Assembly (NCBI GenBank): GCA_034780895.1
Contig: JAUZTB010000017.1
Span: 30,956,285-31,020,284, forward strand
DNA length: 64,000 nt
Reading direction: 5' to 3'
DNA from: Rhynchobatus australiae
Taxonomy: Eukaryota
The notes under the pieces are model-generated. The model saw nothing but the letters and a program-made list of their open reading frames with translations. It made no database searches and had not been told where the DNA came from. This document shows positions 1-64,000 of the stretch, one piece after another (positions within the stretch are counted from its first letter, which is position 1; every line of letters begins with the position of its first letter). Made by a program: the position numbers and the translations under genes.

Positions 1-1385
1 GTTCACTCCTAGGAACTTGAAGCTCTCAACCCTCTTGACCTCAGCACCATTGATGTAGACAGGTGCATGTGCACTGCTTCCTTTCTTGAAGTCAATGACC
101 AGCTCTTTTGCTGACATTGAGGGAAAGGTTGTTGTCATGACACTGTATCACTAAGCTCTCTAACTCCTTCCTGTACTCCAACTCATCATTATTTGAGGTA
201 TGGCCTTCTGCAGTGGTGTCATCTGCAAACTTGTAGATGGAGTTAGAGCAGAATCTGGCTACACAGTCATGAGTGTATAGGGAGCAGAGTAGAGGGCTGA
301 GGACGCAGCCTTGTGGGGCACCAGTGCTGAGAATAATTGTGCTGGAGGTGTAGCTGTTTATCCTCACTGATTGCGGTTTGTTGGTCAAAGTCAAGGATCC
401 AGTTGCAGAAGGTGGTGTTGAGTCCCAGATATTGGGGTTTGGTGATGAGTTTGCTTGGAATTTGTAGTATTGAAGGTGAAGTGTAGTCAATAAACAATAG
501 TCTCACATTGGTGTCTTTACTGTCCAGATGCTTCAGAGATGAGTGTAGGGCCAGGAAGATGGCATCCACAGTAGACCTGTTTTGGCGGTAGGTGAATTGC
601 AGTGGGTCGAGATTGTCTGGGAGGCTGGAGTTGATGTGTGCTATGACCAGCCTCTCAAAGTACTTCATGATGGTGAATGGTGGAACCACTGGTCGGTAGT
701 CATTAAGGCATGTTACCTTGTTTTTCTTGGGTACTGGGATGATAGTGCTCATCTTAAAAAGGGAGGGAACCTCTGATTGAAGAAGTGAGAGATTAAATAC
801 ATCTGCAAATACCCCTGCCAGCTGAACAGCGCAAGATTTGAGTACATGGACAGGGACACCATCCAGGCCAGATGCTTTCCTCTGGTTCACTCTCAGGAAG
901 ACTGATCTTGTGTCCTCGACGGTGACCACGGGTTCAATTGCATTGGAGGCTGTCAGGGTGGGTGATGACAATTACCCCCTTCTGTTCAAAACATGCATAG
1001 AATGCATTAAGCTCATCAGGAAGGGATGTGCTGTTGTTAACTATGCTGCCCAACTTTGTTTTGTAGCCTGCTATAGCATGTAAGCCCTGCCACAACTGAT
1101 GGCAGGTCTGGGACTGGTATTGTCTCTTGCCATTCCTAANNNNNNNNNNNNNNNNNNNNNNNNNNNNNNNNNNNNNNNNNNNNNNNNNNNNNNNNNNNNN
1201 NNNNNNNNNNNNNNNNNNNNNNNNNNNNNNNNNNNNNNNTTGTCTCTTGCCATTCCTAATAGCTTTCCAGAGGTTGTATCTTGATCTCTTGTAAGGATCA
1301 GGGTCACCTGATTTGAATGCAGCAGACCTCTACTTCATTAGGGAGTGGATCTCCCAGTTTGTCCATGGTTTCCAGTTTGGGAGCA
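1..1385 (-). mobile_element. Rex1/Babar-type non-LTR retrotransposon, frameshifted RT region
   Basis: ORFs 267..971 and 92..490 give KASGLDG, IIPVPKK..CLNDYRPV, LDPLQF, GAPQGCVLSPLL and YKFADDTT across frameshifts; an FPNxKPW-like segment lies near 1360-1385. Confidence 0.9.
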
Positions 1386-1414
1386 AAATTTTTTTCCACC
1401 CCCCCCTTCCATTC

Positions 1415-1620
1415 CAGTGGTTAGAATCTGCCTGAGTGAGATGTGGAAGCAGGTACTCTCAGATATTACAAAAACATTGTGAACAAGCATTTGAATTGCC
1501 AACGTGTAAAAATGCTACAGGCCACATGCTATGAAATGGGATTAGTATAGATGGGTATTTGATGGTCAGCTGGGACATAGTGGGCCAAAGGGCCTGTGCT
1601 GTATGTCTCTGAATCTATGA
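1415..1620 (+). mobile_element. CR1 LINE 3' end
   Basis: gtggaagcaggtactctc...gtgggccaaagggcctgtgctgtat...ctatga tail, shared with other CR1 tails in the window (15140-15490, 19030-19345, 34500-34740). Confidence 0.7.
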
Positions 1621-1719
1621 TTAGTACTCTCTCCAACACCTTACACACTTGTTCCCTCCACACTGTCATCAGGGGACTAAGGGTTGCAATATTTTTAAAA
1701 AAAAACAATGCACTGCAAC

Positions 1720-1932
1720 AATTTGGCAATGCTCTGACAACATCCCACAGTCCCTACCAACAGTTCACAACATCCTGTTCTGGAAAGATAATCTTGTTCC
1801 TTCATTATTGCCAGGGCAATATCTGGAACTTCCTAACTCTCAGTGCTCTGGGAGAACCTTCACCACAAGTGTTGCAGTGCTTTAATAGGGAGACTCTACA
1901 TCAACTCCTCATCATCACTTGGGATGGGCTAT
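1720..1932 (+). mobile_element. Degenerate CR1/L2-group LINE 3' end
   Basis: gttccttcattattgccagggcaatatctggaacttcct...ttgcagtgc...gggatgggc resembles the reverse complement of 21990-22150. Confidence 0.45.
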
Positions 1933-3599
1933 GATTGAGATGAATTTTTTTTTGAAAAGGTTGGAACTATATGGTATGGTTTTAAAATGGAGACTTAATT
2001 ATATCTGCAAACTCTGGTCCAAATATCCTCTCCTTCAAATTATGCTACACCTCATCTACCCTTGGTTTCCTGGGAAACTAGTTTGTATTAAGTGTTAGGG
2101 GCAGGTTGTTTGGGGGGGGGGGGGGAGGGTAGTGATTGCAAGTGTGTAACCCATAGGTAGGACAGCTTTTTAATGGTGTCCTTCCTGAGCTGCAGATTTT
2201 AAAAAAAACTTAAGGTGTTGTTTTACGAATACTTCACTGTACAATTTTAATCTTGTGTCTGCTGGATTGCCATTAAAGTTCAGTCAGCCATTCAGTACAG
2301 ATAAACCCATTTTGAAGGTAGTGACATGGGATGCTGTGTGATGTGAGTTTTGTTTTTGCTGTATGGAGATGTGCTATGAGATCAGGCAAATAGTGGTTAT
2401 TGGCTGCAATCCAGGTACTTGCTTACGGTTAGATTGGTGAATGGAGTGTTGACACAGTGACAGCCTACCAGATGATGAGTTCCAGCATTAGAGATATTGA
2501 TGAATTTGCTGTGACAAGTTATTACAAAACACAGCTGGATGAACCATGTGGATTGCAATTACTGCTGTGTGAACTGCAACCCATTGTTGGAAATCCAAAT
2601 GTGTTGTGAGCTGTTGCTATGGGAAATATTATTTACAGAGTACAGTACACCAGTGTTCCTACTCCAACAGAGTCCCTCCAATATCTTTAGAACAATAGAT
2701 CATATTTTCTATAGCTATATTATTTCATTTTATGGCAATGTCTACTNNNNNNNNNNNNTGTAGCCAACAACGATGAATCACATACAAGAATGACTGATTG
2801 TAATCTGGTCTGATCCATTGGAATCTAAATTGCCAAAGCACACGAAGAAAAACCAAAATGCAAAAAGTCAAATCTTTGAATAGTTAAACCTGATATTTTT
2901 TTAGATCTGCCATGGTAAGGCTTTTTCTATCAATCATACAATTAGTGCTTCTGCCAGGACAGTGATCAAGCTAAAAGATTGTGAAGATCACAGAAAATAA
3001 TTGTGAGGAAGACTGTTAGTCCATCCAGAAAGACCCTAAAAATGTGCACTCCCACTTGCCCATCGAGTTGTTTCTGGCATGATTATAAGGTTTTCAAGTC
3101 CACTATTCTATCCAGCAACACTTTGTTTCCATTTGTCGACAACTGTGTGGGCAGCTTCCTGATTATTGCCCCTTAATTGACTTCCTTCAAGTTTTAAATC
3201 TGCAGATTTTTTTCATACTGCGGCAATTTGATTGAATGTAATTCTCCAAGGATTTCATTTCATTTTCCATAGACTTTAAGTTCTCCTGGATGTCTCCCTT
3301 AGGGGCAAGAAAGCTTTGATTTATCCCGAAGTTTCCTTATAAATCACACTCTTGACACTGGGGATTAAATTCTTCATTCTTCTCTGCACTCCAACATTCC
3401 CTTGATCTAAACCAGACACTGTATTGAAGATGTGCCCTGACCAAAGTCTTGTACATTTTATTTCCTCTGTGTATTTTACTGTTTTGGCAATATAGTTTAG
3501 AGGTATTAAATATGTTATATTAGCAGTATCAGCATGCCAAAATTCAATTCCATAATGGGGATGGATTTCCAAGGCTTAAGTTTTTTCCAAAAGTAAACT

Positions 3600-3712
3600 A
3601 TCATGGATGCTGCAACTCTGAAATAAGAGCAGAAAACGCTGAAAATTGTCTGTAGGTCAGGCAGCATCAATAGAAAGAGAAGCTAGCATCTCTGGGTCAA
3701 TGACATTTCACA
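3600..3712 (-). mobile_element. Penelope-derived short repeat with degenerate hammerhead
   Basis: ctgaaataagagcagaaaacgctg...aggtcaggcagcatc matches the reverse complement of the copies at 35530-35655 and 61841-61964. Confidence 0.6.
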
Positions 3713-3905
3713 AATGCTATTCCATTTATTTTGTTGCATGCTGCTCCATGTTGGCTTCACATTGACTTCTGAGCTTAGTAATTTCTTTGGCCTATTTCAT
3801 CTTCCTCCTTAGTTATTTTGGCCTTTGCTCGCTGCTTTTGGATCCTTTTGCTGTAATGTAGCTACTCCAAATCCTTAAATAATTTCTCACATTTGCCTGG
3901 TACCA

Positions 3906-4034
3906 TAAGATAAGATCTTTATTAGCCGCATGTACATCAAAACACACAGTGAAATGCATCTTTGCATGGAGTGTTCTGGGGACAGCCTGCAAGTTTGCCA
4001 CACTTCTGGCACCAACAAAGCATGCCCACAACTT
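3906..4034 (-). mobile_element. 3' part of HE1/V-SINE (Rex-like tail variant)
   Basis: Reverse complement agttgtgggcatgc...cagaacactc...gatgcatttcactgtgtg...aataaagatcttatctta matches 49849-49937. Confidence 0.8.
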
Positions 4035-5039
4035 GATCAGAATTAATTCTTTATTTCAAATATTGTTCTTATCAACCTGATTTTTAATCAGAATAAAGGA
4101 TGAAGAGAAATTGGTTTTGTTCTCCATTTTTATGCTCATCAGCACAATCCTCTTGGTTTTTGAGGGGCCTGACTACTTCAGCTCTGAAATCAACCAAGCA
4201 CCCTAATAGCGAATATGGTATTCCTTTTGTGCACCAAGGGAAGATTCCTTAAATGTTATATCATTGATAGATCAAGTGTTGCTGATGATTTTTGTTTCAT
4301 TGATTATTGTATTGGGTTGCAATTGTATTGCAAAGCCATATTTGATTTTGGGAGATTCAGAAGCTTCATGTTTTTTTACTATTTCCTGACTTCAAGCCTA
4401 TGCCTCAGAAATGTATTAATTAGGATTTGCAGTCAATGTGGCACTCAACTGATGACTCACTGTCAAAGCAAGTAATTTCAAAGCTCAGTGCTTTGAAAGT
4501 ACTTGTTATGACAGTAATCTGTCTGGGTCTGAACTACCTACCATAAGTTTGAGTTTTGGCATTAAAGCAGAAAATGGAAAGCATCAGATGAAGCTAATCT
4601 ACTTTTAGAAGCAGGATGAGCAAGAAAAGAGTACACAAGGTGTTAATCTGTGTCATGCACTTTGATTAAAGAAATTTTTTTCTTTGTTTTATCGTTCAGA
4701 AATAAGCCTTTTGAGTAAGTTGTGACAATCTTGGTAAAAATCAAGAACCTGATTTTTTTTTGTCTCAACTTGTATTTTCCATTACGGATTATTTAGTTAA
4801 TAGAATCATAAATTTATTTTGGGAAGATGTATTTTGAGGCCAAGCCTTGATCCAGTTCTGACCCAATATACCAGGAGCAGAGTGACTGGCCAAATTACAT
4901 AATGACCGTAGTACTGACCTTAACATTGTCATGTTTGAAACCAGCAAAGTCAGCACACATTGGGGGAAAAGTTTTAATTCCATATGAAAATAAATTCTGG
5001 AGACTCTCTTCTTATTCATGAAAATGCTGTATCTTGCTA

Positions 5040-5515
5040 CATCCCTCCCCTCTTTCTTCTACTCCCCCCCCCCCCCCACTTTTTTATACTAGCTGTCTCT
5101 TTCCTTCTAGTCCCAAACATCGACTGTCCATTTCCCTCCATAAATGCTGCCTGACCCACAGTTTTTCCAGTGTTTTGTGTGTTGCGCTAAATATTCTGGA
5201 AACAATCAGCAGGTCATGCATCATCTATGGATGAAGTGAATTTAGCTGATGTTTTGGATCTTAGAGTTTCAGAACTTAAGTCTCTGTCTGAGTGGGTCAT
5301 AAGTGCTGAAATATCAATTGATGTCTGTTTTTTTCCACAGATGGTGCCTGAACTCCTGTGTAATTGCTGGAGAAACTCATCAAGTTATGCCACATCTGTG
5401 GTGGGAGAAACAGTTAATGTTTCAGATGAACATTATCAGAACTGAAATTTGCATGTTTTGTGTTGCAGGGGAGGGACGGAGAGAACAAGGGAATACCTGT
5501 GATAGGGTGGAGATC
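5040..5515. mobile_element. Cluster of four partial Penelope-derived hammerhead repeats in alternating orientation
   Basis: + copy ~5085-5185 (atgctgcctgacccac), - copy ~5190-5275, + copy ~5300-5360, - copy ~5365-5445 whose reverse complement is CAGTT CTGATAA tgttcatct GAAAC ATT AACTG. Confidence 0.6.
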
Positions 5516-7199
5516 GAATTTGTCTGGGCAACACAGTTCTTTTATAATCCACATTTGCTGATTCTGTTTGATCAGTACAACTCAGTTTCTCACAACCTTG
5601 AGAAGGACTTCAGAAGAATCAGACTAGCCTACTGGCTGTATTGGTACATCTCATTCATACAATGTGTTGCATTGTAGTATATTTACTACAATCAATATTA
5701 AAGCTCATTTGCAGTTTTAGATTGAAAGCTACAATTCAACTAATTAGCAGATGTAAATATGCTTGAATTGAGTGAATTATGCAGTTTGCTGTGCTATATC
5801 TAAATAGTGGAGAGCCACTTGATCACTGGTTCTTGGTTTAAACTAATGGTTTCATATTTCATGGTATTGCACAAAACAAGTTTTACTTTTTGACATAGGT
5901 GTCCCTGTGAAGAATTGTTTTTACTTTGAAGGTTAAGTTGATTTTAGTATCCTGACCCAGTATCCACTGAAATTAAAACACTACACAATTAGTAAACAAA
6001 ATGTTTTTTTGAGGTAGTTAGGGTGGGACCAATTAGTCCAATTTCCTTTCAAAACGGTTCATTGGTGCTACTGGAAATGAAAAATATTTACTTGTGCGGA
6101 CATAATTTGCATATTGAACAATGATATCTAATTTGAAGTATGTTGCTCAACTATTAGATGCAAAGTGATCAGTATGCCAGTGAAATTTAGATAGCATTGA
6201 CCCTTTGATTCCTAAAAGTATGTGGTTCCCATTATTTTTGGTCTAGCATGGATCTGAGGGAAAAATTGGTCAGTTGTATAATGAAAGTAATACCCAATTA
6301 AATTATGACAAACTGAACATATATTGTATTAGTGAACATGATCTCCATTCTTATCTGTGCATCACCTACTGATGTTCATAGGAATTTAGTGTTCCAATCT
6401 GTCTACTGCTTTGTTCTTGAATAATTTTTCTGTGTTATTATTCATACAAACATTCAACTTTTACAATATACAAGTAATCACAATGGAAGTTAAATCTGGG
6501 ATATTTATTTAAAAACATTCCAATTTAAGCTCTGCCTTTCTAAGTCATTTGCAATGTTCTAGGGTTGTTTTGTAAGGCACATTTTACACTACTATTGTAA
6601 CTTTGTGTATTGTACTACTATGGCTATACATTAGTTGTGTTCACATTATAAAGATATATAATGTGATAAGCTTACTAGTATTATTAATTTGTCCCCAAGC
6701 CATGTTCCTTCTGTTCTTTGCAATTTATGCTTCACTTGTGACTTAGAATTCTTTTTCACTTAAATTTGGTCATCATTTAAGTAACGTTGCAAGTTAGTGA
6801 AAGAGAGCCAATGGCAACAAGTTGTATTTATATAGAGCTTTTAATGCAGTGAAATGTCTCTCAGCCCTACCAAATGAATGATTCTGGGGCAGGTTCTAGC
6901 CTTATTAAGGAATCCTGTCCTTTGCATCTCTCTTGAACATCAGTGAAATTTTGCTAATGGATCATGGGAACAGGTATTGAGGACTTTTGGGATTAGAGGA
7001 AGGAGGGCCTGTGGCTATGGTCTATTTGGGACCAGTGGGGGGGAGGAATGGGTATGGACCAATTGGGGTCTGTGATCAGGAGTGGGAAATGTCTGGATAG
7101 ACTGGGAGATGTGCTGAACAGCAACATAGAAATGTCTGGGCTGATCAGAGCCTGTAATCAGAAGTTTCCTACATTTAGTCTATTCTCATAAAAGGAGAG

Positions 7200-9330
7200 A
7201 AACAAATAACAAGAAACTACAAGTAAGTTTGCCTGGTATTTGACAATGGGGAAAATGCTAGAAATCATTATTGAGAGCTAGGACCATGATATTTAAAGTC
7301 ATAATACAATTGAAAAGAATCGGTATGGTTTTATGAAAGAGAAATTATGTTCATTAACTTTATTAGTTCTTTGAGAATGTAATATGCAGAATGGACAAAT
7401 GGGAGCTAATATGTGCGATTTGTTTTGGTTTTCTAAAAGGCATTCATTTAGATGCCATGCAGTGTATTGTGGAGGGTCGTGGCTGTCATGTGACAGCACT
7501 GCCCCTACCTGGTTGGAAGACACCACTGCCAATCAAGGTTTGGCCCCGCCCCACCCATCAGTGCACATCTGACCACTGGCCTTTGTGATCAATTAGTCCT
7601 TGCTGGCACTGGGCCATTGGCCTTTTTAAATTACCTGGGCTGGACCCCCCCCCCCCCCCCAAGCCCTCCAGCACTATAAAGAGTGCCNNNNNNNNNNNNN
7701 NNNNNNNNNNNNNNNNNNNNNNNNNNNNNNNNNNNNNNNNNNNNNNNNNNNNNNNNNNNNNNNNNNNNNNNNNNNNNNNNNNNNNNNGGGTCGTGGCTGT
7801 CACGTGACAGCACTGCCCTTACCTGGTGGGAAGATACATCACTGCCAATCAAGATTTGGCCCTGCCCCACCCAGCAGTTCACACCTGACCACTGGCCTTT
7901 GTGATCGATTAGTCCTTGCTGGCACTGGGCCATTGGCCTTTTTAAATTACCTTGGCTGGACCCCCCAGCCCTCCCGCATTATAAAGAGTGTCACATGTCC
8001 TCACTCTCTCTCTCTTTTGTCTCTGAGGGATTCACCCTGCTTCGCTCCAGGCTGAGCACTGTGAAACGGCACTGGAGAAATCATTGGTGAGGTGTGCACT
8101 GTTAAAAGGGGTGGGAGCATTCTAGTTAGTATCCCTGGTAGCATAGAGCCATGCCTGCACTGAGTCAAGAGGTGGCAGGTATCATATTGTTTTTCCTTGA
8201 TTGTCTGTATCTAGTTCATTTTGTGTGTGTGTGTGTATTTTACCCCTGTTGTGATCTTCCCACACTTGCTATAAACTGTGTGTGTGTTATTCCCGTTACC
8301 CTTTCCCCGTGTTATGTCTTTTGCAAATAAATCATTTATCTCTAACACTGTGTTCATAGTCCTTGTCCGCTGAGATCTCAAACCTGTTTCACAACTTACA
8401 GGTAAAAATTCTCGGGGGATTGGGGTATAATATATTAGCAGGCATAAAAGATTGGCTAAGTTATAGTCAGGGTAAATGTATAATTTTCATCTTGGCATGT
8501 AATAACTATTAGGGTGCCAGAGGGATCAGTACTGAAGCCTCAGCTACTTACCCTCCACTTAGGACGAAGGGATTGAATGTATTATGGTTAAATTTGCTGA
8601 TGGTGCAAAGATGGGTGGGTAAACCAGTTGTTAGGAATATGTAGACTCTGCTAAGGGATATATAGATAGTTTAAGCAAATGGGTGAAAATTTGGCAGATG
8701 GAATATAATATGAGGTCATGGAGTTTGCTATGAAGGAGTCAAAAAGCAGAATGTTATTTGAATAGAGAGAAACTACAGAATTCTGCAGGATGGAAAGATT
8801 TGGGTGTCCTCACCCATGAAACAGAAAATGATTATGCAGATACAGCAAGAAACTAGGACCAATGGAATGTTACCCCTTCAAAGCTGATGGTGTGCTTTTC
8901 AAAAACAAATGGGGAAGCCCCTCTACAGTTGTATAGAGTGTTGGTGAGACACATTTTGAAGTACTAAGAACAGTTTTGGTGTTATTTAAAGAAGGATGTA
9001 TGGTAGGTTGATTCATGGATATTACCTTTTGAGGAAAGGTTATGTGGGTTGGATTTAAACACTAGAGTTTAGAAGGTAGCGGGCCACTCATATTGAATTG
9101 CACAAGGTAGGTCCTGTGAGGATGTTTTTTGTCATTCACGTGGGAACATAGATTCAGAGTACGATTGAGATGAAGAAAAAATTTCTCCTGGCTTGACTTT
9201 ATGGAGTTTTGTATAAAAAAATCTGTGGAGAGAGTCATGTATGAGAAATGCAGATTTTTTTGTGCATTTTGGAATGGGCTAGAAAGTAGGGCAGAGGTCA
9301 AGATTGGATCAGATGGTCTTGTGGACTGTT
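7200..9330 (+). mobile_element. Degenerate CR1 LINE (RT and 3' end) interrupted by an LTR element
   Basis: agggtgccagagggatcagtactg (GVPxGSVL) at ~8511, aaatttgctgatggtgcaaagatgggtggg (KFAD..KMGG) at ~8590, gatttgggtgtcctc (DLGVL); many stops. Confidence 0.75.
7468..8393 (+). mobile_element. LTR element: two related LTR copies separated by an assembly gap
   Basis: Starts TGTGGA and ends TTTCACA; TATAAA box and AATAAA at ~8326; 7474-7687 is repeated with about 15 differences at 7788-7992; no clear TSD. Confidence 0.65.
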
Positions 9331-9739
9331 CGATTTGTATATCATATGAGTCATCTGGGTCAATCAGAGACTGCGCTTGGGTGGGTGGAAGTTATTTTGA
9401 CCAATCAGTTACTGCAACTTTGGCTTGGTAAGACTTTGAAAAAGTTGGAGGTCGTGGTTCTATGAAATGTATTCTGTGGCTGAATTTTTAGACGAGTATA
9501 TTCTAATGTTTTTGGTCTGGTCACCCTTTGGATGTTCTTGTCAACCATTCAAATAGCTCAAAAATAATTTAAAAATATTACTGTAAAGTTGTGTTTGAGT
9601 CAGTAATAAGATATTATGGTCTCTAATACACTTGTTTTTGTTAGTTTTCATTCTGAACAAGAAGGTGCAAAGCAAGTGAAAGTTTGGGAAAAGAGCACTG
9701 AGGATCCTTATCATGATTGTTACTAGGGTGGGGGTGCCT

Positions 9740-10020
9740 CAGTCATGAGGAGACATTGGTGAAGCCAGAACTTGGAACAGAGAAGATAGGAAGGTGTCTT
9801 AATAGAAACATGAAAGGTAATGAGAGGTTTTGAATAGAAAAAATTATTCCCACTGACTAGTAGGTCGGAAGCTTGAGATTCAAAATTATTGGCCAACATT
9901 CTGGAGGAGCATAGAAGAATCTTCATTTGGTCACTCTTTTGGCTCACTTTTTTTGGCCTATTGGAATCCTTTATCTGGAAAGGAGGTGATTCCATAACTT
10001 ATCTTTAGAAGGGAGTTGGA
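9740..10020 (+). mobile_element. Degenerate CR1 3' fragment
   Basis: gaacagagaagataggaaggtgtcttaatagaaacatgaaaggtaatgagaggttttga resembles the CR1 RRLRGDLIE.YKI region. Confidence 0.45.
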
Positions 10021-10639
10021 CATGTAGAATAAAATTCCATTAATTTGGCATGCTCAGGACTTTGGTGTCAAACTGGCAGATTTTCTGGACTTATTGAATA
10101 TTATTCCAATTAATACTCCAATACACATTTTGAATTTAGATTTTTTAAGACATTATGCAGTACATAATAAATATTCCTGCAAACCTGGCCCGAGGATACC
10201 AATAAAGGCCTTTTTTTAAAGGTTTTTAAATATTAATAAAATACATAAAATGGCTAATGTGTATTAGTGTACCTGGTTCTGTATATTTCAAAATATTTTC
10301 AGGTATTTAAAACTATGCTGTAGGTGGAGGATTTGGATTAAAAATGCTTGTTTTGGTTACAAAACTAATTTCCAATCTTTAAATTAAATGACACCAAATT
10401 ACTCTTTTTTTAAAAAAAGAATATTTCTAGAAGCAAAATTAAAAAAAGTACAATCTAAATGCTGCCTGTGCACTGGTTCATGCAAGAATGAGTTTGAGAA
10501 GACACAAAAACAAAAAATTAATTTTGGGAAAACCAGTACAGGTTGCACCTGGACTGCTGATTGTACTCAACAAGCCTCACCTTGTACTGTACTATGCACT
10601 GGCATTCTGTTTTTGAAGATATTTACTTTATAATGTCTG

Positions 10640-10667
10640 TAACTTATCTTTTTTCTTGTTTTTACAG
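10640..10667 (+). other. PLCE1: Splice acceptor (polypyrimidine tract + CAG) of PLCE1 first coding exon
   Basis: taacttatcttttttcttgtttttacag|TGA; strong acceptor 418 nt upstream of the conserved ATG. An alternative acceptor lies at 10987 (cctttctattatttcag|G). Confidence 0.65.
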
Positions 10668-10742
10668 TGATAATTAATCTGAATTTGAAGATTGCAAAAG
10701 GAAAAATCACTAACTACCAAACAACAGAATCATTTTCATTAA

Positions 10743-11038
10743 ATGATTTATAATGTCCATCTTGAAGGAAGCAAAATGAATTTCTAGAGCTGCAAAACAG
10801 TTGATTTCTCACAGTAAATTATCTCTAATATACTGAGCAGAACTCTGTTATCTCATACAATACTTGAGAGTCCAGCTGTTCAGTTTGAATGATCATGGGC
10901 TTTATCAACTGGTAAAGTTTATCTGGCATTTACTTAAGACTCCCACAAAAGGGCTAGACTCGGAGTTCAGCCTTTCTATTATTTCAGGGCTTCAGCAGGG
11001 ACATCTTGAGAACCGCCACTGCAAAGGCCATGCTATGA
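10743..11038 (+). promoter_or_regulatory. Upstream ORFs in the predicted PLCE1 5' UTR
   Basis: ATG 10743 MIYNVHLEGSKMNF*, ATG 10753 MSILKEAK*, ATG 10889 [11 protein letters not shown] 11030 ML*; valid only if the 10667 acceptor is used. Confidence 0.45.
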
Positions 11039-11085
11039 CAGTCAAAGAAAAGAATCGGATGAATACTGAGAGTCGTTCTTTCAAG

Positions 11086-12282
11086 ATGACCTCTGAAGAA
11101 ATAGTTTCTTCTGTGTTTGCAACCATGGGATCAGGAAAGATGATATCGGCCCAGTCAGCTGAAGATGAAAATAGGTTGAGTAATTCGGGCTGCGACGTTA
11201 AAATAAGGCATGTTGTCAATGAGGGAATGCTGGCTGCAGATCCAATGTCAATCCTTCAGAGTCCTCCTGAGGCTCCTGCAGAGTTTCAGGGGGTAGCGCA
11301 CAGCACACTGCCGACGATGAGTGTGGCACAACTGACTGCAAAATATAATGCTGCAAGTGGAATGGAACTTAAGGGTAGTGTAATGGGAACTGCAAGCTCA
11401 AATGTGGGGTGCCACAATGGAAATGGATACTTATCTAGACAGAAAAAATGTGATTCCAGCTTGTTTTTAGAGAAACTCAAGCCATGTCAATTGCAAACAG
11501 GTGAAGGTGTACACTGGAACCCCAAGATTCGCCCCTCATTCTTGGGTGCAGGGATCAAAAGAGAGGAGAATGACTCAACAGAAGAAAAGTCTTCCATAGA
11601 TATGCCATTATTGTGCAGCCAAACAGCAATGGAAGATAGTTGTACAAATGGTGGCTTGAAGATAAAGCACCTTGCCAGCTGTGAGAATAAGCAGAACCAT
11701 GTCTTTTATCCTGGACAGGGTTCACAGGAGACTTCCATTTTCCATGTTGAAGATGACTATCAATCCTCAACCTTTACTTGTGCATCAAATATGTTATTTC
11801 CAAAAGACTACATTGGGGAAGGTGTCCACAACAATAATTACAATTGTCCAAGCTTGAATGCCACACAGGCAGGATTAGGCACAGACCAAAGAAAGCTGAA
11901 GATGAAACCCTTGACTGCTGCAGGCCATTTGATTGATCGATTTCCTCTAAAACCTCCCAATAGCTATTTTGAAGATTCAGATGATGCCTGTGATGAAGGG
12001 ATGGAAGATGAATTTAACAGAAACAAAAAAGAGCGGTCCACTTTACTGTTTAGAAGATACAATAAGAATAACCGAGAAGTGAAGAAATCTGTTTATACAG
12101 GATCCAAAGCACGGACAAGGAGGTTACCATCGGGACACATAGGTGCAAAGGCCAGGAAGGCTGTCAGCCAAAAGAGAAACATTAGTCATGATGTCAAAGT
12201 TGCTAAGGTTCCCAGTGAGAAACTCATAATATGCCAAGCTATGTTGATGATGGATAACTGGACCAGACCCAACAGGTATAAG
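11086..12282 (+). CDS. PLCE1: Phospholipase C epsilon 1, first coding exon (399 codons, N-terminal region before the RasGEF domain)
   Basis: [28 protein letters not shown] matches the recalled human N-terminus [28 protein letters not shown]; [40 protein letters not shown] matches human [40 protein letters not shown]; ends at a phase-0 donor AAG|GTAAGA (12282/12283). Confidence 0.93.
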
Positions 12283-14017
12283 GTAAGATGCCACAGATAA
12301 CCCTGATATGCTGGCTAATGTAAGATGTTTCTTCATGATTGTGTAGTTGGAATTGAGATATTAATGTTGGCTTGGTGTTCAGAAATTCCCATGTTGGAAT
12401 TGGTAGTGAAGCATTCACCAGGCAGACTAGTCAAAATAGAAATGTTGATGTGGGCTTGAATTGCATTTAATGAACAAGTGCTAACTGCAACAGAGTTAAC
12501 TTTTGTTTTCCATATATCTACACTTACCATAAAACACCTGTGTAAATACTGAGGTGAAGCAGGAGTACTGGTGTAGAAAGTATGCGAAAGACTTAGGAGT
12601 GACTCTGCAGGAATACTAAACCAGGAGCAATTGTTTATTATGTGCAATAATTTTTTAGGAATGTTTAATCAGTTTCACATGTAATAATAACATGTTTTGT
12701 GACTTTCCTCATGATTTATTCTTTTTTATTCAAATTTAATGAACTGTAGGTAGTATGTAAGAGGAGATTTTGATTTGTGGTAGCTGAATTTCAACATAGT
12801 TGAATTGATTACTGGTGGTGAATTAGAAGATGAAGGTAATTATTTAACAAAATTTATTGAGAATTGTAAGTCACAAATGGAGACTGATTTTGTATTATTT
12901 TTCCTTTCAACAGAAATGTTCTTTATTTGGTTTCTTTAATTGCTTTCTTCCATTTTACCAAATTAAAGAAATTATACAAAATTAGAGCAAAATGAGAAAT
13001 AATGCCCTATTCAAGGCCACCACCTCCAGTTTCCATCCCTTTCTCAGAACCAAATCCTCCCTGACCAAAATCACTAAATGACTAATCTGGATTATGCGTT
13101 CATGCGCTAGTCTGGTACTTGAATCACCTGACCTACTAATGCAGAGGTGAGGGAGTTCATATTGATCCATGTAGACACAATATAAGACCTGTTAATGCTA
13201 CTTGGATAGTCTATGACCTCAGTCACAATATAAAGTATATAAGTGTAAGCTTGCTTGGCAATGGAAACACATACCTCATGTGTAATTTAGTGCTTCATCA
13301 CATTTGGAGCACTTTGATATTATCAGTAGGTATAAAGGTTAAATGCTCTATTCACTACCATTGTTATACAATCTGAGCAGAGAAGGTTCAAGCTCAATTG
13401 TACGTAAATAAAGCAAAATTTATTAATGTTAGTTCTAGATCNNNNNNNNNNNNNNNNTAAAGGGGAATTATTTTTGCCTGAAGGAGCAAATATCTTTAAC
13501 AAATAACTTCCAGTTGCTCCGCAGGGTGCATCCCTGTGATCCAAACAGGCAACAGTGATGACAACAGCGTTAGATCCCTACTCTCTGTAGTGAGAAAATA
13601 AAGTTTTTTTTTCTCTCTGAACCAGCTCAAGTTTGTTGCTTCTTTGCTTCATTCTCAAGATCTATTGTTGATAAAGATGAGAGCAAAATGTATTATTTAA
13701 TGGTTAACAGTATAAACATATGTTGTCATGTGACTATTTCAGAAGTTTAAGATATGATTGAATGTGAATAAACATGACAGCTGTGTGATAGCTGCTTTTA
13801 TGAAAGATACAATAGAAAACCATATGTCTGTAAGGGCTGCAGGTTCTACATTACTATTTGTAAAGAAGGTAACAAGGAGAGCTAAACAAATCAGTGCAAC
13901 AATGTGTTTAAAATCATATGCATGGTTTTCATAGTCCTTAAAAGTGCATGCATGCTCAATATAATACCACTTTCCTCTTTCTTAAAAAAATTACAAAGCC
14001 AATCTACAATATTATAT

Positions 14018-14270
14018 TGTAGCGACTTACCGTTCACGAACTGGCTCCCATGATCGCGAGTGTCGTCGGAGGCCCAGATACTAGATGGCGTGGGGCACTC
14101 CTCCTTTGTTCGGCTAGGGGAGCCCGTGTGTGGGAAGGTCACGTGACCCACATGTGACATCAGCGCGGGAACTGTGATTATTAAAAGGGCAGTGCACCCC
14201 GGTCGTTCATCTGACTCTTTGACTTCAAACAAGTGTCTTGTGTCTTTATTCAGCGCAGCTAGCCGCTACA
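14018..14270 (+). mobile_element. Solo LTR of the CsRn1-clade Gypsy family, 4-bp TSD ATAT
   Basis: TGTAGCG...CGCTACA termini flanked by atat on both sides (14014-14017, 14271-14274); reverse complement of the LTRs at 16916-17170 and 18785-19029. Confidence 0.9.
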
Positions 14271-14423
14271 ATATAATCAATTAGCTATTGACATTTTACA
14301 TCATATTCTTATGTAAATACTCANNNNNNNNNNNNNNNNNNNNNNNNNNNNNNNNNNNNNNNNNNNNNNNNNNNNNNNNNNNNNNNNNNNNNNNNNNNNN
14401 NNNNNNNNNNNNNNNNNNNNNNN

Positions 14424-15110
14424 GTTTGCTCTGACCATCCTTGAATTACCTCCTCTTGGAGGCTATGTGTCATCTTGATTTTGGATCTCCAGTGTCTCCT
14501 TACTGGTACCTCATCCAACATTGGTTGCATTGTAATTCAATCTTTTAGTTCAAGCTCTGGTTTATTCTGCACAGGTCCTCAGTCACCATTTCTGTCGAGG
14601 TGCTTTTCAACATAGTTGCCCATCTTCACATATTGTTCCTGACTCCCACTATTTCTATGATCAGCCTGGGAGTCAGAGCACTCATGACCCCAGCTGAAAC
14701 CAAATCTCCTGACCTTGTAACTTCTGCCACCCATTTTGGCTCCTTTTCTTTCCCTTCACTGCCCTCTGTCTTGGAATGTGCCAAGCTTTGCTGCAACCAG
14801 GGACCTATTAGCATCTCAGCTGGGGAATATCCCATGATGGAGTAAGGGGTGGTTCCATACACTGAGCAGGTATAATACCAGCCAATGACATGTGGTCCAC
14901 TTGGGGCCCTTTTCCAGTAAATTCCACTTCACTGTTTCTGATCACTATGCAGATGGATCATTCAACCTCCCTGTTGGACTCTGGGTGATGTGGGTATGTT
15001 ACAATATCTTGGATTCTATTGAACTGGAAGAATGATAAAGTGTATCAACCTAAACTATGGCCTGAATCAGAAACCTGTTCCTCCAACTGCTCATATGTGT
15101 CACAAGCCAA
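14424..15110 (-). mobile_element. Highly degenerate Ty3/Gypsy integrase fragment (different family)
   Basis: Minus-strand VSDSGHSL (VSDNGPQF-like), PHHPESNREVE* (HPQSNGxxE-like) and YGTTPYSIMGYSPAEMLIG (YRTTPHSTTGxSPAELLMG-like). Confidence 0.65.
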
Positions 15111-15139
15111 TAATGGAGCGATCAAACCATTTCTTAGGA

Positions 15140-15490
15140 GTGGTGGAGGCCAAGAGGAGATCTGATTTATCAAAATTATGAGAGGCATAGATAGGGCAGA
15201 CAGTCAGAAACTTTGTCCCAGGGTAGAAATGTCNNNNNNNNNNNNNNNNNNNNNNNNNNNGGGGGGAAGTTTTTTTTTGCAGACTTGTAGGTGCCTGGAA
15301 CAGACTGCCAGGGATAGTGGTGGAAGCAGATATGATGATGGTATTTAAGAAGCTTTTAGATAAGCACATGAATATGCAGGGAATGGAGGTATATGGAGGC
15401 AGAAGAGGTTTAGGTTAATTTGGCTCATGTTTGGCACAAACATCATAGGTTAAAGGGGCTGTTCCTGTGCTGTACTGTTCTATGTACTAA
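15140..15490 (+). mobile_element. CR1 LINE 3' end
   Basis: aaaattatgagaggcatagatagggcagacagtcagaa...gtaggtgcctggaac...aaggggctgttcctgtgctgtactgttctatgt. Confidence 0.8.
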
Positions 15491-15859
15491 GCTTTATACA
15501 TTACCACCAACAGAATTGCCCATTAAGTATGTTGGACTTTCACCAACGCCCCACCCTTTGCTAACTTGCCTTGAGGGCATGGGGAATTAGTTTTGGATAT
15601 TGTTAAATGGGCTTGGCCTTTGGACAACTGTGAATGTGAGTCTTTCAATGATACAATTGAACAAGTTAGTAAAAACATTATTGCACAGCATCTGAGGTTT
15701 ATGCACACTTATTGGTACTGTGCCAATGTTACAGAACTTCACTGAGCCACTATGTGGTCCCTCCAGTCAGTCCTTCCCAATTAATATCCATATCACTTGG
15801 AGTTCTTGACTGTATCCTTGTACCAGATGGTGCACACAATTCACCCAGAAGTTGCAGAG

Positions 15860-16760
15860 CTTATGGCTAAGCACAGCTCCAGTGCCGTATACAAATTCGC
15901 TGATGACATCGCTATTGTTGGACCAATCACAGGTGGTGATGAGTCAGCTTACCAGAGCAAGGCAGGACACCTAGATGAGTGGTGAAACAACGACAACCTC
16001 TCACTCAATGTCTTTAAAACTAAAGAGCTGATTTGTTGACTTCAGTAAAGGGAAGGTGGGGAATCAGCAGTGGAGAGAATCAGCAGCTTTAAATTCCTGG
16101 GTGTTAACATATCAGATGACCCATCCTGGTCCCAGCACATGCAATCATGAGAAAAGAACATCCGCATCTTTACTTTCTTAGGAAGCTTGGCTTGTCACTG
16201 AACACTCTAACAAACTTCTACAGATGTACTGTTGAAAGTATCCTGACTTGTTGCATAATAGTCTGGTATGGCAATCTGAATATGCAGGAACATAAGAAGC
16301 TGCAGAGGGTAGTGGACTCAGCCCAATACATCTTGGGTACATCCCTTCCCACCATTGGTAGTATCTACAGGAGGCGTGGCCTCAAGAAGGTAACATCCAT
16401 CATCAAAGATTCTCACCGTCCAGCCCATGCCATCTTCTTGCAGCCACCATCAAGCAGAAGGTACAGAAGTACGAAGTCCCACATCACCATGTTCAAGAAC
16501 AGCTACTTCCCTGCAACCATTCAGTTCTTGAACCTACTGGCAAAACCCTAATCACTGCGGTTTAGCAACCCTATGACCACTTAGATCACTTTACACTAGA
16601 ATGGGCTTTTTTTGGTTCTAATTGTGTTCTTTTAAATTTGTTTTTCTTGTGAATGCTGCTTTTATGATGTTATGTGCCTGTGATGCTGCTGCAAGCAAAT
16701 TTTTTCATTGCACCTGTACTTACGTGTACTTGTGCATATGACAATAAAATTTGAGTACCT
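15860..16760 (+). mobile_element. Rex1/Babar LINE, 3' RT portion and tail
   Basis: YKFADDIAIVG (ORF 15797), FKFLGVNISDD, LYFLRKL..LTNFYRCTVESILT (ORF 16147), tail gtgcatatgacaataaa. Confidence 0.9.
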
Positions 16761-17229
16761 TGCAAAACAATGCTACATTTTCCCAGTGGTGTCTCGTAGA
16801 ACAACTCTTATGTGTCACAAGCCAGTGATGAAGTGGTCAAGCCACTTCTCTGGAGCGTGCAGGCTGAGAGGAGACCTGATAGAAGCTTATAAAATTAAGA
16901 GGCACAGATTGACAGTGTAGTGGCTAGCTATTGCTGACTAAAGACAGGAGACACTTGTTCGAGGTCAAAGAGTCGAATGAATGACTGGGGTGCGCTGCCC
17001 CTTTTAATACTCACAGTTCCTGTACCGATGTCACGCATGGGTCATGTGACTTTCCCACGCGCGGGCTCCCCTAGCCCAACAAAGGAGGAGGAGTGCCTCG
17101 CGTCATCTTGGATCAGGGCCTCCAACATTCGCGATCGTGGGAGCCGGTTCGATAATGGTAGGTCGTTACATAGACCCCTGCCCCCACCCCAAGAACCGGC
17201 AATGCCGTCGCGAAAGCCAGGATTAAATA

Positions 17230-18178
17230 AACTATGAATTGGATGGCCTGCCCCGGCGTCGTGCTGGCTGGACCACTACCGGTTGGTCCAGGTCTAAATG
17301 AGCCGGCTTCAGCCGGTCAATTGTAGAAACCTCCTCGTGCCCCCCAATGTCCAACACAAATGTAGACCCATTGTCGTTGACGACTCGGAATGGCCCTTTG
17401 TACGGCCACTGCAGTGGTGTTCTGTGCGCACCTCTCCTGACAAAGCAAACTTGCAGTCCCGGAGGGATGTCGGCATATGGGTCAGGGTCTGTCTGTGTCG
17501 GGAGGTGGGAATTGGGGCCAGGTTGCCAAGCCGTTCGCGCAGCCAGTTGACTGTCGCAGTAGGTTCTTCCTCAGGCCCCCGAGGGGCGGGTAGGAACTCA
17601 CCTGGGACCACCAAGGGCGTTCCGTAAACCATTTCTGCAGACGAGGCGTTCAGGTCCTCTTTTGGCGCGGTACGTATCCCCAGCAGGACCCAGGGGAGTC
17701 CGTCCTCCCAGTTGGGCCCCATAAGGCGGGCCATGAGCGCCAGTTTCAGGTGCCGATGGAACCTCTCTACCAGCCCATTGGATTGCAGATGATAGGTGGT
17801 GGTGAGGTGGATTCGGGAACCCCACAAGTCAGCGATGCCCGACCACAGGCCGGAGGTGAATTGAGCTCCCCTGTCCGAGATGATATGGGCCGGGACCCCG
17901 AAACAGGCCACCCAAGTTGACAAAAGGGCCCGTGCGCAGGACTGTGTGGAGGTGTCCACCAGTGGAATGGCTCTGGGCCGTCGGGTGAAGCGGTCGACAG
18001 TCGTGAGGAGGTACCGCGCTCCTCGGGAGACTGGGAGGGGGCCAACAAGGTCGACATGGAAATGGTCAAACCTCCGGAGGGTAGGTGGAAAATCCTGCAG
18101 AGGGGCCTTGACATGTTGCTGTACTTTGGAGGTTTGGCAGTGTGTGCAGGATCGGGCCCATCCGGAAACCTGTTTACG
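17230..18178 (-). pseudogene. Gypsy integrase coding region (DDE core, frameshift near GPY/F motif)
   Basis: Part of ORF 17309..18421 below the gap; zinc-finger Cys pair and D,D-E motifs are visible. Confidence 0.85.
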
Positions 18179-18278
18179 NNNNNNNNNNNNNNNNNNNNNN
18201 NNNNNNNNNNNNNNNNNNNNNNNNNNNNNNNNNNNNNNNNNNNNNNNNNNNNNNNNNNNNNNNNNNNNNNNNNNNNNN

Positions 18279-18747
18279 GCACGTTCGGCTACCTCCCGAG
18301 GGTCGCTGAAATCGGCATCCGCTAGGAGCAGGTGGATGTCGTGAGGTAACTGTTCCAGAAACGCCTGCTCAAACATTAGGCAGGGTTTGTGGCCATCTGC
18401 CAGGGCCAACATCTCGTTCATGAGCGTGGAGGGGGTCTGTCACCCAACCCATCGAGGTGGAGGAGGCGGGAGGCCTGTTTGCGTTGGAAAAGGCTGAAAG
18501 TCCGAAGAAGGAGGGTCTTGAACTTATCATACTTATCCTCCTCCGGGGGCGCCTGGATAAAGTCCTCGACCTGGGCTGCGGTGTCTTGGCCGAGGCGCTC
18601 ACCACGTAGTAATACTTGGTGTTGTCACTGGTGATCTGGTGAATCTGGAACTGGGCCTCGACCTGGTCGTACCAGACACAAGGCCGCAGGGTCCAAGAGG
18701 TGGGCAGTTTAAGGGTTACTGCCAGTACCTCTTATTGTGCAGACATC
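18279..18747 (-). pseudogene. Gypsy gag N-terminal region (stop and frameshifts)
   Basis: ATG TCT GCA CAA TAA stop, then LKLPTSW..W..QVEAQF; later LMNEMLALADGHKPCLMFEQAFLEQLP. Confidence 0.8.
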
Positions 18748-21069
18748 GTGGGTCCAAAAACGTTTGGGCCCGTTGGGTCACCAATGTAGCGGCTAGTTAT
18801 GCTGAATAAAGACAGGAGACGCTTGTTCGAGGTCAAAGAGTCGAATGAACGACTGGGGTGTGCTGCCCCTTTATTACTCACAGTTCCCACGCTGACATCA
18901 CGCAACCTTCCTGTGCGCGGGCCTTCCCAGCCCAACGAAGAAGAAAGAATGCCCCGTGCCATCTTGGATTGGGGCCTCCGATGACGCTCGCCATCGCGGG
19001 AGCCAGTTCGATAGTGGTAAGTCGCTACAGCTGTATCTTTTTCCCAGGGTCAAAATGCCTCTGTGCTAGAGGGCATGCATTCAAGGTGAGGGGGAAAATT
19101 TGAAGGAGATGTGCAGGGCAAGTTTATTTTTGTACAGGGAGTGGTGGGTGCCTGGAATATGCTGCCAGGGGTGGTGGTGGTGGAGGCAGATATGATGGAA
19201 GTGTTTAAGAAGCTCCGAAATAGGCACATGAATATGCAGAGAATGGAGGGCTATGGATCATAATTATGCATCATCTTAATTAGTTTAGCATAACATTGTG
19301 AGCTCAAGGGCTTGTTCTTGTGCTGTGCTGTACTGTTCGATGCTCTAATGAGTGACCATGTTCTGTTCTGTGTTCTCCTCTGGGACCTCAATGATATAAT
19401 TTGCACTTGACAACAATGCAGTGTACAGGGTAAATGGTTAAGACATACTGTACTTTTAAAGATCACCATATCCATTGCACACACTGCCTGACATCATCAC
19501 TCTCTACCTTGAGAATCCCATCTTCCATTACTTTGCACTTGATTGCTGCCATGCTGCTTCCATCCTTGTTCCCAATGTAGCATCCATGGGTTCTTCTTTT
19601 TGTTGTCAGTAAGGCTACTAACAAGGCTAGAACTTCTCAGCAAGTATTCTCTCCTGAATGCAAACACTCAATTAACAATCACTGACACAACAATGAATAA
19701 ATGTGACACCACATGCTACATGTTGTTCTTAAAGATGTGTGCTCAATATGTATAATGATCTTTTTCCTTCTCTTGCCTCTTTTTGATGTCTCCATCCAAC
19801 TCCTTTGAATCTCAGCTGCACTCTTGAAGCATGCAGTTATGTGATCCTGCTGTCATGAACACGAGATCCCTTGCCATGATCCCTTCAAGTTAGGTTATCA
19901 TTTTACAGAAAAAAATTATGGTCCAGATTTTGCTGATAAATGTTGGCAGTTCTGAGGTAGAGTCAAACACAGAAGACTCAGCATTACTGAACAGAAGAGC
20001 TAGCCATATATGAATATTCCAGTGAGTGCAGGGGTGAAGCTCAATCTCGCTGAGGTTTCCTGCACTTACACAGGGGAATCAGACCTTGCGTCTGAATCGT
20101 GTTAGATCTGACACAGGATCTATGACTCCATTGATTTCAATGGGGATTGTAGGGTTATGGATAAGGAAAAAGGGAAGATGTATCCTTTAATTATTTTTGA
20201 TTTCATAATGTTAACTTCAGGCTAAGTGAACTTCCAATATGAATGATTATGTTCTGTTGATATCATTCAAGGCATGTGCCATTTTCACTGAGCCACACAT
20301 TCCCAGACCCATCAGTGAGAAAAGGCAGCCAATGCCATTCTGATTGAGATAAACTAAAAGAAAAAGTAATAGCTCTCCCACTGCCACTAGCTGCTTTTTA
20401 CATTATCCCCATTGGCTTTGGACAAAAGTTGATGTCATGAGCTGAAGGTGAGTCCTTGAACTTGAAAGCATGCTTGCTTCGGCTTTTTCAGCTCCTATTC
20501 TTGTTCCAGGATAGAATTGTAAAGGTCATCTTGTTTTAAACATGCCAGACAACTTGTTTGTGCTGAAGAAAACCAGGAAATGAACAACAAAAGGGCCAGT
20601 GAGAAGAGAATGTAATAGCAGACAAGTCAACTGAAACCTACTGGCCGTTGACTGATCTACACACTTTCATAACTTTGGATTTCTCCATATTGTGATCATG
20701 CTCTAGTTAAATTCTTTTAAATTGCCTACTGCAGCTTCCAGTAGTGCATTGAATCATGTAGTGTAGAATCAGCCCAGTTCAGCAAATATTTTTATTCCCT
20801 ATTCATTCCACTGACTATATTTTTTTTCCTTTGAAACACGCCACCTATTCTCTTTTGGGAGGTTGCTCTTTAATCTGTTTTTACCGTACTTTCAGGCAGT
20901 GTATTCTGGGTCATAACTTGTTGACTAAAATTGTTTCAGTATTTTCCTTTTTAGGCCTTCCAAATACAGTAAGGCTCATTTATTTTGGTTTTTAAATGTT
21001 ACATATTCAGATGCATTTCACATTTATTCTGAAAAGAAATACAGTAAGCAGATTTGTGTATTTTGGATC

Positions 21070-21315
21070 CAGGGAGTACTGAACTGTCAGAATGTCTGCC
21101 CTCTCAGGTGAACATAATGCATTCCCTGGGTATATCAGAGTAGAGAAGTGGAGTATTTCCCAGCTCCCTTTCTAATATTTATTCCCCAACAAGCAAGTAA
21201 TTTGGTTGTTATCAAATTTTTGTTTGAACCATTACTTGACTATACTTAAAGTGTTTCAAACACCGTAAAAACATGTTGGGATATCCTGAAGTGTTGAAAA
21301 TTGCTTAAATGCAAT
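21070..21315 (+). mobile_element. Degenerate DeuSINE (SacSINE1/AmnSINE1-like)
   Basis: gtctgccctctcaggtgaacataa, aatatttattcccc, tgggatatcctgaagtg...aaatgcaa follow the recalled Deu-domain consensus in order. Confidence 0.55.
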
Positions 21316-21974
21316 TATTCCTTTTAATGTTTTTTCATAGTATTTCTGATTTGCTTTGATTTGAGTCTTGGTCCTGATATCTACATAACATTAAAGGCCT
21401 CCTTTATTGAAATGAAATGTAGCATTCAAACTAATTTACTGTTGTAACTTGCCTATAATTCACCATGGGCTGCACTTTTTCTGCTTTGCAAGCATTATTT
21501 TTCTCCCAAAAGAAGGCTCTAATCATGTTTGAAAGGTAGTACAAACTCTTTGTGAATTTCAACTAGTTATTGAGCCTTTTGGGCAAAGCTGTTTGCAATT
21601 GCTGTAGAGTGACTTTCTGAAACAAAAGGGCATTCAATTTTTATTGTTAATGTAAGTTGTTAGTATTAAAATATAAAAATTGGAAATCCATGCAGCTCCT
21701 GCCATTTATTAAAAAATAGACTACTTATTGTATGTTTTGCAAATAGGCTTTTGTCATTCCTTCATGTGACCTGAAACTTGACTTCATCTCAATTAAAATC
21801 CCAGTAAAAACAACGTAAACTATTAACTATCCCTGGCAGTTTTCTGTATGAGTGGGGGTATGAAACAAAGACCAGTTACGTATGTTTCAGTGACTGGTCC
21901 TTTCTTAGAATGGATGTCTGTGCAATGATGATCAATTGGGTCATGCTGTAGATGTTTTTATATTACATTCAAGA

Positions 21975-22790
21975 GATATGGATGCTGCTGCCAAGCTCAG
22001 CATTTGTAACCCTAATTGCCCCTGAAAAGCTGATAATGCCAAGCAGCCTTCCTGAGTTGCTGGACTCTATATGATGAATGTACTTCCTCAATCCTGCTCA
22101 GTTGGAGGTTAAGATTTTGCCCCACTGATGGTGAAGGCATCATTTTCAAATCAAGAATGTGTGCAAATTGAAGATGATATTGTACCCATGTGCTTGCCTT
22201 CCTAGCTGGTAAAGCTTGTGGGTTTAGAAGGAGCTGTCTTGAGAACCTTTGGCAAGCCATACCCTTGCGATCCAGAATGCAGTAGCAGCATGCTGATAGA
22301 GAGCAAGAGAGCCTTGAAGATGTTGAATTGAGAGCTAATCAAATGGTTCACTTTGCCTCGTATGAGGGTAGAGCTTTTTGAGTGTTGTTGATGCTGTACT
22401 CATCCAGATAATTGAATGTCATTCCATCAGAATTCTGACATGCCTTGAAGGAAATCAAATGTTTTGAAGTCAAGAAATGAGTCACGCACCACAGAATAAC
22501 CTGGCTCTGAGCTCTTTTAGCCATAGTATTTATTTTCCTGGTATGATTAAGGTTCTGGTCAACTGTGACCTTAAAGATATCGATTGTGGAAGATCTGATG
22601 ATGGAAATGTTGCTGAATGTAAAGATATTTAATTAGACTTTCTCTTGTTGTAAATGATCATTACCTGGCACTTATGCAGTACAAATTATTTGTTGCTTAC
22701 CAGTTCATTCCTGAATGTTGTCCAAGTCTTAGTGCATACCTACTCTGTTTGCTCCATTGTTTTGAAGTGTTCTGAATAGGAACTATTCAG
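21975..22790 (-). mobile_element. Old CR1/L2-group LINE 3' region
   Basis: ccctaattgcccctgaaaag...gcagccttcctgag...gatggtgaaggca...cttgagtgttgttgatgctgtactcatccag...gtccaagtcttagtgcat; same family as 61200-61500. Confidence 0.6.
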
Positions 22791-23959
22791 TAAATGCAAG
22801 TCCACATTTTAAAATAAACAAATTGACAAAATTATTTTGGAAGATTAAAGGACAGGATTTTCTTAAAATTCATTTCACATTTCCAGTTGATCCCTTCTCT
22901 CAATGTGTCCTATTGTGAACCCTTGTTTTGATGAGGGTGGAATTAATTGTAGTGTATGATAAAAACGAACGTTTGTTTCTCCCTTGTGGCATATGTAGGA
23001 AATGTATAGAGTTTAGGAATTCTTTTCTGCTTAAAAATATTGTGAATAAATAAAAAGTTAGATTGTCCAGAATAGAAATAATAATAAAATCCAGTGTTTA
23101 AAATGAGTTAAATTCATTCTGTTGCAGTACTTTAGTGCACAATTCAATTAAGTTAAAGCACAAAGTAGTGTCTTTCAGCGTTTTGTGACTACATTAAATC
23201 ATTCTGAAGTTCAGGGAGGTTAGCTTCAGCTGCAGTGGAAGCCATTGCAGAAGTGATTGGATCTTGCCAGAAGACACTTGGCACATTACAGCAGGAGGGC
23301 TTCTCAAATTTTGGAAGAGGAGAGGAGAATAGGTTTTGTATCCCAAAAAATTAGGAGGCTCTCTAGTTAAATGACACAGTATGTGAAAGGACTTGGCTGT
23401 GGCTGTCATTGCTGAAAGTTGAGTGTGCTGCAAGATGTATGATGACTTCATGCATAAAGATAAGTGATGGCATCTTCAAATACCAGCTCAAACCAGCTTC
23501 ACCACTTGCCTTCCATTATAAACAATGTGCTATATCAATCACTCGCCTACCTAAATCCCTATCAATCAGGACTTGGTTCTTATTCGTACTCTGTTACATC
23601 CTTGTAGATTTACCACTACTCCAGGTCTTTCACCAACATCAGCACACACTATCAGCTGTACAATTATGACAGGCCTATCATGCCAGCACATTGAAAGGTA
23701 GACCAGCACAATCTCTTCCAGGACAAGGTGCTGTTAATCTTTTGGTATCAACAACTTAGTTAATTGAATTATTTTGTCCTTCCTTCTTGGAAGGAAGAGT
23801 GTTTACCATCTGATCCAAATAGCAGATTTGTTGCTCAAAGCTATGTATTGTACCAGAATATAGGTGATAATATGGCGTTCGTCATTTTGTGAAGATCATT
23901 GACCTGAAATGTTTTTCTGATGCTGCGTATCCTCCTGCAATGTCTGTCCATAATTTGTT

Positions 23960-24240
23960 ATGTGCAAATTGTCCATGTGTGGGACACGGATACCAGGAAG
24001 TCCTTGTCGTCCAGCAACTACCATTTCTTTTGCCATAGAGCTCAAATACAGGTGGTAGAATGGTGGTGGACTGCTGCAGGAAGGAAGGAATGATGACAGC
24101 AGCCAGGATGCCTGGCAGTGACATGAAACACAGAGAATGGTCACACACCAGTTGAACATTGAGGTGGAATTCCTTGATACATCAACAAGAGGACCTATGC
24201 TACCCACAGTGGGACATGTGAAGTTAATACACCACAGGAA
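23960..24240 (-). mobile_element. PIF/Harbinger (HARBI1-like DDE_Tnp_4) transposase relic
   Basis: Minus strand reads, across frameshifts, KEFHLNVQLVCDH, RHPGCCHHSF..QQS and LLDDK, matching KGFHSLNVQLVCD / PGSxHDSFILRQS / LLGDxGY. Confidence 0.7.
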
Positions 24241-24779
24241 AAGCTGCTTTGTAAGCTTATTCCTTAATTTGCTTCCTGCTCACTGAGGGAGGATTGAGTC
24301 CTCTTGGAATGAGAGCACTTTTGATGTCCTCCTCCAAGTTTGTAATCGCTGCTACTGGTGTCATTCCCCTCTTCCACCAAAGGAGCTCTGTGTATAGATG
24401 CATAGCAGGTGGAATAATGCCTGGAGCATGAGGCATATCATATTGAAGATGTCCTTTCTGAAGCATGGATGCTCATGCATCCTCATCTGTTGAGGTTCAT
24501 AGAGAGAGAGTGCTTGCTCAAAATTGCTTCAGAGTACTTCTCTGCACTGTCTTGCCTTCCCAACCTTCACCTGTGTCCAGCTCTGAGCATCTGCTGCTCA
24601 TTTTCTATCATGCCTTATTCCAGGGAGAATGCCTACTAATGCACTCGTCATCTGGCAAACACTTTTAAAGTGAAGACAAACTCATTCAGCTGCTGGTGCA
24701 CCTCCTGTAAATTCCAGCACCAGATTCTCAAGGAGTACAATAGAAATTAAGTTGGCATCTAAGCTGCAAGTATTTAGTT

Positions 24780-25435
24780 GCACCTCTCCCTCTCTTTCTG
24801 ATCTTCCCTCAGTCCTCCCATTTTTTTTGTTCCCTTTGCCACCCCGCCCAGCCCCCCTTCACCCATCTTTGTCCCCCTTCCCCTCCTGGTTCCACCCACC
24901 CACTTCACGTACGGATTTCCTCCCACTTCCTCCCCCCGCCCCATTCTGGTTCTACCTGCAATTCACCTCTCCCCTAATGGTTCCCATTCTCGCCTCCTTT
25001 ACTGATCAGAATCCGGCACTGGTAGCATGTTGTGTTCCTACTTGTCTCTCTCCAGGAGCTGTCTCCATTCTTCATACTCCCCCAGCCCCCCTCCAACTTG
25101 CTAAAAATACTTTTTCCCTTTTTCTTTCTCTGTCTGCCTGCATCCATAACTCACCTGCTACTATCTTCCAACTCAATCCCTGCTCGCCTCCCCTACCTGG
25201 CACTACCTGCCTGTCATCTTGCACCCCTCTGTCCACCAATTGCCTCTGAATCCTTTCTCACTACTCCCCCTCTCTGTATACTGGTCAGTTCGCCTCAACT
25301 CCTCTGAGTCCTGATTCAGGGTTTTGACCCAAAACGTCAACAATTCCTTTTCCTCCCACAGATGCAGCTTGACCCACTGAGTTCCTCCAGCAGATTGTTG
25401 CTCCAGATTCCAGCATCTGCAGTCTCTTGTGTCTA
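24780..25435 (+). mobile_element. Penelope-derived element: C/T-rich region plus hammerhead-like terminal unit
   Basis: Long pyrimidine-rich tract, then AGTC CTGATTC AGGGTTTTGACCC AAAAC GTC at 25307-25338, then gatgcagcttgacccactgagttcctccagc...cagcatctgcagtctc. Confidence 0.7.
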
Positions 25436-26264
25436 CAGTATTTGGTTTCCCTTGAAATGGTGGGTGAGATTGCCTCCAATTTGCGACTGAGTAATTTCAC
25501 ATACTGTGCACATTGCCTTCTTTGCACTGTGAGCTTTAATCTAGCATTATGGACTCAAATTGGTATTGCCCTCCCCTCTTTGGTAGAGTGCTCAGCCCAC
25601 CCTTCAAATGTGCTTGCATGTGTCCAACTGGAGACAAATCATCCAAACAATGGGCATGCAGCTGAATTTTATGACTGAACTGTTTTGAAAAGTTGATTTA
25701 TCAGAGGGCCCAGATTTCAGGTGATTGGCAAAAGATCCAGAAGTAGCGATATGGAGAAACATCTTTACGCAAGAAATGTCAGAACTAGTAATGCACTGAT
25801 AACAGGTGGTGAACACAGACTGAATAGTAGCCATCAGTAGAAAAATAGATTAAAAACTTGGAAAAACAAAGAATTACAAAGATTTGGAGGAAAGAAACCC
25901 TGTTGAATGGGACTAGCTGGATTACTGTTTCATAAATTTGGCACAATCATAATCAGGTTGAGGCTGTGATCTTTTGTAAGATGTTAGGCTTTTTGTTGTT
26001 GAGCTATGTGATGGGACTATGTTATTTCTACACCGTGTATTGAGGCTGCAGAGCATCAATACACACACTTTATAAAAACAAATGCCAGCCTGGGTCATGA
26101 GTGACAGGAGATAGTGAACTCAATAATCAGGGGATTGAAAAGGACATTCCACTATCTTGGACCATACTGCTGCTGTGAGGATACTTCTGCTAATCACATT
26201 TTCAAAGAACTCTTAGCAAGCTTGTTATGCATGATTTTCCTTTCATTTAAACCATATTTAATGG

Positions 26265-26385
26265 AGAGATATGGATCATATGCAGGCAGTTCATGTTCAG
26301 ATTTGGTTTAAATTGTCACTGTGCTTGGCATGGACCTTTGTGGGCCAAAGGGCCTATTCCTGCACTGCACTGCAGTGCTCTATGA
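26265..26385 (+). mobile_element. CR1 terminal tail fragment
   Basis: ggagagatatggatcatatgcaggc...gtgggccaaagggcctattcctgcactg...ctctatga. Confidence 0.6.
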
Positions 26386-27399
26386 ATTGTATTATGATTT
26401 TCCAAGTATCCTATTGTCACTTCCTTAAAATGGACTTCTGTATTTCTGCTGACAGGTGTTAGTCTAAAAGGCCTATGGTTTCCTGCTTTCTTTTTCTTGA
26501 ATAAAGGTGTTACATGTGAATTTGTTCACCCTATTAGGACCTCTGGAATTTAGGAAATTTCGAAAGGTCAAGAACATTATTTTTGTTGCCACATTTGTTT
26601 TGGAATATAGGAAATTAAGTCCAGGAGATTTGTTTTTAGTCCCTTTTAGTTTGTCCTACACGCATTTTTTTTCTAATGACAATGTTTGTTCTGAGTTTCA
26701 CCTCCTTTTGCCCTCTTATTTTGTATACTTAATTTGATTTCATTGTGTTCAGCTGTGAAAATGTGCAAAATCATTTCTTTGTTTCCCATTATAACTTGCC
26801 TTGTCTCAGCTTCTGAGGGATGAAGTTATTTTTTGCCACACTCTTCCATTCTACATAGTAGAACATCATTTTTATATTCCTTCCCAATTTGCCCTCAATA
26901 TTTTATCTTCTGCTTCTCAATCTTTTTTTTAGCCAGCCTTTGCTGGTCTCTAAAATTTGCCAGTTCTCAGGATAACTACTAATTTTCACAACATTAAGTC
27001 TTTTCTTGCAGTTGAAGATGATCCTTAACTTTTAATCCTAGATGGTCTTCCTCTTTCCCTAGAGTCTCAATTTCTTAATGATATTCTTGTTTAAAAATAA
27101 GGAAATATTTCCTATTTGCTGTTGCTTATCTATTAACAAAGCTTTTAATGAAATTTCTCAATACACTTTAGCTAATTCTCCTTTCATACCAATATAATTA
27201 ACTTTTTTCATTGGAAGACCTTGGTTTTTGACCTATGTTAGTGATTCCAAAACTGAATATGAAATTTTGTCCTCTTCTGGTCACTATAACGCAGAGAATC
27301 CTTCTCTACAGGATCAATAATTAATCTATTTTGTTAGAAAAAAACAGATCTAAAATTCCGTTTGAGTCCACAACATATTGTAGAAAATTTAGGGGGAGA

Positions 27400-27850
27400 T
27401 CATTTGTGTCCAGTCAAAGAACCAATCTAAGCTCGCCTTCCAGTTCTAAGCCCTTGACCTCGCAGGTCACTGCTTTTAAGTTGCTTATCTGAGCATATTG
27501 TAAATGCGATTTAAGGATTCTACCTCGGTCACTCTTTCAGGTGTGAGTTTCAGGCTCCTAACATTCTCTGGGTTTAAAAAAATCTGTTCCTCAACACCCC
27601 TCTGAACCTTCTAACAATTACTTTAAATATATGTCCCTGGATTTTGACTTCTTGCCTAAAGGAAGAATTTTTTTTTCCCTAATTTATTTCATCCAAGCTG
27701 TTCTCCGTTTTATACACCTATTTTCAGCCTTCCTTAGTCAGCCTTGTTCTTGTATTCTATGCCTTAGTTAATAAATGAGAATGTTCTGTGTGCATTTTTA
27801 ATTACCTTTTAATATACCTGTCCTGTTAACCTTAAGGGACTGAAAACAAG
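27400..27850 (-). mobile_element. Degenerate CR1 3' region
   Basis: actctttcaggtgtgagttttcaggctcctaacattctctgggtttaaaaaaatct...cccctctgaaccttcta...ctttaaatatatgtccctgg is the reverse complement of a CR1 3' end. Confidence 0.5.
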
Positions 27851-29140
27851 ATCCTCCGTACTTCTCAATATTGCTTGTCAATTTAACTTCCTATGTTCTC
27901 TTGGCAGAACCTCCTCCTAAGACATTTAGTTTCAACACAATTCAGTCCTCTCCTTCCTACTCCAGGTTCCTCTCCATCCCTGAACAGGTGTCCTTCACTC
28001 TGGCATTGGGCAGATGATACAGGCTTATGGATTGGCATTGTCAATTGCTGGCAATGATATTTGTCCACCTGTGTATACTGTCTCCTATCGCTAGATATTC
28101 ATCTTTATTCACCCACCCCATTGAATGCCCTGCTTGTACCATAATACTATGATCAGTTGTTTAATTCCTGCATTCATTCACACAGCCTGCCAAAAATTTC
28201 GTGCCTGTTTGGTAAGTGCATGGATTGAGGCTCCTCCAAGTACCTCGTCCTCAGTACCTACTAAGTACTCATAATTGACTTTTTGTCACTCCCTCCTTAC
28301 CCTGAGCACTATCCAAATCTCAAAGAAAAGAACATAAAGATTCCAGATTAGAGATGTGGAAAAGGAGCTTTTTCCTTTAAACAAGAAGTTTTTGCAGCCA
28401 GGAGTGTGAAAAGGTTTTCCTGAGGCTAAAATATTCTCTGATTCAGTCTTCTGCTCATTTTTGTATCGCATGTCTGAGAGATCACAGTGGTTGCCTTGTT
28501 TTCTGCAAGGGTGCTACATAACTTTCCACAGAATTCTGGCTCCTAAATTAAAAATAATATTTATTATTCTTACTGAGCCAAACTCTGAGGAAAGTTACAT
28601 TGCACAGCTGCAAGTTGATCAGCTTGGATGATGTCATTTAACTTGGAATGTATTAAAATGTAGGAAGAAGCTTTGATATGCTTGATGCTGAAATGGATGA
28701 AATCTTCCTCCAAGTGTGGTCACACATGACTTTGAGAGCTTGGGAGAAGTATTACTGTGTTGAGTATTAAATTTGTTGTAGTCTGTTATCTTGCTTTATT
28801 CCAGTTATAACTCCACTCTAATTACTACAAACTTGGTCCAAATGCCAACAAAGCATTGATCAACAAGTTAAATTGGAAAAGGAAATATCTCTCAACTCCA
28901 GCAGTTAATGATCTTCCCATTGAGTCTGAGCAGTTGGTTGGATGCCCAGTCTGAAGGAGGAGGAAATAATGCTAGCCTTCCGCTCTGACAAGCCCTGTCA
29001 TTTGGCTGATTTGTTCAGCCCACACTACACCCTACCTTCCCTCTCACCCACCCCATAATGGAAGAAAGCTGTGAAAGAACAGGACTAATGGTAGAATATT
29101 GTAGAAATAGACTATAAACCAAATATTCCTCATTGCTTTG

Positions 29141-29178
29141 CCTGTTATAAGCATAATAACCTGTTATAAGCATAATAA
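29141..29178. repeat. Perfect 19-bp tandem duplication
   Basis: cctgttataagcataataa repeated twice. Confidence 0.9.
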
Positions 29179-29965
29179 TTACCTCTAACAAAGTCTGTTT
29201 TCCAGGAAAATAAATAGAACACCCTTCTGTGCATCCAGTTGGATTTGAAAGAAAACTTCAGTTGACTGTACTATGAATCATAAATAGAGCCCCTCTCGCT
29301 GAAGGGGATTTCTGGTTAGATTCATAATTTTTTCCAGCTGGTGACTGAAAGTCATTTTAAGTCCAAACACAATGCGCTACAATCACAGAATGCTGTCTCC
29401 AGACAGCCTGCAGTGACTTGATTGGGAACAATATTAAACAACAAAACTCAATGTTTTAAGATCTCAACTTTATTGTGTGCTAGGTAGCTGAGACACTTGA
29501 AATGGGAACTTTTCTAAACAATAGAAAGACTCTTTCTGGAGCATTTGATTTTAGTTGGAAGAAGGGAATTGAGTTATGCAGGGAACATGATGTAAAATAT
29601 TTGGGATCTTTCAAGACCCAGGAAACTGGCAGAATACAAGAAGCTATTGGTTTGGTAAGTAAACATTACTAATGTACACATTTTTCAATGCTGCTGAATA
29701 ATTCTTTTGTACTTTTAAAAACTTCTAGATCAATCATATCACTAAATCATATCCAGGGTTTTTGAATCTTAAGTTATAGTCTTCCCTGGATTGGATTGGG
29801 ATGAAAGCACATGATGGGCATCAGCAACATTTTGCCATCTGCTAAAATTCTGTAAAACTGTAGTGGGGTGGGAGCAGCCGTGGGGGATGATAGGTTTTGT
29901 GTCAGCTCTCACACTTGCGCTAATAATGTTGTGATCCATCTCTCCTCCACCTTGGAAAAAATTCC

Positions 29966-30135
29966 ACTGCCTCACCTTATTGTCTACCTGCACTGCACTT
30001 TCTCTGTAACTGTAACATTCTTTTCCCTTGTTCTACTTCAATGTACTTGCGTTTTGAAATGATCTGTATGGATGGCATGTAAATCAAAGTTTTTCACTGT
30101 GTCTTGGTACATGTGACAATAATTTACCAATTACC
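29966..30135 (+). mobile_element. Rex1/Babar 3' UTR tail
   Basis: accttattgtctacctgcactgcactttctctgtaactgtaaca...ttttcactgtgtcttggtacatgtgacaataa; inverted copy at 30270-30450. Confidence 0.75.
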
Positions 30136-30269
30136 AAATGAGGCAAAATTTCCTCGCTGAGCTATTAAAAAGGCTAATGTCATCGACATCATCAACATAA
30201 TTCTCCACCATTCCATTCCCCCCTTTCTTCCTCCCCAGCCACTGTCTTCAGCTGAACCAGAAAATCACA

Positions 30270-32030
30270 TTGTTTTATTATTGTCACATGTACTGAGGTG
30301 CAGTGAAAAACTTTGTTTTGCATGTCATCCATACAGATAATTTTCATCACATACATCAAGTTAGTACAAGGGAAAAGCAATAATAGAATGTAGACTATAG
30401 TGTTACAGTTACAGAGAAAGTGCAGGCAGACAATAAGGTGCAAGATGAGGTAAATTGTGAGGTCAAGAGTCCATCTTGTCATATAAGAGGTCCATTCAAT
30501 AGTCTCCTAACAGCAGGATAGAAGGTATGCCTGCCTGGTACATGCTTTCAGGCTTTTGTATCTTCTGCTCGATGGGAAGGGGGGAGAAGAGAGAGCGTTT
30601 GGGGTGGGAAGGGACTTTGGTTATGTTGACTGCTTTACTAAGGCAGCAAGAAGTGTATCCATGGAGGGGAGGATGATTTTTTTTGTGATGTGCTGACACA
30701 ACTCTGCAGTTTCATGTGGTCTTGGGCAGAGCAATTATGCATCTGGATAGTATGCATTCAATGGCGTATCTACAAAAATTTGTGAGGGTCAATGGGGACA
30801 CTTCTTTAGCCTCCTGAGGAAGTAGAGCTGCTGGTGTGCATTCTTGGCCATTGTGTCCAGATGGTTGGACCAACGCCTTGCTTCCTGAAGTCACTGACCA
30901 TCCCTTTTTGTTTTGCTGACATTGAGGGAAAGGTTGTCGTCATGACACCATGTCACGAGACTCTATCTCCTTCCTAAACTCCGACTCGTTGTTTGAGATT
31001 TAGCTCACTACAGTAGTGTCATTTGCAAACTTGTAGATAGAGTAAAATCTGGCCATGCAGTCATGAGTGTATAGGGAGTAAAGTAGGGGGCTGAGGATGC
31101 AGCCTTGTGGGGTACCAGTGCTGAGATTAATCGTGGTGGAGGTGTTGCCTCTTGTCCTTACTGATTGCGGTCTGTTGGTCAGGAAGTCAAGGATCCAGTT
31201 GCAAAGGGAGGTGTTGAGATCTAAGTTTAGGAGTTTGGAGATGAGTTTGCTTGGAATCATGATATTGAAGTCAATAAATAGTAGTCTGACGTAGGTGTCT
31301 TTGTTATCCAGATGCTTTAGAGATGAGTGTAGGGCTAGGGACATGGCACCCATCATAGGCAAATTGCAGTGGGTCGAGGTTGTCTGGAAAACTGGAGTTG
31401 ATGTATGCTATGATCAGCCTCTTGAAGCACTTCATGATGGTGGATGTCAGAACAATATTATCAAGGCACATTACCTTATTTTTTTTTGGTATAGGGATGA
31501 TAGTGGTCATCTTAAAGCAGGTGGGAACCTCCAGATTGAAGCAGGGTGGGGTTAAAAATATCTGCAAATACGCCTGCCAGCTGATCTGCACAGGATTTAA
31601 GGACGTGGCGGGGACTCCATCTGGGCCAGATGCTTTTCACTGATTCACTCTCTGGAAGACTTGATCTGAAGTCTGTAATGGTGACTGTGGGCACTGATGC
31701 AGTGCAGGTTATCTGGGTGGGTAGTGGCATTCCATTTGCCTTCTATTCAAAAGGTACATAAAATTCATTAAGCTCATCAGGAATGCACTGTTGTTGGTGA
31801 TGCTGCTCAACTTCGTTTTGTAGCCTGTTATAGCACTTAAGTCCTGCCACAAGTGACGGCTGGCCTGGGACTCTATTTTTGGATTGATATTCCTGGTAGC
31901 TTTACAAAGTTTGGATCTGGATTTCTTGGATAGGTCAGGGTCACCTGACTTGAATGCCACAGACCTGGACTTCAATAGGGAGTGGATCTCCTGGTTCAGC
32001 CATGGTTTTCGGTTTGGGAACACCCAGATT
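30270..32030 (-). mobile_element. Rex1/Babar LINE (RT plus 3' tail), frameshifted
   Basis: ORFs [57 protein letters not shown]; closely related to 1-1385. Confidence 0.9.
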
Positions 32031-32569
32031 GACTTCTTCTGATAGACTGTTATTCTTATTGTGGGTATTAATTTTACAGAAGGTTAATAACCCATAAGGA
32101 AATAATGTTCTTGGATGTAGTTTAGCCCACTTAACAGCTTGAAACAATTGTGAAAAATACACCATCCCAATGGATGAAGTTCATTTTAAGAATAATAAAG
32201 TATCAAGGCATTATTTCCAACGTCAATTGGAATGATATTGTAATTTGAGTTTTGCTTTCCTTCTGAGTATACTAACATATGGTAATTCCTGTGAGACAAT
32301 CTGAAAAGCATCAAATGCAGTTTAAATAATTAGGCAATATTTAGTTGCCATTCTATAATCATTGTTTATGCTAACATGACACGCCCTGAAAAATTAAGGG
32401 TTAGTAATAACTTGGAATTAGAAGTGATTAGATCTAATTGAGTAATTCCATGGCTCAGATTACTATCTTTTGAAATACTATTTGATCTAAGTAAATTCAT
32501 CGGGAATCTGACTTTTATAAGACCAATTTTAACAATACTCCATGCTAAAGAATAACAAGATGACAAGAA

Positions 32570-33080
32570 GCAAACGGGATTCTGAACGGTCTTGACAAAG
32601 TAGTTGCTGGGAGGATGTTAAGATGTTTCTGCTTGGGGGTGGGGGGGAGGTAGAATCTAGAATTGNNNNNNNNNNNNNNNNNNNNNNNNNNNNNNNNNNN
32701 NNNNNNNNNNNNNNNNNNNNNNNNNNNNNNNNNNNNNNNNNNNNNNNNNNNNNNNNNNNNNNNNNTGTTTCGGCTGGGGGGTGGGGGGGAGGTAGAATCT
32801 AGAATTGGGGGAATTGTTTTGCATTCAGCGGGGGGGCATTCCTCCTAATCTTCATCTGCAGATCTGAATTTCTTTTCCTGGATCGTCATGAATCTCTGGA
32901 ATTCTCTGCCCCAAAGAGGTGTGGAGGCTGAATCATTGAATATGTTTGAGTCTGAGACTGCTTTTACATCTGCAGGGGAGTTTCGGGTCATGGGAAAGAA
33001 CTGAGGCCATGATCTTGTTGAATGGTGGAGCGAGCTTAAAGAGCCATATGGCCTACTCCTATTTCTTGTGTTCTTAAGAA
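32570..33080 (+). mobile_element. CR1 3' end (contains a gap)
   Basis: gtcatgaatctctggaattctctgcccca...gtggaggctgaatcattgaat...gccatgatcttgttgaatggtggagc...atggcctactcctatttcttgtgttctta. Confidence 0.7.
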
Positions 33081-33699
33081 TTACATATTTTGGTAACTGT
33101 GGTTTAGAGTAGGAGGCTCTCTGTGTAAGCTGTCTTTGGCTGAGTCACTTTGCAAGAATGCCTGAGATCTGACTTCTTTTCAAACTGTATCCTCTTCAGG
33201 GAGAAATAATGCAGCACTCCCCCAGAGTGGGTTTACCTGGACTCCACAGTAAGACCTATATTAGTGATCTTTGATATCCTTTGTCCATATTTTAAATATT
33301 CCAATAATTTTGTTCATCTTGTAAGGAACATATCTGAATTTTTAATATTCTCTCTGGTATGACACCCTTCATTAATACAATCATTTCCAACAGTTTAAAA
33401 CATGCATATATGCAAACTGGATTTACCACACTAGGTAAATCCTGCATGCTCATCTGTTAACCCTTGAATTTCTATACGTTGTCTAGTTTAAATAATGTTA
33501 ATTATATGAATGCCAATTTCATCACGTCCAAGTTCAGAATAATGCTGATTGAAAGGAGTTAACTTTGTCAAATGTTGATTCATTGAACTCCTTTTAAGCA
33601 AAATCATGGCTTGTTTTTGGCTGATGTGGGGATCACCTTGTACAATAGATAAACCCTGCATAATATTAACCATATCAAGAATGGAGATCTGGACTAATG

Positions 33700-33830
33700 A
33701 AAGTAAGACTGCAGCTGCAGGAAATCTGAAATAAAGACAGAAAATGCTGAATGCTCTCAGCAGTTCAGATAGCATCTGTAGAAAGAGAAACTATTAATAT
33801 TTCAGGCCCAGGTCCCTTCAGAACTGATCT
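33700..33830 (-). mobile_element. Penelope-derived hammerhead repeat (degenerate)
   Basis: Reverse complement CAGTT CTGAAGG gacctgggcct GAAAT ATT AAT followed by the family tail. Confidence 0.6.
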
Positions 33831-33934
33831 GGGCTAATTTATATTGCTGCATAAAGGACATTTACAGATTTTTTTCCCTCCTGAATTAGGCTGAGGTTTT
33901 TGATGTTGGCCCTCAGGCTTCAGCTGGAAATGGC

Positions 33935-34740
33935 AGGACCCTTTACATTGATATACAGAGAGATCTTGGGGTGACAGTCCACAGCTCCCTGAAAGTGGCA
34001 ATAATGTGGCTAGGGTGGTAAAGAAGGCATATGGCATGTTTGACTTCATTAGTCAGCACAGACTATAAAAGTCGGCAAGTTATGTTGCAGTTGTATAAAA
34101 CATTGGTTAGGTCACATTTGGAGTATTGTGTGTGGTTCTGGTCACTGCATCTTACTAGTATGTGGAGGTCTTTGAGAGAGTGAAGAAGAGGTTTGCCAGG
34201 ATGTTGCCTGCATTAGAGAGTATTAGCTATAAGGAGTGCTTGGCAAACATGGATTATTTTCTCTGGCTGAAGGAGACCTGATAGAAGTTTATACATTTAT
34301 GAAAGACATGCATAGTCTTTTTCCCAGGGTCATACGTTTAAGATGAGAGGGGGAAAATTTAAAGGAGATTTATGAGGCANNNNNNNNNNNNNNNNNNNNN
34401 NNNNNNNNNNNNNNNNNNNNNNNNNNNNNNNNNNNNNNNNNNNNNNNNNNNNNNNNNNNNNNNNNNNNNNNNNNNNNNNAGATGAGAGGGTGAAAATTTA
34501 AAGTAGATTTATGAGGCAAGTTTTGTTTTTAGAGAGAGAGCGGTAGTTGCCTGAATACACCGCAAGGGAAGTGGTGGAAGCAGATATAATAGTAACGTTT
34601 AAGAGGCATGAATAGGCAGGGAAATGAGGGATACAGATCACGTGCAAACAAACGGGATTAGTTTGACTGATGTTGTGGTCGGCACAGATGTGGTGAGCCG
34701 AGGGGCCTGTTCCTGTGCTGTACTGTCCTATGTTTATGAT
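33935..34740 (+). mobile_element. CR1 LINE 3' RT region and tail
   Basis: gagagatcttggggtgacagtccac (RDLGV), ttggagtattgtgtgtggttctggtca (LEYCVxFWS), tail ggggcctgttcctgtgctgtactgt. Confidence 0.85.
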
Positions 34741-35526
34741 AACTCAAATGGCATCATTGTTGCATACAAGTTGGATCTGCCAAATGTCTGTTTTGTCTTT
34801 TTGTCTGTGTTCCAATGTAACTTCTTGCCAGAATCACTTCCAGTGTAATCGGAAACTGTCAAGGACTATGTCATATTGTATGTAACAGCATCTAGGATAA
34901 TATATCTCATGCCAGTGCAAGTGATGTGTATAACTTTCCTTATATTTTTCATAACTGAGTCATGGATACAATTGCAACAAATGCATGGCAATCTCTCTGC
35001 TTTTAATTGAGGTCTGTTAGTCCTAGTATAACACATATATGTTTTGTTTAAATTATTGAGTAGTTCAGCAAGCAAATGTACTGTTGATAAAATTCCAGTT
35101 TTGTCAAGCTAACCGCAAGTGGTTTGAACACAAATATATGTTCTTGTCCTTCTAGTAGATTGGCTTTTGTGACTTTGGCTCAGTCTCATTGTGGAGTCAC
35201 TCCTGTGGCTCTCATCTACTTTCTCAGATTGTCTTTTCATCATAACCATATGTTCCTCTATATTGTGATACTGCTTCCTTTCCCAATGCTAGACTGAGTT
35301 GTTAAATTATTTTTGTCATAAGTTTTATTTTGTTAGATTTAAAGTTTAACCATCTTTTGAATTTTAAGTGTCAATATTTGTTTAACAGATATAAACTAGT
35401 CTTCTTGGACATTCTCAAAAATTGTCTTTTCTCTTTACAGGAGATTCCAGTTTAGATTTGCAAAGAATGGGCTGGATTTTGTTCTGAGCCACTAATCAAC
35501 AGCACCAAGCATTTGTTAGACTCTTA

Positions 35527-35655
35527 TCTTCTGATGAAGAGTGTTGCACCTGAAACCTTAACTCTGTTCCTCTTTCCATAGATGCTGCCTGACCTGCTGA
35601 GTGTTCCCAGCATTTTCTGATGTTCCTTTCAGATTTCCAGTATCTGCAGTTTTTG
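35527..35655 (+). mobile_element. Penelope-derived repeat with intact CTGATGA/GAAAC hammerhead boxes
   Basis: CTGATGA 35531-35537, stem-loop ag(a)gtg-ttg-cacct, GAAAC 35552-35556, then gatgctgcctgacctgctgagtgttcccagc. Confidence 0.7.
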
Positions 35656-35959
35656 TTTAATGTTCATTTGTTAAACCAGCAACTATTTGCAGATATTCTG
35701 TAGTATCTGCATGGCAAGTTGTTATCAGTCAAACTTCCAAATGGTGTACATCTTTACAAGGGCTATGGGGTCTCTATGAACAGGTCAAATATGTGCCTAA
35801 AATCTTGCTACTTTTGTTTTAACTTGAAGCAAGTGCAATTCACTCTTAACAAACACTGGAATCTGTGCTGATTGATGCATTGCTTGCTGACCTATTTTGA
35901 CCAATTAAGCCTGTAATTTTAAAATTTATTATTCTTGATTTAAAGTCCTACCTTAACGT

Positions 35960-36245
35960 GGGCCCTCCCTATACCTGCAACTGACCTTTTACCTTCTTAG
36001 ATATGTGATTTTCTTCTCTAATTCCAACATCTTGAGCATTCCCTAATTTATTTGTTCTGTTGATGGCTGTGCCTAGACCTGGCCAAACTTTAAGCTCTAA
36101 CTCCCTCCTTATATCTTTTCCCATTTTCATCTTTTAATATGCACCTGAAAATTTACTATATCCAAGCTTTTTGTCATCCGCCCTTGTATTTCGTGGCTTT
36201 GCTTTGTATTTGGTTTGATAATATCTCTGTGGAGTGCCTGGGGCA
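35960..36245 (+). mobile_element. L2-type LINE 3' end
   Basis: cctccctatacctgcaac...cttgagcattccc...gatggctgtgcct...aagctct...ccaagctttttgtcatc...ctctgtggagtgcctggg. Confidence 0.5.
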
Positions 36246-36267
36246 TAAAAAAAAAATGTTAGTTATC

Positions 36268-36870
36268 TATAGCAAGACTCTGATAATCCAACACACTGGG
36301 ACTTTGGTGGTGGATCAGCTGATTTTCTGGACTGTTGGATGTTACCCGTATAAGTGCGTTAGGGTTTATTTTACTCTTTTTTTTCCCACATGTTACACAG
36401 GAGCATCACAAATTTTACAGTGAAATCATTGCATTCAAAGGGAGCACAAGAAACAGAACCCTGTAAACTTCAGCCTGTCAAGCAAACCGAAACATACATC
36501 CACTCCTAATGCAGTCTCATGCTCTGGGCCTCCAGCATTCCCTCACTGCGCTCTGGATCTCTGTTCCCAAGTAGTGCTCTGGACCAAGTAGTGTTCTTGA
36601 CTCCAACTCCAATCCCAAACCGTGCTTTGGAACCTGGCTCAGGACACAAACCTATCCATATCCCCAACTGTCGTGTCACTGACTCCGTCCCCACGTACGC
36701 TGCAAACTAGGACCATACTTCCAGTCATACACAGCTGACCTCATGAGTTTATGAATCCATGAATAGCAGGTCCACAGGTAATTGGAACTTGGTGCACTAA
36801 TGAGTGAGGCAGATGCTGAACCATTGGGAGTTCCATACAGTTGAATACCAAATTATTGGGGTTTTGTTTG
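36268..36870. mobile_element. Possible Tc1/mariner(Tigger)-like MITE; related left end at 10024-10130
   Basis: Left end tagcaagactctgataatccaaca vs right end accaaattattggggttttg (degenerate inverted); the core ggactttggtg..gattttctggact recurs at 10057-10091. Confidence 0.35.
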
Positions 36871-38564
36871 GATAGAAGATGTTGTGTTTCTAACCAAGCA
36901 GAATGAGAATGGAGAAAGGTTAATGTGCAGTAGAGAGTGTAAACCAGGAAGTGAAAGGTAAAATAGTGAATTCAGTGAGAAATCGGGTGTGGGAAAATGA
37001 AATTAACTGTGGCTTATGGTAAGTAAGAGAAACAAAGTGCAAACAAAAAACAATTATTAAAAGTTAACTTTATGTAAAGAAATTTAATACAAATATGGAA
37101 ACTTCATAGGAACCAATACATTTGAAATTGGGGTTAAAACACAGAGATGTGGTATTATGAAGAAATGATGCATCTTCAGCAGCAGCTCCTGTGTTTTTCT
37201 GCTTTCTTTCCGTGAGTGCCTGCCAGAATAAGCTGTCTTATTTGTTTGTACGTAAAGAGGAACACTATTAGCACAGTAAAACTTGCCTGATCCTCCTTCA
37301 TCTTTTGTTACTTGGACAAATTCCTCTTGACATAACCATTAATGATTGATCAACATGATATGATGTGTTGCTTGGATCTTTCCCAAGATGTCATTCAATT
37401 AGGTGGATTCGCAACTGAAATGATAATGGTTAACTTAAGGATATCTTGATGAGGACCAGATCTTTCAATCAGGTACCATAAATTCTAACCCAGCACCTAA
37501 GTTATGAAAAGAAAGAAAATGTTCTGGCATTAAAGTTCCCTTAAAATCTTCTCTGTTTATAGTACACCTGTTTACTCAGACATGTTGACCCATCTATTAA
37601 ATTTGCAACCTTGACATATTTATCACAACATGGCTCCAGGCTTAACTCGGAATATTAGATGACTGTGATTTTTCTTGTTCCGCATCTGCTGTATCTTGCA
37701 TACTTTATTAACGTGCTGAATTCTCTTGAGTTCAGTTTAATGCTTTAGCAAGGGTATAAAGGTGTTTGTCCTTCCTGACCCTGAGGAATAATTGCTTACA
37801 TCAAACTCTGTCTTGGGGCATTCACTGAACCCTTTAAAATTGAATTTTCCTTCTTGAGTCGTGTCCTTGGTAGGAGGTAGGACCTTAGTGGGTCAAGCAG
37901 CATCTGTATGGGCCCCGAGGGTACTGCTCAACCTCAGTCCTTTAGCAGATTGTTATGGAAACTGGGATTTGTTCCACTTTTATTGCTGAGAACTAAGGAT
38001 GAAAGGAGTTGGTGTGGCAATATAATGACCGAATATGTGATTTTATTGCTGGAAACTAAGGGCAAAAGAGGAGTTTAAAACATTGCTATATGTCTTCATT
38101 GTCTTGCAGTACAATTATTATTACAATATTATGAAACCACATTAAGCTATTAAGTAGCTGTTTCTGATTAACCAAGTGAGCAAAATAAAAACTCAGCTGA
38201 GGAGATTGGTAGAGTCAAGTCTAAAGCATTTGGATGCTGGTGGGAGTGACTGAGGATTGTTTTTATTTTGCCAGCATTGAGTTGGAGGTAACCTCGATCA
38301 ATACAGATTTCATGGTCAAACCAGCAGTTCAAGAATAATCTGCAGCCTTTGGATTTGTGGGGGTACCAGTGACCTACATCTGAGCATCATTAGCGTGCAT
38401 GTGAAAGCTATCAACATGTACCTTGCTGATAATGCGAAGTGAAGGCGTGTAAATTGTGGGGTATGAATGAAGAAGAAACTTTTGTGAAGACCTGAAGCGA
38501 CTAGGCCTAAAATAAAAATGTTTCTCCTTAACGACCAGTTGTGATTAGAAGGGGAAAAAAAACT

Positions 38565-38770
38565 TTGAAATCTGAAATAAAAATAGAAAGTACTGGAAGT
38601 ACTCAGCAAATCAAGTGGATCTGTGGAGAGAAAAATGGTGTCAATCTTCCAGATGGAAGGTTATTGATCTGAAACATTGCTTCTCTCTCCACAGATGCTG
38701 TTTGACCTTCTCGTTATTTCCAATATTTTCCACTTTTATTCACGATTTAAAGCATTTGCAGCTTTTTGCC
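38565..38770. mobile_element. Inverted pair of Penelope-derived repeats around a hammerhead-like core
   Basis: Left arm tctgaaataaaaatagaaagtactggaagtactcagc..gatctgtggagag; right arm ctctccacagatgctg..ttccaatattttcc..tttattc; core CAGATGG AAGGTT att GATCT GAAAC ATT at 38650-38678. Confidence 0.65.
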
Positions 38771-38984
38771 TCCAATCATACCTGGTTGCTAAAGTTGGAA
38801 CCATGTGGTAGACTTTAGAAGAAGATGCAATTTGAGAAGGCAAGCAAGTTGAAAACAGCCAGAAAGCTATAATCATATTCAGACNNNNNNNNNNNNNNNN
38901 NNNNNNNNNNNNNNNNNNNNNNNNNNNNNNNNNNNNNNNNNNNNNNNNNNNNNNNNNNNNNNNNNNNNNNNNNNNNNNNNNNNN

Positions 38985-39210
38985 TTCCTATCCGTGTACC
39001 TGTCCAAATGTCTTTTAATAGTCTCCCACTTCCTCTGGCAGCTCATTCCATATATGCATCACCTGTGGGGGAGAAAGTTGCCCCACAGGTTCCTTTTAAA
39101 TCTTTCCCCTCTCATTTTGATGCTGTGCCCTCTGGTTTTGGACTCCCCTACCCTGGAGAAAAGACTGTGGTTATCCCCCTTATTTCTGCCCTTCATGATT
39201 TTATAAACCT
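38985..39210 (-). mobile_element. CR1 3' fragment
   Basis: ORF 39059 EVYKIMKG...LFSRVGESKTRGHSIKMRGERFK. Confidence 0.8.
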
Positions 39211-39219
39211 CTATTTGGC

Positions 39220-39345
39220 TTGTCAAAGCTGAATTTATTGTTCTATGCACAGGTGAAATGAAAAATTTACTTGCATCAGCATCACAGTTGCATAGCGTCA
39301 TATAAGCAGCAATCACAAGAAAAGCATAAATTAAACATAAAGCAT
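39220..39345 (-). mobile_element. Rex1/Babar 3' tail fragment
   Basis: tttattgttctatgcacaggtgaaatgaaaaatttacttgcatcagcatcacag...agaaaagcataaattaaac; matches 56825-56935 and the reverse complement of 16640-16750. Confidence 0.7.
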
Positions 39346-40099
39346 AGCTGTGCCACTGCTGCCCTTCAAATTTTTCTTTCAACCAACATACCCAAAACAC
39401 GCCATCTCACTGCAACAAAGGGGCCCGATTTGCCTTCAGAAGGGAGTAGCTGCACACAATGACTACATAACTAGAGTGATTATTCTTAATTCCCTTTGCA
39501 GCCTATTTTTTGTTTTATAGTTGCAATTACATTGGAAATGCCTAATACCAAATAGTCTAATATCCTTCAGGTACGAGATTTCAGCTTTCTCTTATTGGCT
39601 TCCTGTCCTCTGATACTTAAACATTTCATCACAGCAGATCAGTTTGTCAGTTTGCTTCATAATTTGGAAACCTCAAAGATATGAGCCTGACTTCCTGAAC
39701 ATTTCCTCAGTACTTCAGTAAAGCAGAGTTAGTAAAATAAATCGTGACTGCCTATTATGTTCAATGTTCTGTTCACTGTTGTGGATGGTGAAGAACAAAG
39801 CAATGTACATTTTACAGATTCCAATGAGATGTAAAAATATCCGCATCTATACTGGCAGTGATGTGGATCCAGACATTTCAACTATTTGTCTTGAGGCAAA
39901 CATTTGTAGGGAAACTTAGCTTCAGGATGTCCTGTCGCATGTCGAGTATTATATCTATCTGTGCTATTTTCAGGAGTGAGTGAGTCTTGCCTGAAAATAG
40001 CACCAGTGGCTCTTCTAATGTATGCAGTGTTGAGTATTCTCAAATGTGGGGTTGTTCTAGAAAGGATTGAACCTATTCAGACAAGGGTTGATCTCTGTA

Positions 40100-40330
40100 A
40101 ATGAAAAGAAACTGCAGACGCTAGAAAAATAAAACAAAAACAGAAAACACTGGAAATACTTAGCAGGTCAGGTTGTATCAAACTTAACATTTCAAGTTGA
40201 AGACTTTTTGTCAAGAGCAGGGAAGGAGACACAAGGAGCTTGTTAAACTGTAGAGAAGATGGGGGAATAGGTTTGCCTCTGATAGAGCAATATATGACGT
40301 GGCCTTCATGATGTTGTTGGGCAGAAGCTG
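40100..40330 (-). mobile_element. Penelope-derived repeat (degenerate)
   Basis: aactgcagacgctag...cagaaaacactggaaatacttagcaggtcagg...ttaacatttcaagttgaagactttttgtcaag. Confidence 0.55.
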
Positions 40331-43300
40331 GATTGAAGCTATAAGAGGTGAGAATCTGTTTAATGGGTAAGAACGTTCCCACCATTTTAAAGAGCAAGAT
40401 GTATATATAGAGGGAGGGCAGTAAGCTAAAGATTGTAAAGCTGGCCATTTTGGTAAGAGAAGTTATGTCAGGATGTTGAAAGTGCAGGCAATGCTGGAGG
40501 AAAGACAAATCTGAATATATAATTTCTTGTGAAATATAAGAACTAAAGCATGATTTGAGAACATGAATATGATCTCTGGAATTATATTTGCTGTCTCGAA
40601 AACTCTTCATTCCAGTATACCTGGAACTTTTGAACATGTATTCTATACTTCAAAAGTAAAATAGTGAAGGATTACACTATTGCTGATACGTAGAAGGTCA
40701 TTGGCCTGGATTTTGTGATCAAATTATATTAACTCTTTGTTATACTTGCACTTGCCCACAGACCTTTCGCATTGTAATTTGAGGTAAATGTAAAGTTGAG
40801 ATCTGGGGACTTGGTGAATGTGGCCATCAGTAGTGTATTTTCTTATCAATCCAATGCTAACTAATGTATTCAAAATTAAAACCAGAAAGTGTAAATTGGA
40901 GTATATAATGTAAATTTATGTAAAGAAAGTGAAATACAGAAAGAAGAAAAATTGGGGAAGAGATGAAGAGGAGCTGAAAAGGCACAAAGATAAAACATTT
41001 TGTTCCTTTTGGAGATATTAAAAATCAGAATAAAACTTGTTACTAATAACATAACCTGTAAAAAGTTATTTTCATAACCAGAGCTATTGTTTGGAACAAT
41101 TAAAACTCCTTGCCCCCACTTGAATAGACAAACCTTAATGTCTTCTATGCATTTTGTGGGTGTCGAGTGAATTACACGGATTTAAACACCAACTGCCTCA
41201 GTGCAGTACCAGTGAAGTAAAGCTGGTGAAGGAGTTGAGCAATTAAGTCATTGTATTTCTTTGTTTAACGGTATTGTGTACAGAACCTAGTAAGATGGCT
41301 GCTACGTAATCTCTAATTTGAGTTATGTAGGTTTTATTTTCCTGTTCAGATAACATGCTGCCTCATGAATTCAAGGCCACTGTGAAGAGCACAGTTATCA
41401 GAAAGTCAAAATACTTAAGTAATTCTGTAGGTGTTGCAGCTAGAGTCATTTGTCCATATGCCAAAATGTCCAAGATGACCAATGGATTTTGGTTAAAGTA
41501 CAATTAAACAAGCCATTTATCTTCATGTTGGGCCTGTTTCCATGCAGGTGCAAAGTATTTATTCAGAACTTTAAATGTATCTTCCTCCTCCACAATCAGA
41601 CTGTCATTTGGTCTTTTAGAAGACCTACTCTTTTGTTATCCTCTTTCCCTTTGTATATTCTCTTTTATTCTTACATGCCAATGTTATTTTTATGCATCCT
41701 CTTGTCTGTCTTATTTTTGTTTTCATTTCACTCCTGTATTTTTCACACTCCTCCATGCTTTCATATCAGTCCAGGTTCTATTATAGAATCCCCTTTTTGT
41801 TTGCTTTATCCTGCCTTGTATGTTCCTCAGCATCCAAGGGGATATATATACAGGAGTTCCCCCTTTTTCTCTTGATAGGAGTAAATATGGACTGAACCAA
41901 CTTTCTTGTTATTAACTACCATTTACTGCTCTGACACTGACATTATTCGTCAATCTCTATACTCGCTCGTGCCACCAGTAGTAATCCAAATTCTACTAAC
42001 TTTTAAGTACTGTTCTTTAGCTTCCTCACTCATTCCTAGTAATCTACCTGTAGGACCTCATTCTTCCTTCTGCCCATTTCATTGGTACCGACATGGGCCA
42101 TAACCATGACCACCTCAGGATATTCTACAATGACCTCCTGGAAGCATGTTTATGGCCACAGAAACCCCCTCTGCTGCTTTTCATAATGAGAATCTCCTAT
42201 CATTGTAATTCTTCAATTTTTGTTTTCTCTCCTGCTGAGCTGAGTCAACCATGGTACTGTGGACTAGCTAGTGGCTGTGCTCCCTTTTTAAAAAAAACTA
42301 TCATCTTGTTGAGCTGAATACCAATTAGAGAGCAGGGTACACCATACTTCTGCCAAAGATGGCAGAATGTAGGCTGAAAGTTGCACTTTGCAGCAAGTAA
42401 TTTCAAGCAGAAGAATTTACAATTCCTTTACAGCTATTTTATTTTTAGTTATTGTATTATTTCATTTGCCTTGTGTTAAGTAATTCTATGTTTACCTCTC
42501 TCACTGTAAGATTTTGGATGCCCATTTTATGCAAAGCTGGTATCTATCAGGCACAGTTCATGAGAATTCAACAAAGTTATACGTGTTGTCACATGCTCAC
42601 ATTTATGACCTTTTTGAAAGAGCAACATTTTACCAAATCTGAATGGATCACATTTGATAATCTTGATGGCAGGAGTTATGGGACCTGGTTATGTAATGGA
42701 GCTGGGTTCACAGACACCAACACACTTGTACAAAGTATTGCCTGTTTTTTAGGCTAAGTAATTTTAGTTTTCTCATCTCCCTCAATGACTTGGCCTATAT
42801 ATTCACAGGAGATCAAAGAAACAATGAGGGTGAAATTTGTTTTGGACAGGAGGGTAAAGATGAATTGACAGCCATGTAAAACACAATCCAGTTTTCTTTA
42901 ACATGCTCTTCAACAAGATGGATCCAATTAGTAACGTGTTTCTCACTGTTTCTCGGGGTGAATNNNNNNNNNNCTCTTATTTTTCTTACCTGGCAAGTTT
43001 TTACTGATCACAAAATTTTGACAATATTGTTGGATGTAGAGAGAGCTGAAGTACAATCACGAGTAATGAAACGCTGACAATCAAATACTGATAATATTAT
43101 GTCATACCTGAATCCACAGCCAAAATGCAAAGAAACTAAAACTCCTGTCTGCTGTATGGCATTACAGTGGAATTGTATTTTTGCAGAATTAACCTTTACA
43201 TCGAATACTAGTTTTTGTTATTGATCTAATCTATGTACAGGTTTGATTAGACAAAATGATGATTTGTTTTCTGACCTGACAGTCCAGAACATTTGNNNNN

Positions 43301-45049
43301 NNNNNNNNNNNNNNNNNNNNNNNNNNNNNNNNNNNNNNNNNNNNNNNNNNNNNNNNNNNNNNNNNNNNNNNNNNNNNNNNNNNNNNNNNNNNNNNGACCT
43401 GACAGTCCAGAACATTTGTGTCAAGTTCTAAGGAAATGTTTTTGTCTTTAAGCAAACTGTTCAGATGATTGAATCACAGCTGAACAGGTCATTGTTTCTC
43501 TGCAAAATATCATACATGCTGTTCCTTTCTAGAGCTAGACAAGAACAACTGATCTCAGCTGGATGAGAATGTGTCATTAAATTTGATCTGAACTCTCAAT
43601 TAGCTTGACATTCTGTATTCCTGTCTGGCACAGTTCCTGCCATCAAAGGGGCAAGAGTTAAATATGCAAAAATTACCAGCAGTTCAAAATGGATTAATGG
43701 CACAGATGGTTGGAGAACTAATGCATGGCATTGCATGTTTAATATTCAGCCCCTTCACACTAGGAGCTAGACATTTTTTGGTGATTAACAGGCATAATAG
43801 TAAAGGCTGCCACTGAAGTAATGCCGAGGCCTTTCCTGCAGGTCTCTGTAATCTCCTCTGATTACGCATTGAAGTGGTGAGAACACAATTCAAGTCTAAC
43901 TCCCATAGATGACTTGAATATTTGGACACTAGACTCCCTAAATTGTGTTTTTAATTAATGAGCTCATGAATGAAACACAAATGCTTCATCGAGAGCTTGG
44001 AAATCCAGTCACAGTTTAGGAACAAAAGAAAAGCCCCTTGTTCTGCAGAAGAAATACTCTAACCTATTGAGGCTTTATCTTGTTGATCTACCTTATAGGG
44101 ATGGTATCCAGAGGAACACTCTCTCATCCATCTACTGTATCAATTGAATCTTGAGACATTTTGTATATTTTTGTTTGCTTTTGGAATATAAGCACTGTGA
44201 CAGCCAGAGCCTCTATTGTCAATAGGTGAAGGATTTGAAACCAATTTTTAGACTTGTACATGTAATCCAGGATGACATCTTGAGTACGATATTGTGAACT
44301 GCAACGTGGTGAAAGATAAACTTGGGAAGATTTTGTGAGATCCCACTGCATTATTCAGGTTAGAGCAGAGGAGTGCTTTTTGGTTCTTTTAATCCTCAAA
44401 TGACATCTGAAACAGAAGATCTAGTGATCTATTTCTTTGGTGTTGGTAGGATATACTTGAACTTAAATGATTGCCATATTTTGTACATTATCACTGTGGC
44501 AATAGTAACTATGTAAATGTTTTTTTTCTTTTAATATTAGCAAGGCACTCATTGCATTGAAAACTCTGTGCACATTAAATCGATCGTAGTGTAGGATGGG
44601 AGTTGTGTGTTGGCCAGACCAGTTGGAGAGGTGATTGCCTTCCTTAAAGACTGAGTTCCTCCAGCATCATAGTGTTTTTCCTTGAAGGAAGTTTAGCTTG
44701 TACAACAGTTCAGCAGACTTCATGGCCAATTTCTGGTGTTAGCCCATAATTCTTAGATAATTAAATTTATCTGTAACAATTTAGAAAAAAAAAATTTCAA
44801 AGATCATTGCATGCAGAGATTAAAGATTAACTTCAGTTTTTTGGATAATATTTGTACTTGGGAAGATTTGTTTTGGAAGAGATGATAATGTGCTTCAATA
44901 ATGTTACAATTTCTTCAAAAAAAAGACAAGGGATTGGATCTTGATGGTAGTTTCAGAAAGGAGGAAAGCAAACTTGGATATGGAAGGTATGAGTTTAATT
45001 AACAGAAGGGAGTGGAATTAAAGACAGGAATAACAAGGGACAAAAAAGT

Positions 45050-47200
45050 TTGGCAGTGTTTTGTTGTACATGCTCTAATGCAATAAATATCAGAAGCAAA
45101 GTTGAATGGTGGGGGCGGGGGCGGGGCTCAAGTAATTCTGTCCATGACTAAAACAAGACTTAAAAGATTATCAAAAAAAACAACTCTATATTCCTGTTTC
45201 CAGGAATAGACAATGTATTGGGAGAGTTTTTTTCAAAAAAAGTTGGGGTATAGCAATGTTGGTTAAGGGAATATTTACAGCTGGGAGGAGGAATAAAATG
45301 GTAGAGAGATCAGTAGATGAGTTCACAAAGGTTGAAGAGAAACAGAAGGGCAATTGCTTTACTGGAGTATACCACTGACCCCAAGCAATGAGGGAGATAG
45401 AGAAGAGAAATTACAGATGTACATTTCTAAGAGTATAAAAGCAACAAGGCCGAAATAGCAGGTGATTTTAACTACCTTAATATTGACTGGCTGCTAAGAC
45501 TATAAAAGGTATAGAAAATGTATAGGTTTTAAAATGCTTTCAAGAGAATGTTTCAAATCAGTTCATGGTAAACAGTAAAAGAAGGGACAGTACTGAGTAA
45601 TTTTAGGACTCTAACCTTGTGCAAATAGTAAGGATGTGAGTGGGAGAACATTTTGATAGGAACAATCATAATTCATCCAAATGTATCATTGTGATGGAAA
45701 ATGACTCAAATCCTCCAGGAATAAAAATTCTAAATTGGGGTAAAGTCTATTTTACTAGGTTGAGGCATAATTTAACAAAAGTTGACCTGACACAGCTAGT
45801 TGAAGTGTCAGAGTAGTAGGAAGGACATAGTAATTCAGAACAAACGTATTCTGAACAAAAAAATAAAAAAAATATCAAATTCTACATTATGCTGGTTATA
45901 AGGCACATACAATATAACCTTAGGCAAAAAAGGGAAACTTGTGATGGATACAACATTGTAGAACACCTACAGGAGAATAGAAAGTGCAGATGTGAAAATA
46001 AAAAAGTAATTAAGAAGTCATAATGGGTACAGAAAAAAATTATTGGCAGTAAAGTCAAGTAAAATCTTTTGTTATTAAGGCAACCTCTTTAAGAGAAATT
46101 GAGGGAAGAGTGGGCCTATTCGGTACAAAAATGGTAGCTAGACTTTGGAGGTGGAAGATTTGCATAGTTCTAAATATTTTGTATCTGTCTTTGTGGAAGA
46201 GGAATGTGTACAGACATTCATATTGGGGAAGGAGATATGAAAATTGGATGTGATATGCATACAGAGGATATTTTAAGCAGTCTGGCATCCTTAAAAGTGG
46301 ATTCTTAAGAAAAAGAAGGTCCAATTTTATGTGTGTTGGGAGGAAATAGCAAAGACTATCATTTCCCAATCACCTTTGGCTATAACTATGGTGTTTAGAG
46401 AACTGGAAGATTGGTAATGTGGTATTGCTTAAAAAGGAGAAATAGATGGACACTGGACAGTCAACCTAATATTGGTGTGGGACAAGTTATTGGAAAAAGT
46501 TCTGAGAGGCAGAATAAAACAACATTTAGAGAGGTACAGATTAATTAAGGTCAGTGGGCTTGGATATTGTATCTGATGAAGTTGACTTTGAGGTAACAAA
46601 GAGGACCAATGAGAGTAAAACATTGATTTTGTCTGCATAAATCTTAGCAAGTTTTTTTGAAGTCCACATGGCAAACTGATCAGGAAAGTGAAAGCCCATG
46701 GGATCCAAAGTATTAAAGCGTGGAGTAAAGTTTGGCTCAGTGGGATAAAGCAAAAAGTGATTGTCAACAAAAACTTCAGTGATTAGATGGCTGAAAAATA
46801 GCAGGGCTTCTTGGGTCTCAAAGCTAAGTTCATGCTTGTGTTTTTAAGTTGAATGTGGTTAAATGTATGGACTATATTGCTGATACTAAAAACAGCAATA
46901 TGACTCGCAGTGAGGAAGTTCCAGGCTGCAGAAAGACATCAATGGACTGGATAAGTTGGTTAAAAAGTGACAACTAATGCTCAATCCAGAGATGTCTGAG
47001 GTGATGCATTTCAAGGGACAAACAAGATACAGAATGCACCAAGGGTAAGATACCAAGATGAGTAGGAAGTGCATGCTGGAGTGTGTGTTCGCTGATTCCT
47101 GAAGATGGATAAGTGTTTAAGAAAGGCTTAAAAAATACTTGCCCTTTAGCAATGAAGGTGTAGAAGGCAGGAAAATCATGATAAAATTGAACCCTAAGTT
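45050..47200 (+). mobile_element. Old, heavily decayed CR1 LINE (endonuclease to RT)
   Basis: ctggagtataccactgacccc (GVYxRPP-like), ggtgattttaactaccttaatattgactgg (GDFNYxNIDW), aggctgcagaaagacatcaatggactg (RLQKDINGL). Confidence 0.7.
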
Positions 47201-47342
47201 AACTTCATTTCTGGGCATAACATCATTTTGTTCCCATTACCATTCTTAAAACAGTTGGATTACACAACAGATTCAGATTCTGAACTTCTGAGCCAGCATA
47301 CTGCAAGAGTTTCTCCAATGGTTGGCACAGAAGAGATTTTGG

Positions 47343-47571
47343 GGTGGCACAGTAGCGTAGTGGTTAGCACGACGCTATTACAGTGCCAGCGACCCGGGTT
47401 CGTTTCCCGCCGCTGCCTGTAAGGAGTTTGTATGTTCTCCCGTGTCTGCGTGGGTTTCCTCCAGGTGCTCCGGTTTCCTCCCACATTCCAAAGACATACG
47501 GGTAGGTGAATTTGGGGCTTAAAATGGGCGGCATGGACTCGTTGGGCAGGAAGGTCCTGTTACCATGCTGT
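47343..47571 (+). mobile_element. HE1/V-SINE, tRNA-derived, CR1-type tail
   Basis: Pol III A box TAGCGTAGTGG, B box GGTTCGTTTCCC, V-domain gtgtctgcgtgggtttcctccaggtgctccggtttcctcccacattccaaagac, tail gggcaggaaggtcctgttaccatgctg. Confidence 0.9.
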
Positions 47572-49577
47572 TAGATCTCTTCTAAATTATCAGCAATAAG
47601 TAAGCTCAATTCAGTACACGACCGTTTTTGGTCATGTACTCCATGGAGTCATTGTAACATTTTGATGTTACCCTCATATCCATTATTTTGCTGTGGTAGT
47701 ATCTTTTTTTATCCTGAGGTTTTCAGCTAGCCTTGACCTTGAATAAGCCCTGGCCGAAGAGTTAAAGAAGGCAGTGGCTTGCTGGCAATGAAATGCATCC
47801 TTTTTAGGACCACTAAGTCAGAATAACGAAAATCCAAAATATTTGTGCATCATGTGTTCTGCATGTTCAATGATGTTTGCATTGGAGGTGTGAATCTATG
47901 CTAGAGTTCTAATCTTCATTTTCAAGTTGACCACTGCCACTTTTAGATAGGTGCTCTGCAGACAAGGAAGGAACAACAGCAATTGTTGAAAAGCTACAGC
48001 ACTTTTGGAGAGTGTGAAAGTCCTAATTTACTTCTTTAATGTTAATATTCCACATAAAAGCAGTGTCAAACAAGGCAGAAATTCTCATCGTGGTTTATAT
48101 CCAAAGGAAGGAGGCTATTTAGGCCTTTATGCCCATGCAATATCTGCTGACTTTCCCTCATATTGTATATACTCCACTGCTTCAAATATTAAGTACAAAA
48201 GCTGCAAAAATGCAATTAATAGCTAATTCCAATGCTATTACCACAATTAGGATCTCACTGTGTGACGAATTTAGACGTAAAGGCATATTGTAACTATATA
48301 GCCCAGAAATTTCAGTATGAAGTTCATGCAACTATGCTGAAATATTTGAGATTCATTTTTACGCTGATCTAATGATTCACACTGTAGATGCATACACAGT
48401 CCACAATATTTTTAAAGTATCTTTATTTCTACAAACTACTTGCACTGATCATGCTAACTGTCTGCTCTTTCTTTTGTTAGCATGAGAATGATATTTCAAA
48501 CTTTGTGACCAGTTTTGATCAGAGATCCATTTAATTTGAAATTTGAATCAAAGTACTTAAACACAGGTACATTAATGGCTTTAAATCAGTAAAGTAACAT
48601 GAACCCACTGCAATGAATGATACAGGTATTTTTCCTGGTTGTTGTGCTTTCATTTGTGAAAATATTGCTTGAAGTCCACGGTACGCATAATGATTTAGAA
48701 ATGGATTTTCTATTAAATAAACAATTGGATCTCTCATATTGTAGGATGATGAATTCTATTTTTGTAAGATTTAACACTGTCCAATTTGGAACAGATGACT
48801 TTATTTGAAGACCATATCTGCACAGCAATTCCTCAGTTTAGGAATGTTGTGAATGCCATTGACTCTTTGGGATGCTTCTCTTTGATTCCTATAGTTATTT
48901 TTCACAACGAATTGTGCACCACTCTCTACGTAAAGGAATGTACCAAAGTGCCCAAAATGCATTTTGATCTGCCTTACAATTTACAAAATTTTGTTTCATG
49001 AATTGATTTACAAGAATGTATCCTTTCATGATCAGGGGAATGGCTAAATCTCAGCATGGAGCAAATCACAATACTTTCAATTAGTAGTTATTACAAATGT
49101 GGACACTTTACTTTGTTTCTTTACAATCATCAGATACATTCATAAAAATAAAGGATATTTTCAATTAAAGATTTAAAAAATGATGCGCAATTTGAAGACA
49201 CGCAAATGAGTTAAGTTGTAGTGATAAATATTTTTTATTATTATGATTGGGCGACCAATATTATTCCAAAATTACTAAGATAACAGAATCAACATTGAAT
49301 ATGACATTTATTCTGAATCCCAGTTGTTTCACTTGGTTTACTTCCTGTTACCTTTTCCACAACTCCTGAATAGTCTTACCTGAATTGACCTTACCTAATT
49401 CATCATCCTTGAATTTTAACACTACAATGTTTTACTTCTAATTTTTGATTTCTCACAATCAGTCAGTTCCATCTGATAAATGGATAGAGTTAACTTGAAC
49501 TTTCTTCCAAAACAAATAGGCTCCCTTTATTACTTCTCCTTAGATCTGTCTCACTTTGTAATCTTTGTTTCTCTTTT

Positions 49578-49697
49578 AGAACATAGAACAGTACAGCACT
49601 GGACAGGCCATTCAGCCCACAATTTTGTGCCGATCTTGATGCTGATTTATACTAAATGTCCTCCTCCTGTTTGTCATCCATATCCCTCCATTCCCTT
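49578..49697 (-). mobile_element. CR1 terminal tail
   Basis: agaacatagaacagtacagcactggacaggccattcagcccac...catccatatccctccattccct. Confidence 0.8.
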
Positions 49698-50115
49698 GTA
49701 GCGGTTAGTGTAACGCTATTACAGTGCCAGCGATCCGGGTTCAATTCCCACCACTGTCTGTAAGGAGTTTGTATGTTCTCCCCGTGTCTGTGTGGGTTTC
49801 CTAGGGTGCTCTGGTTTCCTCCCACATTCCAAAGACGTACGGGTTAGGAAGTTGTGGACGTGCTATGTTGGCACCAGAAACATGGTGACACTTGCGGGCT
49901 GCCCCCAGAACACTCTACGCAAAAGATGCATTTCACTNNNNNNNNNNNNNNNNNNNNNNNNNNNNNNNNNNNNNNNNNNNNNNNNNNNNNNNNNNNNNNN
50001 NNNNNNNNNNNNNNNNNNNNNNNNNNNNNNNNNNNNNGGTAGGTTAATATGGGGTTTAAAATGGGCGGTGTGGACTCGTTGGGCTGGAAGGGCCTGTTAC
50101 CATGCTGTAAATAAA
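49698..50115 (+). mobile_element. HE1/V-SINE(s): Rex-like tail before the gap, CR1-like tail after it
   Basis: gtagcggttagtgtaacgctattacagtgccagcgatccgggttcaattccc head and V-domain; 49849-49937 matches the 3906-4034 tail; 50038-50110 matches the 47502-47571 tail. Confidence 0.85.
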
Positions 50116-50189
50116 ATTTAATTAAAAAAAATTAAATTTAATTTAATAAAATAATGAAAAATAAAAAAAACACTACTGATCCTGGAATT

Positions 50190-50285
50190 TTGACAAACAG
50201 TTGATCACCCGAAACATTGATTGTTTCTCTTATCACAGATGCTTCCTGATCTGAGTTTTCCCAGCATTTTTGGTTTTTGTTTCTA
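50190..50285 (+). mobile_element. Penelope-derived repeat (degenerate)
   Basis: cacccgaaacattgattgtttctct..cacagatgcttcctgatctgagttttcccagcattttt. Confidence 0.55.
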
Positions 50286-52693
50286 AAAAAAAAATTAGTG
50301 CATTAATTTAGAAAAACATCAGTGACTTAATATGGCCATCCATGAGGAATGATCTGGTCATTGGAAAAGGGAGAGCCTGATCTTGTCTACCCAATAACTT
50401 TCATGCCTAATATTGTATGTCATCCATATTGCTTCAGGCTCCTCTCTTAGAGAATCAAAGCAAGATTTATTGCTTCAAGTAAATGCCAAAAGCCAACTTT
50501 TCTACCCCAGGACACAATGGAGGATTTCTACCAACCACAAGTCTGATGTGATCAATTGTGCTCCACATGCCAATGATGTACATAAAAGGGTATCAGCCCA
50601 TGCAAAAGTATAGGTGCACTCATATGAGAGCTTTTATGCTTTCACCAAGAAACCTGTGGTATTTGATCAAACACACAGAAGTTTCTTGGAGTATCTTTGC
50701 TTTGGCAGCTATTGACTCCACTTGCACAGAAGAATTCTGCAAATGCATTATGGCTTAGTCGACCATTTTTGTGTCTGCAAGTTATGCCCTTTAGGCTAAT
50801 TACATGATTCACCCCATTCTAAGTTGATTTTGTATCTCCTAGAATTTCTATTTGATAAATAAAAATTGAATTTTCTTCATCCACTTTTTTTTTGTGATGG
50901 GGATATTGCTGTCAAAGACCATCACTTATTGCCCATTTATTATTGCCTTAAACTGCTGCTGTAATGTCATGATACATCTGAATGGCTTGCTGGACAACTT
51001 CATAGGAATTTAAAAGTCAAATAAGCCTAGATTTATGTCTAGGTCAGAGTAGGTAAAGGTGTCAGATTTTTTTGTGTAAAGGAGAGTAGTGAACCAGTTG
51101 TGTAATGGTTAGCTTTGTATACGCAGGTCTCTCAATAGGAGAGGCTTTTCTATCTTGCCTGCAATAACCTCTGTGGAGCCTGCCTGCTTATCAGAAATTA
51201 TGGGCTTTTTCCACAGTTTACATAAGTTGAGGGCTTCTCCCTCACCTTATAAAGTTTATAGATGAGGCCTCCATCCTGCATCTCAGAGCAAGGTTACACT
51301 AAAATGCTTATAGAAAGTTTGCACTTTGGCATGGTTTTCTTGAAGGTCAGTGGCATTCCTGTCTCTGTGTACTTTCTTGTGAGCAGTTCAACAAGATTTG
51401 CTTTTAATGCTTTTCGTGAATGGTTTCCTGGCTTTTGACAAAACTTCAACTCAATTCAGAATCACAATTTATTTTGAAAACCATTTTGTCTCAGCAAGAG
51501 CTCCCTCTACAGTACAGCTGAAACATGGCATGACTGCACCACCCTGTGGGCTTTTGGGCCATACCTTATATTCATTCCTTCCATGGATTGTGCAGGCAGA
51601 TCAAGACTCAACACCATCAAGCCACAGGAGGGGCATAATTTAAGCTCATTTTGTCCAATGTTATTATGATCATTATAGAATTCTCTTGCATCTTAGAGAT
51701 GGCTTCTTGCTCTTTTCCTTGGTTGTAACATACCCACTCGTGCCCTCACTAGGATCACAATTTTTCTTCATTATTAATAAAAGCCATAGCATTAAATAAT
51801 GGTGTATTTAAAATTATTGATTCATGTTTTTGTTGACTGTTAAACGTGGATTTATTTGAAATGCTTGGCTTTGCAGTTCAAACATTTTGCAACTCTCCTT
51901 GTGTGTGTGTTCGCTGTCACCTAGTGTGCAATNNNNNNNNNNNNNNNNNNNNNNNNNNNNNNNNNNNNNNNNNNNNNNNNNNNNNNNNNNNNNNNNNNNN
52001 NNNNNNNNNNNNNNNNNNNNNNNNNNNNNNNNNNNNNNNNNNNNNNNNNNNNNNNNNNNNNNNNNNNNNNNNNNNNNNNNNNNNNNNNNNNNNNNNNNNN
52101 NNNNNNNNNNNNNNNNNNNNNNNNNNNNNNNNNNNNNNNNNNNNNNNNNNNNNNNNNNNNNNNNNNNNNNNNNNNNNNNNNNNNNNNNNNNNNNNNNNNN
52201 NNNNNNNNNNNNNNNNNNNNNNNNNNNNNNNNNNNNNNNNNNNNNNNNNNNNNNNNNNNNNNNNNNNNNNNNNNNNNNNNNNNNNNNNNNNNNNNNNNNN
52301 NNNNCTATTCCAGGGTGTGTGCATACAGAGGTTAATATTTTTTTTACAAACCCTATTTAACCCTCTATATTCAGGCTACAAAACAATCCTCGACTTGCAG
52401 GTGTTTTCACCCTGTGCTGAGAGAAGATGTCAGGAAACGTTTTTGATTAACTAGGTAAGAACAGTGCTTTTAATCCTTTTAATTGAATTCTGAGGCTTTC
52501 TGCTAATTTAAGTTGAGGCTTCACCTGGTAGCAAACAGCAGTTGTTACACAGGCAAGATGATATTTGCTAGTGGTTGTAAATGAAATGTACTTTAACCAT
52601 AAGAAGTTTTCGGCCGACCTTTGTCAAAACAAGCATTATTTTTGGGCAAGATTGTGGTTACTCATGATGAAATAAAATGAGTATTATTGTTTG

Positions 52694-52754
52694 CTCTCCT
52701 TCAACTGATTAGGTGTTCATATGCAGAATGAACATGAAATCAGTTGAAGGAGAG
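52694..52754. other. Strong stem-loop (17-bp perfect stem + 7-bp inner stem, 7-nt loop)
   Basis: ctctccttcaactgatt (52694-52710) / aatcagttgaaggagag (52738-52754); tgttcat (52714-52720) / atgaaca (52728-52734). Confidence 0.9.
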
Positions 52755-54539
52755 GCATTTTAAGTATATTCTAATCATTGTATGCAGAATACAGTTGGAT
52801 ACAGTAACAGAAACTTCAGTAACTTTTGATTTTGCTTGTAAATGTCATGCCCCTACTGGCACTGTGATTACAGCAGGTTGGCTAACCAGTTTGGGAGATG
52901 GAACACCTTGATTATGTTATGTGCTTAATACTTGTTTATAGACAAGTTATCACAAGGAAAATTAAATATCTTTTTCCCATACAGTATAGGAAGTATTGCT
53001 AGTAGTTTTGAGTGCCCTATTTTAAATAAATTGCAAGTGGGACACTGCTGGTTTGATGATCTGATTTTCTACATGCAACCAGAGCTACTTATTAGCTAAT
53101 TAATTCATCTACTCCCTGGCACAATGGAAGACAATAACACATACAGTGCAAAATAGGTTCATTTTATTCTAGGATTTAAATATTTTAAAAATAACTGAAG
53201 GCACCACACAGTTTGAATCCGGAAAGCTGACCCATTAGATTCTGCAACATTAATAGCTGCCTTTAGAAAAATCCATGGTAGGAAAATAGAACTGAATTAA
53301 ATGTAAACAGAAATCAAATAACTAAGTATTCCAGCTGCTGGTTGAAAATCAGTTGGATCTGGCATCAATTAACATTCTGTCCATATGAATGGCCCATTCA
53401 TAGAACTATTCCTCCACGTGGTCCATAATTCTTTGTGTGATGCCAAATGTGTGAACATGATACAGATGTGCTGTACAAAGTAACACATAACATGTTCAAC
53501 TATCTCACTGATGCTATCCAATGTTAATAACTTTAGTAAGATGCATGAGAAGATTGTGCATTTGACGGAGCGCTCACTTTGCTGTGCTTTTTGATTTATT
53601 CAATTGTGCTGTTTGATATATATCCAAGGATAGTTGACACAACATGATTAACATTTCTGACCAGAGTTAAAAGAACACAAATAATTTGAGTATATTCTAA
53701 CAACGAAAGGTTTACTGGTTTCTATCATTTTTTTAAAGTTTTAAACGGGAATAACACCAATTGTGGTAATGATCCAATTGAAAGAGCTTTAATTAGTAGT
53801 TAGCTGTTATCAAGCCTTAGGCATTCCTGCTTGCTGTGTATCCCAGAGATATCATCAGTGTTAATTCTAGTAAAAATCAACAAAAAGAATTTTTAAAATG
53901 TACACCAAAGGTAAAGTTAAATTCAAGATGAGGATTTGCTTGCCATCAGCTATTTATTGCATTAAGCCATACCACCTGAATGGTCGATTTCCTGCTACTC
54001 CAGTCTGTTTTGTTCCACTTGGACCTTCCATTGTTCCAACTATTACGTGATGTGTATTGTTGAAGTTTCCTTTACTTGAGTGGTAGTTTTGTCATGCTTT
54101 CCATCCTGCTGTGAATTGGGTATGACAGGCTTCCAAGGATTAAATCGACAAGTCAGGCAGCAGAAGCTTTTCTTATGTTGGGGGAGTGATGCCTGCCAGA
54201 TTTGGAAGTCAATTGCTTGTTATTGATTTCAATAATACATATGGCTGTTTTAAGCTATGCATTCACTGACTTCCTGTGGCAGCTGTCTACCCATAGAGGA
54301 GCCAGCATACTTGGTTGAATACACCAAGGCCAAAGTGGTTGTTTGGCTTTTTTTTGGAGAATCCATGTCCCAGTGCCCCATGCAATCCTGAGAGATTCTG
54401 CAGTCAGAAACCATTGCTGAGATGAGGTTGGCATTGAATGATCCTGAAACNNNNNNNNNNNNNNNNNNNNNNNNNNNNNNNNNNNNNNNNNNNNNNNNNN
54501 NNNNNNNNNNNNNNNNNNNNNNNNNNNNNNNNNNNNNNN

Positions 54540-56400
54540 AGACCTTGCTGTAGCAGCTGCGGTTAGGCCCGACCTCTACTTGATCTCAGGGATGGCTTCT
54601 TCAGCGATGTAGGGAGATGGTTAGAAGAGCCTGCTCAGTTCTGAAGTGGATAATAGTGAGAGAGGTGGGTAGGAAGTGGTGGGTCCTTTTCAATTTCTGG
54701 TTGTAGTTGGGCAATAAGCTTGGCTTGCTTCCATTCCTTTGGCACTCTTTTAGTGTGGTGGCTATCTGTAGAATTGCCCTCTCACCCTGATTCTCCAAAA
54801 TTGCAGGATATAATTCTGCCTGATCTGGCATTGTTTTTGTTTATCACAGTAGTTAATATTGCATTTTTCTCACTCTAGGGAGGAATGGTTTGCATTTAGT
54901 TGACTATTCCACATTATTCCTCATTACCTCCATTCATTGCTGCTTACTCTTCTAAGTGGAGGTGGAGAGCATTTGTATTTTCAGTGACTTCAAGGGGAGA
55001 GATACTGGGAGGTTGGATAAACCCAAGGTGCTGGAAAAGTAGCCAGGCTTGGGGGCTGATTGGGTGAAGTTCTAGTTTTCCATTGCCTCATTCCAAGGCT
55101 CGAAGCAGTTGGAGTTAAGAATTCTTGCAGAGTGGCTTCCTTATCCATGTCACTATTTCTGTGGCATTTCCATGAGATATTCTTTGATTCTTGTGTTGAT
55201 GAGGAGGTGGATTTCTTGCAATCGCTGTAGGACATGTGCCTTTTTTTATGGTTCAGCACAAAAAGTTAATGTATTTTGGGGAACTTCAGTAGTGCTTTAA
55301 GATATGGAATCAGACGTTCAATGTCTTTGGCAAAAACTGATGAATCTGCACATCCAAATTTCCAGCAAAGAAATGGCCAGGAGCAATTGACTGACAAATT
55401 ACTCCTCAGGCTGATGATAGCTAGGCAGTGTTGGCCGTAGGGAGATAGTTTGCAACAGATTGTTTTCCTGGAACCGGATTTCCCTTTTGGTCTTGAGTGA
55501 GGAAACAACAGCTTCTTATTTGTTCCTATTTGGCAGACACTAAAAGGTCAGTGTTGATTGGGGTCAAGGAGCAGGAAGCATCAGCAGCTGATGACCAATG
55601 CAACAGCAGCTTGCCTGCCAGGGTGCTCGAGCCATAGACCCAGTTGTGGTTGTAACTGTTAAGGTCACTTACATTGGTAGTTAGGCAGAAAAAAGTGAGG
55701 AGCTATGATTTTTGACCACTCATTCTGAAGGCTGTAGACAATAGCAATAATAACCATCCTCACTTTTAAATAGTGTCTTCATCTCTTGAGGCATAACATT
55801 TGAGTACAGTGGAGAGAACTTTGTTGCTTGATATACTAGACGTGCCCTTGGCACCTAAGACACAGATGGTGCAGATCTTTGTCAGTTTTGTACTTATTGG
55901 TTTGTTCTTGCAGATTTCTTGGATGGCAAGAACACTGGTGTTGTCTCTTGGTGTCCATTATAGGTAGTCAAATTTGTAGGGAGGCAATCCTCCTTTATTG
56001 ATCTCATTCTTGCTGCTGATGGTTTGTATTGATTCTGAGAATAACTGTTTATAATATGTCATGTTAACTGAGATTATCAATGGCCATGTGACAGGGTTTG
56101 TTGATTTCATCGATGTGAAATTGCTCTTTCCAAGAAAGCGTAACCAGATCAGTGTATAAAGGGACAGAGAGGTGTGGCAGTAGCAAGAATGCTGTATGTG
56201 AAAAGAGGTCAGTATCACAGTAGATAGAATCAGTGAGTAATTTTTGGATGCTCTGGTGGGGATTTCTGTGACATGGGTCTATGACGCCCACTTAGTAAGG
56301 TCACAGAGTTGGAGAGGATTGCTGATTGGGACGAGGGTTACTCGGTCTTCTGGAGGGAATTTCAGGTCTGAGGTGGGCCAATAAGTAGGAGGAGTGACAT
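54540..56400 (-). mobile_element. Very degenerate L1/Tx1-like LINE
   Basis: Minus-strand traces: MGVIDP..RNP (endonuclease xGLIDxWRxxNP-like), KTMPDQAELY (KAPGPDG..EFY-like), TISL upstream of a YRPISL-equivalent position; numerous stops. Confidence 0.4.
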
Positions 56401-56814
56401 GATGTTACTAAATTATGATTGAGTTCCCTCTTAAGATAATAAGGCCTGGGATTTTTCATGTTTGCTTATGACAAATAGTCATCTATGTAATGAGTTTTAA
56501 AATCTTTTAATGATTTCCGGAATCTATTCCTTCAATATATTTCTGGTACATTCCCAGTTAATGCAAGGATAATTGAAATGGGCAACTATTATCGCTTTGC
56601 TTTTTATACTTCCCAAAAATTTGCCTGCAAATTTTTGATTTTTCTACCTCCCTCTGTTTGGAGCCCAATTGTGCACTCTCACCAATGCAATTATACTTTT
56701 CAGTTTCTCAATTTAACCTATGATATTATTTGTTATTTTTTTAAAGTATGTTATCCCTTCTCACAGCTCTGTTTCTTTAACCAATATTGCTGTGTTTCTT
56801 CCATTTTATCTATC

Positions 56815-57375
56815 AAATCAAAGTTGAGTTTATTGTCATATGCACAAGTGCAATGGAAAAACTTGCTTGCAGCAACATCACAGGCACCATAGCATCATAT
56901 AAGTAGCATTCACAAGAAAAACATAAATTAAAACGTGTACACGATCTGTACAAGAAAGAATACAATTAGAACAAATAAGTTCAATTTTAGTGCAAAGTGA
57001 TCAAAATGGTCATGGTGTTACCACACTGCAGTGACTAGGGTTCTGCTCGTCAGTTCAAGAACCAAATGGTTGAAGGGAAGTAGCTGTTCATGAACCTGGT
57101 GGTCTGGGGCTACGGGCTTCTGTGCTTCCTGCCCAATGGTAGCTGCAAGAAGATGGCATGGCCCAGATGGTGGGGATCTTTGATGTTGCTGCCTTGAGGT
57201 AGTGCCCCCTGTAGATAGGAAAGGTGGGGAGGGATGTGCCTATGATGTACTACTCTCTGCAGCTGCTTGTTTTCCTGCACATTCAAATTGCTGTACCAGA
57301 CTATGATACAACCAGTCAGGATACTTTCAACAGTACATCCATAGAAGTGTGTTATAGTGTTTGGTGACAAGCTGG
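56815..57375 (-). mobile_element. Rex1/Babar LINE 3' portion
   Basis: ORF 57110 LSPNTITHFYGCTVESILTGCIIVWYSNL; reverse complement of 16190-16750. Confidence 0.85.
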
Positions 57376-57849
57376 TTGTGCTGGTTGCATGTTCTTGATA
57401 CAGCTCAACATCCAAATGTTTCAAACTTCTTCAATTGCCAGTTCTGATATTATCTGTTTAAGCTGAGGTCAGTGTTTCCAATTTACTTGCACAGGTGTAC
57501 ATCAGTATTCCAGAGGTTTCCATTGCAGTTTGTAAAGAGTTTTGAACTGATTTTTAATAATGCATGAAATACTGGCATTTTACAAGGGTGAAATATCTAT
57601 CATTATACTACCTTGAGCTCCCAGTAATTTAGTTTAATGTAAGTGGAATGCTTTTAAGCATGTCAACAAGCAGAAGTCTAGGTTGCAATGTATGCTCAAT
57701 TATCATGATATCTGCATATAGTTAGCTTCACAAATTCATGAAGCTTCGATGCATTTATTCACTTCAGCTGGATCTGCAGAGGACCCTCATGGGTGTTGTA
57801 TTGAACCATGGGTGGTGATGCAGCCATGATTACTTGCTCAATATCATAC

Positions 57850-58157
57850 GACATGGAAACATGACCAGTGGTCACACATCTATATTAATCCTGTCCTCCA
57901 GCACTTGAACCATAGTCCTCAATGCCTGGGCAATTCAAGTGCTCATCGGCACACTTCTTAAATGTAGTTAGCAATTCTGCTTCCACCACTCTCTCCAGCA
58001 GTGCATTGCAGGTGCTTGCCACTCTCTAGGTGAAAAAAGTCTCCCTTAAATCCCCTCTAAATCTCTTAACTCTTATTCCATGTCCTCTAGTTTTATTTAC
58101 CTCCTAAGGGCAAACATTCTTGCCACTATCTATACCACTCATAAATTTATATACCTC
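57850..58157 (-). mobile_element. CR1 3' end
   Basis: catggaaacatgacc...ctgcttccaccactctc...gccactctctaggtgaaaaaagtctcccttaaatcccctctaaatctc...ataaatttatatacctc. Confidence 0.7.
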
Positions 58158-58287
58158 AGAGGACCTGGAGGAAACCCATGCGGTCACAGGGAGAATCTGC
58201 AAACTCCACACAGATGCAGTCAGGATTGAACCTGGGTCACTGGCACTGTGAAGCAACTGCACTGCTAGCTGCACCACTGTGCCACCT
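58158..58287 (-). mobile_element. HE1/V-SINE 5' part
   Basis: Reverse complement ggtggcacagtggtgcagctagc...gacccaggttcaatcctgac...tgtgtggagtttgca..ttctccctgtgaccgcatgggtttcctccagg. Confidence 0.8.
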
Positions 58288-59079
58288 AAATATATTAAAG
58301 ATATTAAACTTTCTTTATGCCTATTTGTGATGAAAGCCCAGAATAAACCCAATTTTTAATTTAATTCCCATTAGAAGAACTAAAAAAAACTGCAAACTTC
58401 ACATGCTTGAAAGATATGGAATGGCTAAGGCAGGCGGACAAATACTCAAGATTCTAGGGCACTATTCAGAAGTCAAACCAGAATGCTCAACTTGCTGAGT
58501 ATTTTTAGAATTTTTTTGTTTTTATTTCAGATTTCCACCATCTGCAGATTTTTATCATTCCAAAAGAATTGACAAAAGGAGCTTTTTTTAACCTTAAAAC
58601 TGTAATCTAGGTATAAAGCAAATTGATTATTTTTAAAGCTTTTTTTTCATGGTGTAGAAGTCTTGATGTGTTACTGATGGGTATTAACAGGTAGAAGTTT
58701 AATTTGCCCTGTTTAACTGCACAGTCTTCCAGTTTTTGTCTGATTCTCAAGGGGAAGGTTATAGGTTTATTAATCAAAATTAATCTAAAATGTGTTGACA
58801 AATTCCCTCATCTTGACTAAAATATTGTAAATGAAAAGGCCACTTTACCATGAAATTTACCACTTAAATTAAATTGATTCTACGTGGGATCAACNNNNNN
58901 NNNNNNNNNNNNNNNNNNNNNNNNNNNNGTTTTTATTAAAGTAAATGTGGCTGTGTTCAATTTGAGGCATTTACAGTGATTTTCAATATTCTAAGGAGAC
59001 TGATTATCAACCACTACCAAGCCTTAAATTGCAATGGAAGCCAATGAGGATAAAATTTTTGTTCAAGAAATGGAGACTT

Positions 59080-59098
59080 GAGCCACTAGATGGAGCCA
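59080..59098 (+). promoter_or_regulatory. Candidate CTCF binding motif
   Basis: gagCCACTAGATGGAGCca closely fits the CTCF core CCA(C/G)(C/T)AG(A/G)(T/G)GGCGC with one mismatch; motif only. Confidence 0.45.
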
Positions 59099-59199
59099 GA
59101 GCCACTATTCTCAAACTATGTGTGAACTTGCCTTTTGGAGGTTTTTGTTTTGTTCATGACCATTGTTGGGGTTTTTAGGTTGTTGCTTTGTGGCACTGA

Positions 59200-59690
59200 A
59201 TTGCCCACATCAATTGTCCACACCAATAGGCTAGGATACCAGCTAGATAATTTGCATACCTGGGAGCCCCTTCAATTTTTGTGGAGAGATGAGGTCAGCA
59301 AGAAGGTTGCCTCGGTATCCATCAGAAAACTGGCTGCCAAGTGTTTACCAGGGAAACAGAGATAAAGATTCAGGATGTGCTCAAAGTTTCCTTGAAGTAC
59401 AGCATTTCCACTAACTCCTAGGAATCTCTGGCCTTGACTGCTCGACATGGAGAAGGAGCATTCTGGATGGCACATGGGAGTATACAAAAGCCTTGTGTAA
59501 GTGGTGGAATACATACACCACCTCACAAGCTATTTGTCCACCTCTGTCAACCACCACCTACCCAATCTATGGAAGTCTGTGGATCTCTCATTGGCCTCAT
59601 TTAGCTAGCTCAAAACTGGAGTGGAAGCAAGTCAACCTCATTTCTGAAGGGTTGCCAATAAGGAAGGAATCAAGACATAATGGCCTAGTA
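59200..59690 (+). mobile_element. RTE-clade LINE 3' relic
   Basis: FAYLGA..DEVSKKVA, then RFRMCS/KIQDVLKVSLK (KRFKDxLKxSLK-like) and LALTARH/LDCSTWRRSI (LAxDRxxWRxSI-like) across frameshifts. Confidence 0.55.
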
Positions 59691-59944
59691 GTGCCATCAC
59701 ATTGTAAATATCTTTGTGCTTCAAAATACGTTTTAATGTAGACTTGATCTCTATGTGATTGTAACACCTGAGGTGCAAATTACAACTTTCAGTTGTGTGT
59801 AATGTGCACACACAGGAAGCTCTTAGTGTGACGCCTCCCCTGTGAAATTAGTTCATGGATATGCATGCATGACATAGTGGGAAAGCAGGTCTGAATTGCA
59901 GGAGTGAGCACCAGTGCTGGTCAAAGTAATCATCATTTTAAAGT

Positions 59945-60590
59945 GGAGACAGAAGGGACTGCAGATTCTGGAATCTGGAGCAACATACACTCAGGTCAAG
60001 CAGCATCTGTGGGAGGTAAGGAATTGACAATATTTCAGGTCAAAACCCTGCATCGGGAATGAGTGGAGAAGCAAGATGGCCAATATGAAGAGGGGAAGGG
60101 GAGTGGTGAGACAAGAGCCAGAGGTGATTGGTGGACTGAGGAGGGGTGCAAGGTGATACATAGGTTGTACCAGGCAGGGGAGGGGAGTAGGGGTAGAGTT
60201 GGGATGAAGTAGCAGGTGAATGATAGATAGAGACAGAGAGAAAGAGAGGAAAAATATTAAGAGGCAGATGGAGCAAGGTGGGGGAAGGAGTAGCAGGTGA
60301 ATGATAGATAGAGACAGAAAGAAAGAGAGAAAGAGAAAGAAAGAGAGAAAGAGAGGAAAAATATTAAGAGGCAGATGGAGCAAGGTGGGGGAAGGGGACT
60401 GTGAAGATAGGAGACAGCTGCTAAAGGGAGATGAGTAGAAACACAAAGCTACCAGTGCTGGACTCTGATAAGGAGGTGAGAATGGGAATCATCAGGGGAG
60501 AGGTGAATGACAGTTGGAACCAGAACCGGGAAGGGTGATGAACACTTTGGGTGAACTCTGTGTGTGTGAGTGAGAGAATCAGGAGGGTAA
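59945..60590 (-). mobile_element. Penelope-derived element with hammerhead-like unit and purine-rich body
   Basis: Reverse complement of the 24780-25435 family; core attc CCGATGC AGGGTTTTGACCT GAAAT ATT (60024-60060). Confidence 0.7.
60211..60397. repeat. Tandem duplication (~80-105 bp) with GA microsatellite expansion
   Basis: agcaggtgaatgatagatagagacag...aaagagaggaaaaatattaagaggcagatggagcaaggtgggggaagg occurs twice. Confidence 0.85.
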
Positions 60591-61199
60591 TTATTTTAAA
60601 GAACCCTCTTTACAGCCACAACATTGAAGCCGCAACAGTTTTGAACACTGTATGTTTGTTACACAAAGCACTGGTGCTTTGACTATGATTCATTGAACCT
60701 GTGGCATAACCAGGAGCTGGAGAAGAGGATTCAGAGGCAATGCCATCTTTGCAGAGAAGATCAAAAAAGGATGGAAGAGAAGCTCTGACTGAGATGGCAT
60801 ATCCCCCAAAGGTTTTCCAAGAGCATTGCTCCTATATCAACCTGTCTGAAGAGCAACTAAGATAGTAGCTAATTTAGGTTCTGTCCAGAAGTGCTGTCAG
60901 GATGTGCCTTACAGCTCCAAGGTTCATTCAAGAATTCGTTCCCATTTAACTTGGTTAAAACAGAGAGGCAATGCATTCCTCAAGTAGCAGGATCTGACCA
61001 CCATTCTGACTTTGAATAATAAGTAGCAGTACTACTGTTCAACAATAGTTCCTGGTCAGGACCACTTCCAACAAACAGATGTCTCACCATTTCTTTGATA
61101 TACAGCAGACATTATCATTGCTCATTANNNNNNNNNNNNNNNNNNNNNNNNNNNNNNNNNNNNNNNNNNNNNNNNNNNNNNNNNNNNNNNNNNGTCTAT

Positions 61200-61500
61200 A
61201 CATGCCTCTTTGAGTGGTTCAACCTGCTTCACAAAGTCATTCCAGCATCTGCAAGACACAAGTTTAGCTTGCGAGTTCACTTCAATTTCAAAGACACTTA
61301 AGAATACTCTGCACTTGTCTCTGTAAATGTAGCTCCAATCATCAGTGAACATCCCTATTTCTGTATTTGGGGGAAGAAGTAGTTTGCTTTTGAAGCAGCT
61401 GAAGATGTTTGGGCCTTGGACATTCTCCAGACAAATTCTCACTGTGATGTCCTAGAGCTGAGAGATTGAGCTCCAACAATCATAGCCACCTTCCATTCAC
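61200..61500 (-). mobile_element. CR1/L2-group LINE RT fragment
   Basis: ORF 61125 NVQGPNIFSCFKSKL...EIGMFTDD resembles GSVLGPTIFSCFINDL...EVGMFADD. Confidence 0.65.
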
Positions 61501-61840
61501 TGCTCTCCAACAGTCAATGGAACATCATATTATTGGTGTGCACCAGGGAGAATAATCTCCAACCTTCCTGTTACATCCCTACCCTACCCTACCCAGCAGC
61601 CCACCAGAGGACATAGAAGGCTTTCAAACATTGAAGACATCTGGGCCATCTGAGAAGATTTCATAGTTGTCAGCAATAGATTCTCTGACCACAGGGAATC
61701 AAACAAAGATGGGCTCCCTAACTTGTGCTCAGTTAGGCCTCCTTTCATCACAAGACAAAGGAGCAGAAATAGGCTATTCGGTTTTGTCCTACCAGCTGCA
61801 TTTCATGTGGTTTCTTGCATTGAAGCAGTGACATCAAACA

Positions 61841-61964
61841 AATTCCAGATGAAGGGTCTCGACATGAAATGTCAACTGTCAATTTTCCTCTGTAGATGCT
61901 GACAGACCCCCTGAGTTCCTCCAGTGTCTTGTGTTGCTCTGGATTCAAGCATCTGTAGTCTCTT
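61841..61964 (+). mobile_element. Penelope-derived repeat with near-consensus hammerhead core
   Basis: attc CAGATGA AGGGTC tc GACAT GAAAT GTC aactgt (61842-61879), then gatgctgacagaccccctgagttcctccag...gcatctgtagtctc. Confidence 0.7.
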
Positions 61965-63906
61965 CCATTTCCATACTTTATTCCATGGATTGGTTTCACT
62001 GCTGCACTCCCAGTGGCCTCTGTACTGCAGGATGTTACATCTATGAAGGACCCTGATATAATTTTCCTGTAAGTGCTTATGGAAGTGCTAATCACCTTTC
62101 ACAATCAAATTTGCACTTCAAACTGATCGAGTAGTGATTGAATTTCTCAGCTATCAGGTTCATGTTATTACACTTTTCAAAGGAAACACNNNNNNNNNNN
62201 NNNNNNNNNNNNNNNNNNNNNNNNNNNNNNNNNNNNNNNNNNNNNNNNNNNNNNNNNNNNNNNNNNNNNNNNNNNNNNNNNNNNNNNNNNNNNNNNNNNN
62301 NNNNNNNNNNNNNNNNNNNNNNNNAGAGCAGAAAATATGGTTTGTTATAATTGTAACCTACAGAGGGAGACAAGAAGCTGGAATTAATTTGCATTTAATT
62401 TTGAGTTTATAATCTGCTATATGCTGCTGGTGGGTTTAGAATTTTTAGACATATTCAAACTTTGGATTGGAGTAAAATCTGAACACAGAGGTCACAGCAA
62501 AACGTGACTTCCTTCATCCACTGGGGATCCAAGCAATTATTTATTGTCAGATGTCTTCCCGTTATTCACATAATTGCCAGAAAGTTTATATGTTTACAAA
62601 AACATTAAAGTCAACTTCTCAGCCAGATGACGACAACACCATGAAGGCAGTTTCAGGAGAAATCTTCTATTAGGTGTGCTACATGGATTCTGCCCACCCT
62701 TTGTAAGATTAACATTACTTCTAATGTCTCCTATACTAAAATAATTACATGTATATGAACAGTATTTTGAACATCAGGTCTCTTGGCTTGATTTCTTGCA
62801 TTGTAGGTGATAAACAAAGTGAATTTTTGCAGGAGTGTGAGAGTGAGAGAGGAACCCTTTCCTGCCTAGATTGTATTCATCCTTTGTTTGAAGTAATCTT
62901 ATTAAACAGCTCTTTCCTAAATCTTTTACTTACCATTTGCCAGGTGGTAATATTTTAAGTTTTTTGCAGTGACATCAATGGAGACTGATGAATTGCCTAG
63001 CTGATAGCACGCCTTTCTGTTGGGCAGTGTCCATAATTGTACTTTATAGTGTAGTACTTATGCTAACATGCATACCTAAACGGTTACTTGTAGTTAAAAA
63101 TATTTATTCCACATTACATTGCAATGTGTGATTTCACTGATAATTGTTTCACTGTGTAGATCAAAGTTGATATGCCATACTTTATTGAATTGCACTGTTT
63201 AATGTGGTCCATAAGCATTGTGACTGGGTTTATCTCCATATCTAAAAACAAACAAGTCATGTAATCATGAATCAAAGGCAGAGGAAAATAAAAGGAGATA
63301 GCATAATCAAAATGGAACATGAACAATTCCACATCCTACCAGCAGCACAGCCAATGTTACTGGTAGCACTTAATTCACAGTAACACTACTTGTAATAATT
63401 AGTAACACAGTTAGGTTCATCTCGTGTGCTTCAGTGAAAGCATGGCTTGTAGATCTGCCTCTAAGCATGGACAACTGCATGTGTCATTTGCCATCTGTAG
63501 CTAGACTAAGATTTGGTTAATTTTGGTTCTGGAGTGTCATTGTTGTATGTTGATCAGCTTCCCTTTAGTTCTGAAGATTAGTGGCACTCCTGTGGAAGTT
63601 CGCTGGAAATGAGATGCAACATTTTAGCAATGAAGATTGAGAAGCATATGGCCAGTGGCATAGCCAAATTTCTCCTGAGAAAGTAGAGGCTCTAGTGAGT
63701 TTTCTTGGTTTTGGCGTCTGTGGTTGGACTAGGNNNNNNNNNNNNNNNNNNNNNNNNNNNNNNNNNNNNNNNNNNNNNNNNNNNNNNNNNNNNNNNNNNN
63801 NNNNNNNNNNNNNNNNNNNNNNNNNNNNNNNNNNNNNNNNNNNNNNNNNNNNNNNNNNNNNNNNNNNNNNNNNNNNNNNNNNNNNNNNNNNNNNNNNNNN
63901 NNNNNA

Positions 63907-64000
63907 TGACCAGCCTTTTTGTTTTGCTGACATCTATCTCCTTCCTGTATGCCAACTTATTGTTATTTGCGATTTGGCCCACTATGTTGTTGTTATCTGC
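63907..64000 (-). mobile_element. Rex1/Babar RT fragment
   Basis: Minus strand ADNNNIVGQIANNNKLAYRKEI..VSKTKRL, similar to 92-230. Confidence 0.65.

Follow-up and report, generated by a model that had tools for sequence, protein, structure and literature searches.

The closest described counterparts of the repeat analysed here are the minimal hammerhead ribozymes in the pLTRs of metazoan Penelope-like elements (PLEs), whose consensus reads CUGANGAH, stem II and GAAA-N-palindrome-N-U-H, with U-rich flanks (PMC4209133, Fig. S3). They occur mainly as solo, dispersed and heterogeneous copies ascribed to truncated elements: coelacanth has ~4,000 and Xenopus ~9,000 (Cervera and de la Pena 2014, PMC4209133), and cartilaginous fish are absent among the accessible rows of Fig. 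S3 and Table S1 of that paper. An expansion of PLEs has been reported for the introns of whale shark. In the available portions of PMC8557442 and PMC3846280, 5′-truncated EN+ PLEs (Neptune or Penelope/Poseidon) are described with a common 3′ end, varying 5′ length, an adjacent inverted truncated copy placed head-to-head, a hammerhead near the 3′ end and a tail-to-stem-I arrangement. Non-LTR retrozymes derive from PLE pLTRs, are non-coding and carry a type I hammerhead, and their definition requires a tandem array in which two or more complete hammerheads follow one another; the accessible part of the preprint reports them in the single chondrichthyan genome sampled, with monomer derivatives dispersed (bioRxiv 10.64898/2026.07.22.740005).

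A 64-kb stretch of DNA from a cartilaginous fish, Rhynchobatus australiae, was analysed (the whole stretch is called the window below). It contained 16 pieces at 12 sites on both strands, all decayed copies of one abundant repeat. We put the probability at roughly 0.75 that these pieces, which now look dead, are 3′ ends (the pseudo-LTR region) left by 5′ truncation of a Penelope-like retrotransposon; a minimal type I hammerhead was likely present in its master copy. The repeat resembled the PLE hammerheads in the order of its parts (CUGAnGA box and bulged base, stem II, GAAA box, putative two-base palindromic centre, UH, short stem I), in its U-rich flanks and in its solo, heterogeneous copies; it resembled truncated EN+ PLEs in its fixed 3′ end, variable 5′ length and head-to-head pairs. 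Unlike the former, the window copies were too decayed for a hammerhead descriptor and had no linked ORF; unlike EN+ PLEs, the window showed no RT/GIY-YIG ORF, partial tandem or clear target-site duplication; and unlike retrozymes, it held 0 tandem units and 0 complete hammerheads. No printed account of such a family in sharks and rays was found in the open-access literature.

An iterated nhmmer profile gave 18 matches in the window at E ≤ 1 and 16 at E ≤ 0.0013. It had been trained on 13 of the 16 pieces and recovered the others untrained: a piece running from the GAAA box to mid-tail at 5306–5361 (plus strand, E 1.4e-6), a short tail fragment at 37882–37908 (minus strand, E 0.0013), which the original prediction had not listed, and a tail-only fragment at 58485–58547 (plus strand, profile positions 64–125, E 8e-7). 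The last had been counted as a copy at 58480; the repeat was present there, but its hammerhead part was absent. Eleven reversed or shuffled control windows gave zero nhmmer matches below E 0.6, and a covariance model built from the window copies found no additional credible copy. A dispersed family was thus confirmed at each coordinate originally named, and the density foreseen, about one copy per 5 kb, agreed with the 12 sites in 62,167 called bases (one per 5.2 kb).

The repeat had been described as a short hammerhead unit, which proved too narrow: the hammerhead-like part was only its 5′ third, a conserved tail of ~100 nt ran 85–99 nt beyond the cleavage position, and two copies had ~500 nt more upstream. 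Tail variant A was found at 5075–5201 (plus; nhmmer 5111–5201, E 5.5e-19) and at 61841–61961 (plus, truncated within stem I, E 8.4e-26). Variant B was found on the minus strand at 3604–3718 (hammerhead part badly decayed; nhmmer E 1.2e-22, covariance model E 0.43), at 33706–33827 (E 1.7e-28; a CUGAUGA box with a 3-nt deletion in alignment A4, which excludes the 3600 and 5110 copies) and at 40109–40218 (a deletion following stem I, E 7.2e-20), and on the plus strand at 50187–50285 (a shortened tail, E 2.7e-19). The two long copies were 24927–25437 (plus; hammerhead remnant 25306–25343, tail to 25437, nhmmer E 6.8e-26) and 59944–60542 (minus, detected by nhmmer and blastn; hammerhead remnant 60061–60024, tail end 59944–59946). 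Their pyrimidine-rich upstream parts (~380 nt in the 25.3-kb copy) matched each other at 73–74% in blastn over a common sequence of ~500 nt. Upstream extent thus varied from none to ~500 nt, with one copy at ~40 nt. The upstream part of the 5075–5201 copy was short and pyrimidine-rich.

Two head-to-head inverted pairs were present. At 38565–38763, an inverted 5′-truncated arm (38565–38675, minus, E 6e-20), with true homology from ~38655 near the GAAA box, faced a forward arm beginning at the CUGAUGA box (38647–38763, plus, E 2.6e-24), and the junction contained a hairpin of −17.5 kcal/mol (DNA parameters). At 5187–5361, a minus-strand piece (5187–5264, E 2.5e-14) lay head-to-head with the piece at 5306–5361 and tail-to-tail with the 5075–5201 copy. 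Tandem Repeats Finder (TRF) returned five rows of period 8–20 in the window, none of them a unit of the hammerhead repeat, and no partial tandem forming pLTRs was found there. Matches of 7–9 nt, at chance level, were obtained as target-site duplications at five of nine boundary pairs tried, none convincing.

Contigs of three public runs (X1, X2 and X8) held thousands of related copies that end sharply at one 3′ position and differ in their flanks; X1 is possibly the source of the window itself and so gives no independent support. At 59944–46, the common 3′ end of the family, loose ends occurred in 1039 (X1), 1050 (X2) and 1205 (X8) contigs. The summed depth in X1 was 264,442 in the tail bin vs ~5.5 in unique flanks, a figure that is not a copy number. 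Head-to-head inverted junctions were seen among the contigs of all three runs, as were tail-to-stem-I joints (59983 or 59985 to 61844), in 2–3 contigs per row at 80% likeness. The 61841–61961 insertion also occurred in contigs of two other organisms, where records 16 (X2) and 32 (X8) bridged one junction each. Among the 40 of 174 contig difference rows that were listed, none fell within the hammerhead core. Run X7, tentatively taken to be RNA, supplied 32 contigs, from which no conclusion on expression is drawn.

In 12 aligned pieces the column majority gave a CTGATGA box, a bulged A, stem II (GGGT../..GACC) and GAAA, matching the PLE consensus in the accessible Fig. S3 of PMC4209133. The minimal type I reading is supported by the column majority of the family; no single copy passed the minimal-hammerhead descriptor. 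The CUGAnGA box and bulged H were present in the majority, and the box was complete in one piece of the 12 (35531); GAAA was kept in nine, U16.1 in all 12, and H17 was C or U in all 12. At the palindrome position CG was intact in one piece, but 10 of the 12 had either CG or a deamination product (CA in 4, TA in 3, TG in 2, CG in 1), from which we infer an ancestral ACGU palindrome. Stem II paired in 33 of 40 cells (eight rows), its first pair being G-U in 4, A-U in 2, G-C in 1 and C-C in 1; since position 11.1 is a CpG site, CpG decay points to an original G10.1-C11.1. Much of the variation among copies is CpG-type decay. The CpG observed/expected ratio of the window was 0.21, the median pairwise identity of the copies 56%, and conservation 0.84 in core columns vs 0.83 in tail columns.

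Individual copies were less complete. The best-kept one (35529–35652, plus, E 1.3e-31) retained 12/12 scored core bases at 35531–35564, so the claim that no copy has a fully intact core needs qualifying, but its palindrome was lost, only 2/5 stem I pairs remained and it was not predicted to fold as a hammerhead. The minus-strand piece at 5362–5443 (E 1.3e-15) kept 5/5 stem I pairs and a box with one change, and its 5′ strand of stem II was deleted. At 5109–5125, offered as an example of an AGTC/GACT stem I, both stem I strands are kept in a copy that has lost its CUGAUGA box and stem II by internal deletion. Six copies were folded, and none was significantly more stable than its shuffles (z −1.2 to +1.2).

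Compensatory changes in stems I and II, as originally proposed, were not borne out. The observed covariation score was matched or exceeded by 82 of 500 shuffles and was not significant, and RNAalifold predicted zero pairs from the alignment of copies; the sample of 8–12 decayed copies is too small to exclude covariation. In a hand-registered test on all usable rows, stem I had P 0.79 and stem II P 0.007. On removal of the three rows at head-to-head junctions these values became 0.72 and 0.19, and the stem II signal was discarded.

Could the hammerhead be a chance fit to degenerate copies of an ordinary retroposon tail? In the window the descriptor found 0 matches with at most one core change, and its 17 matches at two core changes compared with 11–18 in six shuffles. 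No Rfam hammerhead family matched the window (E ≤ 5) or two of the copies (E ≤ 10), models that are possibly blind to forms without helix III, and the absence of an RNAalifold structure or covariation points the same way. Against this, in the column majority the two boxes, bulge, U16.1, H17 and complementary arms follow one another in the expected order at the expected distances, and stem II pairs well. The named structure, although derived from these same copies, paired in 66% of cells vs 16–47% for slid partners. Contigs of X1, X2 and X8 moreover supplied a CAG absent from the 61.8-kb copy, which completes its 5-bp stem I. We consider a chance fit very improbable. An unlikely, though less remote, reading takes the hammerhead and ~100-nt tail as a non-autonomous element in itself, producing its own transcript and moved in trans by a Penelope-like enzyme. 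In most window copies the 5′ end does fall close to the hammerhead's 5′ edge, with no recognisable sequence in common upstream of it; the window revealed no remnant of an ORF; and the accessible part of bioRxiv 10.64898/2026.07.22.740005 describes monomeric derivatives of PLE pLTRs in vertebrates. In addition, in 309–365 contigs of each DNA run the match to the 61.8-kb copy breaks off at 61844, and the letters upstream differ from contig to contig; this is, however, the cut site of the reference copy itself, and the loose ends are therefore no evidence of a common start. ARAGORN found 0 tRNA genes and Rfam no tRNA, 5S or 7SL match, although a decayed head might escape. The missing tandem units and tRNA-like head, the ~500-nt upstream extensions of two copies (and ~40 nt in one), and the fixed 3′ end with inversions make plain truncated PLE 3′ ends likelier than the retrozyme/SINE-like label first given. 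A wider version, slightly more doubtful again, is that sharks and rays harbour a non-autonomous element of ~130–150 nt, a minimal hammerhead with a fixed tail, that is mobilised alone by a Penelope-like enzyme, with intact members cleaving in trans as dimers or exonised via splice-acceptor-like sites; if true, it would be among the most abundant ribozyme motifs of any vertebrate genome.

The remaining alternative, in which PLCE1 pre-mRNA is cut or controlled by some of the intronic copies as functional or domesticated ribozymes, is barely credible. The first coding exon of the host gene lies at 11035–12297 (plus strand; phmmer best match whale shark PLCE1, E 6.9e-130, 54–55%), and tblastn found no second PLCE1 exon within the window. 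Copies had been placed throughout the PLCE1 introns; 11 of the 16 pieces do lie downstream of this exon, but five lie upstream of it. Six of the 11 are in sense orientation, one sense copy has 12/12 scored core bases (35531–35564), and conserved intronic hammerheads are known in amniotes (PMC6155905, available part). The other five are antisense, so there is no strand bias; the 35531–35564 copy lacks the palindrome and a sound stem I; no second intact copy lies on the same strand to form a dimer; and minimal hammerheads, even when intact, did not cleave as monomers and cleaved little as dimers, according to the accessible part of PMC4209133. The repeat looks like ordinary genomic debris. Given the lack of descriptor matches at one core change or fewer, core columns no better conserved than the tail, the low pairwise identity, folds no better than those of shuffles and the mixed strands, we predict that its present copies are inactive and leave PLCE1 pre-mRNA uncut; the data give no sign of PLCE1 regulation.

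No Penelope RT or GIY-YIG ORF had been noticed in the window, and none was found: 234 ORFs of at least 60 aa gave no Penelope-type Pfam match, and read-through translation of 21–27 kb and 58–64 kb gave no Penelope domain. Truncated PLE copies are expected to lack an ORF. As the family is not linked to a Penelope RT/GIY-YIG ORF, its PLE membership is inferred from the features above. A profile of the tail frame matched 13 proteins, all short or composite and all lacking RT and GIY-YIG domains, and the idea that the tail encodes the opening codons of a PLE ORF, the situation in rotifer Penelope, was unsupported in what is a weak test. Protein searches with the upstream and antisense frames gave no match, with atlas scores all <0.8. 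P0051, tried as an out-of-frame end of a Neptune endonuclease, was rejected (its score of 8 was reached by 24/60 shuffles), and the best motif match in the window (6/10) lay away from the repeats. Exact-pattern scans found nothing in viral or genome contigs, nor did that of the hammerhead pattern in metagenome contigs; the tail pattern matched eight metagenome loci (60–67% GC) over only 21–25 nt, taken as chance.

If the pieces are truncated PLE 3′ ends, established Penelope biology suggests that the GIY-YIG endonuclease of an autonomous element would nick the target and its reverse transcriptase would copy the RNA from the 3′ end, mostly halting early. Helix III could be built in the master RNA by two hammerheads pairing via the ACGU palindrome, and this dimer may cleave after the GUC/GUU triplet. 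Because the common 3′ end lies so far past the predicted cleavage site, the cut cannot simply set the end of an inserted copy. Its position bears on which RNA is the Penelope template. The repeat extends a known motif class to the cartilaginous fish lineage and, at one site per 5 kb, would make sharks and rays rich material for testing whether Penelope hammerheads covary and cleave as dimers.

The window was searched with an iterated nhmmer profile made from its own copies of the repeat, and one reversed and 10 block-shuffled windows served as controls. Eighteen matches were obtained at E ≤ 1 and 16 at E ≤ 0.0013; 13 were training copies, and the untrained ones lay at 5306–5361 (E 1.4e-6), 58485–58547 (E 8e-7) and 37882–37908 (E 0.0013), the last a fragment absent from the original prediction. 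The controls gave nothing below E 0.6. The repeat was confirmed at every position predicted. With 62,167 bases called and 12 sites occupied, the spacing averaged 5.2 kb per site, in agreement with the predicted copy per about 5 kb. Pairwise identity among 15 aligned pieces was 36–77% (median 56%).

The unit was ~130–150 nt long, with a hammerhead-like portion in its 5′ third and then a tail, of which two variants were visible in the alignments. The tail ended 99 nt past the predicted cleavage position in the 25-kb copy (24927–25437, plus strand) and 85 nt past it in the 60-kb copy (59944–60542, minus strand), which carries a deletion; both had an additional pyrimidine-rich stretch in common (73–74% identity). 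Contigs of four among 13 public sequencing runs were aligned to window 59800–62100 at 80% likeness: 12,833 from X1 (possibly the same source as the window), 13,052 from X2 and 17,624 from X8 (both labelled as other organisms) and 32 from X7. At 59944–59946, 1039 (X1), 1050 (X2) and 1205 (X8) contigs ran into unrelated sequence (agreement about 0.35). Because more than 1000 contigs in each of these runs diverged there, the family has one sharp 3′ end. Contigs of X2 and X8 each spanned one junction of the 61.8-kb copy (61841–61961, plus strand), indicating an old insertion. Contig depth in X1, X2 and X8 was also elevated outside the repeat, at 61725–61801 and 61340–61493, which are additional repeats missed by self-comparison of the window.

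An inverted head-to-head pair was found at 38565–38763, its arms overlapping at the junction, where the DNA folds into a hairpin. The 5.1–5.4 kb cluster comprised four pieces of alternating orientation, the central pair head-to-head. In 2–3 contigs per row, a tail in reverse orientation (59983 or 59985) was joined to the stem I start (61844). The alignment tool cautions that joints of this kind arise from repeats; their presence in X1, X2 and X8 alike indicated further loci with copies arranged head-to-head. A pyrimidine tract plus CAG occurred twice per unit, just 5′ of stem I and just 5′ of the tail's ATG (e.g. window 38680–38697 and the loose ends at 61844), as a candidate splice-acceptor-like feature. 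In Drosophila virilis Penelope, helix I is described as having a splice acceptor at its 5′ end (PMC4209133).

The column majority of 12 aligned pieces ran from a CUGAUGA box and a bulged A through stem II and GAAA to two bases, U, H and, last, the stem I partner, agreeing with the printed minimal hammerhead consensus of Penelope-like elements (PLEs; PMC4209133, Fig. S3). The predicted minimal type I hammerhead stood for the majority, but its ACGU palindrome was intact in only one of the 12 pieces. The palindrome site held CG or its deamination products in 10 of 12 (CA 4, TA 3, TG 2, CG 1), and CpG-type decay was likewise evident at position 11.1 and where H17 meets stem I (window CpG o/e 0.21). 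Because these positions are so decayed, we infer the ancestral palindrome and the G10.1–C11.1 pair rather than read them directly. At 61844, 309 (X1), 331 (X2) and 365 (X8) contigs departed from the 61.8-kb copy; their loose-end consensus terminated in pyrimidines and CAG (overall agreement 0.37), and this CAG restored the 5-bp stem I missing in that copy.

Among the checks proposed with the original prediction, an Rfam search gave no hammerhead match, and a minimal-motif descriptor found 0 window sites when the core had to be unchanged or could differ at one position (0 and 0–2 in six shuffles); at two core changes there were 17 sites vs 11–18 in shuffles. That no core is fully intact held by the descriptor, but not for the copy at 35531–35564, which kept 12/12 scored core bases; it had lost the palindrome and paired at 2/5 positions of stem I. 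Six copies folded one by one gave z-scores of −1.2 to +1.2 and a hammerhead fold in none. Core columns were no better preserved than adjacent tail columns (0.84 vs 0.83). The window is predicted to hold no working copy.

The covariation score of the named structure was reached by 82 of 500 shuffles and its paired-cell share by 62 of 500; RNAalifold predicted no pairs on the repeat copies. Hand registration gave P 0.79 for stem I (11 rows) and 0.007 for stem II (9 rows). On removal of three rows at head-to-head junctions (38679−, whose 5′ half was the reverse complement of the neighbouring piece, 5280− and 5284+), these became 0.72 (9 rows) and 0.19 (8 rows), and the stem II signal was lost. 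The covarying stems were therefore not borne out among window copies, subfamily covariation being, in this small sample, unshown rather than excluded. The stem I example at 5109–5125 exists, but in its copy neither the first box nor stem II is retained.

Pfam matched five of 234 window ORFs of at least 60 aa (two RVT_1, two DUF7041, one ALKBH8_N); none was GIY-YIG or adjoined the repeat, and both RVT_1 belonged to another repeat family. Read-through of 21–27 kb and 58–64 kb with X at stops, in 12 frames, yielded no families, upholding the predicted absence of a Penelope RT or GIY-YIG ORF from the window. A test for a concealed Neptune endonuclease terminus did not discriminate: the P0051 score of 8 was equalled in 24 of 60 shuffles, and the best motif match of the window (6 of 10) did not lie at the repeats. 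The RVT_1 matches lay in LINE fragments at 83–1385 and 30882–32022 (both minus strand, 76–81% identical), which we take to be Rex1/Babar-like. LINE family 3′ ends (75–84% alike) lay at 16120–16717 (plus), with a weak ALKBH8_N match at 16120–16548, 56844–57372 (minus) and 39223–39335. Direct repeats (16913–17170 and 18782–19029, 78%) flanked the minus-strand DUF7041 ORF pieces, likely forming an internally deleted LTR retroelement, of which 14018–14270 is an inverted solo repeat. A second short dispersed family (47357–47571, 49698–50108, 58159–58249, 3948–4034; 76–90% alike), in which ARAGORN found no gene, presumably resembles a tRNA-derived SINE; a third (15263–15490, 19088–19257, 34341–34733, 49576–49696; 66–78% alike) is presumably a CR1-like 3′ end. 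A MITE-like inverted repeat had arms at 29973–30131 and 30269–30440 (71% over 180 nt, 137 nt apart). Near-identical short duplications flanking 100-N gaps (7474–7990, 32624–32807, 34341–34518) are probably assembly artefacts.

The marks observed were a common 3′ end, varying upstream length, inverted pairs, a hammerhead-shaped majority and decay; going by PMC8557442 and PMC3846280, we take these as hallmarks of 5′-truncated PLE insertions. The family is likely a PLE member, and with a probability of about 0.75 the decayed copies are 5′-truncated 3′ ends of a PLE whose master likely bore a minimal type I hammerhead. A free-standing non-autonomous unit, as originally predicted, is unlikely; non-LTR retrozymes are tandem by definition (bioRxiv 10.64898/2026.07.22.740005) and the repeat is not, so the retrozyme-like label was not kept. 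Given the hammerhead-shaped majority, a repeat with no hammerhead whatsoever is quite improbable.

Active intronic ribozymes are more improbable still. A PLCE1 N-terminus ORF lay at 10837–12297; its best matches, at 55% in whale shark and 45% in elephant shark, point to a cartilaginous fish as host. In addition, tblastn matched PLCE1 at 11035–12285 and found no second PLCE1 exon in the window. Eleven pieces (6 sense, 5 antisense) lay downstream of this exon and likely occupy one long intron, but five lay upstream, so the predicted spread throughout PLCE1 introns would apply to the former. Overall, the original observation was confirmed in part and its interpretation partly supported.

For the favoured PLE, insertion would proceed by a GIY-YIG nick and 5′-truncated target-primed reverse transcription, going by PMC8557442 and PMC3846280. 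The master hammerhead is predicted to cleave solely as a dimer, working as the minimal hammerhead of PLE terminal repeats (pLTRs) does. In a 2014 study, the monomer did not cleave and dimers cleaved at a low level (PMC4209133; review PMC6765202). The common end lies 85–99 nt beyond the predicted cut, so cleavage cannot simply define the 3′ end of inserted copies; the template would need to be circular, uncleaved or antisense, as the cited PLE papers discuss.

Solo motifs are reported by the thousand in coelacanth and Xenopus (PMC4209133) and PLEs in whale shark (bioRxiv 10.1101/443036; PMC8455134); within the open-access literature we found no published description of this family for sharks or rays. 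A tail reading-frame profile matched 13 predicted proteins, which were without RT or GIY-YIG. The tail-frame peptide occurred twice in a Heterodontus francisci PIP5K-domain gene model (P0043), by exonisation or as a gene-model artefact. Ten of the proteins were looked up, and the two with a named organism came from Scyliorhinus torazame and Heterodontus francisci, indicating that the family is common to different sharks.
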